A DNA stretch of 41,592 bases from Occultella glacieicola (GCF_004353825.1 NZ_SMNA01000020.1:1-41592), one strand, 5' to 3'. Positions 1 to 41,592 are shown, counted from the stretch's first letter. Notes: generated by a model from the letters alone, not told the origin. Program-made: numbers and translations.

Positions 1-119
1 CTGGTCATCGCTGCTCACCACCGTCGAGGTCGGTGATGGTCAGGTCGAGTTGCGGCTGGATCCAGTCGATGGCCGCCTGGGCGGCCGGACGTTCGGCTGG
101 CAGCTGTTGTTCGATGGCC
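1..119. repeat. Terminal direct repeat (circular-assembly overlap), identical to 41474..41592
   Basis: ctggtcatcg...tcgatggcc is identical at both ends (119 nt). The stop of ORF 5..145 overlaps the start of the DUF4192 ORF (41481) across the junction. Confidence 0.97.
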
Positions 120-145
120 TGTTCGATCGGTGATGGGTGAGACAT
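5..145 (-). CDS. Small hypothetical protein (46 aa, MSHPSPIEQ...), translationally coupled to the DUF4192 gene
   Basis: ATG at 145 with an AAGGGAG RBS. Its TGA overlaps the ATG of 40393..41481 (ATGA). Confidence 0.6.
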   Translation of the reverse strand: MSHPSPIEQAIEQQLPAERPAAQAAIDWIQPQLDLTITDLDGGEQR

Positions 146-189
146 GTCGGGCTCCCTTGGGTTGGTGGCGTGGATGGTCCCCGCCGGCA

Positions 190-297
190 TTCCCGATAGG
201 CGGACAGCCCTGCCCGCGGCGTGTGTGTCAAGGGCGCCGGAGGCGCTTGCGAAGCCCTTGACTCACGCGCCGCGGGCTGGAGGATCAATGCTCGGGA
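190..297 (-). promoter_or_regulatory. Frpo/ssi-like ssDNA hairpin element, diverged copy E, upstream of the 46-aa/DUF4192 operon
   Basis: The stem gcccgcggcgtgtg..gtcaaggg / cccttgac..cacgcgccgcgggc encloses cgccGGAggcg. It shares CCGATAG.CGGA..CAGCC with the other copies. Confidence 0.65.
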
Positions 298-578
298 TTC
301 GACGTCTCGGATTGACCGGAGTCGGTCTTGGATGTGCGGCGCGTGCGCGCCGCCGTTGGGCGGCTGAGGCCGACCTTGCGCAGTTCTGCTTCGGTCCAGC
401 CGCGCTGGATCGCCTGCATCCAGGCTTTGCGGTGTTCGCTGCGGGCAGCGGTCAGGTTGGCTTCGGCGTTGGTGACGTTCTGGCTGCGGCGAACGAGTTC
501 GCGCACGGCCTCGACGCGCTTGTCCAGGAGCGACTGGATCTGGCTCTCGATGGCTGATGGAAGTTGGTCGTTGTCCAT
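285..578 (-). CDS. Hypothetical coiled-coil plasmid protein divergent from mobC
   Basis: 97-aa helical ORF (...AWMQAIQRGWTEAELRKVGL) with a basic tail, next to oriT. Confidence 0.75.
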   Translation of the reverse strand: MDNDQLPSAIESQIQSLLDKRVEAVRELVRRSQNVTNAEANLTAARSEHRKAWMQAIQRGWTEAELRKVGLSRPTAARTRRTSKTDSGQSETSNPEH

Positions 579-679
579 CGTCTGAGCCTAGGTCTCCGCG
601 ACCGACAGTCGCCGGACCTACGCACCTGTGGTGCGCGCCCCGTGTCGGAAGGCGACGTGCAGTATGCGGAGACCCAGAC

Positions 680-711
680 GGAGCAAGCTATACACTTAGC
701 ACGGCTAAGTG
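680..711 (-). other. oriT: Putative oriT: 8-bp inverted repeat plus MOBP-like nic site (TATAGCTTG^C, between 684 and 683)
   Basis: cacttagc-acg-gctaagtg (693-711) lies 5' of TAGCTTG^C on the minus strand, resembling RP4 TATCCTG^C and pC221 GCTTG^C. It is upstream of mobC. Confidence 0.7.
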
Positions 712-809
712 GCTCGTCCTCTCGACAGGTCGAGGCGGCCGGGACACACTGGTGGTGTGGTCCCCGCGTTGGGCGGGTTCGCTGCGCTGGGCTGAGGGGC
801 GGTGTAGGG

Positions 810-1208
810 ATGGGTGAGGAGTCGCCTGGTGGGCGCAGGTTCACGCGCCGTCGGCGTGCGAACGCGCCCGGTGGTCGGCAGCACCGTCACGAGGTGAAGG
901 TGACCCCGGAGGAAGAGGCGGTGCTGTTGCGCCTAGCGTTGGCGCAGGAGGTCACGGTGCCGCGGCTGTTGGTGGAGTCGGCGCTGGCGTCGGAGACGGG
1001 GGAGACGGCGACCGAGCGGCGCAACGCGATCGCGGAACTGTTCCGGGCGCACCGGTTGTTGGCGGCCATCTCGAACAATGTGAACCAGATGGCGAAGGCG
1101 ACGAACGCCACCGGTGAGGTGCAGGAGGACCTGGTGGAGACGCTGCGCGCGGTTCGTCGCACCGCTGGCCGTATTGACGAGGCGATTGACGGGTTGAGCC
1201 TGTCGTGA
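810..1208 (+). CDS. mobC: MobC relaxosome accessory protein (RHH)
   Basis: HEVKVTPEEEAVL...VPRLLVESAL...SNNVNQMAKATN motif; overlaps the relaxase start. Confidence 0.9.
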   Translation: MGEESPGGRRFTRRRRANAPGGRQHRHEVKVTPEEEAVLLRLALAQEVTVPRLLVESALASETGETATERRNAIAELFRAHRLLAAISNNVNQMAKATNATGEVQEDLVETLRAVRRTAGRIDEAIDGLSLS

Positions 1209-2911
1209 TGCCGAACGTCACGCGCGGTGACCGGATGGGTGGGCTGCTGGTCTACCTGGCCGGTCCGGGTCGTAGCAACGAGCACACGGAGCCGCACCTG
1301 GTGGGTGGTGACGCGGCGTTGATGGCGTGGCACAGCGAGGACGAGTTGAACCGTGATTCGGCGCTGGCGATCGCGCAGCATCTGGACCGGCCGCGGAAGG
1401 CGTTCGACGTCGAGGTGCCCCAGGGGCACGTGTGGCATTGCTCGTTGTCGATCCGGGCCGACGAGGGCCAGCTGACCGACGAGCGGTGGGGCGCGATCGC
1501 GGACGACTTTGTCCGCGAGATGGGTTTCGACGACAACGAGGGCACGAAGGCCCCGTGCCGGTGGGTTGCGGTGCGCCATGGCTTGTCCGCCGGCGGGAAT
1601 GATCACGTGCACCTGGCGGTGCAGCTGGTGCGTGAGGACGGCACGAAGGCGTCGGTGCATAACGATCACCAACGGGCGCAGCGGGCGGCCCGCGCGCTCG
1701 AGGTGCGGCACGGGTTGGAGCAGCTGGAGTCGGTCAAGACCGAGCGGGCCACCCGTGGCTTCGACCCGGCCGAGCGGGAGGCGCAGGGCCGGGCGCGAGC
1801 CCGGGCGAAGTACGAGCGCGACCGCACCCGGGGCGGGAGCCGTGGCCCGGCGTGGGCGTCTCTGCCGGCGGGGGAGCGGTCGGCGCTTGTGAGTGCACAG
1901 GCGCGCGCCGACGAGCCGCGACTGGCGCTGGCTCGGACGGTGCGCGGGTGCGCCACCTCGAGCGCAGATGAGGCGGAGTTCGTGCGACGGGTCCGGCGTG
2001 CCGGTGCGTTGCTGCGGCCGCGATTCGCGCAGGGGCGCACCGACGTCGTCACCGGGTACTCGGTGGCCGCGAGGCCCGAGCATGGGGAGCGCCCGATTTG
2101 GTACGGCGGCGGGCAGCTGGGCCGGGATCTGACGTTGCCGCGGTTGCGGTCCGAGTGGCCCGACAGCCCGACGAGCGCGAGCGATGCGGCCGCAGAGTGG
2201 ACTGCGGCTGGTCGCGGCCGGCGGGTGGTCGCACCGGGCCGGGAGAGCACCGCGCCGGACCCAGAACTGTGGGGTCGGCAGAACCAGGAGCTCAGCGCTC
2301 TCGTCGAGTGCTTGCGGTCGGTGCCGGTTGACGACCGGGACACATGGGCGACCGTCGCCCGTCAGACGGCGGGCGCTCTGGCGGCGTGGTCGAACGCCAC
2401 CGAGGAGGTGCCCGGCGATCTTGCTGCAGCGTCGGAGGCGTTGTCGCGGTCGGCGCAGACGTACCGGCGGACCGTGGCTCCTCAGAAGGCCGGCACAGTC
2501 GCGATCTCCGGTGCGGCGATGCTCCTGGCCAGCGCAGCCCGCGGCGGCCAGGGCACCGCAGCGCAGGCGGTGATGATCCGCCAGTTCCTACGCCTAGCTC
2601 AGGCCGTCCACGCGGCGTCTGTGGCAGCGCAGCAGACCAGGCAGGCGCAACTCCTGGCAGAAGACACCCGCGGGCGCCTGATGCGGATACGGGACGCGTT
2701 GCCGCGGCCGCAGGGGCAGGCCGGTGCAGCCACAGCGACCATCGAGACCGCGCCACCGCTCGCCCTCGAGGTCGAGGCCGTCGCGGCCCGCCAGCGCGCG
2801 AGCCAGGGTCACGACGCGACCAGGGCGACGTCGCCCCTGCCGAACAAGATCGAACCGAGCAGAGCACGTCAGAGCACAAAGCCGGGCGCAGATCGCGGAC
2901 CGGAACGATAG
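1205..2911 (+). CDS. Relaxase/mobilization nuclease (MOBP-type)
   Basis: N-terminal Tyr motif (LLVYL), HVWHCSLS and the HUH motif DHVHLAVQLVREDG; downstream of mobC. Confidence 0.92.
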   Translation: MMPNVTRGDRMGGLLVYLAGPGRSNEHTEPHLVGGDAALMAWHSEDELNRDSALAIAQHLDRPRKAFDVEVPQGHVWHCSLSIRADEGQLTDERWGAIADDFVREMGFDDNEGTKAPCRWVAVRHGLSAGGNDHVHLAVQLVREDGTKASVHNDHQRAQRAARALEVRHGLEQLESVKTERATRGFDPAEREAQGRARARAKYERDRTRGGSRGPAWASLPAGERSALVSAQARADEPRLALARTVRGCATSSADEAEFVRRVRRAGALLRPRFAQGRTDVVTGYSVAARPEHGERPIWYGGGQLGRDLTLPRLRSEWPDSPTSASDAAAEWTAAGRGRRVVAPGRESTAPDPELWGRQNQELSALVECLRSVPVDDRDTWATVARQTAGALAAWSNATEEVPGDLAAASEALSRSAQTYRRTVAPQKAGTVAISGAAMLLASAARGGQGTAAQAVMIRQFLRLAQAVHAASVAAQQTRQAQLLAEDTRGRLMRIRDALPRPQGQAGAATATIETAPPLALEVEAVAARQRASQGHDATRATSPLPNKIEPSRARQSTKPGADRGPER

Positions 2912-2925
2912 GGGAGGGGTCGACC

Positions 2926-3729
2926 ATGTCCGAGGCCAACGATGGAATCGACGAGGCATTCGAGGGCCAACTTCGGGTGCTGGTCACAGCAGCGGGCCAG
3001 GTGGCCGAGCGGCTGAGTCGTTCACGGGAGAGCGAGCTCCGGCGAGCCGAAGCTGGGAGCGAGCAGGAGGCCCGCGAGCTGCAGTCGCGGCTCGAGGCTG
3101 AGAACCAGGTTGCTCGCGCCCAGGCGGGCGCCGTGCACAGGTCGGAATGGTGGGATACAGCCACCCCGGAGCAGATCGGCGACACCTACCAAGTCGCCCG
3201 GGCGTGGGCGAACGAGGATCCCGAACTCGCCCGCGCCGAGCAGCGAATCCGCGAAGAGTTGCGCACCAGGTACGGCGTCGACGTCGCCGGCACGAACGCA
3301 GACTCAGGTGCAGTGCGCGAGGCGATCGCTCGCGCCGAGCAGCGTCGCGTGCGGGCCGAAGCCGAGCGCCAGGGTGCTCGCGCCGACAGTGCCGAGGCAC
3401 AACGACTGATGGCCGTAGCTAACACCGCCGACAGGCTGCCCGAGCGCGCCGCGGTGGTCGGGGATGAGGCAGAGCGGCAGGCGCAGGCCGAGGCCGCCCG
3501 GACGGCGTCCGAGCCGCTGTATGACTCTGCCGAGCGCCGGACCACGACCGCTGCGGATCTTGAGGCTCATGGGGTCGGCCCCGAGCTCGTGGCCACGAGG
3601 ATGCGCGCCGACGTCAGCCAGGCCAAGCCTGCGACCGAGACGACCCGGGGCGCCGGAGGCAAGGCACCGAAGGCGCGCAAGTCCCGCGGCCGCGGGTCCC
3701 AGGTACAACGAACCGGACTTGAGCGATAG
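2926..3729 (+). CDS. Conserved hypothetical coiled-coil protein downstream of the relaxase
   Basis: ATG at 2926 with a GGGGAGG RBS; helical, with WWDTATPEQI and YDSAERR motifs. Confidence 0.8.
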   Translation: MSEANDGIDEAFEGQLRVLVTAAGQVAERLSRSRESELRRAEAGSEQEARELQSRLEAENQVARAQAGAVHRSEWWDTATPEQIGDTYQVARAWANEDPELARAEQRIREELRTRYGVDVAGTNADSGAVREAIARAEQRRVRAEAERQGARADSAEAQRLMAVANTADRLPERAAVVGDEAERQAQAEAARTASEPLYDSAERRTTTAADLEAHGVGPELVATRMRADVSQAKPATETTRGAGGKAPKARKSRGRGSQVQRTGLER

Positions 3730-3810
3730 CGGACCCCTCGGCTTGCAGGCGGCATCCTGTCCCAGACCAGGGGGCGCAGCCCAGGCTCGGCCGTGCCGCT
3801 TGGTCGAGGG

Positions 3811-4719
3811 TTACGGCGTGTTCCTAATCGCGCGCAGTCGCTTCCTCGAGGCGGGGGCGGGCGTCTTGGGGTTGGGGCTCGGGTTGGCGCGTCCGATGAG
3901 CTGGTACAAGTTGCGCACGCGGTCCCGCTCGTCCGCGTTGGCGCCTCGAGGCGTATCAAGCTTCTGCTTGGTGACACGTAGGAGCCGAAGGTCGATGAGC
4001 TCAGTCGTGCCTTTGGCTCGCATGGATGGGCTGATGCCGTACCAGGCGGGAAAGTTGGTGACGGACCACCATGCGCCACGTGTGGTGCTCTCCGGTTCGG
4101 CCAGGAGAATCAGCAGCATGGCGAGCGCGGGTGCGCTCATGCTCTGGATGTAGCCACGCCAGAGTCGGTCCGGAATCTGCAGGTACCAATCTTCGCGCTT
4201 TACACGCGGTCCGCTCGGAGGGGCATACGGGAGACCCGAGCCGTCTTCACGAAGCAACGTGATGACCGAGGCCTCCCCCCGGTTTGTCTCGACTTCGATC
4301 AACTTCATCTCTCTCAGACGCGCCATGGCATCCGTCACGCGTCGAGCGCCGAGGCGGGAGGGATCATCAAGGTCGAGCAGCTCAGCCCACCGTCGAGCCG
4401 ACAGGTCGGTGGTGTACGGCTCCGCTGAGCTGCGCCGCAACAGACCCAGGTACACCTTCAGTGCTACACGGCCACCACGCCCGCGCGTTGAGACAATCCG
4501 AGTCAGCGGAGGAGGGGTCATGGGATCGTCGGTCCGCACGAAGGCCTTGCGAACGGGGGTGGTGGTACGGCGTGTACTTGAGCCGAGCAGCCATTGGACC
4601 TCTTCCTGTGCCCGCGGACGCAAGGCCGGCGCGACCTCTTTCGCCCTTGTTCGCGCGACGGTCCCTTTGTGTCGTCGCGATGAACTTGATGCCCTCTCTA
4701 CTTCGCTCATCTGAGGCAC
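3811..4719 (-). CDS. Hypothetical protein with tandem winged-HTH-like domains
   Basis: 302-aa ORF with ARRWAELLDL...RRVTDAMARLREMKLIEV and YGISPSMRAKGTTELIDLRLLRV. The start may be 4710. Confidence 0.75.
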   Translation of the reverse strand: MPQMSEVERASSSSRRHKGTVARTRAKEVAPALRPRAQEEVQWLLGSSTRRTTTPVRKAFVRTDDPMTPPPLTRIVSTRGRGGRVALKVYLGLLRRSSAEPYTTDLSARRWAELLDLDDPSRLGARRVTDAMARLREMKLIEVETNRGEASVITLLREDGSGLPYAPPSGPRVKREDWYLQIPDRLWRGYIQSMSAPALAMLLILLAEPESTTRGAWWSVTNFPAWYGISPSMRAKGTTELIDLRLLRVTKQKLDTPRGANADERDRVRNLYQLIGRANPSPNPKTPAPASRKRLRAIRNTP

Positions 4720-5188
4720 ACCCTTCTAGTTGACTGTGACGTACCGTCCACTCTACTGACACTAACCCAGGTCAGCATCAGCCACGAGGGTGGCAGCAAC
4801 CATGTACGGGACATCCTCACATTTTCGCAGGTCAGTGCTGGTATTGAGCCGTTCCGGCGGCTAGGCTCGGGCGCAGGTCCTGAGGGAGAGTGACTTCTCG
4901 ACTGGGGTTTCCGTGGCCCAGTTGGTTGCGCCGAACGAGGGGCCTAGTCAGTAGTCGGCCTACGCGTACGCGATGCGCGAGAGGTCGGGGTGATGAGGCA
5001 GAACCCGCCAGGTGTTGGGCCGGGAGAAGGGCTGTCGACCGTAGTCGCCCGTGCTGGCCGGTGGGCCCTTGGCTTGGGAAGCCAGGGGCCCACCGAACCA
5101 TGCTGGTTTTGGTAGGTCTGCCGATCGAAGGTGGATCGAGTCCTAGAACTGTCTCGGTTCCCGCCGGGCCGGGGCTACTCTTTCGAAG

Positions 5189-5812
5189 ATGAGCCCGATC
5201 TTCGACCAGGCCAGCGGCGACGACTGGAAGCAGAACGCGGTCGCCGATCGCTACCACGAGACCGATTCGAAGCTCGCTGAGGGGTACAAACGCGCCGCCG
5301 AGCTTGTCGTTGCCGCGTGGCCGGAAGAGCGCTTCGACGCCCTACTGCCACCGGTCATCTTGTTATACCGACACGCGATGGAACTCCAACTCAAGACCGC
5401 GATTGGCGTCGCCGAACGGGCCAAGCCCTATGCGAATCTGACATCTCGGACGAGCGACGACTTGGCGAAGTGGTTCAAGAACACGGCCGGGCACCGTCTC
5501 GGTGTGCTCCGTGACGAGCTCAACCACTCGCTGGTCGCCCTGGGTGCCCAAGCGATGGACTCCTCGGTGGTGGGTGTGATCGACGAACTCGACCAGGCCG
5601 ACGACCGCGGTGAGACCTTCCGATACTCATGGACACTTCAGAAGGATCCGTCGGGCGCGTGGGGGAAGGTGCAGACGCCTCGACCAGGACAGACGAGCGG
5701 CGGGCGCGTCAACATCGTCGAAATGGGCCAGGCTCTATCTGAAGCGGTCAACCACATCGGGGCGATCTGGAGTCAGCTCGAAGCAGAGCGGGTGGACCCG
5801 TTCGAGCAATGA
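5189..5812 (+). CDS. Hypothetical HEPN-like helical protein
   Basis: GYKRAA...LLYRHAMELQLK...GHRL...DDRGETFRY; paralogous to 35186..35815. Confidence 0.7.
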   Translation: MSPIFDQASGDDWKQNAVADRYHETDSKLAEGYKRAAELVVAAWPEERFDALLPPVILLYRHAMELQLKTAIGVAERAKPYANLTSRTSDDLAKWFKNTAGHRLGVLRDELNHSLVALGAQAMDSSVVGVIDELDQADDRGETFRYSWTLQKDPSGAWGKVQTPRPGQTSGGRVNIVEMGQALSEAVNHIGAIWSQLEAERVDPFEQ

Positions 5813-6152
5813 CCGGGGCGTAGGCGCCTCGTCCGCGATTCCACCCAAGCCGCATCTGAGTGCTGGATGACGCACCAACCTGTAAGCAGGTCTCGGCGTG
5901 CCCGCGCGGGCCTGGGTGGGGGGGACCTACCGGCAGTCGCTGCGGCCGTACCCGCTTGGCGGGCATCCGAACGAGCACATCGGTCCGCTGTCGTCGGGCC
6001 TCGCGGACCAGGATGACCGGTCCGACGCGTGGGCGCTCACCGTATGGCTGGCAGCACGTTCGATCTTGCTTGTCGGGCCTTCATGATTGGCTCCGGTGCG
6101 CGCTTCCGAGCAGGTAGCGTGCTTGACGACCCGCAAAGACGACGAGGATGCA

Positions 6153-8117
6153 GTGGATAACCTGGACGACTTGGAACTTCTGAGCAAGGACGAGCTCATC
6201 GCGATGCTCCACGAGCGGGCTGAGGCCGGTGTCAAGTTGTCTTTTCCGGGCAAGGCACTGGCGAGGCGCATCTCGCGCAAGGTTCGCCCCCATGTCCAAC
6301 GGACTGTGGCGAAGTACAGCGCCGGCTCCGAGGCCGAGCAGGCCCGCAACCTCTTGATCGAGGGCGACAACCTACAGGCGCTGGTCACCCTTTACCGCGA
6401 GCGTGGTCACGTCGACCTGATCCTGACCGATCCGCCGTATAACACCGGCAACGACTTCCGGTACAACGACAAGTGGGATCACGACCCCAACGACGCCGGG
6501 ATTGGTGACATCGTCTCGGCCGACGATCGGGCCAAGCACACCAAGTGGATGAAGTTCATGTTCCCTCGTCTACGGCTGATGAAGCAGATGCTCAAGCCGA
6601 GTGGGGTCCTCGCGATCTGCATCGACCATCGTGAGCTCTTCCACCTGGGCCAGATGCTCGACGAGATCTTCGGTGAACAGAACCGCCTCGCGATCATCAA
6701 CTGGCAGAAGATCACCTCGCCGAAGAACCACGATCAGGGCGTGTCGACGGCGACCGAGTATGTGCTCGTCTACGCCAAGAACGACGAGGCCGTCAGCACC
6801 GGCAGGATCCGTCGCTCGGACAAAACTGCCGCCGGCTACGTGAATCCCGACTCTGATCCTCGAGGGGCTTGGGCGCCTTCGGACTCCACTTTGATGGGCG
6901 CCTCAACCCACCCAGGACAGGTCTACGGGATCCAGAACCCTTTCACCGGACGGCTCCACTATCCCCAGGAGGGGCGGTGTTGGCGCAATGAACGCAGAAA
7001 GATGAAGGCCGCGGTTGAGGAGTGGGGTGTCACCTACGAGGACCGGGATCTGGACGATGGGCTACGGCCGGCGCTGCTGATCAAGGGTGCCCGCAATCCG
7101 CTCACTGAGGACTACGCGAGCGACGCGGTCGTCGCGGCCGCGCAGGAGAAGGCTCTTGCCGTCCGATCCCAGGACTGGCCCCGTTACTTCTGGCGCAACG
7201 ATCAGCGTCGCAGGCCTGGTCATGGTGAGCTCCGGTACAAGACCTACCTCGAGGAGGTAGCGGGCGGCGTCGTGCCCACGACTTTCTGGGCCTCCACCGA
7301 GGAGACCCAAGAACTCGAGCTCGGATCGATTTCTTGGCCACACAAGGAATCAGGTACCAGCGAGATTGGCGTCCGTGAACTCAACGCCGTCGTCGGCCGT
7401 GGCCATGGCTTTGACACCGTCAAGCCGATGAAACTCATCCAAAAGATCGTGCAGCTCTGGTGCCCGCCGGACGGCACCGTGGTCGACCCCTTCGCAGGCT
7501 CCGGGACGACCGGCCATGCCGTCTTGGCTCTAAACCAGACCGAGGGCGCGCGTCGACGCTTCATCCTCATCGAGCAGGGGCGCCCCGAGAAGGGCGATTC
7601 CTACGCCCGCTCGCTCACCGCCGACCGGCTCGCACGGGTGATCAGCGGTGATTGGGCCGACGGCAAGGGCAGCCCGCTGCCCGGCGGGTTCGAGTTCCGG
7701 CAACTCACGAAGCGTGTCGATGCACAGGCACTGCTCCAGATGGAACGTGAAGAGATGGTTGACACCGTCGTGTCCTCCTACTTCGACTCCTCAAGGCGTC
7801 GCGGACCAAACCTCGAGCGATGCGCCGACCGCAGTTACTCGTACTTGGTGGCCAAGAACGCCGACGATGAGGGGTTCTACCTGGTCTGGGACGGGCCCGA
7901 CCAGAACACCGACTTCACCGAGGATGTGTGGGAGGCATGCGTCCAGGAGGGCGAGCAGGCCAACCTGAAGCCTAAGTACCACGTGTACGCCCGGTTCAAC
8001 CTGTTTCCGACAACGGGTGTGCATTTCTACCAGATCCCGGACCGGATCCTGGCTGACTTTGGACTCGACGTGCGAACGGACTCCTACGCCGAGGATGACG
8101 AGGAGGACCAGGAGTGA
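6153..8117 (+). CDS. mod: Site-specific adenine DNA methyltransferase, type III Mod-like (beta class)
   Basis: NLLIEGDNL and DPPYN (motif IV) precede VDPFAGSGTTGHA (motif I). GTG at 6153 has a GAGGA RBS. Confidence 0.92.
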   Translation: MDNLDDLELLSKDELIAMLHERAEAGVKLSFPGKALARRISRKVRPHVQRTVAKYSAGSEAEQARNLLIEGDNLQALVTLYRERGHVDLILTDPPYNTGNDFRYNDKWDHDPNDAGIGDIVSADDRAKHTKWMKFMFPRLRLMKQMLKPSGVLAICIDHRELFHLGQMLDEIFGEQNRLAIINWQKITSPKNHDQGVSTATEYVLVYAKNDEAVSTGRIRRSDKTAAGYVNPDSDPRGAWAPSDSTLMGASTHPGQVYGIQNPFTGRLHYPQEGRCWRNERRKMKAAVEEWGVTYEDRDLDDGLRPALLIKGARNPLTEDYASDAVVAAAQEKALAVRSQDWPRYFWRNDQRRRPGHGELRYKTYLEEVAGGVVPTTFWASTEETQELELGSISWPHKESGTSEIGVRELNAVVGRGHGFDTVKPMKLIQKIVQLWCPPDGTVVDPFAGSGTTGHAVLALNQTEGARRRFILIEQGRPEKGDSYARSLTADRLARVISGDWADGKGSPLPGGFEFRQLTKRVDAQALLQMEREEMVDTVVSSYFDSSRRRGPNLERCADRSYSYLVAKNADDEGFYLVWDGPDQNTDFTEDVWEACVQEGEQANLKPKYHVYARFNLFPTTGVHFYQIPDRILADFGLDVRTDSYAEDDEEDQE

Positions 8118-10438
8118 TCACCCTCTTCCAATTCCAGGAGAGTGCGGCGGCCCAGATCGCCCAGCGGGCCTCGGAGTACCTGGATGACCCCGTGGCCGCC
8201 GGCCGCCGTGCGAACAAGCACGTGGTGCCGTATTTCCAGGCACTCTCAGCACTTACCGGTGCAGGCAAGACCGTCATCCTCGCGGCTGCGGTGGCACACA
8301 TCGCTGGCGAGCTCCCCGTGCCGCCGGTCATCCTGTGGCTGTCCAAGGGCAAGGTCGTGGTCGAGCAGACGTTCGCCAACCTCTCCCCAGGCGGCAAGTA
8401 CCACCAGTTGCTCGACAACACCGCCGTGGCGGCGCTGGCCGACTACTCCCCCGATGACGTGGCTAGCTCAGACCGACCGCTGGTGTACTGCGCGACGGTG
8501 GGCACGTTCAACCAGAAGGACAAGGAGGACGGCAACCTCCGGATCTACAAGAGCGATGTGGACACCATGGAGCAGTCGGTGTGGACCGCGCTGACCCAGC
8601 GCCTCGACGCCGACGGCAACCGGCGACCCCTGATCGTCGTCTACGACGAGGGGCAAAACCTCTCGGACCAACAGACCGACCTGCTGCTCGACCTCGAGCC
8701 CGACATCTTCCTGCCAGCCTCAGCGACGATGAAGATTCCCGCTCGACTCGACCGCGAGATCCAGTTCCTCAAGAACGCCGACTGGAGTGACCACGAGTTG
8801 GTGACCAAGGTGCCCACCAGCCAGGTGGTCGACGCCGGACTCGTGAAGTCGACAGTCCTGCTTGAGGGCTACAACTCGCCTATGGAGGAGACCGTCTCCT
8901 CACTCCTAAAGGCTCTACGTGAGACCGAGGAAGAAGCCCGCGCCCATGGTGTGGACTTCACCCCCAAGGCGATCTACGTCAGCGACACCAACGTCGTAGC
9001 CGACACTCCCAACCAGACCGAAGACCCCAAGCAGCCCTTCCTGCAGCGCCAGGCTCCGCCGATCCAGATCTGGCGCTACCTGACCGAGCACTGTGACGTC
9101 GATCCGGCCACCATCGCCGTCTACGCCAACCTCAAGGTCGACAAGGACTATCCGTTGCCGGAGGAGTTCGTGTTGTTCAGCGGCGCTGACCAGGACTACG
9201 CAGACTTCACCGCCGGTGACTACCAGCACGTCATCTTCAACTTGCGGCTGCAAGAAGGCTGGGATGACCCGTCGGTCTACTTCGCCTACGTCGACAAGTG
9301 CATGGGATCGCGCGCTCAAATCACCCAGGTCATCGGACGAGTACTCCGTCAGCCAAGCGCCACGCACTACCCGTCCGATCTCCTGAATACCGCGCACTTC
9401 TACGTGCGGGTGGACAAGAACGAGGTGTTCACCTCTGTCGTCGCCGAGGTGGAGAAGGAGCTTGGCAGCGAGCCGGGAGGAATCCGCATCGCGGTCTCGT
9501 CCCCGGGGCGGCCGCAGATGGAGACCTATCCTCCGCGCCTCGCGGTCACGGTCCCCGAGACGGGCATCGACAGCAGATTCGCGATGCAACGCGTGCAGGA
9601 GCTCATGGAAGCCTTTCCAGACTTCCGCGAGGACTTGACCAACACGAAGGGCGAAGGCAGCCGCCGGGTCGTCCGCCAGAAGGTCGGGGCAGCCGCCAAC
9701 ACCAACGAATGGGAGGCGTTCGAGCAGTCCAGCACCGCGTCCGCGCGCTGGGTCTTCCACCGCGAGGTGCAACGCCAATTCAGCAGCGCCCTCGGTGTCG
9801 TCCACCTGGCCGATCGCAAGCTCGACGCCATCATCGGCATCGGGAGCCCGGCCTACGCCGCAGTATGCCGACTTGCCCAGGACATCGTCGACGCGTTCGT
9901 GACGAACGTGCGCCTGAACCAACGGCGCCTCAACCCGTACAAGGTCGGCTCCCTACTTGCCCGACCTGACCAGGTAACTCCGTACAAGCACGCGGTGCAC
10001 GAGGGGTACGCAGGTCTCAATGGTGAAGAGGCGCGGTTCGCCCGGGCCCTTGACGACTTCGGCGCTTGCTGGGCGCGAAATCCCGACCGGTCCGGCTATG
10101 GCATCCCCTTGATCACGGCCGGACCCACCCGCAACTTCTACCCGGATTTCCTTCTCTGGACCGAACACCGTGTCATCTGCATCGACACCAAGGGGTCGCA
10201 CCTCATCCAGGAAACAGCAGCGCGTAAGTTGCTCAGGGTGAACTACCCGGGCGAGGGCCCGCGGCTGGACATCCAATTCGTCTCGACCGGGCGATACAAC
10301 GACCAGCTGGAGCGCCGCGACTCGGAGGGTTACACGGCCTGGTCGCTGACAGACGACGGAAAGGTCACCGCGCAGCCCTTCTCAGAACTGTCACGATTGG
10401 TCGAATACCTCGCGGATGACGGACTGCACGTTGCCTGA
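8114..10438 (+). CDS. res: Type III Res-like SF2 helicase with C-terminal PD-(D/E)XK nuclease
   Basis: ALTGAGKT (Walker A), VYDEGQ, LQEGWD, QVIGRVLR and FYPDF...IDTKG; GTGA overlap with mod. Confidence 0.88.
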   Translation: MITLFQFQESAAAQIAQRASEYLDDPVAAGRRANKHVVPYFQALSALTGAGKTVILAAAVAHIAGELPVPPVILWLSKGKVVVEQTFANLSPGGKYHQLLDNTAVAALADYSPDDVASSDRPLVYCATVGTFNQKDKEDGNLRIYKSDVDTMEQSVWTALTQRLDADGNRRPLIVVYDEGQNLSDQQTDLLLDLEPDIFLPASATMKIPARLDREIQFLKNADWSDHELVTKVPTSQVVDAGLVKSTVLLEGYNSPMEETVSSLLKALRETEEEARAHGVDFTPKAIYVSDTNVVADTPNQTEDPKQPFLQRQAPPIQIWRYLTEHCDVDPATIAVYANLKVDKDYPLPEEFVLFSGADQDYADFTAGDYQHVIFNLRLQEGWDDPSVYFAYVDKCMGSRAQITQVIGRVLRQPSATHYPSDLLNTAHFYVRVDKNEVFTSVVAEVEKELGSEPGGIRIAVSSPGRPQMETYPPRLAVTVPETGIDSRFAMQRVQELMEAFPDFREDLTNTKGEGSRRVVRQKVGAAANTNEWEAFEQSSTASARWVFHREVQRQFSSALGVVHLADRKLDAIIGIGSPAYAAVCRLAQDIVDAFVTNVRLNQRRLNPYKVGSLLARPDQVTPYKHAVHEGYAGLNGEEARFARALDDFGACWARNPDRSGYGIPLITAGPTRNFYPDFLLWTEHRVICIDTKGSHLIQETAARKLLRVNYPGEGPRLDIQFVSTGRYNDQLERRDSEGYTAWSLTDDGKVTAQPFSELSRLVEYLADDGLHVA

Positions 10439-10462
10439 GCGCCCACGACCTTTGCGCGAGGC

Positions 10463-10906
10463 CTAGAGCTCACGCACGTCCGGGAACATGCCTTCCGGAG
10501 GCGCTTTGTAGGGCAGTGGCGCGCCGATCTCGGATCTGTTCTCGTCGCCCTTGGCGCCCATGAACGGGCCGTCCGGGTCCAGGAGGACGGCCATGTGGTG
10601 ATCTGCGTGGTCGCGCCACCAGACGCTCATCCCGGTGGCCGCGTCGAGGCGCAGGTGCTCCCACGCGCGCCAGAGGGCTTCGAGGCGGATCACCGCTTCG
10701 TCGTACTCCCACCACCGCGCGGCCCAGACCCGGCCGCTGCCGGTGCCAGGGATTCGCCGGCGGTAGACATTCCGTAGGTGTTCGCGGACGAACTCGTCGA
10801 CGGAGCCGTAGTAGAGGGTGGGCGTGGCCTCCGCCTGGATGTCCGCGGAGGGCTCGGCCTCAACGGTGGGTTCTTCGACGTAGTCGTCGTCACCCCAGTC
10901 GTTCAC
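10463..10906 (-). CDS. DUF4913 domain protein
   Basis: YGSVDEFV...WWEYDEAVIRLEALWRAWEHLR...WWRDHADHHMAVLLDPDGPF; coupled to the coupling-protein gene. Confidence 0.85.
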   Translation of the reverse strand: MNDWGDDDYVEEPTVEAEPSADIQAEATPTLYYGSVDEFVREHLRNVYRRRIPGTGSGRVWAARWWEYDEAVIRLEALWRAWEHLRLDAATGMSVWWRDHADHHMAVLLDPDGPFMGAKGDENRSEIGAPLPYKAPPEGMFPDVREL

Positions 10907-12684
10907 AATGCGTCCTCGACGGTCGGGGTCGCCTCGACGGTGTCGAGTTCCTGTTCCGCTGCGGCGATGGTGCGCTCCGCTTGGGGGTCGTGGGCGGTGA
11001 TGGAGGCTCGCACGTCTTGGGCGTGTGGGCCGGTCATCCAAGGTTGGGTGCGGATCAGGGTGGGGCGCGAGCCGGCGCCCAGTACGACCGCTCGGCCCTT
11101 GGGCAGCGCGGCGAGTTCTGCGACGTCGAGAATGCGTTCACGGTGAAGTTGGTAGTTCACGCCGCGGCCACCGCGGCCGGTCGACAGGGTCGAGCCTTGA
11201 CGGTCGTAGTCACCGATCAACCGGGAGAGATCCTCGAGGAAGGCGACCTCGGAGACGTTGCCGCCGTAGACCTTCACGTTCGCCGCCGACCACAGTTTCT
11301 TCATGCCGGACTCGCCCCAAACGTCGACGCCCTGCGACCAGGATTGCAGGACGGTGTCGAGGACGATCCCGCGGGATCCGTAGTGGGAGTACAGGTTCGG
11401 CAGCTCGCGCCAGCGGCAGACGTTCGCTGCCTCGTCGAGCACGCCGACCAGGGGCGTCGCGAGGCGGCCGCCTGGTGAACGCGCGGCGAGTTCTTCTGCG
11501 GCTTCCACGACCGCCACGGTGAGGGCAGTGACGAGCGGTCCGGCGGTGCCGCGGCCCTCCTTGGACAGTGAGTACAGCGTGCCGCCGTCGCGGACGAATG
11601 CTGCTGGGTCGAAGTGCGGGCGTACGCCCTGCCGGGTGACCCAGGCTGCGACGGCGCGGTTGGTCAGGCAGGAGGCCATCTGCTGGGCCGTGCCGTAGAC
11701 CCCGCCGCGCTGCTTCTCCGGCGCTGCGATGACCCCGGCCACCTGGTGGGCTGTGAGGGTGAAGTCGTGTCGGCGGAGGATGTCGACGGCCTCTTCGTCG
11801 GTCGGGCTGGTGAGCCATGCATAGACGTCGGTGATGGGCCGTTCGTCGAGCGCCGCGGCGAGGAGGAGGCCGGCCAGGAGGTCCAGGCCGGCGGAGTCGA
11901 AGTAGGCGTCGGCGCGTGCCCCGGGATCGCGCGAGCCGGCGGCGAAATGCTCGGCCAGTTTGGCCGCCTTCACCTCGTCGGTGACGTAGCTGAGTGGGTC
12001 CCACCACCAGGTGGGTTCCTCGTTGACGATGCCCTGTGGGTCGAACACCCAGACAGGGCCGCTGTCGGCGCGGACGTCGCGTGTGGCATCGACGACGTCG
12101 CGCTTGTTGGACGTCGCGAACACCGCTCCGGGGGCGGCGAGGATCTCGGGCACCACGATCGAGGTGGTCTTTCCCGTCCGAGGTCCTGCGATGGTGAACC
12201 GCATGTCCTCCCACGAGCTCAGGAGCGGCTGACGTGTCGAGACGGTGATACCGATCGGCAGACCGGGCGACGAGACCGCCCCGAGCCGATTGGCGGTCGA
12301 CCGCGCACTCTTGAGACTCAGGGCCTCGACGTCGCGGCCGCGGCCCATGTACGTGGCCTTCTCGTCGCCGCGCGCGCGCCGGCGCCTCGAGCGGGCAACG
12401 AGGGTCAATACGAAGATCGCCACGGTGATCAGGACCGCGCCGAGCGCGATCGCCACGGCGGTGCCCTGCTCTGGCCAGGTCACCTCGCCGTTGAGGAGGC
12501 CAAAGAGCACGGCGAAGGGGTTCGCCGGCAACCCGGTCGCCGTGCCCGCGATCCGGTGGCCCAGGTGCACCCCGGCGTACACAACGGCCGTCGCGACCAG
12601 GACGAGGATGATCACGACCCAGAGCAGGGTCGTCTCGGCGCTGAGGCCGCCGGGATCGCGGCGGCGATTCGTTGGGGTGCTCAT
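10903..12684 (-). CDS. virD4: Type IV coupling protein (TraG/TraD/VirD4-like)
   Basis: Two N-terminal TM segments, AGPRTGKTT, LDEAAN and LQSWSQ. Confidence 0.92.
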   Translation of the reverse strand: MSTPTNRRRDPGGLSAETTLLWVVIILVLVATAVVYAGVHLGHRIAGTATGLPANPFAVLFGLLNGEVTWPEQGTAVAIALGAVLITVAIFVLTLVARSRRRRARGDEKATYMGRGRDVEALSLKSARSTANRLGAVSSPGLPIGITVSTRQPLLSSWEDMRFTIAGPRTGKTTSIVVPEILAAPGAVFATSNKRDVVDATRDVRADSGPVWVFDPQGIVNEEPTWWWDPLSYVTDEVKAAKLAEHFAAGSRDPGARADAYFDSAGLDLLAGLLLAAALDERPITDVYAWLTSPTDEEAVDILRRHDFTLTAHQVAGVIAAPEKQRGGVYGTAQQMASCLTNRAVAAWVTRQGVRPHFDPAAFVRDGGTLYSLSKEGRGTAGPLVTALTVAVVEAAEELAARSPGGRLATPLVGVLDEAANVCRWRELPNLYSHYGSRGIVLDTVLQSWSQGVDVWGESGMKKLWSAANVKVYGGNVSEVAFLEDLSRLIGDYDRQGSTLSTGRGGRGVNYQLHRERILDVAELAALPKGRAVVLGAGSRPTLIRTQPWMTGPHAQDVRASITAHDPQAERTIAAAEQELDTVEATPTVEDAL

Positions 12685-14147
12685 GCTGGCCGCCTTCCCA
12701 GGTTCCACCGCTTGTTGGTGTTGTGCAGGCCCTGCTCGACCGAGGTCAGTGCGACGTTCAACGGGATCCCGGGGCGACCACCGACTTTGATGAGGAACTT
12801 CCCGCGGCCAGGAGGGGGTGAGGCTTCCGTGTCGGCCGAACTGCCCCACGACGTTGGGGTTGTCCAGGAGGTGAGCAGGTCCTGCTCGGCGCGGGCGAGT
12901 TTGATCGCGCCGGAGAGCCTGGGCATCTCGTCCTCGGGCAACGCCCCGAGGATCACCATGCCGGAGCGTTCGACGAAGCCGCGCGCCTTCTTCTGATCGA
13001 GCTCGGGCAGAGCGGCGAGGTCGGACATGGTGTGGGAGATCATCACTTGGCCGACGCCCTTCTGGCGGTTGAGCCGGGTGAGGGCGTCGACGCGGTCGAC
13101 CATGCCTTCGCCGGCGCGCAGCGCCTGCCACAGCTCGTCCATCACGATGAAGTAGTGCCGCTGCGGTTCCAGGCCGGCGTCTGCGAGGGCGTTGGCGATG
13201 TTCACCGCGCCGAAGCCGTAGGACCAGCACGACAGCAGTGCTGCGGCTTTGACGTCTGCCTGTGCCTCACCGAGTGAGGACACGTCGAACACGGCGGGAC
13301 GGTCCAGGTGCAGTGGTGTCGTGGTGTGGCCGGAGAACATGTCCCCGAACGCGGCACCGGAGGTGAACCCGACCAGGTCCACCTCGATGTCGCGGGTGAT
13401 CTCCTGGTAGCGGTTTTTGTCGCCGCGGTCGACGGCGACCGCGCGCACCGATTCGGGTCCGTCCTGGATGACTTTGAGTAGGTCACCGAGGACTGGGATC
13501 CGGTCGGTGGTGTCGTCGAGTACGTGGAGCGCGCGGTCGAGGATCTGCACGGAGATGGACTCTGGCGGCCGTTTGCGCCAGATGTTGGAGAGGGCTACGA
13601 CCATCTCCAGGCGGCGCTGGTGCGCGTCAGCGAGGACCTCGATCCGGGCTTGCCCGGTCAGTCGTGCTGCCGCGGCGGTGGCCTCTCCGGGGTCGAGGAT
13701 GTTGATCTTGGCCCTGCCTGGCCCGTAGCGGACGACCTGCCCGCCCAACGCTTCGACCAGGTCGACGTAGTCGGGTTTGAGGTCGCCCAACACGAGCGGC
13801 ATGACTCCGTAGCCGGTGAGGCCGAGCACCATCCGGCGGACCAGGGTGGACTTGCCGTAGGCCGGCAAGCCCATGACGAACGCGGAGGGGTTGTTGATGA
13901 GGTTGCCCCGCTCGAACCAGCTGATCGGGTCGCACCCGACCGTGGCGCCGGTGTGCAGGTGATGCCCGAGGGGCACGCCCACGACGGGCGCCCCCGATCC
14001 GGCTGCGAAGGGCCAGAGTCCGCACACCTGCACGGAGGTTCCGCGCCACTCAGCGGGGGCTTGCACGTAAGTGGAGGCGCCGCCACCGCGGCCGCGCCAG
14101 CCCCGCGGACCGGGCCTGCGGGTGGGTGTAGTGCTGCTCTTAGCCAT
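12681..14147 (-). CDS. virB4: VirB4-like conjugation ATPase
   Basis: GLPAYGKST Walker A, IVMDELW Walker B and RLNRQKG; located in the tra operon. Confidence 0.85.
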   Translation of the reverse strand: MAKSSTTPTRRPGPRGWRGRGGGASTYVQAPAEWRGTSVQVCGLWPFAAGSGAPVVGVPLGHHLHTGATVGCDPISWFERGNLINNPSAFVMGLPAYGKSTLVRRMVLGLTGYGVMPLVLGDLKPDYVDLVEALGGQVVRYGPGRAKINILDPGEATAAAARLTGQARIEVLADAHQRRLEMVVALSNIWRKRPPESISVQILDRALHVLDDTTDRIPVLGDLLKVIQDGPESVRAVAVDRGDKNRYQEITRDIEVDLVGFTSGAAFGDMFSGHTTTPLHLDRPAVFDVSSLGEAQADVKAAALLSCWSYGFGAVNIANALADAGLEPQRHYFIVMDELWQALRAGEGMVDRVDALTRLNRQKGVGQVMISHTMSDLAALPELDQKKARGFVERSGMVILGALPEDEMPRLSGAIKLARAEQDLLTSWTTPTSWGSSADTEASPPPGRGKFLIKVGGRPGIPLNVALTSVEQGLHNTNKRWNLGRRPA

Positions 14148-15664
14148 CAGCGGGCCGCCTCTCGTACGAACGTCGGCATCGACAGGTGAGCCGGCAAGAT
14201 CAGGCCGAGCGGGAGAGCGGCAGCGAACGCTGAATCCTGCGACCCGTAGACCGGGCGCAGGGTCAGGCGTGCGGTCGCGGTGAGGTTGTCGATGGCGGCC
14301 TTCGCGTCTTGGATCCGCGTCTCGAGCTCTGGCCCGTCCTCGACGGTCGCGGTGAGGATCATGCCGAAGTTCACCAGGCCAGCCCCGGCAGCCTCCTCGA
14401 CGGCGACGATGTCGGCGATGCGCTTGTCGACAGCGGCGCGGGCGGAGGGCCGCGCTCCTGAGGCGCGGACGTCGGCGTTGCGCTTGTCGGCCTCGACCAG
14501 GCGCGCTGCGGTACCTGGGTCGACGGGCCGGTAGAGCATGGTCACCCGCTTGCGCGCGATCCCCGCGTGCGGGCCGATGAGACGCGCCAGAACGGAGGAC
14601 TGCACCACGCCACGAGGCGCAGAGGTCATCGACCACGACACCGACACTGATCCGTCGTGGCGGTAGTAGTCCCACCCGGCCTGCGCCGCGGACGGGCCGA
14701 CATCGCTCCAGCGCAGGTCATGCTCCTCGCCAGCGTCGCGGGCCTGGTCCAGGAGCCGCTCAGCCGGAGGGTCGTAGGCGACCCGGACCACTTCGCACAG
14801 GCTCTTGGCCGAGACCGGGCGGCAGATACCCGCACCGGTCGCGGAGAGCAGCTGCGTGAGGCCGGGAACGCGGGCCGCGAGTTCACGGCCCATGTCGTCG
14901 GCGCTGCGACGACGGCCACCAGGGCGCGGGGAGGCGGTAAAGGTGAGTGCGACCCAGGCTCGGATCGTGGCCGATCCGAGCGGCCAGGTCTCGGCTACCT
15001 CACGCAGCATCGCCTGCGCGATCGCGGGGGCGTTCGGGTCGAGGTTGCTCGAGACCTCATGACGCAGCCGGTACCCGGAGTCCGGGGCGGACTCCACGGT
15101 CACCGATGCTCCGACGAGGCCCGGCTCGTCGCCCAGGGCCGCCAGCCACACGCCCCACTGAGCGACCCACTGGTCGACGTCGCCGGTGTCGACGAGGGCT
15201 GCACCGTCGGGCTCTGTGGAAATCACGATGGTGTAGTGCCCCGTCGCGGGCACGTACAGGAGCCCGAACGGGCGCCCGTAGGAGTCGGTGTGCTCGCTCA
15301 ACCTCGACGCTGCGGCGAGTCCGGGAAGCTGTGCGGTGCCCCACGGCACCCTGCCGAGCGGGCCGGAGCGGTACAGGTGGGAGCCGAGGCGGCGTGTGCG
15401 CCACCAACCGAGCCGCACAGCCAGGCGCTGCGCGGGCGACATCCCGTGCCGGTCCCGGAACGCGAGGACGATCACGGCCAACAGGACGGCGGCTCCCAGC
15501 GGCAGGGCTACCTGCCATCCGCCGACCATCATCGCGACGATGATCGCGATCAATCCACCGAACAGGACGAACGTGGCCAACAGGCCGAGAGTGCCAAGGC
15601 CGGCGGTGCTTGGTCGGCGCCAGTTTCCGTACGTCCGGGCGGTCTGAGTCTCAGCGGCTGCCAT
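14147..15664 (-). CDS. SCO6880-family (PrgI/VirB3-like) membrane protein
   Basis: RTYGNWRRP N-terminus, two TM segments, WDYYRHD and the FAAALPLG C-terminus. Confidence 0.85.
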   Translation of the reverse strand: MAAAETQTARTYGNWRRPSTAGLGTLGLLATFVLFGGLIAIIVAMMVGGWQVALPLGAAVLLAVIVLAFRDRHGMSPAQRLAVRLGWWRTRRLGSHLYRSGPLGRVPWGTAQLPGLAAASRLSEHTDSYGRPFGLLYVPATGHYTIVISTEPDGAALVDTGDVDQWVAQWGVWLAALGDEPGLVGASVTVESAPDSGYRLRHEVSSNLDPNAPAIAQAMLREVAETWPLGSATIRAWVALTFTASPRPGGRRRSADDMGRELAARVPGLTQLLSATGAGICRPVSAKSLCEVVRVAYDPPAERLLDQARDAGEEHDLRWSDVGPSAAQAGWDYYRHDGSVSVSWSMTSAPRGVVQSSVLARLIGPHAGIARKRVTMLYRPVDPGTAARLVEADKRNADVRASGARPSARAAVDKRIADIVAVEEAAGAGLVNFGMILTATVEDGPELETRIQDAKAAIDNLTATARLTLRPVYGSQDSAFAAALPLGLILPAHLSMPTFVREAAR

Positions 15665-17003
15665 CGGGTCCCCCACTCTCGATCGTGTTGTTGATTGCCC
15701 CGCTTGCTGCCGAGGCGGCTTGTGCCGCAGATCCGGCTGCGGATGCACCGGCGGCTACCTTCTCGCCGCCCGACTTGCCACCTGACGAACCACCCGCCGA
15801 CGATCCGGTGGGGCTACCACCTGACCCGCTCCCCTGGCCTCCGGGAGGTGCGGAGGCCCCCTGCGGTTGCCCCTGTCCTCCACCTCCGGAAGTGCCACCG
15901 TTTCCGCTACCGGAGGGTGATGTGCCCGCCGCCCCCTGCGGCCCACTGGAACCAGAGCTGCCCGAGCTCGCTGACGCTGCACCACTGGCCGCCGTCGTTG
16001 CCGTACGGGCGGCCCCCGAGGCGCCCGCCGCAACTGCCCCCGTTGGCATGACCGCGAGAGCGGCCGAGCCCAACCCAGCTAGAGCTGCGCCACCCCCACC
16101 ACCACCTGCGACTGCCGATACGGCCGGTGCGACGAACCGCATCAGCGCAGGCATGGCGACCAGCGCAAGAGCCATCAAGGTGATGCCCTGGACGAGGGTC
16201 ACCACTCCGGACTCATCGGCTGCCAGGTCGATGCCCATCAGCTGGAACGCGGTCGCGTAGATGAGCGCAGCGATCGGTTTATAGAGAATGAACGCGATCG
16301 TCCAACCGACGTACTTCTTGAACCACTGCGACCCCGTCGGGGTGTTGGTGAACGCCGCTGCCGTCGGCAGCATCCCCGCCAAGAGCACCAGCATCGCGCC
16401 GCGGAACACCAGCAGCACGATCTGGACAAGGCTCAGCAGCAGCAGGCCGGTACCGGCCGCGATAACCATCACGGCGCCCAGGGCATCGTTACCCGTGAGC
16501 CTGCCGCCGAGCATGACGATGTTCTGCCCGAAATCAGTCCCCTCGGGGGAGCGGGCGATCACCCACACGGAAAACTCGTCGCCAGCTGTGACCAGCAAGC
16601 CGATCGCAGCGATGCCTGCGCCCGAGACTACGACCAAGGTGACAAGGGCCTTCAGCACGTCTGCCAGCGGCTGTCCTCGACGTTCCCACGCCATTCGGAG
16701 CGCGCCGATCAAGACGGCAACCACGGCCAATGCCAGCGTGTACCACCACACACTGTCTCTGATGAAGGCCACCGCCTCCGAAGGTATGTAGTTCTCGCCA
16801 TCGAACGCGGCAAGAGTCGGCGTTGGCATGTGCACCCACGCTGTGGCCATCGCAACGACCGCCTGACCAACCGCCTCATTCACGCTGTCTGCGAGATTCT
16901 GCAGAGCATTTCCGGCAATCGCCCCACCGACTGCCCCGGCGCCGGCGTTAGCGGCGCAAGCTAGTGCGTTGACTGCGGTACCCAGGCACTCGGGGCCCAT
17001 CAC
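15651..17003 (-). CDS. TrbL/VirB6-like polytopic membrane protein
   Basis: Multiple TM helices, AFILYKPIAALIYA and a Gly/Ser-rich tail. Confidence 0.82.
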   Translation of the reverse strand: MMGPECLGTAVNALACAANAGAGAVGGAIAGNALQNLADSVNEAVGQAVVAMATAWVHMPTPTLAAFDGENYIPSEAVAFIRDSVWWYTLALAVVAVLIGALRMAWERRGQPLADVLKALVTLVVVSGAGIAAIGLLVTAGDEFSVWVIARSPEGTDFGQNIVMLGGRLTGNDALGAVMVIAAGTGLLLLSLVQIVLLVFRGAMLVLLAGMLPTAAAFTNTPTGSQWFKKYVGWTIAFILYKPIAALIYATAFQLMGIDLAADESGVVTLVQGITLMALALVAMPALMRFVAPAVSAVAGGGGGGAALAGLGSAALAVMPTGAVAAGASGAARTATTAASGAASASSGSSGSSGPQGAAGTSPSGSGNGGTSGGGGQGQPQGASAPPGGQGSGSGGSPTGSSAGGSSGGKSGGEKVAAGASAAGSAAQAASAASGAINNTIESGGPDGSR

Positions 17004-17761
17004 ACACCTGCCCAGGCGACATAGCCGGCAAGCGAGTCGACTTCACGGAATCCGGGGTCACCGGTCGCTGGGTAGAGGAACTTCCAGTCGCCGGCCTCCC
17101 AACGAAGGGGTGCGGGCCACAGGAGCAGGCCGCCCTCGGGGAGCCTCATGACTAGCTCCACAACTACGGAACCCGGGGTGTAGTCACGAATCTGGAAGCC
17201 CGCCAACTGCATCGAAGTTAGTTCGACGAGAGGCTCATCAGGGTGGGCGTCTCGGTACTCCTGCCGATCCCGGGTCTCGGGAGTGTCCGCCACTACTCGC
17301 TCATCGAGCGAGTTGATCGGGTCGACGAACTGCAGGGCGACGTAGTTGACGGCTGCGAGGAGCGCACCCGTTGGTGAGTGGGCGAAGCAGTGCCGGACCT
17401 CGTCATCGGCGACCAGGCCGGGACCGACGCCTTCGATGGATGGGGCTGCGAAGGTGCCGAGCAGTTCCCACTCGGCGCCTTCGGGAGCCGTGGCGGGGAT
17501 TGCTTGCGGGCCCGCCTCGAGCCCGCACACGCTCTCGTCGTCCGACTCCGGGGTGGGAGTGCTGGTTGTCGGAGTCGTCGCGGGGTCGCTTGTGGTGCTG
17601 GCAGTCGGAGGTGGGTCCTCGGAGGAGGACCCTCGTGGCCACAGGACTACCGCGAGACCGACCACCAGGACCACGGCGATGAACGCTGCGGCGGCGACGA
17701 ACGCTGGTCGTCGCCACGGCGACCGGTCCTCGCCCGTGTCTTCGTCAGCTCTGGTCCTCAT
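17000..17761 (-). CDS. Membrane-anchored conjugation protein (VirB8-like position)
   Basis: Single TM, Pro/Thr linker, CFAHSPTGALLAAVNY and LRWEAGDWK. Confidence 0.78.
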   Translation of the reverse strand: MRTRADEDTGEDRSPWRRPAFVAAAAFIAVVLVVGLAVVLWPRGSSSEDPPPTASTTSDPATTPTTSTPTPESDDESVCGLEAGPQAIPATAPEGAEWELLGTFAAPSIEGVGPGLVADDEVRHCFAHSPTGALLAAVNYVALQFVDPINSLDERVVADTPETRDRQEYRDAHPDEPLVELTSMQLAGFQIRDYTPGSVVVELVMRLPEGGLLLWPAPLRWEAGDWKFLYPATGDPGFREVDSLAGYVAWAGV

Positions 17762-17807
17762 CTGTCCTCTCCTCTTCGTGGATCGGTTCGAAGGTCGGTT
17801 GGGTTGT

Positions 17808-18083
17808 CTAGGAGGTCAGGAATGCCACAAGGCCGGAGGCCATGCCGATGAGGATTGCGCCGCCCATCACCCAGCCGAGTCGGCTGGCGTGCTCGCCTCC
17901 CTCGCCGCGGCGGTGCGACAGCGCCATAAAGATCGCGGTGATGATGATCCCTGCGACGCACGCGATCATCGCGGCCCAGGCGAGCCAGTTGATGATGTCC
18001 AGAACCCTCTCTGATCCCGGTGGCGCGGTCGGATTGACGTCAACGGCGCCGATGGTGGCAGCCAGGCTCATAACGATGTTCAT
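17808..18083 (-). CDS. Pilin-like (TrbC/VirB2-like) small membrane protein
   Basis: 91 aa with PTAPPG and two hydrophobic helices; AAGGAG RBS. Confidence 0.75.
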   Translation of the reverse strand: MNIVMSLAATIGAVDVNPTAPPGSERVLDIINWLAWAAMIACVAGIIITAIFMALSHRRGEGGEHASRLGWVMGGAILIGMASGLVAFLTS

Positions 18084-18097
18084 TGCGGTTGTTCTCC

Positions 18098-18682
18098 TTA
18101 GGGTTGGTACAGCTCGTTGGGGACCGCGGCACGGAGAGCGCGCACGGCCGGGTGGTCGAGGGTTGGCGTCTCGCCTTGGCGCCAGGGTTCGACCCAGGGC
18201 ATCGACCAGGTCGCGGGGAGGCCTCCCGAGATGACTTGCGCCAGTTCGCGTAAGGGTCGCGGGAGCCGGCCGGGAGCATCGGCGACGAGGACCAGGCCGA
18301 GCAGCTGGGCGGTCCCGGCTTCGCCGGCCGCCCATTGCCGCGCCGCGGCCTGCGCCTTCATGAGGCCATAGGCGCTCGTGCGGGCGATGAGGATGACGCG
18401 GGCGGGCGCAGTCCCGGTCGGGGTCTGCGGCCAGGTGCGGTCGGTGGTGCGGGCACCGAGCGCCAGGGCGACGGTGCTCTCACCCGCGCCTCCGTGGGTG
18501 CCCACGCACCAGAGCGCGGGTCCGGGCGGCACGTCGCGCCACCGCAGCCGGTCCGCGGCGTCGGTGGCGGGTACCCCGCCGATCTGGGGCGACCACACCC
18601 TCCCAGCCGGCCGGGCAGGCTCAGGAGGCTCCTCGGGAGAGGGCGCCGGCGCGATCGGCTGCTGGATCCAGGGGTTGCTCAC
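18098..18682 (-). CDS. DUF6668 family protein
   Basis: VGTHGGAGEST...GLVLVADAPGRLPRPL...PWVEPWR; GTGA overlap with the upstream gene. Confidence 0.8.
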   Translation of the reverse strand: MSNPWIQQPIAPAPSPEEPPEPARPAGRVWSPQIGGVPATDAADRLRWRDVPPGPALWCVGTHGGAGESTVALALGARTTDRTWPQTPTGTAPARVILIARTSAYGLMKAQAAARQWAAGEAGTAQLLGLVLVADAPGRLPRPLRELAQVISGGLPATWSMPWVEPWRQGETPTLDHPAVRALRAAVPNELYQP

Positions 18683-20052
18683 AGTCCACCTGCCACAGCA
18701 GCTCCGGCACGTAGCCACGCGCGTCTTGTGGCGGGTTGGAGTGCGTCGAAGTGCAGGGCCGACTCGACCATCGCCCGGTCGTAGGGGATGGTCACGACCT
18801 CGCGCACCCACTCGCCAAAGCCCTTGGCGATCTGCCCGGCCGTGGGGTTGGTGTCCTTCTCCCGAGCTTGTGAGACAACGACGACGGCGCTTTGGGCGAG
18901 TTGGGCGGCTCGGCCACCGCGTTGGTACAACTCCTCGAGGAGGAGGGCACCGGCTTCGGCGTGCTCGTTCTGAGCGACGGTAGCGACCACCAACTGGTCT
19001 GCCTTGTTGATCATGCGCAGCCAATGCCCTGCCGACTCATCGTTGCCCGAGTCGACGAAGACGAGCCGGTAGTACCGGCCGGCGACGTCATGGACCGCGT
19101 CGACGTCCTCAGCGCTGATCCGTTGGTCTGCGGAGATCAGGTTCGGGTTCGAACGGAGCACGTCGTACTTGTCGGCCGGCTGGTGGTGCACGTAGTGGGA
19201 GATGTCGCCGGCCTTCGCACCTGGGGCGAGGAGCCTGCCCGCCTGAGGCAGCAGGTCCAGGATGGTGGCGGTGTGAGAGCCCTGGTCGGTGCGCCATCCC
19301 AACGTCCCGCGGGTCTCGTTGTTGTCCCACGCCAGCGTCGCGGCGCCGGAGTTGCGGGCGAACACGGCCGACAGCAGTGCTGTCGTGGGGGTCTTGTTCG
19401 CCCCGCCCTTGCCGTTCACCACGGCGATCGTGCGAACACCTGGCCAGTGCTGGGACACCGCTTCCACGTCGGCGCGGTAGGCACGCTCGGCCGCGCTCGG
19501 AGACGTGCGAACCCCGACGCGGGTCAGGAACCCGCGCAGGCCGGTGGCCGCGGGTGCTTCGACCTGCTCCGTGGTCAGGAATGAGGCGCGCAGCTCACGT
19601 CGCGACGGCGGCGCCACCGGCGCGCTCGGCGTCACGACAGCCGTCGCGGAGAAAGCGTGGGGGGCGGCAAAGCCAGCTGTCACCGGCGCCTCAGGTGCGA
19701 AGGGAGGGGGTTCCGCGGGAGGAGCGGGTGCAGCGGCCGCAGGAGGCCCGAGGGCGGGCTCGTGTGCTGGCGTGGTGTGCTGTTCGGTGATCGACCCGTC
19801 CGGATGGATCACGAGGTCAAAGCGCCCTTCGGGGTCGGTCACGGTCGCACGGACCGCGCGGCCGAGTGTCTCGCCGGCTCGGTAGGCGACGTAGGCCGAG
19901 ACTGCCTCCCGGGCGCCGGGAATGGTCTCGGCGGTGAGGACGTGTGAGACCCCGTTGAACACGACCTCAGCGGAGGCGTCCGGTCGCACCGTGGCAGTGA
20001 CCGCGGGAAACGCCGGTGGGAGTTCAGTCATCGGTTCCGCTTCTTTCTTCAT
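18679..20052 (-). CDS. MinD/ParA-family ATPase of the tra operon
   Basis: Deviant Walker A NGKGGANKT and VDSGN. The start may be 20031. Confidence 0.85.
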   Translation of the reverse strand: MKKEAEPMTELPPAFPAVTATVRPDASAEVVFNGVSHVLTAETIPGAREAVSAYVAYRAGETLGRAVRATVTDPEGRFDLVIHPDGSITEQHTTPAHEPALGPPAAAAPAPPAEPPPFAPEAPVTAGFAAPHAFSATAVVTPSAPVAPPSRRELRASFLTTEQVEAPAATGLRGFLTRVGVRTSPSAAERAYRADVEAVSQHWPGVRTIAVVNGKGGANKTPTTALLSAVFARNSGAATLAWDNNETRGTLGWRTDQGSHTATILDLLPQAGRLLAPGAKAGDISHYVHHQPADKYDVLRSNPNLISADQRISAEDVDAVHDVAGRYYRLVFVDSGNDESAGHWLRMINKADQLVVATVAQNEHAEAGALLLEELYQRGGRAAQLAQSAVVVVSQAREKDTNPTAGQIAKGFGEWVREVVTIPYDRAMVESALHFDALQPATRRAWLRAGAAVAGGL

Positions 20053-21227
20053 CAGGGCATCGCGATGCCGACGGTGGGCAGGTAGTTCATGGGGTCGACG
20101 TCGTCGCCGTCGATCCATATCTCGAAGTGCAGGTGCGCGCCGGTGGACTGGCCGTTGGAGCCGACGGCGGCGATGTGGTCCCCGGCGCTGACGGTCTGGC
20201 CGACCTGGGCGAAGACACCGTCGGGGTACATGTGCACGTACAGGCTCATGATCCGGCGCCCGGAGGCGTCGAGTCCGTGGTCGATCTGCACGTTGCACGG
20301 GGAGCGGCCTTCCCACCGGTCACAGGAGACGTGCACGACCACACCATCGGTGGCGGCGTAGATCGGCGTGCCGGCTGGGGCGGCGAAGTCGCTGCCCGCG
20401 TGTTCGGTGAAGGCCCCGGTCACGGGGTTGATGCGCATGCCGTACTCGGAGCTGTAGGAAGCGCCCGCGACGGGCTTGACCCAGCCTCCGGCCGAGACGG
20501 TGCCGGGGTACTGACCGCACTCGCCGCGAGTGACCTCGACGTCGACCAGGGCCGCGACCACGTCCAGGGCCGGCTGCCAGTCCTCGGTGTAGGCATCGGG
20601 AAATGCCGAGCGCTGGACCGTCTGCGCCGCAACCGCAGGAAGCATGTTCTCCCACCCCGGTACCGCCACCAGGGCGTCGAGGAACCGGCCCGCGGTGTAC
20701 GTGGGGTTGAGAAGATTCTGGATCTGCTCTGCCGGCTCACCATCGCCGCCCCACCCCTGAGATGGGCGACCCTGGAACAGGCCGACCGAGTCCCAGTCGC
20801 CGTCAGCCACGCCATCGTTGGGATAGTCCACCGACAGAATCGCGACCGAGCGCTGCGCGGCCCAATCCCCCGTCCACGAGGCCGGCGGGGTGTAAGTCCC
20901 AGCATTCGCCAGGTTCAGCAGGGTCGACTCCCGCATCGCCGTCATGACCGCGATCGCGGCCGCGCGCTCACTGAGGCCACGCGAGGCGGCCACGTCAATG
21001 ATGATCGCGGCGTTCTCGAGCTGGCGACCCGAGTAGCCGGCAACCTCACCAGGCAACGCCGAGGTGTCGACCAGTGTGATCTGTCCCGACAGATCGCACG
21101 AACCCGCCGCCGCCGCTGCATCAGATGAGTCCTCATCGAGGATCACCACGACCAGGAGCAGGCCGAAGATCAGTGCCAGAGGTGCGGCGATGATCGCGGC
21201 AAGGCCAACCCCGGCGCCGCGATTCAC
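20052..21227 (-). CDS. Cell-wall hydrolase: lysozyme-like domain plus M23 peptidase
   Basis: TAMRES...DSVGLFQ...VQRSAFP, then HAGSD, YVHM and STGAHLHFE. Confidence 0.9.
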   Translation of the reverse strand: MNRGAGVGLAAIIAAPLALIFGLLLVVVILDEDSSDAAAAAGSCDLSGQITLVDTSALPGEVAGYSGRQLENAAIIIDVAASRGLSERAAAIAVMTAMRESTLLNLANAGTYTPPASWTGDWAAQRSVAILSVDYPNDGVADGDWDSVGLFQGRPSQGWGGDGEPAEQIQNLLNPTYTAGRFLDALVAVPGWENMLPAVAAQTVQRSAFPDAYTEDWQPALDVVAALVDVEVTRGECGQYPGTVSAGGWVKPVAGASYSSEYGMRINPVTGAFTEHAGSDFAAPAGTPIYAATDGVVVHVSCDRWEGRSPCNVQIDHGLDASGRRIMSLYVHMYPDGVFAQVGQTVSAGDHIAAVGSNGQSTGAHLHFEIWIDGDDVDPMNYLPTVGIAMP

Positions 21228-21781
21228 GAGATCTCCTCGATCCGTTCCACCAGCCACGGGCCATCCGCAGCGGTGCGACTCAGCAGGACCCGCAGCACCC
21301 CGGCGTCGGTCGGTACCTGCACCCACGCCAGGTAGGGCGTCTCCTCGCCTTCCAGGACCGGGTCGCCGGTCACCGCTGATGCGGTGAGATTCGCCGGGTC
21401 GACCGTTCCGTAGGTGCCGCGGGCCATGTCAGTCAGGAACGGGGAGAACCCCTCCCACCACGCCGCATAGTCCAGATCGGGTCGCGCGAACGCGGCCACC
21501 GCAGCTGACGCTGTTTGCCCGGCTGAGATCCTCGCGGCCTCATCCCACACCGGGGGTTCTGGATCCGTCGGGGCCGTCTCCAGATCCGCGTCATTGGCCC
21601 CCGGAACCGTCTGCGCTTGGGCTGAGGAAGGGCTCGAGCCAGCAGGCGTCTGCGAGGAAGGCTCTGGTGCTGGATCGCCCTGCCGGGCGCACCCAGCGAG
21701 AGCCACCGCTACCAGCAAAACGACAGCGGCAGTCCTCGCCCGCACTGACCGCCGGCCACTGCACCCGGCCACTCCGCCCAT
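21224..21781 (-). CDS. Lipoprotein, first gene of the tra operon
   Basis: Lipobox LAGC after a hydrophobic stretch; coupled to the M23 gene. The start may be 21745. Confidence 0.75.
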   Translation of the reverse strand: MGGVAGCSGRRSVRARTAAVVLLVAVALAGCARQGDPAPEPSSQTPAGSSPSSAQAQTVPGANDADLETAPTDPEPPVWDEAARISAGQTASAAVAAFARPDLDYAAWWEGFSPFLTDMARGTYGTVDPANLTASAVTGDPVLEGEETPYLAWVQVPTDAGVLRVLLSRTAADGPWLVERIEEIS

Positions 21782-21907
21782 GACAACCCCCCGGCCCCGT
21801 CGTCGCATACAACCACACCGCCGCGACACCCCACAGTGGCGGGCATTTGCGTCTCGGGCGCCGTGCGCGTACCGAGTGATCAAGGTGAGCCTCCCTGGTA
21901 GGTGCGA

Positions 21908-22111
21908 GGTGATCGTTCTGCCCCCGTCACTTCCGATAGCCGGAGGCAGCCAGCGGGTCCGAGGGCCCTGTCCAGGGTCGAGCGGAGCTCGATCACGCAG
22001 TGACGCCGCAGGCGCCCTTGACTGGGCCCTCGGACCCGTTGAACCCTCAAAGGCCGGATGACGGGGGCAAAGCCCCCGGGACAACACAGCACCGGCCCAC
22101 AGGGCCGGTAC
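21908..22111 (-). promoter_or_regulatory. Frpo/ssi-like ssDNA hairpin element, copy D (inverted), upstream of the tra operon
   Basis: Reverse complement of 25403..25607 with 2 substitutions and 1 indel. Confidence 0.8.
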
Positions 22112-22154
22112 CGCCGTCTCCCCCGTCCCATCCATGTCGGCCACCCCCAGAACC

Positions 22155-22212
22155 CTGAAACACAATCAGTGTGTTTCAGACAGTACCCCAACGAAGCACA
22201 TTAAGTGTGTTT
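22155..22212. promoter_or_regulatory. Two palindromic operators AAACACA-N5-TGTGTTT
   Basis: ctgaaacaca-atcag-tgtgtttcag (22155-22179, perfect) and aagcaca-ttaag-tgtgttt (22194-22212), between the divergent tra operon and the ArsR-like gene. Confidence 0.65.
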
Positions 22213-22270
22213 AGATGAGGTGAGGCGGGATGCCAGGACTGTCAGAGGCCGACTCGGGCAAGATGGGCAC

Positions 22271-22600
22271 GTGCCTGCCTACGTCCAACCGCCGCTGCCG
22301 GAGACCGTGGAGATGGCCATTGAAGCGTTCGGGAACCGCGTGCGAGTGGCGATCCTTGCCCATCTCGCCAAGACCGACGCGGCAACCAGCCGAGAGATCG
22401 CCGATGCCCTCGACCTCTCCATCCGGCCGGCACAACGGCACGTGTGGTACCTCGAGGAGATCGGGCTGGTCGACGTCGACCAGCCGGGCGGTGACCGCCG
22501 CGGGACGCGGCCGCGGTACTCACTCAACCGGCGCGCGGCGACACGGCTCTACGAGGAGCTTGGGCAGTACATCGGGCTCAGCGAACCCCCACAGCGCTGA
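22271..22600 (+). CDS. ArsR/SmtB-like winged-HTH transcriptional regulator
   Basis: FGNRVRVAILAHL...SREIADALDLS...HVWYLEEIGLV...RYSLN. Confidence 0.85.
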   Translation: MPAYVQPPLPETVEMAIEAFGNRVRVAILAHLAKTDAATSREIADALDLSIRPAQRHVWYLEEIGLVDVDQPGGDRRGTRPRYSLNRRAATRLYEELGQYIGLSEPPQR

Positions 22601-22685
22601 CGCGCGGATTAGAGCGCGCATAGGGCGACACGCCGCCAGTCTGCGCCTCCCGCGACGTAACAGTTTGATTCGCCAGGATGTACCC

Positions 22686-22928
22686 ATGGTGCGCAAACGA
22701 CATGGCGGCGGGCAGCCGCACAAGGGTGATCGTCGCCTCCTGGCCGCTCGAGTGCCGCGGTCCCAGGCGGATGAGGTCGAGAGACGAGCCGATGCGCTCG
22801 GACTCTCCATCAGCGAGTACATCGCGAGCGTCCTGGTCCAGCACGTGGCCACCACGGACTCCCCTGCCAACGCGCAGGGCGAACTACTGACGATCCGAGA
22901 GGAGATGCGCCTGAACCAAAGCGCATAA
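22686..22928 (+). CDS. CopG/RHH-family DNA-binding protein upstream of rep
   Basis: KGDRRLLAARVP...ADALGLSISEYIASVL ribbon-helix-helix pattern. Confidence 0.78.
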   Translation: MVRKRHGGGQPHKGDRRLLAARVPRSQADEVERRADALGLSISEYIASVLVQHVATTDSPANAQGELLTIREEMRLNQSA

Positions 22929-22945
22929 CTCCACACAAAAGCGAA

Positions 22946-22967
22946 GGCCGGCCCTTACGGGCCGGCC
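22946..22967. terminator. GC hairpin; the U-rich tail is on the minus strand
   Basis: ggccggccc-ttac-gggccggcc, preceded by caaaagcgaa. Confidence 0.5.
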
Positions 22968-23053
22968 CGGTATCCGAAGCTATTCACCCTCTTTGCTTGG
23001 CGGCGGGGCGGTGAGTAGCTCAGACCGACACACCCTGAGGCGTGTCCTAACGC

Positions 23054-24334
23054 TTGGAGCACACCATACCTCCCGCGTCAGCATCCCCGCTAGTTTCCGG
23101 CGACCCCACGCGCCCGCGTGTCGCGGCGCCCTCGCGGCGCCGGCGAACAAGCCGACTCCGCGAGCGTGCACCGTTGGCGATCGCTACAGCCGTGCCCCAC
23201 GGCTCGCACAGACTGCGCCGCCTCAGCCAGTTTGTGGCCCTCGTCGACCAACGGGCCGACGAGGCCAACGTGCGCGTCGACCGCGCCCAGACGCTCCACC
23301 GAGTCGCCCTGGCGCTCCTCGAACGTGCCCGCGCCGACGGCACGTCAATGCCGACCTGGGCACACCTACAGGCTCGAGCCGGCCGCTCCCGAGCGACCGT
23401 AGCTCGAGCCCTCGCCACACTCGAGGCCTGGGGCCTACTAGGCGTCGTCTCCACCGGACGACGCGGCGTATGCGCACCCGGAGGATCCCTGAGCCGCCGC
23501 AAGGTCCCCGCCCGCGCAGTCCCAGCCATGAACGGACCCAACGACCCCCGCAACGAGGCCGCGGTCTACGTCCTCTGCGAGGTCTCACCCCTGCACCTGG
23601 TCACCGACGACGACCAGGTCAACCCGCACCCGCCCCACCTGCCTGTGAATACAAATGAGACCCCTCCCCCGGTAGGGGTTGGTCTTGCCCCCCGCACACA
23701 CGCGCGCGAAGACTCTCGAACCCAAACGGAGCCGCTCCGCGGCACCGACCCTCTGGCCGCTCCGCGGCCGCCACAGCGAGCCGCTTGGCGACACGTCCCA
23801 CTGTGGCCAAGCTCCGTAACGCCAAGCGGCAAGGACAACATGCTGCGCGCTGCCGCCGAGCTGCAACGCCGCCTCCCGGCGTTACGCACCATCACCGACC
23901 GCCACATCCGCTCCATCCTGCGCGAATTCTTCCTCGCCGGCTGGACCGTCGGAGACGTCATCCTCGCCATCGACCAACGCCCCAACAACGCACACTGGCA
24001 CCACGACGGCGCCACCGGAGTCGGCAACACCGGCGCCTGGCTCACCCACCGACTACGCCCCTGGCGCACCACCGACGGCGTCGTGCGAGTCTCCCCCAGC
24101 CAACGCGCCGCAGCCACACACGCGGAGAACCGCGCCAGGCAGGCAGCTCGGCGCCAAGCCGAAGCAAACGACCGGGCACTACGTCACGCAGACGGCCGGC
24201 ACGACCAGGCCCGAGACCGAGTCAAGGCCTGGTGGGACGCCTTCCGAACCGGACGCACCAACGCCCGCTCCCCCGAGGAATACCTCGACGCTGAACAACA
24301 AACCGAAGGCTGCGGCGATGCGCAACAGAACTGA
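23054..24334 (+). CDS. Putative plasmid replication initiator (HTH-containing Rep)
   Basis: PTWAHLQARAGRSRATVARALATLEAWGLLGVV HTH, NEAAVYVL and FFLAGWT...AID; follows the RHH gene. Start codon uncertain. Confidence 0.65.
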   Translation: MEHTIPPASASPLVSGDPTRPRVAAPSRRRRTSRLRERAPLAIATAVPHGSHRLRRLSQFVALVDQRADEANVRVDRAQTLHRVALALLERARADGTSMPTWAHLQARAGRSRATVARALATLEAWGLLGVVSTGRRGVCAPGGSLSRRKVPARAVPAMNGPNDPRNEAAVYVLCEVSPLHLVTDDDQVNPHPPHLPVNTNETPPPVGVGLAPRTHAREDSRTQTEPLRGTDPLAAPRPPQRAAWRHVPLWPSSVTPSGKDNMLRAAAELQRRLPALRTITDRHIRSILREFFLAGWTVGDVILAIDQRPNNAHWHHDGATGVGNTGAWLTHRLRPWRTTDGVVRVSPSQRAAATHAENRARQAARRQAEANDRALRHADGRHDQARDRVKAWWDAFRTGRTNARSPEEYLDAEQQTEGCGDAQQN

Positions 24335-24338
24335 TACC

Positions 24339-24605
24339 TCACGCCCGCTCGACCGCGTTCGCCCACACCCACACCTCCTCGGTCCGGTCGTGCTCATCGA
24401 CCAGGCGCACCCGCACCGCCCGAGGCGTCCACGCCGTCGCCAGGCCATCAGTGCGCACCACACCCACGCGGGGCCGGCTCACCCAGACCTGCACCGCGAT
24501 CGGAGCCCGAGGCTCGGTCATAGGCCCCCCAAGCGCCCCCATCGGAAGCGACTCAGCCGCAGCCCGCAGCGGCACCCGCTCCGGATGCCTACCCTCCCCA
24601 GTCAT
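24339..24605 (-). CDS. Small hypothetical beta-rich protein, probably leaderless and SOS-controlled
   Basis: ATAWTPRAVRVR...VWVWANAVER; TAGACT -10 box 6 nt before the ATG. Confidence 0.7.
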   Translation of the reverse strand: MTGEGRHPERVPLRAAAESLPMGALGGPMTEPRAPIAVQVWVSRPRVGVVRTDGLATAWTPRAVRVRLVDEHDRTEEVWVWANAVERA

Positions 24606-24615
24606 CCAACAAGTC

Positions 24616-24631
24616 TAGAACATCCGTTCGT
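24616..24631 (-). promoter_or_regulatory. LexA (SOS) box
   Basis: Minus strand ACGAAC-GGAT-GTTCTA versus the actinobacterial consensus TCGAAC-N4-GTTCGA; it overlaps the edge of the -10. Confidence 0.7.
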
Positions 24632-24729
24632 GCGACCGGTCCGAATCAGCATTCTCCCCCCGCCGCTCAACCGGCAACTATCCACAGACCATCACCAGGG
24701 CATGGCGCCCCCTGGCGCCACGGACCAAG

Positions 24730-25224
24730 ATGGATCGCGTGGAAACAAACCACCGGCCACCCGCCGAACCTCAAGGACGAGGCAAGTCGTGCGCCGTGAT
24801 CGACTGCGACCGCAAACTCTTCGCCCGAGGCCTATGCCAAATGCACTGGCAACGCACCCGCCGCGGCCGCCCGCTCCTCGCCCCCGTCCAGATGCACCAC
24901 GCCGGCGAGATCCAGGAATGCACCATCTGCGGCGCCCAATGGTGCCGAATGCCCGCCAACACCTCCACCAGACGCACCTGCTCGAGCACCTGCCGCGCCC
25001 AGCTCATCTCCCAGAAAGCCCAGCAGCGAAGCGACACCAGCAGGGACACCGCGATCCTCGAGCTCGCCCGCCAAGGAATCCCCTACCCAGTCATCAGTGC
25101 GCAATACGACATCGGCGCCGCGCGAGTCCGACAGATCGCCACCGCCGCGGGGATCAGGCGATACCAAGAACGACAACAAGACGACGAACGCGGGGACCAC
25201 ACGGAACACCCGCAACACCAGTAA
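24730..25224 (+). CDS. Zinc-finger plus HTH hypothetical regulator
   Basis: C-x4-C...C-x2-H and CxxC...CSxxC, then RDTAILELARQGIPYPVISAQYDIGAARVRQI (HTH). Confidence 0.72.
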   Translation: MDRVETNHRPPAEPQGRGKSCAVIDCDRKLFARGLCQMHWQRTRRGRPLLAPVQMHHAGEIQECTICGAQWCRMPANTSTRRTCSSTCRAQLISQKAQQRSDTSRDTAILELARQGIPYPVISAQYDIGAARVRQIATAAGIRRYQERQQDDERGDHTEHPQHQ

Positions 25225-25252
25225 TGCACGCAACACACGCAACGAAGCGAAC
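25199..25252 (+). repeat. 9-bp phased repeat array (consensus about RCACGCAAC), 6 units
   Basis: acacggaac|acccgcaac|accagtaat|gcacgcaac|acacgcaac|gaagcgaac. Confidence 0.7.
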
Positions 25253-25402
25253 GGCAGAAGCGGAAGCATCATCAACGCGACGTCGCGGCTCCCGCGGCCA
25301 GGCGAACTACGCGCACAGCCGCCATAGGCGCCAGCGTCTGCGCACTCCGACCCAAGCCCCGTAGCCGGTCACCAAGGCGCGATCGAACCCGAAACCCGAG
25401 TA

Positions 25403-25607
25403 GTACCGGCCCTGTGGGCCGGTGCTGTGTTGTCCCGGGGGCTTTGCCCCCCGTCATCCGGCCTTTGAGGGTTCAACGGGTCCGAGGGCCCAGTCAAGGG
25501 CGCCTGCGGCGTCACTGCGTGATCGAGCTCCGCTCGACCCTGGACAGCACCCTCGGACCCGCTGGCTGCCTCCGGCTATCGGAAGTGACGGGGGCAGAAC
25601 GATCACC
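25403..25607 (+). promoter_or_regulatory. Frpo/ssi-like ssDNA hairpin element, copy A, upstream of the ParB-like gene
   Basis: Nested stems ccccgtca/tgacgggg, cgggtccgaggg/ccctcggacccg and gtcaaggg/ccctggac enclose three small hairpins. Confidence 0.8.
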
Positions 25608-25618
25608 CCAAAGCAGTT

Positions 25619-25645
25619 ACGCGCAACGCACGCAACACACACAAC
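25619..25645 (+). repeat. 9-bp repeat array (3 units) immediately before the RBS
   Basis: acgcgcaac|gcacgcaac|acacacaac|aggagg. Confidence 0.75.
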
Positions 25646-25655
25646 AGGAGGAACC

Positions 25656-26996
25656 ATGACCGACACCGGAACCCTCACCCACGTGGCCCCGGCCACGCTC
25701 ACCATCGAGACGAACGTCCGCAGCGACGCCGACCTCGACAAAGCATTCGTGGACTCGATCCGCCAGCACGGCGTGCTGACACCCATCATCGCGATCGCCC
25801 ACGAGGACGGAACCCTGCACGTGCGCGCAGGACAACGCCGGACCCTCGCAGCCATCGAGGCAGGCCTCGACACCATCCCCGCCTACATCGTCCCCGCAGG
25901 CGACGACGCAGACCGGCTCGTCGAGCAGATCGTCGAGAACGACCAACGACGCACGCTCAGCGACGCAGACCGCACCGCAGCCTGGGAACAACTCGCAGTA
26001 CTCGGACTCAGCGCCGCGCAGATCGCAAAGCGAACCGGACACGGCCGCAAAGACGTCCAAACCGGCCTCACCGTCGCCGAGAGCGCCGCAGCCAAGCACG
26101 CACTCGCCACCCATGACCTGACCCTCGCCCAGGCCGCCGTCCTAGCCGAGTTCGAGGACGACACCGACACCCTCGAGGCCCTGACCAACATCGCCATCAC
26201 CGAACCCGGGCAGTTCGACCACACAGCCCAACGCGCCCGCGACGACCGCGACGCGCAAGCGGCCGCGCAAGCCGAAACGGCCAGGCTCACCGAGGCAGGC
26301 GTCACCCTCCTCACCGAACGCCCCGCCTGGGACTCCGAGTTGAAGGACCTCAGCGGCTACCGCCCCGCAAAGAGCGAATACGGAGCAGCGATCGACCCGG
26401 CCGACTACTACGACAACCCCGACCTACGCGCCCACGTGCGAGCAGGATGGCGCGGCGAGGTCGAAGTCACCTACTACCTGCCCACGCCCAAGAAGCACGG
26501 CCTCATCGACCGGCACGCCACCTCCAACGCGAGCACCACCGGGCCGATGACCGAGGAACAGAAGGCCGAACGTCGCGAACTCATCGCCAACAACAAGGCC
26601 TGGAAATCCGCCGAAACCGTCCGGCGCGAGTGGCTCACCACGTTCGCCACCCGCAAGACCAGCCCCAAGGACGCAGCCCAGTTCGTGGCCAACAGCCTCG
26701 TCAGCAACAACTACGCGCTCGACAAGGCTGCAACCCAAGGCCACCGACTCGCCCGCCAGCTGCTCGGCCTGGCCGAGTCCACCGGATACGGCGACCGGAG
26801 CCTCAACGACACCATCGCCAAGGCCTCCCCCGCCAGAGCCGCGCACATCACCCTCGTCCTGGTGCTCGCCGCCATCGAGGACAACACCGGAGTACACACC
26901 TGGCGCAACGCCACCGACACCGACTACTTCGCCGCACTCACCCGCTGGGGCTACACCCTCAGCGACGTCGAGCAACTCACCCAACAACCCCACTGA
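25656..26996 (+). CDS. ParB N-terminal-domain protein (ParB/RepB/Spo0J-like, long form)
   Basis: NVR, SIRQHGVLTPI, AGQRRTLAA, VENDQR and an HTH; AGGAGG RBS. Confidence 0.9.
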   Translation: MTDTGTLTHVAPATLTIETNVRSDADLDKAFVDSIRQHGVLTPIIAIAHEDGTLHVRAGQRRTLAAIEAGLDTIPAYIVPAGDDADRLVEQIVENDQRRTLSDADRTAAWEQLAVLGLSAAQIAKRTGHGRKDVQTGLTVAESAAAKHALATHDLTLAQAAVLAEFEDDTDTLEALTNIAITEPGQFDHTAQRARDDRDAQAAAQAETARLTEAGVTLLTERPAWDSELKDLSGYRPAKSEYGAAIDPADYYDNPDLRAHVRAGWRGEVEVTYYLPTPKKHGLIDRHATSNASTTGPMTEEQKAERRELIANNKAWKSAETVRREWLTTFATRKTSPKDAAQFVANSLVSNNYALDKAATQGHRLARQLLGLAESTGYGDRSLNDTIAKASPARAAHITLVLVLAAIEDNTGVHTWRNATDTDYFAALTRWGYTLSDVEQLTQQPH

Positions 26997-27004
26997 CACG
27001 CGCA

Positions 27005-27031
27005 GGTGACCGGCCCGACGGGCCGGTCACC
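27005..27031 (+). terminator. Hairpin after the ParB-like gene
   Basis: ggtgaccggccc-gac-gggccggtcacc. Confidence 0.6.
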
Positions 27032-27077
27032 CCGCCCCATCGGCGGCCGGCTGGCGCCGGCCCGGGCCAAGCGCGGA

Positions 27078-27265
27078 ACCGGCCCGTGGGCCGGTGCTGT
27101 GCTGTGCCGGCGGCTACGCCCCCGTCATCCGGCCTCTGACCATCCAACGCGTCACCCGCACGGTCAAGGGCGCCTACGGCGTCACTGGCGTGATCGAGCT
27201 CCGCTCGACCCTGGACAGTGCGGCCGCCACGACGGCTGCCTCCGGCTATCGGAAGTGACGGGGGG
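27078..27265 (+). promoter_or_regulatory. Frpo/ssi-like ssDNA hairpin element, copy B, upstream of ardC
   Basis: Same core with a compensatory stem (ccgcac/gtgcgg). Confidence 0.8.
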
Positions 27266-27286
27266 AACGCGATAACCCAACCAGTT

Positions 27287-27322
27287 ACGCGCAACACACG
27301 TAACGCCCGCAACGTACGCAAT
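27287..27322 (+). repeat. 9-bp repeat array (4 units) before the ardC RBS
   Basis: acgcgcaac|acacgtaac|gcccgcaac|gtacgcaat. Confidence 0.75.
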
Positions 27323-27333
27323 CCGGAGGAACC

Positions 27334-28227
27334 ATGGCCCGCAAGATCAAGAACACCAAGAGCACCGAAGAACGCCAGGCCGAAGCCGCCGCACTACACG
27401 CCTTGATCGTGGATCAGGTCGAGATCCTGCGTGACTCCGAGGCATGGACCCGCTTCCTCGACTTCGCCCAGGCATTCCACCGCTACAGCATCAACAACTT
27501 GTTGTTGATCCTCGCTCAGAAGCCCCACGCAACCCACGTCGCCGGCTACGGGACGTGGCAGAAGCTCGGACGCCAGGTCCGCAAAGGAGAAGGCGGCCCC
27601 AACGCCATCCGGATCTACGGCGGCCGCGACATCGTGACCACCGAGGAAGACGCGAACACCGGCGAGCAGAAGGAGCAACGCCGAACACGGTTCTTCCCCG
27701 TGTCGGTGTTCGACATCTCCCAGACCGAGGCCAAGGACCCCGAGGCCGAGGAGCCCGGCACCATCGCCCGCCGCCTCACCGGGGACGACCCGCTAGGCAT
27801 CGCGGACGCGGTCACCGACTACCTCACCGACCGTGGGTGGACCGTCGAGCGCGAGCCGATCCCCGGCGAAACCAACGGCTACACCACCACCGACGGCACC
27901 CGCCGCGTCGTCATCGACGCAAACCTCTCCCCCGCACAGGCTGCCAAGACCGCCCTGCACGAAGCCGCGCACGTCATCATGCACGCCGACCAGGACCCGG
28001 CCGAGATCGCACAGCACCGAGGCATCAAAGAGACAGAAGCCGAGAGCGTCGCCTACATCGTGGCCGGGATCCACGAACTCGACACCAGCGCCTACAGCAT
28101 CGGCTACGTCGCCCGATGGAGCAACGCAGACGCCGAGACCATCAAGGAGACCGCCTCACGCGTGCTGCGCACCGCACACACCCTCGCCGAAGCCATCACC
28201 GAACCGGCCCAAACCGAAGCCGCCTGA
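27334..28227 (+). CDS. ardC: ArdC-like antirestriction protein (ssDNA-binding domain plus zincin metallopeptidase)
   Basis: YSINNLLLI..Q...VAGYGTWQKLGRQVRKGE, VFDISQT, HEAAH and ETEAESVAY. Confidence 0.88.
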   Translation: MARKIKNTKSTEERQAEAAALHALIVDQVEILRDSEAWTRFLDFAQAFHRYSINNLLLILAQKPHATHVAGYGTWQKLGRQVRKGEGGPNAIRIYGGRDIVTTEEDANTGEQKEQRRTRFFPVSVFDISQTEAKDPEAEEPGTIARRLTGDDPLGIADAVTDYLTDRGWTVEREPIPGETNGYTTTDGTRRVVIDANLSPAQAAKTALHEAAHVIMHADQDPAEIAQHRGIKETEAESVAYIVAGIHELDTSAYSIGYVARWSNADAETIKETASRVLRTAHTLAEAITEPAQTEAA

Positions 28228-28240
28228 CGATGTCGGCATT

Positions 28241-28276
28241 ACACACAACACCCGTAATGCGTGCAACACACACAAC
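28241..28276 (+). repeat. 9-bp repeat array (4 units) before the RBS
   Basis: acacacaac|acccgtaat|gcgtgcaac|acacacaac|aggagg. Confidence 0.75.
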
Positions 28277-28286
28277 AGGAGGAGCC

Positions 28287-28547
28287 ATGCTCACCACCGA
28301 CCAGATCATCGAGCGCATGCGAAGCAACCGGCTCGGCCGGGCCTACCTCGCCGAACATGGCGCCGGCCCCGGGGGAGAGCGCTTCGCCGCCTGGCTCTTC
28401 GAACTCGACGCGCGCCTGGCCCGCACCCTGCGCATCGCACGAGGGCACCAGCAGCTCGCCGACCGCGACTGGCTCGCCGAGTTCGAGGCCGGCACCGCTC
28501 CAGCCCAAGCAGCAACGAACGCCCTCAGCGAAGAGTTCGGCCCTTGA
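28287..28547 (+). CDS. Hypothetical protein (86 aa)
   Basis: AGGAGG RBS; MLTTDQIIERM...LADRDWLAEFEAG. Confidence 0.75.
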   Translation: MLTTDQIIERMRSNRLGRAYLAEHGAGPGGERFAAWLFELDARLARTLRIARGHQQLADRDWLAEFEAGTAPAQAATNALSEEFGP

Positions 28548-28615
28548 AGCGCCCCACCGGCGGTCGGGTGGCCTGAACAAGGACCAAGGCCCGGCGGCCT
28601 CGCCGCCGTGGCGGA

Positions 28616-28805
28616 ACCGGCCCGGTGGGCCGGTGCTGTGTCTTCTCGGTGGCTACGCCCCCGCCATCCGGCCTTTGAGGATCCATCACGGACCGTCCGC
28701 GCGGTCAAGGGCGCCTGCGGCGTCACTACGTGATCGAGCTGCGCTCGACCCTGGACAGCACTACCGGCCGCAACGGCTGCCTCCGGCTATCGGAAGTAAC
28801 GGGGG
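28616..28805 (+). promoter_or_regulatory. Frpo/ssi-like ssDNA hairpin element, copy C, upstream of the nrdH-like gene
   Basis: Same core: gtcaagggcgcctgcggcgtcactacgtgatcgagctgcgctcgaccctggacag. Confidence 0.8.
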
Positions 28806-28850
28806 AGGAGAAGCGGCCCACCCCAACCACACATCCCGTAGGAGGTCGCC

Positions 28851-29072
28851 ATGATCACCATCTACACCAGGCCGAACTGCCAAGCCTGCCGCCTCACACG
28901 CGGCCCGCTCGATCGCGAAGGAATCACTTACTCTGTCGTGAACCTCGACGAACACCCCGACGTCGCCGAGCAGCTGCGCGAAGCCGGACATCAAGCCCTA
29001 CCCGTCGTCGTCACCGAGACCCACACCTGGGCCGGCTTCCAACCCGACAAGATTCGGCAACTCACACGATAG
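28851..29072 (+). CDS. nrdH: NrdH-like glutaredoxin (CQAC)
   Basis: ITIYTRPNCQAC...LPVV...WAGFQPD; AGGAGG RBS. Confidence 0.88.
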   Translation: MITIYTRPNCQACRLTRGPLDREGITYSVVNLDEHPDVAEQLREAGHQALPVVVTETHTWAGFQPDKIRQLTR

Positions 29073-29074
29073 AT

Positions 29075-29155
29075 ACGCGCAACGCACGCAATGCACTCGC
29101 CACGCGGGACACGCGCAACACAAGCATTGTGTGTAACCCAAGCAACGCACATAAT
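29075..29155 (+). repeat. 9-bp repeat array (9 phased units); candidate centromere/operator over the ssb-parA promoter
   Basis: acgcgcaac|gcacgcaat|gcactcgcc|acgcgggac|acgcgcaac|acaagcatt|gtgtgtaac|ccaagcaac|gcacataat, ending in a CATAAT -10-like box. Confidence 0.72.
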
Positions 29156-29221
29156 GAAGGTACGGGGGCAGGCCGTGACACCGCGGTCAGCTCGGAACGG
29201 ACACCGAGAAGGGGAGACACC

Positions 29222-29602
29222 ATGAGCACCATCACCATCGCCGGGAACCTCACCGAGGATCCCACCATCCGCTACACGCCGAGCGGGCGCGCGGTCGCCA
29301 ACCTACGCGTGCTAGAGAACACCGGACACTACGACCGCGACGCCGGCAAGTGGGTCGAAGACCCCGAGCCAAACGCATTCAACGTGACCGTCTGGGGCGA
29401 CCAGGCCGAGAACGTCGCGGAGTCCCTACACAAGGGCGACGCCGTCGTCGGATACGGCACGATCACCACCAACTCCTACGAGACCGCACAGGGCGAACGA
29501 CGCACCAGCCAGGTCATCACCGCAGATGTCATCGGAGCGAGCCTCAGGCGCGCCACAGCGACCGTGACCCGCAAGCCACGCAAGAGCGAGAACCAGGACT
29601 GA
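29222..29602 (+). CDS. ssb: Single-stranded DNA-binding protein (short, without acidic tail)
   Basis: ITIAGNLTEDP.IRYTPSG.AVAN...VWGDQAENVAESLHKGD. Confidence 0.93.
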   Translation: MSTITIAGNLTEDPTIRYTPSGRAVANLRVLENTGHYDRDAGKWVEDPEPNAFNVTVWGDQAENVAESLHKGDAVVGYGTITTNSYETAQGERRTSQVITADVIGASLRRATATVTRKPRKSENQD

Positions 29603-29607
29603 CACGT

Positions 29608-29646
29608 CCCCGGGGCGGAGGCGAACACACACCCTCCGCCCCGGGG
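29608..29646 (+). terminator. Hairpin after ssb
   Basis: ccccggggcggagg...cctccgccccgggg. Confidence 0.55.
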
Positions 29647-29675
29647 CGCACCACCCACGAGACAGGAGCACCAAC

Positions 29676-30461
29676 ATGACGCATCCGCTCGTCGCGGCCA
29701 TCTGCAACCAGAAAGGGGGAGTCGGCAAGACCACCGAGACCTTCCACCTGGCTCGAGCGGCAGCCCGAGCGGGCCGCCGAACGCTCGTCATCGACGCTGA
29801 CCCCCAGGGCAACCTCACCACCGTCCTCAGCGCCGAACCGCTGCCCGAAGACAGCGTCGGCCTGGCCGACGTCCTCTCAGCACGGTCCCGCGAGGGCATC
29901 AGTGACGTCACGGTGCCCACCGTGTGGGAAGGCGTCGACCTGGTCCCGACCGTCGGCTCCACCCTCGAGCTCGTCCGAGACGAACTCGTCACCGCCGGCG
30001 CCGGACGCGAGGGGCGCTTACGCAGCGCAATCGAGACGGTGGGGGAGCGGTACGACCTGGTCCTCATCGACTGCCCGCCCAGCCTGGACCAACTGACGAT
30101 CAACGCACTCGCCGCCTCAGAGGTGGTCGTTGTCGTCAGCGAATCCAAACTGCTGTCCGCCGAAGGCATCGCGAAACTCACCCGCACCGTGGAGACCGTG
30201 CGCGAACATTACGCACCAACGCTGCGGATCGCCGGCGTCGTCATCAACAAGCACGAGGACCGCACCATCGGTGGGCGCGAATGGTTCGAACAGATCGCCA
30301 GCGCGCTGCCGATGATCGAGCCCGCGGTGCCCAAGCGGGCTGCGATCGCCGATTCGCTCGAGGCCGCCACGGGCCTGGACCAGTGGCCCTCACGGCGATC
30401 CGAAGAGCTCGTCGTCATCTACGACCAACACCTCGCAACGATCGAAGGAGTTAAGCCATGA
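29676..30461 (+). CDS. parA: ParA partition ATPase (type Ib)
   Basis: NQKGGVGKTT, IDADPQGN and IDCPPSL; no N-terminal HTH. Confidence 0.95.
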   Translation: MTHPLVAAICNQKGGVGKTTETFHLARAAARAGRRTLVIDADPQGNLTTVLSAEPLPEDSVGLADVLSARSREGISDVTVPTVWEGVDLVPTVGSTLELVRDELVTAGAGREGRLRSAIETVGERYDLVLIDCPPSLDQLTINALAASEVVVVVSESKLLSAEGIAKLTRTVETVREHYAPTLRIAGVVINKHEDRTIGGREWFEQIASALPMIEPAVPKRAAIADSLEAATGLDQWPSRRSEELVVIYDQHLATIEGVKP

Positions 30462-30829
30462 CCAGGCCAGCACGGCGGACCTCGAGCCTGGGCACCGCCC
30501 ACCCCGCGGCGCCGTCCCCGATCGAGTCCGTCCCGGCACCCGCAACCCCGCCAACGGAGGCGCCCACGAAGAAGAGCGAACCGGCGCCCGAGGGCGGTAA
30601 GAAGAAGCGGGCGAACACCGCCACGTTCTACGTCGACCCCGAGATCGTCGCCAGGGCGCGGGGAGCCTACCGCTACACCCAGGGCCCGGAGGGATACCGG
30701 TCCTTCAGTGACTTCATCGTCCGGGCACTGGAGGCCGAAACCGCCCGCGTCGAGGCCAAGTACAACGACGGCCGACCCTTCGACGCGCTGGAAGCCGGGA
30801 CCCTCTCCCCGGGACCGCAAGCCAACTAA
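30458..30829 (+). CDS. parB: Small centromere-binding ParB (type Ib, RHH-like C-terminus)
   Basis: Coupled to parA; flexible N-terminus, then TFYV...SFSDFIVRALEAE...YNDGRPF. Confidence 0.8.
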   Translation: MTRPARRTSSLGTAHPAAPSPIESVPAPATPPTEAPTKKSEPAPEGGKKKRANTATFYVDPEIVARARGAYRYTQGPEGYRSFSDFIVRALEAETARVEAKYNDGRPFDALEAGTLSPGPQAN

Positions 30830-30860
30830 AAAGCGAACGACCGGGGGGAGGGATACGTCA

Positions 30861-31154
30861 GTGTTCACCGCGATCGTGTACAGCACTCCCGAGTGCATGC
30901 CATGCAAGATGACCTACCGCGCGCTCGACAAGGCCGGCATCACCTACCGGATTGTCGACGTCGCCGAAGACGCCGCTGCGCGTGAATACGTCACCGACGA
31001 GCTCGGCTACAGCCAAGCCCCCGTGGTCGTCATCGATGACCAGGACCACTGGAGCGGATTCCGCCCAGATCAGATCAGCCGCATCGCACAAGCCAACAGG
31101 ACACCGGCGAGCGGAACGAGTGTCACACCCACCCGGAAGGATCAGCAGACATGA
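30861..31154 (+). CDS. nrdH: Second NrdH-like glutaredoxin (CMPC)
   Basis: VYSTPECMPCKMTYRALD...GYSQAPVV...HWSGFRPD; GGAGG RBS. Confidence 0.9.
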   Translation: MFTAIVYSTPECMPCKMTYRALDKAGITYRIVDVAEDAAAREYVTDELGYSQAPVVVIDDQDHWSGFRPDQISRIAQANRTPASGTSVTPTRKDQQT

Positions 31155-31519
31155 GCCCTGAGGACGACGTCACCCAACTCGCTGACCAGGCCTACGAGGC
31201 GATCCGTGGGCTCAACCACGCCACGATCACCACCGCCTACCCGGCGCCGACCGTCTACAACGTCCTCGGCAATCTCAGCCACGCCGGCGGGCACGGCCTA
31301 CAACAAGCCCTCACCCAGATCGCCGGAGGGCTCAGGCGCTCGCTCGAGGAGTACGACGTCCACCAGGACGACGGAAGCGATCCGGCCATCGCAGTGGAGG
31401 AGGCGGCACAGCACCTCCAACAGGCCTCCGAGCTGGCCCGCGAGGTCGGCCGACTCATCGACCAAGCCCAGGCGGCCATCAGCCGGCAGAGCTACCGCCC
31501 ACAGGACGGCGCGGAGTAG
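31151..31519 (+). CDS. Hypothetical helical protein
   Basis: ATGA-coupled; EAIRGLNHAT...YNVLGNL. Confidence 0.78.
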   Translation: MSPEDDVTQLADQAYEAIRGLNHATITTAYPAPTVYNVLGNLSHAGGHGLQQALTQIAGGLRRSLEEYDVHQDDGSDPAIAVEEAAQHLQQASELAREVGRLIDQAQAAISRQSYRPQDGAE

Positions 31520-31521
31520 TC

Positions 31522-31932
31522 ATGGATCTATACCACCGCACCACGGAGGAAGCAGCACGTGCGATTCTGGCGAGCGGACGATTCCTCACCCGCGAGAACA
31601 CCCCCGAGGCGTTCGCCTCAACACACTTCGACAGCGAGGCCGCAGCCGGCTACGGCGACGCCGTCGTGCACGTGCGCGTCGACGATGTCGACGCGCAACT
31701 CGACGACGAGTTCCCGGACGGCGAGCAGCACTACCGGATCCCGCTCGATCGCGCTGAGATCATCGACGCATTCACTATTGCGGAGGACGGCACCCGCGTC
31801 CCTCTTGCCGGCGCCGTGACGGACGCCAGGGAGGCATCATTCCCGACGCCACCTCAGACCCGCACCGTCACGGCGAACGCTGCACGGCCCGCGGCCGCGC
31901 AGCCCAATCGCGGGCCGCAACTGAGCCGATGA
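31522..31932 (+). CDS. Hypothetical protein with an ADP-ribosyltransferase-like signature
   Basis: LYHRT...ARAILASGRF, FAST, YG and EQH; lies within the operon. Confidence 0.65.
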   Translation: MDLYHRTTEEAARAILASGRFLTRENTPEAFASTHFDSEAAAGYGDAVVHVRVDDVDAQLDDEFPDGEQHYRIPLDRAEIIDAFTIAEDGTRVPLAGAVTDAREASFPTPPQTRTVTANAARPAAAQPNRGPQLSR

Positions 31933-32453
31933 CACGCCCGCCGGCGCTGGAGGGTCTGCCGAGTCCACGCGCACGCGACTGTGTGCGGTTCGTCTGGTGG
32001 GCTCAGCGAGGCTACTGGCACGGCGTACGCAAAGGCCGCGGCTTGGGACGGGCGCTCTCGCTCGTGCTGGCGGTCCTGTGGTGGCCGGCAGTGCCGCTCC
32101 TGCTCCCGGTGCAGCTCGTGCTCGTCGCCCGCCCGCGCGCGAGGTACTACATGAGCCCAGAGCGAGACGCAGTACTCGCCATCGTTGCTACGCGCCACGG
32201 CTGGCATGTCGAGGACCACGCCACCACGCAGGCTGGCACAGGTCGAGGGCGCGCGCTCCGGTCCCTCGTGCTCCCTGGGTTGGTGGCGATCGCGGACGAG
32301 CAGCAAGTGGCGATTCTCGCCACCGCAGCGACATCCGACCTGGCGGCCGCGTACGTGGCCGAGCTGCCGGGACTCGTCGACGCGGGCCGCGGATGGCCAC
32401 GTGGCCGGCGCCTGCGCCGCAGTCCCCTTGGGCGGCCCGGTGTAAACCCCTGA
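31929..32453 (+). CDS. Hypothetical protein with a hydrophobic segment and GNAT-like C-terminus
   Basis: ATGA-coupled; QAGTGRGRAL resembles the acetyl-CoA motif Q/RxxGxG. Confidence 0.6.
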   Translation: MTRPPALEGLPSPRARDCVRFVWWAQRGYWHGVRKGRGLGRALSLVLAVLWWPAVPLLLPVQLVLVARPRARYYMSPERDAVLAIVATRHGWHVEDHATTQAGTGRGRALRSLVLPGLVAIADEQQVAILATAATSDLAAAYVAELPGLVDAGRGWPRGRRLRRSPLGRPGVNP

Positions 32454-32573
32454 GAACTGAGGCGCGGAGAACGACGAAGTTCGCACCCGGTGGCAGCCCC
32501 TCACTCATCCGCACGAGTGGCTCCGAGGGCAACAGACGGTTGACCTCAGAGTTCAGGTCGTCGGCCTCGACTG

Positions 32574-33713
32574 TCAGAAGAGGGACACGTAGCCGAACTC
32601 CGCGATGGACTGGATCAGATGCTGAAAGCCCTCGACATCTTCCAGGCGGTGCGAGATGGAGAAGAGGGCCTCCTCGTTGCCGCTTGCTCGGTCCGCCTCG
32701 AAAAGGTCGTCGAGGACGCCCGGGGCGTCCTCGCCCGCCAGGTAGAGAAAGATCGCGGCGGCCCAGAACCGGTTGGAATCCGGAAGGGCACGATCGAGCG
32801 CCGCCTTGAATAGCTTTGGCTGGAGGTCCTGGTCTAGCGCAAGTACGTGAAAGACGGTCTGGCCGATACTGCCGCGGGTGATGCCGGTCTCGTCCACCTC
32901 GTCGAGGAGTGCGGCGATATCGATTGCGGTCCACCGGCACCTCTCCCGGACGGTAGTGCTCACCTGCTCCGGAATCCAGTTCTGCTTCGTCCAGAACACG
33001 TCCGGGTGTGGTGTTGTCATGGCAAGTACTACGACCGCCAAGCGGCGGCAAGCTTTCGGTAAGCGATGGAAGAGAGCAGCGAGAAGGAGAAACGCAGTCG
33101 CATCGTGACGACCAACGGCGGACGTATCCGCGATACCGACCTCGACGGTCTCGGCGTCCTCTGCGAGAAGGGCAGCCGCTGGCGAGCCACTTCGACGGCG
33201 TAACGAGGTCCTGGCGGCGTCCAGAAACGGCGAGATGTCGACGTCCAAGCGGTTCTCCGCTGGGACCGGTACAGATGGTTTGCCATAGGGGCCAGGAATG
33301 ACCGGTGACAGATAGGCATCGCCGGCCAACGTGGCCGCCTGAGAAAGGTCAACCCACCTGAGCGCGTCGTCTTCCGGGTCGTGGACCGCCCCGAAGAAGG
33401 GAACCGTGCTCTCACGCCACAGTCTGAAGTCTGCAGCCGCACCAGGCACGACCCACTGCCCCTCGTGACGGAAGCTCGTCCCAGACTTCACCTGGACGCA
33501 GATTACTCCGCCGGTGACGTCCGTCCCATCCACGATGTCCACGAATGCATCGCGCCCGATGTCGTTCTCGGTCTCGACGCGCTGCACGACGAGGTTGGCG
33601 GCCTCGAGAATGGCTTCGAGCCGCCTGTAGCCAGCCCTTCCGCGCGCCCGAGTCGGGCGCGATTGCTTGCGCGGACCACGGTCGTCGTCGATGCTGCCTA
33701 CCTCATGATTCAC
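32574..33713 (-). CDS. DUF4365 (PD-(D/E)XK-like) domain protein with helical C-terminus
   Basis: ENDIGRDAFVD...CVQVKSG. Confidence 0.8.
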   Translation of the reverse strand: MNHEVGSIDDDRGPRKQSRPTRARGRAGYRRLEAILEAANLVVQRVETENDIGRDAFVDIVDGTDVTGGVICVQVKSGTSFRHEGQWVVPGAAADFRLWRESTVPFFGAVHDPEDDALRWVDLSQAATLAGDAYLSPVIPGPYGKPSVPVPAENRLDVDISPFLDAARTSLRRRSGSPAAALLAEDAETVEVGIADTSAVGRHDATAFLLLAALFHRLPKACRRLAVVVLAMTTPHPDVFWTKQNWIPEQVSTTVRERCRWTAIDIAALLDEVDETGITRGSIGQTVFHVLALDQDLQPKLFKAALDRALPDSNRFWAAAIFLYLAGEDAPGVLDDLFEADRASGNEEALFSISHRLEDVEGFQHLIQSIAEFGYVSLF

Positions 33714-33854
33714 CTGTGTAGCGTCGCACTTGCCGGGGACGGCACGGCCAAAACGGCGCGACCACTGTCCCGCGAATGGGTGCGGCCCGCTCTGCCGACT
33801 CGTGCGCGACTACCCCGGGAAGGGGGAGTTTCGTTGCCACCGCCCGGCGGATCC

Positions 33855-34157
33855 CTACTCGACTTGAAAGTGCCCGTCTCGTTCAGATGCCGCGCGCGAA
33901 CTGGATGCGCGGTGCCTCAACCGCCTCCGCAGCTGACTCTTGAACCGTCGTTGCGCAGTCTCAATCATCACGAACCGTGGGTCGTTCGCGCTCTCGAAGT
34001 AGGAGTTCTCAGCGGCGTCGCGGCCGCAGTCGACATCGATGAGCCGAGCCAGGCTTTCCCGCATCGGCGGTCCGTCAGAGAACTGCCTGGCCCATGCGGC
34101 CTTCGGCGCCTCCGGCTCGATCCCTCCTTCGGTCATGAACCCAAGTGTGAACCCCAA
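33855..34157 (-). CDS. Possible hypothetical protein or remnant
   Basis: The first about 70 aa look protein-like and the tail is Arg-rich; no family recognised. Confidence 0.3.
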   Translation of the reverse strand: MGFTLGFMTEGGIEPEAPKAAWARQFSDGPPMRESLARLIDVDCGRDAAENSYFESANDPRFVMIETAQRRFKSQLRRRLRHRASSSRAASERDGHFQVE

Positions 34158-34385
34158 GCAACCGCGACCGCCAGCCCCGCTTCCGCGACCGGTACGTCAT
34201 GGCCCGGCCAGCCCACAATCGATCGTTATCGGGCCAGAGCTCGACGGTGCGTACTCCGAGGTCGGCATGCCGTCTTCAGGTGACCGAAACCTCTGACCGA
34301 AACTTGTTCGCCCGAAATCTGACCCCTGAGCCTTTTCGGGAAGCCTCGCGAGGGTAGACACGCTGCAGGTGCTCAGGCGACCCCG

Positions 34386-34976
34386 TCACTCGTTGCCCTG
34401 CGTGACGCCGGCGCGCTGGACTGCCCGGTAGACGGTGGAGCGGCCGACGTTGAACAGCTCGGCCAGTTCGAGCGTGGTGTGCTCGCCGGCGCGCACCAAG
34501 GAGACCAAGTGTGCTTCCTGGCGGGGCGTGAGCTTGGGCTTCTTGCCTCGCAGCCGGCCCTTCGCCTTCGCGACGGCCATGCCCTCGCGGGTGCGGGCAC
34601 GGATCAGGTCGGCCTCGAACTCGGCCACCATCGCCAAGACGTTGAACAGCAGCCGGCCAACGGGATCGGTGGGGTCGTGAACGGAGCCCCCGAGCTGTAG
34701 GCGGACGCCGCTGGCGGTCAGTTCGGCAACGATGTCACGCGCGTCAGGAACCGAGCGGGCAAGCCGATCGAGTTTGGTCACGACGAGGGTGTCGCCGGAC
34801 CGGCATGCGGCCAGGGCCTCGCGCAGGCCAGGACGGGCTCGCGTGGTGCCGGTCAGGCCATGGTCGACGTAGATGCGATCGGCCGGCACACCGAGGGCTT
34901 CCAGGCCGATGCGTTGGGCTGTGAGGTCTTGTTCGTTGGTAGAGACGCGGGCGTAGCCGATCTTGAGTTCACTCAC
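34386..34976 (-). CDS. Serine recombinase (resolvase) with C-terminal HTH
   Basis: IGYARVST, VTKLDRLARS, EFEADLIRART and VGRSTVYR. Confidence 0.95.
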   Translation of the reverse strand: MSELKIGYARVSTNEQDLTAQRIGLEALGVPADRIYVDHGLTGTTRARPGLREALAACRSGDTLVVTKLDRLARSVPDARDIVAELTASGVRLQLGGSVHDPTDPVGRLLFNVLAMVAEFEADLIRARTREGMAVAKAKGRLRGKKPKLTPRQEAHLVSLVRAGEHTTLELAELFNVGRSTVYRAVQRAGVTQGNE

Positions 34977-34984
34977 TCCTCAAG

Positions 34985-35115
34985 TGTCGCCGGTTAGGGC
35001 CCCTTCACCGGGCATTTTCGCGGGCGGGTCTTACGGGACGATCCCTTCCGCGTAGATGCTGACACAGAGCGGGCGCCATACAGCGTCCCGGTGAAGGTTC
35101 GGCATACGGGACAGC
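34985..35115. other. Putative res site
   Basis: Inverted repeat ccttcaccggg (35002) / cccggtgaagg (35087) and repeated tacgggac, directly upstream of the resolvase. Confidence 0.6.
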
Positions 35116-35185
35116 AAATCACCGCACATCGGCCCAGAGCGAGGTTAAGTCCACACAGGCTCCCGGGGACCCGCTACGGCAGGTC

Positions 35186-35815
35186 CTACGCAAGTTCGGT
35201 GAGTGTCGGCATGGGCAAGTAGCAGCCTTCGACGTAGTCCTCGACCACTGACAGGGTGTTGTATTGCTCATCGAGGAGCTTCGCCAAGTCCGGAAAGTCA
35301 GTGTGCTCCTGCGTCTCCGGCAGCTGACCTGCATATCGGAACGCCTGACCTGTGCCGTCTGCCTCATGCAGCATCGCGATGACCGTTTCAACGGCCGGAG
35401 GGAACGCGTCGGGAAGGTTAAGTGCGGCATAGTGCGTCTTTGACTCGTTGAGCAGCTGGTACAGGCGGTGCTCGAACTCCTGCTTGAGCCGCTCGTCCGA
35501 ACCTGCCTCGGTCAGCTCAGGTGTGACGCCCTCCCGGTAGGTCATCCGCGTCTGGACGAGGAACTGGATCAGGCTCTTCAGCCGAAGTTCGTAGGCGTGG
35601 CGGTATAGCAGGAGAAACGGCAAGAGGATGAGATCGTCCTCTGGCTGGCTGGAGAACGTCCCTGCCAGGCGCTTGGCCGCAAAGTGGTAGGCGTGCGCGT
35701 AGTCGCTGTTGGTCTGGTACGGGTACCTCACGACGCTGCGGGAGTACATCTTCGCCGGGATGGCCAGGAGCCGTAGCGGCTTGGACTGAGGACTCGACAT
35801 GCTCGAAGTCAACAC
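35186..35815 (-). CDS. Hypothetical HEPN-like helical protein (paralogue of 5189..5812)
   Basis: AYHFAA...LLYRHAYELRLK...EHRL...DGTGQAFRY. The start may be 35801. Confidence 0.72.
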   Translation of the reverse strand: MLTSSMSSPQSKPLRLLAIPAKMYSRSVVRYPYQTNSDYAHAYHFAAKRLAGTFSSQPEDDLILLPFLLLYRHAYELRLKSLIQFLVQTRMTYREGVTPELTEAGSDERLKQEFEHRLYQLLNESKTHYAALNLPDAFPPAVETVIAMLHEADGTGQAFRYAGQLPETQEHTDFPDLAKLLDEQYNTLSVVEDYVEGCYLPMPTLTELA

Positions 35816-36044
35816 GAGTCCAGCCTCCGCCGTGCGGCATCCAAGTTGAGTTGTGGCTCTGCCACCGGTCCTCCCCGCGGTCCCAGGTCACGAACTCGCT
35901 GTGTCGCAGTTGACGATCGGCTTACGGAACGTCACCAGCGGCAGCACCACCGTTGCAGGTTGGTGCCGTCACGGTGGCCGAGCGCACATGAGCCGCGGCG
36001 CCATTTCGTTGCGCGTACGCGCAACGTTGCTTAGGATGGGCGAA

Positions 36045-36117
36045 GCTCGCTGCAGTAGCGGTGGGAAGTGAACCCGAGACCCTTCCGGACGGTTGTGGCG
36101 CTCGGGTTTCGCGCTTT
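36045..36117 (-). ncRNA. Candidate structured RNA directly 3' of the DUF3800-like gene
   Basis: Minus strand gcgcgaaacccgag...ccgtccggaagg..ctcgggttcacttcc...cgctactgcagcg; the aacccgag/ctcgggtt stem starts right after the stop codon. Confidence 0.55.
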
Positions 36118-36675
36118 CTACAGTCGGATGTGGTTGGTCACGAGGGGTTCGGCGCGTCGTCGCGCGTCGCCGCCCCGAGCCCAGGCCCACGCGATTGCGT
36201 CTGGGATTGCCAGCAGCGGCTCACTTGCGGCAGTGGCGTGGCCGTAGGACAGGCTGTCGCGGCAGCCGTGCTGATCGGTTTGGCGGTACAGGATGCGACG
36301 GTCGCGGGCCTCTTCCCCCTGCTCGCTCTCAAGCAGTAATCGGGTGTGGCCGGCCGCGGCGATGTCCTCGACCAGTCGTTCAAGGCATGCACCACGGCGC
36401 TCGACATGGCTCCGGAAACCCGCACCGGCCTGGTAGATGGTGACCTGGGCTCCGAGGGTGGCGATTGTAGACAGGATGGTGTGCTGGCGAGCGGGGGACT
36501 CCTTGACCATGTGTAGGCGACGCTGGCCTGGCTTCTGGAGTATGCGCATCGTCTGGCGCGCGTGGGCCAGTCCGCTGGGGATGACGACCGCGGCAACGAG
36601 TAGATAGTCACGTTTCTTGCTCTCGTCGACGAAGACGTGGCCGCTGGTTGGGCGGCGGGTCGAGGAGGTCGGCAC
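36118..36675 (-). CDS. DUF3800-like RNase H-fold protein
   Basis: HVFVDES...YLLVAAVV...LHM...EPLLAIPDAIAWAW. Confidence 0.72.
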   Translation of the reverse strand: MPTSSTRRPTSGHVFVDESKKRDYLLVAAVVIPSGLAHARQTMRILQKPGQRRLHMVKESPARQHTILSTIATLGAQVTIYQAGAGFRSHVERRGACLERLVEDIAAAGHTRLLLESEQGEEARDRRILYRQTDQHGCRDSLSYGHATAASEPLLAIPDAIAWAWARGGDARRRAEPLVTNHIRL

Positions 36676-36825
36676 GCAAATGAGAGTACGTGGCCGGCGC
36701 GACAAACCCCGACGTTCCACACAACCGTCGCCGATATGGAGATCGGCTGGGGGTCTCTGCCATGCTGGGTGGCGGTACGTCGAGGTACCGGGCCTCGCCG
36801 CCCAGGAATGGGGAGTCGAAGAACG

Positions 36826-37056
36826 ATGACAGCGAACAGGAACGTGGTCCCTAACCCCGAGGGTGGATGGGATGTGACCGGGGGCGGCAAGCGGGCTTCT
36901 GCGCACACCGATACACAGGCTGAGGCGATCGACCGCGCGAAGCAGATCGTGCGTAACCAGGGCGGTGGCGAGGTGAGCGTCAGCGGCCGTGACGGGAAGA
37001 TCCGGGCGAAGGACACGGTGGAACCGGGCAACGACCCCCGGAAGATCCCGGGCTGA
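36826..37056 (+). CDS. DUF2188 domain protein
   Basis: VVPNPEGGWDV...RAS...TQAEAIDRAK...GRDGKIR...GNDP. Confidence 0.88.
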   Translation: MTANRNVVPNPEGGWDVTGGGKRASAHTDTQAEAIDRAKQIVRNQGGGEVSVSGRDGKIRAKDTVEPGNDPRKIPG

Positions 37057-37442
37057 ACGGCCGGGCGGGCGCTGCGGCCCTGAGTTCTCCCCCTCCGGCT
37101 ATCCAGTTGGCATCGTCGAACGTGGCCAACATGCAAGGGGGTGGTGCCGCGTTGCTCATGCCCGTTGCAGAAGTCGACTCAACCGGTCCGGTGGGCGCGC
37201 CTAGAATCGTGCTGACTTGTGAGCCATAGCCCTGACGTCGATCACGTGCTGTCGTCCCGTCTCACCAGTGGTGCTCAGAACCAAGGTTGCGGATGGTTGG
37301 AGGAACTCAACAACGACGTGCGAGCAATTGCCCGCTTGAGCACCTGTCGTTGCGGGCGGGCTTCGATGACGACGGCTTCGAGGCTCGACGGGCTCTCAGT
37401 CGGTGGTTTCTAGAAGGTGAGTGGCATCTGCAAGGAGCGTTC

Positions 37443-38162
37443 CTATCGCGTGTCTGGCGGTTGCTGGACGACGGTGATGACGTCACCCTCGCCAACGGCG
37501 CGGGGTCCCTCGACGATCGTGAAGCGAGAGCCAGGCAGCAGTGGTGAGTAGTCGACGAGGGGGTACAGCAGGAGCACGCTGCACTTGGTCGCGACCTCAG
37601 GCGTGAGCCGGATTCCCGGCTCCATACGGAACTGCACTCCGAGTCGCTCGCCATCTCCGCCGTCCACCACGACATGGGGCCGGTACGGACTGTTGATGCC
37701 GAGATCGACAACGGAACGGCGGCCACCCCGATCGGCGGCGAACATCGTCACTCGCACCCGAAGGACCTGCCGTGGCACAGGGGATCGCAGACCCGAGTCC
37801 ATCCCGAACTTCAGTTCTACGAACTTCCAGAACAGAGCGACGGCCTCCTCTTGGGGTCGCTCGATCGACTCCTTCGTCCCGGACATCGCCTCATGCTCGA
37901 TCACGACCCGGCCTGCGGGGGCGGGTGCCATCGAGACATGACTCCGGACCACGATCACCTCGAAGGGTGGTTCCGTTCCAGGGGCGACGCCGACCACCAG
38001 GTCATTGAGTGAGGTGCCGCCTACGAGTTCTGATGCGGTGGGCGAAGCCAGGATCGATCGGACGATCGCAGCAGCGGGGCCGGTTCGTGAGTCGTCCAGG
38101 TCACGGAGGATCTCGCTCCACGTGCGCTGTCCCAAGGGGTGCTGCCAGCCGTACGGCGTCAT
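37443..38162 (-). CDS. Hypothetical protein with a C-terminal EF-Tu domain III-like barrel
   Basis: ADRGGRR...YRPHVV...GSRFTIVEGPRAVGEGDV. Confidence 0.65.
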   Translation of the reverse strand: MTPYGWQHPLGQRTWSEILRDLDDSRTGPAAAIVRSILASPTASELVGGTSLNDLVVGVAPGTEPPFEVIVVRSHVSMAPAPAGRVVIEHEAMSGTKESIERPQEEAVALFWKFVELKFGMDSGLRSPVPRQVLRVRVTMFAADRGGRRSVVDLGINSPYRPHVVVDGGDGERLGVQFRMEPGIRLTPEVATKCSVLLLYPLVDYSPLLPGSRFTIVEGPRAVGEGDVITVVQQPPDTR

Positions 38163-38275
38163 GCGCTGAGGATCGCAGATAGCGGCCCTGCAGAGGGCCG
38201 CTCAGTACCGCGTCCTCCTGGATGGTGCCCGCCGGTTCTCGCCCCGGACTGGGCCGCTTGTCTATGCTCCGGGGG

Positions 38276-38764
38276 ATGAGTTACGGCTGGCGCGATCTTG
38301 GCAATGGTCGTCGAACGGAACTGTGCGACGAGTGTGGTTTCGATGCGCGTCGCTCGCTACCCGATCGTGATCTGGACAGGGTCCTCGTCCGGCTCGGCGC
38401 AGAGGCCAGCAGAGACCGTGCCGCCGAACGCCCGAGCCCCGAGACCTGGTCGGCGCTGGAGTACCTCACCCACTGCATGGAGATGGTTGGCGAGACCATT
38501 GTGGTGATCCGAGAAGGCCGCGTAGAGCCGCGGGCGCGGGTGCGCGACGTCGAGGATGCGGCGGCACAACTGCGTGAACTCCTCCGGGAGGTCGCCGACG
38601 GTGACGCGGACCGCGCGATCGAACTGGGCGGGCCTGGTCCAGTGACACCAGCCTGGATCCTCGCGCATCTTCAGCACGACCTCGAGCACCACCTCCTGGA
38701 CATGCGGCGGGGACACGCGCGGCTTGAACTCGAAGGAGCCGAAGGAGCGACTGTCCAGCGATAG
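38276..38764 (+). CDS. DinB/YfiT-like metal-dependent protein with N-terminal CxxC
   Basis: CDECGF, RPSPETWSALEYLTH and HDLEHHLLD; TATGCT -10 7 nt upstream suggests a leaderless transcript. Confidence 0.78.
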   Translation: MSYGWRDLGNGRRTELCDECGFDARRSLPDRDLDRVLVRLGAEASRDRAAERPSPETWSALEYLTHCMEMVGETIVVIREGRVEPRARVRDVEDAAAQLRELLREVADGDADRAIELGGPGPVTPAWILAHLQHDLEHHLLDMRRGHARLELEGAEGATVQR

Positions 38765-39594
38765 CCAGGCCTGATGACGTGGCGTGGCGTAGGAGTGCGG
38801 GAGTAGCCGGGACAGCGACGTCGACTAGCTCCTCGCCGGCTCCCCTTGCGGTCTGTTGTTGGTGATGGAGAACATCGATGGCTCTGAAGATCACAACCAG
38901 CAAACTGTTGGAAGGACTTCATCAACCTGGGGCGAAGTCTTGAGGGTCTGTCCGTTGGCACAGGTGGTCAGACGGGGTCCCAAGAGCCGCCGTTCCACGG
39001 ATTCTGTGGGATGGCTGCACTAGCGCAGGCGCCCGGCGTAGGGGCGCGTACCGGGCCGCCGGCATGTCCGAGCGGCCTGGCTCTCTGGCAGTCTTCTTGC
39101 CCGACGGGTGGGCGGGTTGAGGTAATGCGTGAAGGACGTCATCAACCGGCGCCCCGTCACGCGAGAACGACTCGTTCGTTCCGCCTGGCGGCGCTGCATG
39201 AGAACGGCTACTTCGAGTCAGCAGGGGCGGGGCTTCTTTGGTTCACCAGGGCCTGGCGAACCGGGCGCCACGCCGGGTGCGGCGCGCCGACGGCGACAGG
39301 CCACGCCGCACCGCCTACCCACACTGTCCATGGCTCGACCTAGAATCGTCGCCAGGAAGCAGGAACCTCTTGCAACCTGAAGCGGGCCGAGTAGCCGGGA
39401 GTGGTTGCACACTCAGACCATCTCGACCCGCTTCGATGACACATGACCAAACGAGATCAGTCGCGCTTGTGGGTGTCGGTTCAGTTCTTGGGAGAACTTC
39501 GTACCGCATCATTGCACGGCCCAGTGGGCAAGGAGCACCGGACGTGCCGAGAGTGACTGCTCTCACGGTCGCAACCCCTGTGGAGGGATCGACA

Positions 39595-40209
39595 GTGAAC
39601 ACACCTCGAATTAGCCTCGGTGAGTACATCGGGTACATCACCACGCCGGACTCACGGCTCCGGAACCGGGCCCGAATGCTGCGCGATGTCTCGCCCTACG
39701 ACCCAGCCAAAGAGTACTGGCGCCATGTTCGACTAGGGGTGGAGAAGGACCGTCGAACGACGCGCGATGGTCAGGCCGTGTACGCCGCGGCGCTCAGCGC
39801 GCGTAGGGGGCGTGAGGAGAACTTCCGGCACGTCGCCGAGGTGTGGGAGCGAATCGTCAGGCGGTGGCGCCGTCACCAGCGCGTTGTCGTCGACCCGGTC
39901 ACGATCAACATCGGCGGTGCCGATGTGGTCGTTCGGCCGAGGTTCGCCGAACGGGATCCCTCGGGTCAGCGGGAGATCGTGTTCGTCCGGTTTTCCGTGA
40001 CCGCGCCGCTTGACGTTGAGAAGGCAAACAAGATTCTTAGGATCGCTCAGCGCGCGTACCCGCGCGACACCGTTGTGATCGTCGATCTACCGTGCGGCGA
40101 GAAGGCTTACGTGGCCGGGCCGGCTCGCAACCTCTCGCGCTACGACGAGGCGCTGGAACGTGATGGCCTGCACATCGCCAGCATCCTCGCAGTTGACGAC
40201 GTTGCCTAG
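39595..40209 (+). CDS. Hypothetical protein
   Basis: GTG with a GGAGG RBS; globular composition (YDPAKEYWR, VRPRF). Confidence 0.68.
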   Translation: MNTPRISLGEYIGYITTPDSRLRNRARMLRDVSPYDPAKEYWRHVRLGVEKDRRTTRDGQAVYAAALSARRGREENFRHVAEVWERIVRRWRRHQRVVVDPVTINIGGADVVVRPRFAERDPSGQREIVFVRFSVTAPLDVEKANKILRIAQRAYPRDTVVIVDLPCGEKAYVAGPARNLSRYDEALERDGLHIASILAVDDVA

Positions 40210-40329
40210 GTGAAGCACAGGCCCGTGACCCGGCGGCAGGCAGCAGGGGAAGGTCGCCGTCGGGCGCGGGCACTGGGGCCCGGAGAGTGCAGCGGCGGCA
40301 TTCGCTCGTCGGACAGATCCGTCGACGCC

Positions 40330-40374
40330 GGCCTGACCCGCTCTACCAGGCCGTCGGAGTAGAGGGGTCAGGCC
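40330..40374. terminator. Hairpin between convergent genes
   Basis: ggcctgaccc-gctctac...gtagag-gggtcaggcc. Confidence 0.55.
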
Positions 40375-40392
40375 ACAGCACGGTCCCGGGGG

Positions 40393-41481
40393 CTACAACT
40401 CGGGACTGCTGCCCTTGTCCCTTGTGGGCGACCTGCGGGAGGCCGGTTGTGCCGTGACGGCGGTTGTCGTTGTTGCTCGCCCTGGGAAGGCCGCGGCACG
40501 GAGTCTGTCGGTGAGTTGGGATTCGTGTTGGTGGTCTGCTTCGGCGAGGCCCTGGACGACGCTGGCGCTGAGGCCGGTGAGGAGTTGTTCTGCTGGTGCG
40601 CCGGTCTCGATGGCGGCCTTGGTCAGGTAGGCGAGGCGGTTCGGTGGGTCGGCGTGGGCGAGGACTGCGGTCGGCTCGAGGGTGGTTGAACCGGACAGGT
40701 ACAGCGCGGTTGCCGCGGTAGCGGCCAGTTCTGGCCGGAGCTCCTGTGGTGCGGAACGGTAGAGCCGGATCAGGGTGTCTGCGCGAGCGGGGGGTCGTGC
40801 GGCGTCGACGATGATGGCGTCGCGGACGGCCCGGTCTCCTTGGATGAGGTGGGCGATGGTCGCGAACGCCTTGGGGTCGTGGATGGTGGGGTCGTCGGTG
40901 AGCCGGCTCAGGGTCCGGGTGGCGATCTCTGCTCGGAGGGAGGGGAGGAGGTCATCGAGTCGCCGCGCTTCGGACGGGGCGAGTGTGGTGAAGGTGGGTT
41001 GTGGCAGGGGTGCGTAGCGTTCCATCACCTCCTCTCGAGTCGCGGCTGGCGCCGGCCAGCCGCCCTCGACGATGAGCTCTATCGGGGGAGGCGAGACCGT
41101 GCCCCATTTGGACCAGTCCGGATCGAGCTCGTCTCGGACGCGGAACCGGTCGTTGTCGACCTCGACCAGGGTGATGGCCGGCGGGGTTGCTGAGCTGGCG
41201 GTGATGGCGTCGGCGAGTGCTTCTACTCGGGTGGCACCGTCGTTGCCGTACCCGATGAGCATGAGTCCGGTGGCGCCGTTGCGTTGCATGACGGGTAGGA
41301 GTTGGGCGGCGAGGCCTTCGGCCTGGTGCACGTCGCTGCGGTCGCTGTGCCACTCGATCGAGGCACTGACTACGGGTGTGTCACCGATCTCGCCAACGAG
41401 CATGACGTGTTGGTCGGTGAGTTCGTAGCCGACTTGGTAGGGCAGTGTCGCGAGGTACTCGCCGAGGCTGATGCTGGTCAT
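40393..41481 (-). CDS. DUF4192 domain protein
   Basis: YLATLPYQVGY N-terminus, VRDAII and NRLAYL. Confidence 0.75.
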   Translation of the reverse strand: MTSISLGEYLATLPYQVGYELTDQHVMLVGEIGDTPVVSASIEWHSDRSDVHQAEGLAAQLLPVMQRNGATGLMLIGYGNDGATRVEALADAITASSATPPAITLVEVDNDRFRVRDELDPDWSKWGTVSPPPIELIVEGGWPAPAATREEVMERYAPLPQPTFTTLAPSEARRLDDLLPSLRAEIATRTLSRLTDDPTIHDPKAFATIAHLIQGDRAVRDAIIVDAARPPARADTLIRLYRSAPQELRPELAATAATALYLSGSTTLEPTAVLAHADPPNRLAYLTKAAIETGAPAEQLLTGLSASVVQGLAEADHQHESQLTDRLRAAAFPGRATTTTAVTAQPASRRSPTRDKGSSPEL

Positions 41482-41592
41482 CGCTGCTCACCACCGTCGA
41501 GGTCGGTGATGGTCAGGTCGAGTTGCGGCTGGATCCAGTCGATGGCCGCCTGGGCGGCCGGACGTTCGGCTGGCAGCTGTTGTTCGATGGCC
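41474..41592. repeat. Terminal direct repeat copy of 1..119
   Basis: Exact match to the window start. Confidence 0.97.

Follow-up and report, generated by a model that had tools for sequence, protein, structure and literature searches.

Five copies of a hairpin element on an Occultella glacieicola plasmid

The window considered here is a whole contig of 41,592 bp from a plasmid of Occultella glacieicola. Toward its left end, a mobC-like gene and a gene for a MobA/VirD2-type relaxase occupy positions 564 to 2911 on the plus strand (the true mobC start may lie near 810), together with a candidate oriT core at 664 to 720, given here without a strand, in which an invariant 18-nt block adjoins an inverted repeat, CACTTAGC/GCTAAGTG (693 to 711), whose pairing is preserved in a related plasmid through a compensatory change. 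A tra operon encoding an M23 peptidase, AAA ATPases, a DUF6668 protein, a T4CP, and a DUF4913 protein occupies 10466 to 21883 on the minus strand. Further along, on the plus strand, come a gene for a ParB_N-domain protein (25656 to 26996; PF02195, E = 1.3e-9), an ardC-like gene with ArdcN and Peptidase_M78 domains (27334 to 28227), and, at 28851 to 29602, an nrdH-like glutaredoxin gene (28851 to 29072) followed by an ssb ORF.

The original prediction had placed copies of a long nested hairpin in front of the ParB-like gene, ardC, nrdH-ssb, and the tra operon, with a fifth, diverged copy elsewhere, and the sequence, BLAST, and a covariance model bore out all five locations and the genes that follow them. 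In what follows, "sense" denotes the strand that reads toward the downstream gene in copies A to C and "antisense" denotes its template strand. Copy A (25405 to 25607, plus strand) lies upstream of the ParB_N gene and has its four-way-junction core at 25493 to 25545; copy B (27078 to 27278, plus strand; core, 27163 to 27216) lies upstream of ardC, and copy C (28616 to 28805, plus strand; core, 28704 to 28756) lies upstream of nrdH-ssb. Copy D (21908 to 22111, minus strand; core, 21970 to 22022) points toward the first gene of the tra operon, which starts near 21883; an HTH gene at 22205 lies in its antisense direction. Copy E (179 to 307, minus strand; core, 227 to 262) is short, and the next gene in its direction is a short minus-strand ORF. 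A terminator-like hairpin opens each of copies A to D (at 25405 to 25423 in copy A; the one flagged in copy C is at 28616 to 28634). With copy A as the query, BLAST of its own genome returned copies A (100%), D (99%, on the opposite strand), C (84%), and B (82%), all on this contig, and a covariance model built from A to D recovered copy E at 179 to 307 on the minus strand (41.8 bits, E = 6.7e-7), confirming that D is inverted and E is diverged.

The hairpin is 110 to 200 bases long across the five copies. It is closed by the stem GTCAAGGG/CCCTKGAC and contains three inner hairpins (two in copy E), whose loops read TGC, TAC, or TCC on the gene-sense strand, that is, GCA, GTA, or GGA on the template strand; hairpin 2 of copy B has a 4-nt loop, TGGC (GCCA on the template strand). 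This is the architecture that had been described, and the compensatory stem changes described with it are present but modest, both-sided changes being found at 4 of 53 pairs. Copy A folds significantly better than shuffled sequences, with z values for the two strands of -5.9 and -5.5 with DNA parameters and -4.1 and -4.9 with RNA parameters, and none of 200 shuffles folded as well.

The element belongs to a family dispersed through the Actinomycetota

A covariance model built from the copies was proposed as a means of finding an actinobacterial family, and its search did so. We collected the family sample with a core pattern and the model built from the plasmid's own copies, so the invariance of the core is uninformative; we estimate that the strict core pattern occurs in ~1400 stretches of genome_contigs. 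Among 72,556 plasmids, full-length BLAST matches were confined to Actinomycetota, and the hits in Escherichia, Klebsiella, and Acinetobacter covered at most about half of a 60-nt query with E values of 1 or more, as expected by chance. Copies also occur in chromosomes, in AICEs, in a rolling-circle plasmid, and beside DUF222 and IS110 genes. The family is phylum-wide and dispersed rather than private to plasmids. When we asked whether it is a known noncoding RNA, Rfam gave no match in the 41,592-bp stretch at gathering thresholds and only two tRNAs in 16 other loci at E <= 0.1, and we found no description of the family in Rfam or in the literature searched.

The element lies upstream of co-oriented ardC genes or small-gene arrays in Kocuria pCE7, a K. 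rhizophila plasmid, and two Rhodococcus antarcticus plasmids and upstream of ssb in three of the four loci that hold this gene; at locus L186, ssb is found on the antisense side. Family-wide, a crude gene caller placed the nearest downstream gene in the same orientation as the element in 31 cases and in the opposed orientation in 29 and called none in 37, and a frame-bias method gave 25 co-oriented and 19 opposed genes. At this resolution, there is no gene bias downstream of the element. The nearest upstream gene, called with the same crude tool, was co-oriented in 52 cases and opposed in 21. Housekeeping genes flank many chromosomal copies, and the promoter-like motif described below is still present there (25/34). 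Single-stranded DNA (ssDNA) between chromosomal housekeeping genes is expected only during replication, and such copies stay unexplained by a reading of the element as an ssDNA promoter.

The template strand is under selection to fold

Three independent tests, based on G:T wobbles, stability, and triloops, were used to ask which strand folds. The first is alignment-free and anchored at the core and takes spacer positions 6 to 22 in both arms of each element. Within elements, there were 1102 Watson-Crick pairs, 171 pairs that are G:T on the antisense strand only, 26 that are G:T on the sense strand only, and 282 mismatches, whereas arms taken from different elements as a control gave 515, 190, 114, and 761, respectively; the spacers themselves are diverse, with 81 distinct ones among 93 elements and a mean identity of 0.34. 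In the second test, the antisense strand was the more stable one in 61 of 77 full-length elements, by a mean of 3.4 kcal/mol (DNA parameters) compared with 0.6 in dinucleotide shuffles (p ~1e-8). Third, the core triloops mostly read TNC (217 of 264) on the sense strand, which makes them GNA on the antisense strand, and a C:G pair closes 242 of the 264; triloops of the GNA type are stable in DNA. All three tests support the conclusion that the template (antisense) strand is the one under selection to fold. In an alignment of the wider family fitted to the model, both-sided changes occurred at 47 of 53 pairs, and 91.8% of cells were paired, compared with 66.7% in shuffles, none of 500 of which scored as high; pair counts on the model-fitted alignment were mixed as to strand, with 140 G:T to 117 A:C overall and an opposite tendency in the outer helices.

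The folded strand has a promoter-like geometry

One arm of the folded strand had been predicted to carry TTGAC(T/C)-N16-19-RANNNT, and all five copies do so on the arm of the template strand. On the minus strand, copy A has TTGACT at 25497 to 25492, an 18-nt spacer, and AACCCT at 25473 to 25468, with a predicted start near an unpaired TAT at 25577 to 25579; copy B has TTGACC at 27167 to 27162, a 17-nt spacer, and GATGGT at 27144 to 27139; and copy C has TTGACC at 28708 to 28703, a 19-nt spacer, and GATCCT at 28683 to 28678. On the plus strand, copy D has TTGACT at 22018 to 22023, an 18-nt spacer, and AACCCT at 22042 to 22047, and copy E has TTGACT at 258 to 263, a 16-nt spacer, and GAGGAT at 280 to 285. 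As in Frpo-like elements, the -35 and -10 boxes are in this way rebuilt on the template strand of the downstream gene.

Across the family, NANNNT follows TTGACN by 16 to 19 nt on the antisense arm of 64 of 93 elements (42 of 60 after dereplication), compared with 0 to 11 of 93 at control offsets and 11 of 93 (7 of 60) on the sense arm, the spacer being 17 nt in 33 elements, 16 in 22, 18 in 8, and 19 in 1. In the predicted fold, TTGAC and the spacer are paired and the -10-like hexamer lies in an internal loop, the mean pairing probability being ~0.7 to 0.9 at positions 6 to 22, 0.33 to 0.49 at positions 23 to 29, and 0.75 to 0.84 at positions 33 to 39. The motif GCTA[TC] peaks at template-arm positions 34 to 36 (25 of 93 elements), which would coincide with the position where a start site is expected, and RNA from such a folded-strand promoter is predicted to head toward the downstream gene. 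The usual actinobacterial -10 box is TANNNT, whereas the first base of the hexamer is T in only 2 of the 64 cases. The 29 elements without NANNNT at a spacer of 16 to 19 nt include four of the seven DUF222-linked copies.

Orientation in rolling-circle replicons

Model matches were found at only 7 of 80 RepSA AICE loci, all 7 on the strand opposite repSA, and the same orientation is seen at a further RepSA locus (L189) and in the Rep_1 (PF01446) plasmid pPA43082, the folding strand being the rep-sense strand in nine of nine rolling-circle cases. In pPA43082, the element (4318 to 4458) lies just upstream of rep, which starts at 4626, and the rep-sense strand carries GNA loops and TTGGCG-N17-GACACT. 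The rep-sense strand is presumably the one displaced in rolling-circle replication. A position upstream of rep or the double-strand origin and a single orientation in these replicons are what is expected of a single-strand origin (sso), and this identity of orientation is supported by all the cases. RNA made from the element would be transcribed in the direction opposite to the rep operon here, consistent with a role as primer.

The transferred strand and copies D and E

As a usual rule, the relaxase gene is the last to enter the recipient (Samuel 2024). From this rule, and from the orientation of ardC, ssb, and the parB-like gene, which run around the plasmid in the relaxase gene's direction, as they do in plasmid F, we infer that the T-strand is the minus strand. 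Copies A to C are 12 to 16 kb distant from the candidate oriT, on the flank that does not hold the relaxase gene. The folding strand of copies D and E is then the presumed nontransferred strand. In Glutamicibacter plas-AT6, Miniimonas pS16-2, and Paenarthrobacter pYJND-1, the only copy is of the E type and lies near oriT in the order element, small ORF, oriT, mobC, relaxase, in synteny with copy E and likewise with its folding strand the presumed nontransferred one. Copies A to D are absent from close relatives of the O. glacieicola plasmid and are probably additions specific to its lineage. The location of D, E, and the near-oriT copy of the relatives is not explained by a promoter acting on the T-strand. 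Such a two-strand layout had been thought to be without precedent, which was too strong a claim, since pSN22 reportedly has three ssos distributed over both strands (by the title of a paper cited in PMC11600335).

The element as a probable ssDNA promoter and priming signal

The selection on the folding strand, the geometry of the motif, and the orientation in rolling-circle replicons all fit the ssDNA promoter/primer family of the original prediction; its further parts, reading by sigma-A RNA polymerase and roles in producing mRNA and primers, are ones that we infer. Our preferred reading, with a probability of about 0.6, is that the element would act in the manner of Frpo or an sso, as a promoter in ssDNA and as a signal for priming. 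Once single-stranded, the strand that is template for the downstream gene would fold back on itself, with nucleation perhaps at the apex, where three c-GNA-g mini-hairpins form a four-way junction; one arm would provide a paired -35 box (TTGAC), a 16- to 19-bp spacer, and an unpaired -10-like NANNNT, and the host sigma-A RNA polymerase would read the folded structure, likely starting on the other arm and proceeding into the downstream gene. Such a promoter, already open in the predicted fold, would be active only as ssDNA and would likely start the RNA both for early genes and for second-strand priming. On a T-strand entering the recipient, it may yield mRNA for the parB-like gene, ardC, and nrdH-ssb, as with Frpo, and in rolling-circle plasmids and AICEs, its RNA may prime complementary-strand synthesis, as with an sso. 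The unit of ~130 to 220 nt would have spread among actinobacterial mobile elements and chromosomes.

Judging by its title, a 1997 paper by Masai and Arai ascribes both a transcription and a priming function to an Frpo-type element. In Frpo, a stem-loop restores the -35 and -10 boxes, and ssb and further leading genes are expressed from the single-stranded form (Couturier 2023; Samuel 2024). With Frpo and ssi of F and ColIb-P9, our element shares a long imperfect hairpin with rebuilt -35 and -10 boxes (on the T-strand in Frpo), a placement upstream of ssb, antirestriction, and ParB-like genes, here putative leading genes, that have the rotational sense of the relaxase, and the presence of several copies per plasmid. 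It differs in its size (~150 to 200 nt, compared with ~310 nt for the F hairpin upstream of ssb), in its apex, a four-way junction of three triloop mini-hairpins, in the lack of T at position 1 of the -10-like hexamer, and in its occurrence in rolling-circle replicons, in chromosomes, and on both plasmid strands. No homology to Frpo or ssi at the BLAST threshold of Samuel 2024 (E <= 1e-6) was found in 72,556 plasmids queried with the element or its core.

With ssoA- and ssoU-type ssos and with sso1 of ICEBs1, the element shares a folded, orientation-specific ssDNA signal upstream of rep or the double-strand origin (as in pPA43082) and a position on the rep-sense strand (9/9), a likeness of fold and placement. 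At ssoA, RNA polymerase makes the primers. For the Streptomyces sso set (pIJ101, pJV1, and pSN22), the model gave no credible hit in pIJ101, the best one with filters off reaching 19 bits over the generic outer stem only, and, unlike the ssos of rolling-circle replicons, the element also precedes genes on a conjugative plasmid. The minus-strand origin of M13/fd offers a similar case, in which promoter-mimicking hairpins of the packaged strand allow the host RNA polymerase holoenzyme to synthesize a short primer; that origin, however, belongs to a phage of Proteobacteria and has two hairpins, no junction cap, and no gene-expression role. Initiation signals on both strands of one replicon are found in RSF1010 (ssiA and ssiB) and, reportedly, among the pSN22 ssos, but those of RSF1010 are read by the plasmid primase within oriV, do not mimic promoters, and do not stand before operons.

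Alternative explanations

The strongest of the alternatives, although an unlikely one, is that the element is a selfish MITE- or REP-like palindrome whose strand-specific fold serves its own movement via an ssDNA intermediate, the promoter-like motif being a recognition feature or by-product and the plasmid copies being insertions. It would account for a discrete unit of ~130 to 220 nt at whose ends homology between loci stops and the flanks are unrelated, for 95% identity over 173 nt between copies inside one genome, for neighbors as mixed as housekeeping genes, DUF222 genes (element upstream and co-oriented in six of seven), and IS110-family genes (three loci), for the absence of A to D from close plasmid relatives, and for a patchy distribution (4 of 100 other genomes). 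Yet no partner enzyme travels alongside: neither the O. glacieicola genome nor 223 neighboring ORFs at 53 loci contained a match to the Y1 HUH transposase (PF01797), which argues against membership in IS200/IS605-type or REP/RAYT families; none of the eight DUF222 loci of that genome carries the element; and no target-site duplications are visible at copies A to D. Movement also leaves unexplained the 16- to 19-nt distance between TTGAC and NANNNT, the unpaired hexamer, and the nine-of-nine rep orientation. Mobility and ssDNA-promoter function are, in any case, compatible.

We think it improbable that the element is an initiation signal for DnaG primase, the PriA primosome, or a plasmid primase, with structural motifs and no mRNA. 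The rolling-circle orientation and position would suit any sso or ssi type, three tandem hairpins resemble a G4-type origin, T is rare at the first position of the hexamer, and the orientation of downstream genes is unbiased family-wide, but the spacing, mostly 17 or 16 nt, matches that of promoters, an invariant TTGAC in duplex and a hexamer whose A and T lie in a loop are also promoter-like, and the plasmid copies directly precede co-oriented genes. A structured RNA seems just as hard to credit, be it an antisense countertranscript or small RNA controlling the downstream leader or a sense 5'-untranslated-region or 3'-end element. The fold is significant with RNA parameters too, a terminator-like hairpin starts A to D, and the excess of co-oriented upstream genes (by the crude caller) is as for a 3'-end element; a sense RNA, however, is at odds with the wobble asymmetry of 171 to 26, and an antisense RNA needs a promoter in the downstream leader, whereas a strict sigma-70-type scan found no site for an ordinary promoter from 21700 to 29000, and in A to C it would enter the 3' end of the upstream gene. 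Moreover, the loops are nearly all DNA-stable GNA triloops and not GNRA or UNCG tetraloops, and Rfam gave no match. Finally, an ordinary duplex promoter or operator, in which TTGAC-N17-NANNNT fires antisense from double-stranded DNA or the palindrome binds a regulator, is very improbable, for although the HTH gene next to copy D and the ssb gene of L186 lie on the antisense side, the nearest antisense-side gene usually points toward the element (52 versus 21), compensatory changes and diverse arms indicate single-strand pairing rather than a protein site, and a duplex promoter would not account for an opposite arm that departs from pairing solely at the hexamer.

Beyond the ssDNA promoter and priming signal that we favor lies a broader and more doubtful possibility, that the family is a portable, phylum-wide promoter cassette, active only in ssDNA and read by the housekeeping RNA polymerase of actinobacteria, which mobile elements use wherever a defined strand becomes single-stranded. 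It would consist of a c-GNA-g four-way-junction cap, a duplex -35 box and spacer, and a premelted -10 box that, lacking its first T, would be silent in duplex DNA. It might serve as the sso of rolling-circle plasmids and AICEs, as a promoter on the transferred strand for zygotic induction of ardC, ssb, and parB-like genes, and, in the conserved near-oriT copy on the retained strand, as a primer for replacement-strand synthesis in the donor; in this plasmid, a retained-strand copy might also drive tra expression in the donor.

Five copies of a junction-bearing hairpin in a conjugative plasmid

The window is the entire contig C12 (41,592 bp, 67% G+C) of a 5.3-Mb host genome, and its gene content identifies it as a conjugative actinobacterial plasmid. 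A Pfam scan placed a mobC-like gene and a MobA/VirD2-type relaxase gene on the plus strand (564-2911), a long tra operon on the minus strand (10.4-21.9 kb; T4CP, DUF4913, AAA ATPases, DUF6668, and M23 peptidase), genes for HTH regulators and, again on the plus strand, a ParB_N gene (25656), an ardC-like gene (27334), and nrdH (28851), followed by ssb, parA, and a ParB_C gene. A short way past the relaxase gene, an N6/N4 DNA methylase gene precedes a 774-aa AAA-type gene (6087-10438); this pair recurs in the Glutamicibacter plasmid plas-AT6, where the annotation gives a methyltransferase and a DEAD/DEAH helicase.

The original prediction had described a five-copy hairpin family on this plasmid, and that observation is confirmed. 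Copies A (25405-25607), B (27078-27278), and C (28616-28805) on the plus strand and D (21908-22111) on the minus strand were all found where it had placed them, as was the diverged copy E, which a covariance model of A to D recovered at 179-307 on the minus strand (41.8 bits). All five are directed at the gene that follows them (the ParB_N gene, ardC, nrdH-ssb, the tra operon, and a short minus-strand ORF, respectively). BLAST against the organism's own genome returned only A (100%), D (99%), C (84%), and B (82%), all in C12. Its long imperfect arms and closing stem (GTCAAGGG/CCCTKGAC) lead to an apex at which three mini-hairpins abut (two in E) to make a four-way junction; copies A to D also have a terminator-like hairpin (that of C is flagged as such by a scan). 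The fold of copy A was far more stable than those of shuffled sequences on both strands and with both the DNA and the RNA parameter sets (z of -4.1 to -5.9).

Copies A and D form inverted repeats with 99% identity (25403-25607 and 21908-22111) that bound a 3.3-kb segment (22112-25402) carrying genes for HTH and GntR-like regulators. This could be an invertible segment or reflect recent gene conversion. The HTH gene and the M23 and AAA genes form one codirectional operon in plas-AT6 and in the Miniimonas plasmid pS16-2; in the window they diverge at D.

The element belongs to a large family

BLAST found relatives in plasmids of Kocuria, Rhodococcus, Glutamicibacter, Miniimonas, Paenarthrobacter, Pseudonocardia, and Streptomyces. 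The first pattern used genome-wide, TCAAGGGCGCCNNNGGCG, was too loose, with an estimated 21,000 matching stretches that were mostly chance matches in GC-rich genomes, and the covariance model recognized ~15 real copies among 100 sources (97 of them from the 122 loci of that scan). A stricter core pattern was put in its place, which matches an estimated ~1400 stretches in genome_contigs (extrapolated from 6 of 64 parts). We gave the model 95 of 122 strict-pattern loci (14 clearly nonactinobacterial loci and 13 others were omitted), and 85 of the 95 matched at E <= 1e-4. Homology between loci is restricted to ~130-220 nt, so that the element has the behavior of a portable unit. A second match in the Kocuria plasmid pCE7 (27879-27994) is a plain long hairpin and was excluded from the family because it lacks the junction core.

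No Rfam family matches the element, and the literature searched (open-access papers and bioRxiv) yielded no description of ssDNA promoters in Actinobacteria. In the large leading-region survey of Samuel et al. (2024), Actinobacteria and Actinomycetota have 0 occurrences. We found no description of this large family.

The antisense strand is the one that folds

We refer to the strand that reads toward the gene downstream of the element as the sense strand and to the template of that gene as the antisense strand. With DNA parameters, the antisense strand was the stabler one in 61 of the 77 full-length elements; RNA parameters gave 60 of 77. Its mean advantage of 3.4 kcal/mol (p about 1e-8) is not compositional, because shuffles gave 0.6 kcal/mol. 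The energy set used has no bonus for GNA loops. Among core triloops, 217 of 264 read TNC on the sense strand (TTC 89, TGC 70, TAC 34, TCC 24), which is GNA on the antisense strand, and the closing pair is C:G in 242 of 264; c-GNA-g hairpins are unusually stable in DNA.

The arms were compared without gaps, anchored at the closing stem, over the 17 positions after TTGACN. Arms of the same element gave 1102 Watson-Crick pairs and 282 mismatches, and of their G:T pairs, 171 can form only on the antisense strand and 26 only on the sense strand. The control pairing of arms from different elements gave 515 Watson-Crick pairs, 761 mismatches, and 190 antisense-only and 114 sense-only G:T pairs. Since the spacers themselves are diverse (81 distinct sequences in 93 elements, with a mean identity of 0.34), the arms covary strongly, and their wobble pairs pick the antisense strand. 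In a model-fitted alignment, both sides changed in 47 of 53 pairs, and 91.8% of the cells were paired, compared with 66.7% in shuffles and 35-48% in slid controls. Pair types in that alignment were mixed (140 G:T versus 117 A:C); these ambiguous counts weigh less, since alignment of the outer arms is poor, and were superseded by the ungapped comparison.

The folded strand has promoter-like geometry

On the antisense 3' arm, a -10-like hexamer (NANNNT) lies 16-19 nt past TTGACN in 64 of 93 elements, compared with 0-11 at control offsets and 11 on the sense arm; after dereplication at 70% arm identity, the counts were 42 of 60 for the antisense arm versus 7 of 60 for the sense arm. The spacer is 17 nt long in 33 elements, 16 in 22, 18 in 8, and 19 in 1. 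Family-wide, the hexamer has the consensus N-A-C-R-M-T and begins with T in only 2 of 64 cases, a near-absence that could prevent the motif from firing in the duplex. Mean pairing probability along the antisense arm is ~0.7-0.9 in the spacer, 0.33-0.49 at positions 23-29 (the hexamer span), and 0.75-0.84 by positions 33-39. The predicted antisense fold gives a duplex -35 region and spacer followed by an unpaired -10 region.

The arm opposite the motif would serve as the template and is contiguous with the template strand of the downstream gene, so that the RNA would run in the sense direction. GCTA[TC] peaks at template-arm positions 34-36 (25 of 93 elements), close to the expected start, and the corresponding TAT of copy A (25577-25579) is unpaired in the predicted antisense fold. 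Read in duplex DNA, the TTGAC/NANNNT motif would be directed away from the genes with which the element is associated, and a strict promoter scan of 21700-29000 found no ordinary promoter. The hexamer is kept at similar rates across contexts: 7 of 9 plasmid elements, 25 of 34 in other chromosomal settings, 8 of 14 next to mobile-element genes, and 3 of 7 next to DUF222 genes.

Copies A to C would fold on the probable T-strand

The T-strand had originally been assigned to the minus strand from the orientation of nic. Motif resemblance was not decisive on this point, since TAAGTG lies within an inverted repeat and so occurs on both strands. Three other points make this assignment the likely one: the relaxase gene is usually the last to enter (Samuel et al., 2024); ardC, ssb, and the parB-like gene share their rotational sense with the relaxase gene, as in plasmid F; and conservation within the candidate oriT is highest in a block flanking the inverted repeat on its relaxase-distal side. 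In this candidate oriT (664-720), an invariant block, CCCAGACGGAGCAAGCTA, adjoins an 8-bp inverted repeat whose pairing is kept in plas-AT6 through a compensatory change, and at about 770-800 comes a second palindromic block that is also conserved.

On this assignment, the strand entering the recipient would be the one on which copies A to C fold, and there they would drive expression of the parB-like gene, ardC, and nrdH-ssb. The element also precedes a co-oriented ardC in pCE7 and co-oriented arrays of small genes in a Kocuria rhizophila plasmid and two R. antarcticus plasmids. The leading region of plasmid F (L361, 7539-9497) has a ParB/RepB/Spo0J-family gene between ssb and psiB, which parallels the ParB_N gene after copy A.

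Elements in rolling-circle replicons

Plasmid pPA43082, on which the literature searched (open-access papers and bioRxiv) yielded nothing, carries a Rep_1 gene and an FtsK-like transfer gene. Its sole element (4318-4458; loops GCA/GTA/GCA; TTGGCG-N17-GACACT) is just upstream of rep and folds on the rep-sense strand. Among AICE loci retrieved with a RepSA query, the model matched in 7 of 80, in all seven on the strand opposite repSA and in six within ~1.1 kb downstream of it; five of the seven are from Frankia, and the matches are not independent. One further locus, L189, has the same orientation as these. If the rep-sense strand is the one displaced, as is usual in rolling-circle replication, the element has the position and orientation of a single-strand origin. 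In these replicons its RNA would be directed opposite to the rep operon, which fits a primer. The sti/sso of pIJ101 was rejected as a relative.

Copies D and E and their relatives

D and E fold on the strand opposite to that of A to C. Copy E is a degenerate member of a conserved type: plas-AT6, pS16-2, and Paenarthrobacter pYJND-1 share the order element, small ORF, oriT region, mobC, relaxase gene. The E-type copies of these relatives have a good hexamer (AATCAT or GATCCT, spacer 16) in an internal loop, and in plas-AT6 and pS16-2, both searched whole, the model found no other copy. As the relatives lack A- to D-type copies, copies A to D are recent additions. Donor synthesis in F requires a new RNA primer. 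RNA from an E-type copy on the retained strand would follow T-strand unwinding away from nic, a geometry that, speculatively, suits priming of donor replacement synthesis. Couturier et al. (2023) discuss ssDNA accumulation in donors.

Inverted pairs of elements 60-430 nt apart occur in Kribbella and Actinokineospora chromosomes, convergent at L176 (1955-2667) and L235 (255-925) and divergent at L165 (1961-2267), and may be a small-scale version of the two-strand layout.

Genomic neighbors and alternative partners

Gene contexts were counted with two crude callers, one a home-made GC3 method and the other based on frame bias; the ParB_N gene that follows copy A, for instance, was missed, and the resulting counts are weak evidence. 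The nearest downstream gene was about as often opposed to the element as co-oriented with it (31 co-oriented versus 29 opposed with the GC3 method, 25 versus 19 with frame bias). A Pfam scan of 223 neighboring ORFs at 53 loci returned a mixture of DUF222, ssb, RepSA with integrase, IS110, toxin or defense genes, and many housekeeping genes.

Where a DUF222 gene is a neighbor, the element lies upstream of it and co-oriented in 6 of 7 cases. As an obligate partner, DUF222 was rejected: the chromosome of the window's genome has 16 DUF222 matches, and 0 of 8 of these loci examined hold the element. A short subfamily with the junction core and an extra ~8-bp stem sits among housekeeping genes as an insertion, with a DUF222 gene 90-290 nt downstream (L137, L148, L149, L153, L157, and L170, from Spirillospora, Herbihabitans, and Actinomadura), and most of its copies are without the hexamer motif. 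A role as an IS110 bridge RNA was also rejected, because IS110 genes are near the element at only 3 loci and in inconsistent relative orientation. At L177, L192, and L007, the element is within 100-300 nt of the 3' end of an IS110-family transposase gene, at L007 inside the annotated coding sequence on the opposite strand. Mobilization of the IS200/IS605 type was rejected because no Y1 transposase was found in the window's genome.

The best reading and its implications

Fold, strand, and geometry together make an ssDNA promoter and priming signal, working like Frpo and a single-strand origin, the best reading of the element, as had been proposed; copies D and E and other contexts are left unexplained by it. 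We put its probability at about 0.6, because the whole case is built on sequence analysis and several contexts do not yet fit. The element differs from Frpo and the single-strand origins in sharing no sequence with them and in having its own architecture.

Promoters active on ssDNA explain how incoming plasmids express antidefense and SSB genes before they become double stranded, and to our knowledge the only sequences of such promoters come from enterobacterial plasmids. A family in Actinomycetota that is defined by both sequence and structure would be a searchable mark of which strand becomes exposed as ssDNA, and in which direction, in actinobacterial plasmids, AICEs, and ICEs. It would bring promoters of the Frpo type together with the single-strand origins of rolling-circle replicons in a single element. 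It would also supply a compact, testable model of a preopened promoter for sigma-A polymerase and would let the use of ssDNA signals on the retained strand be tested in donors.
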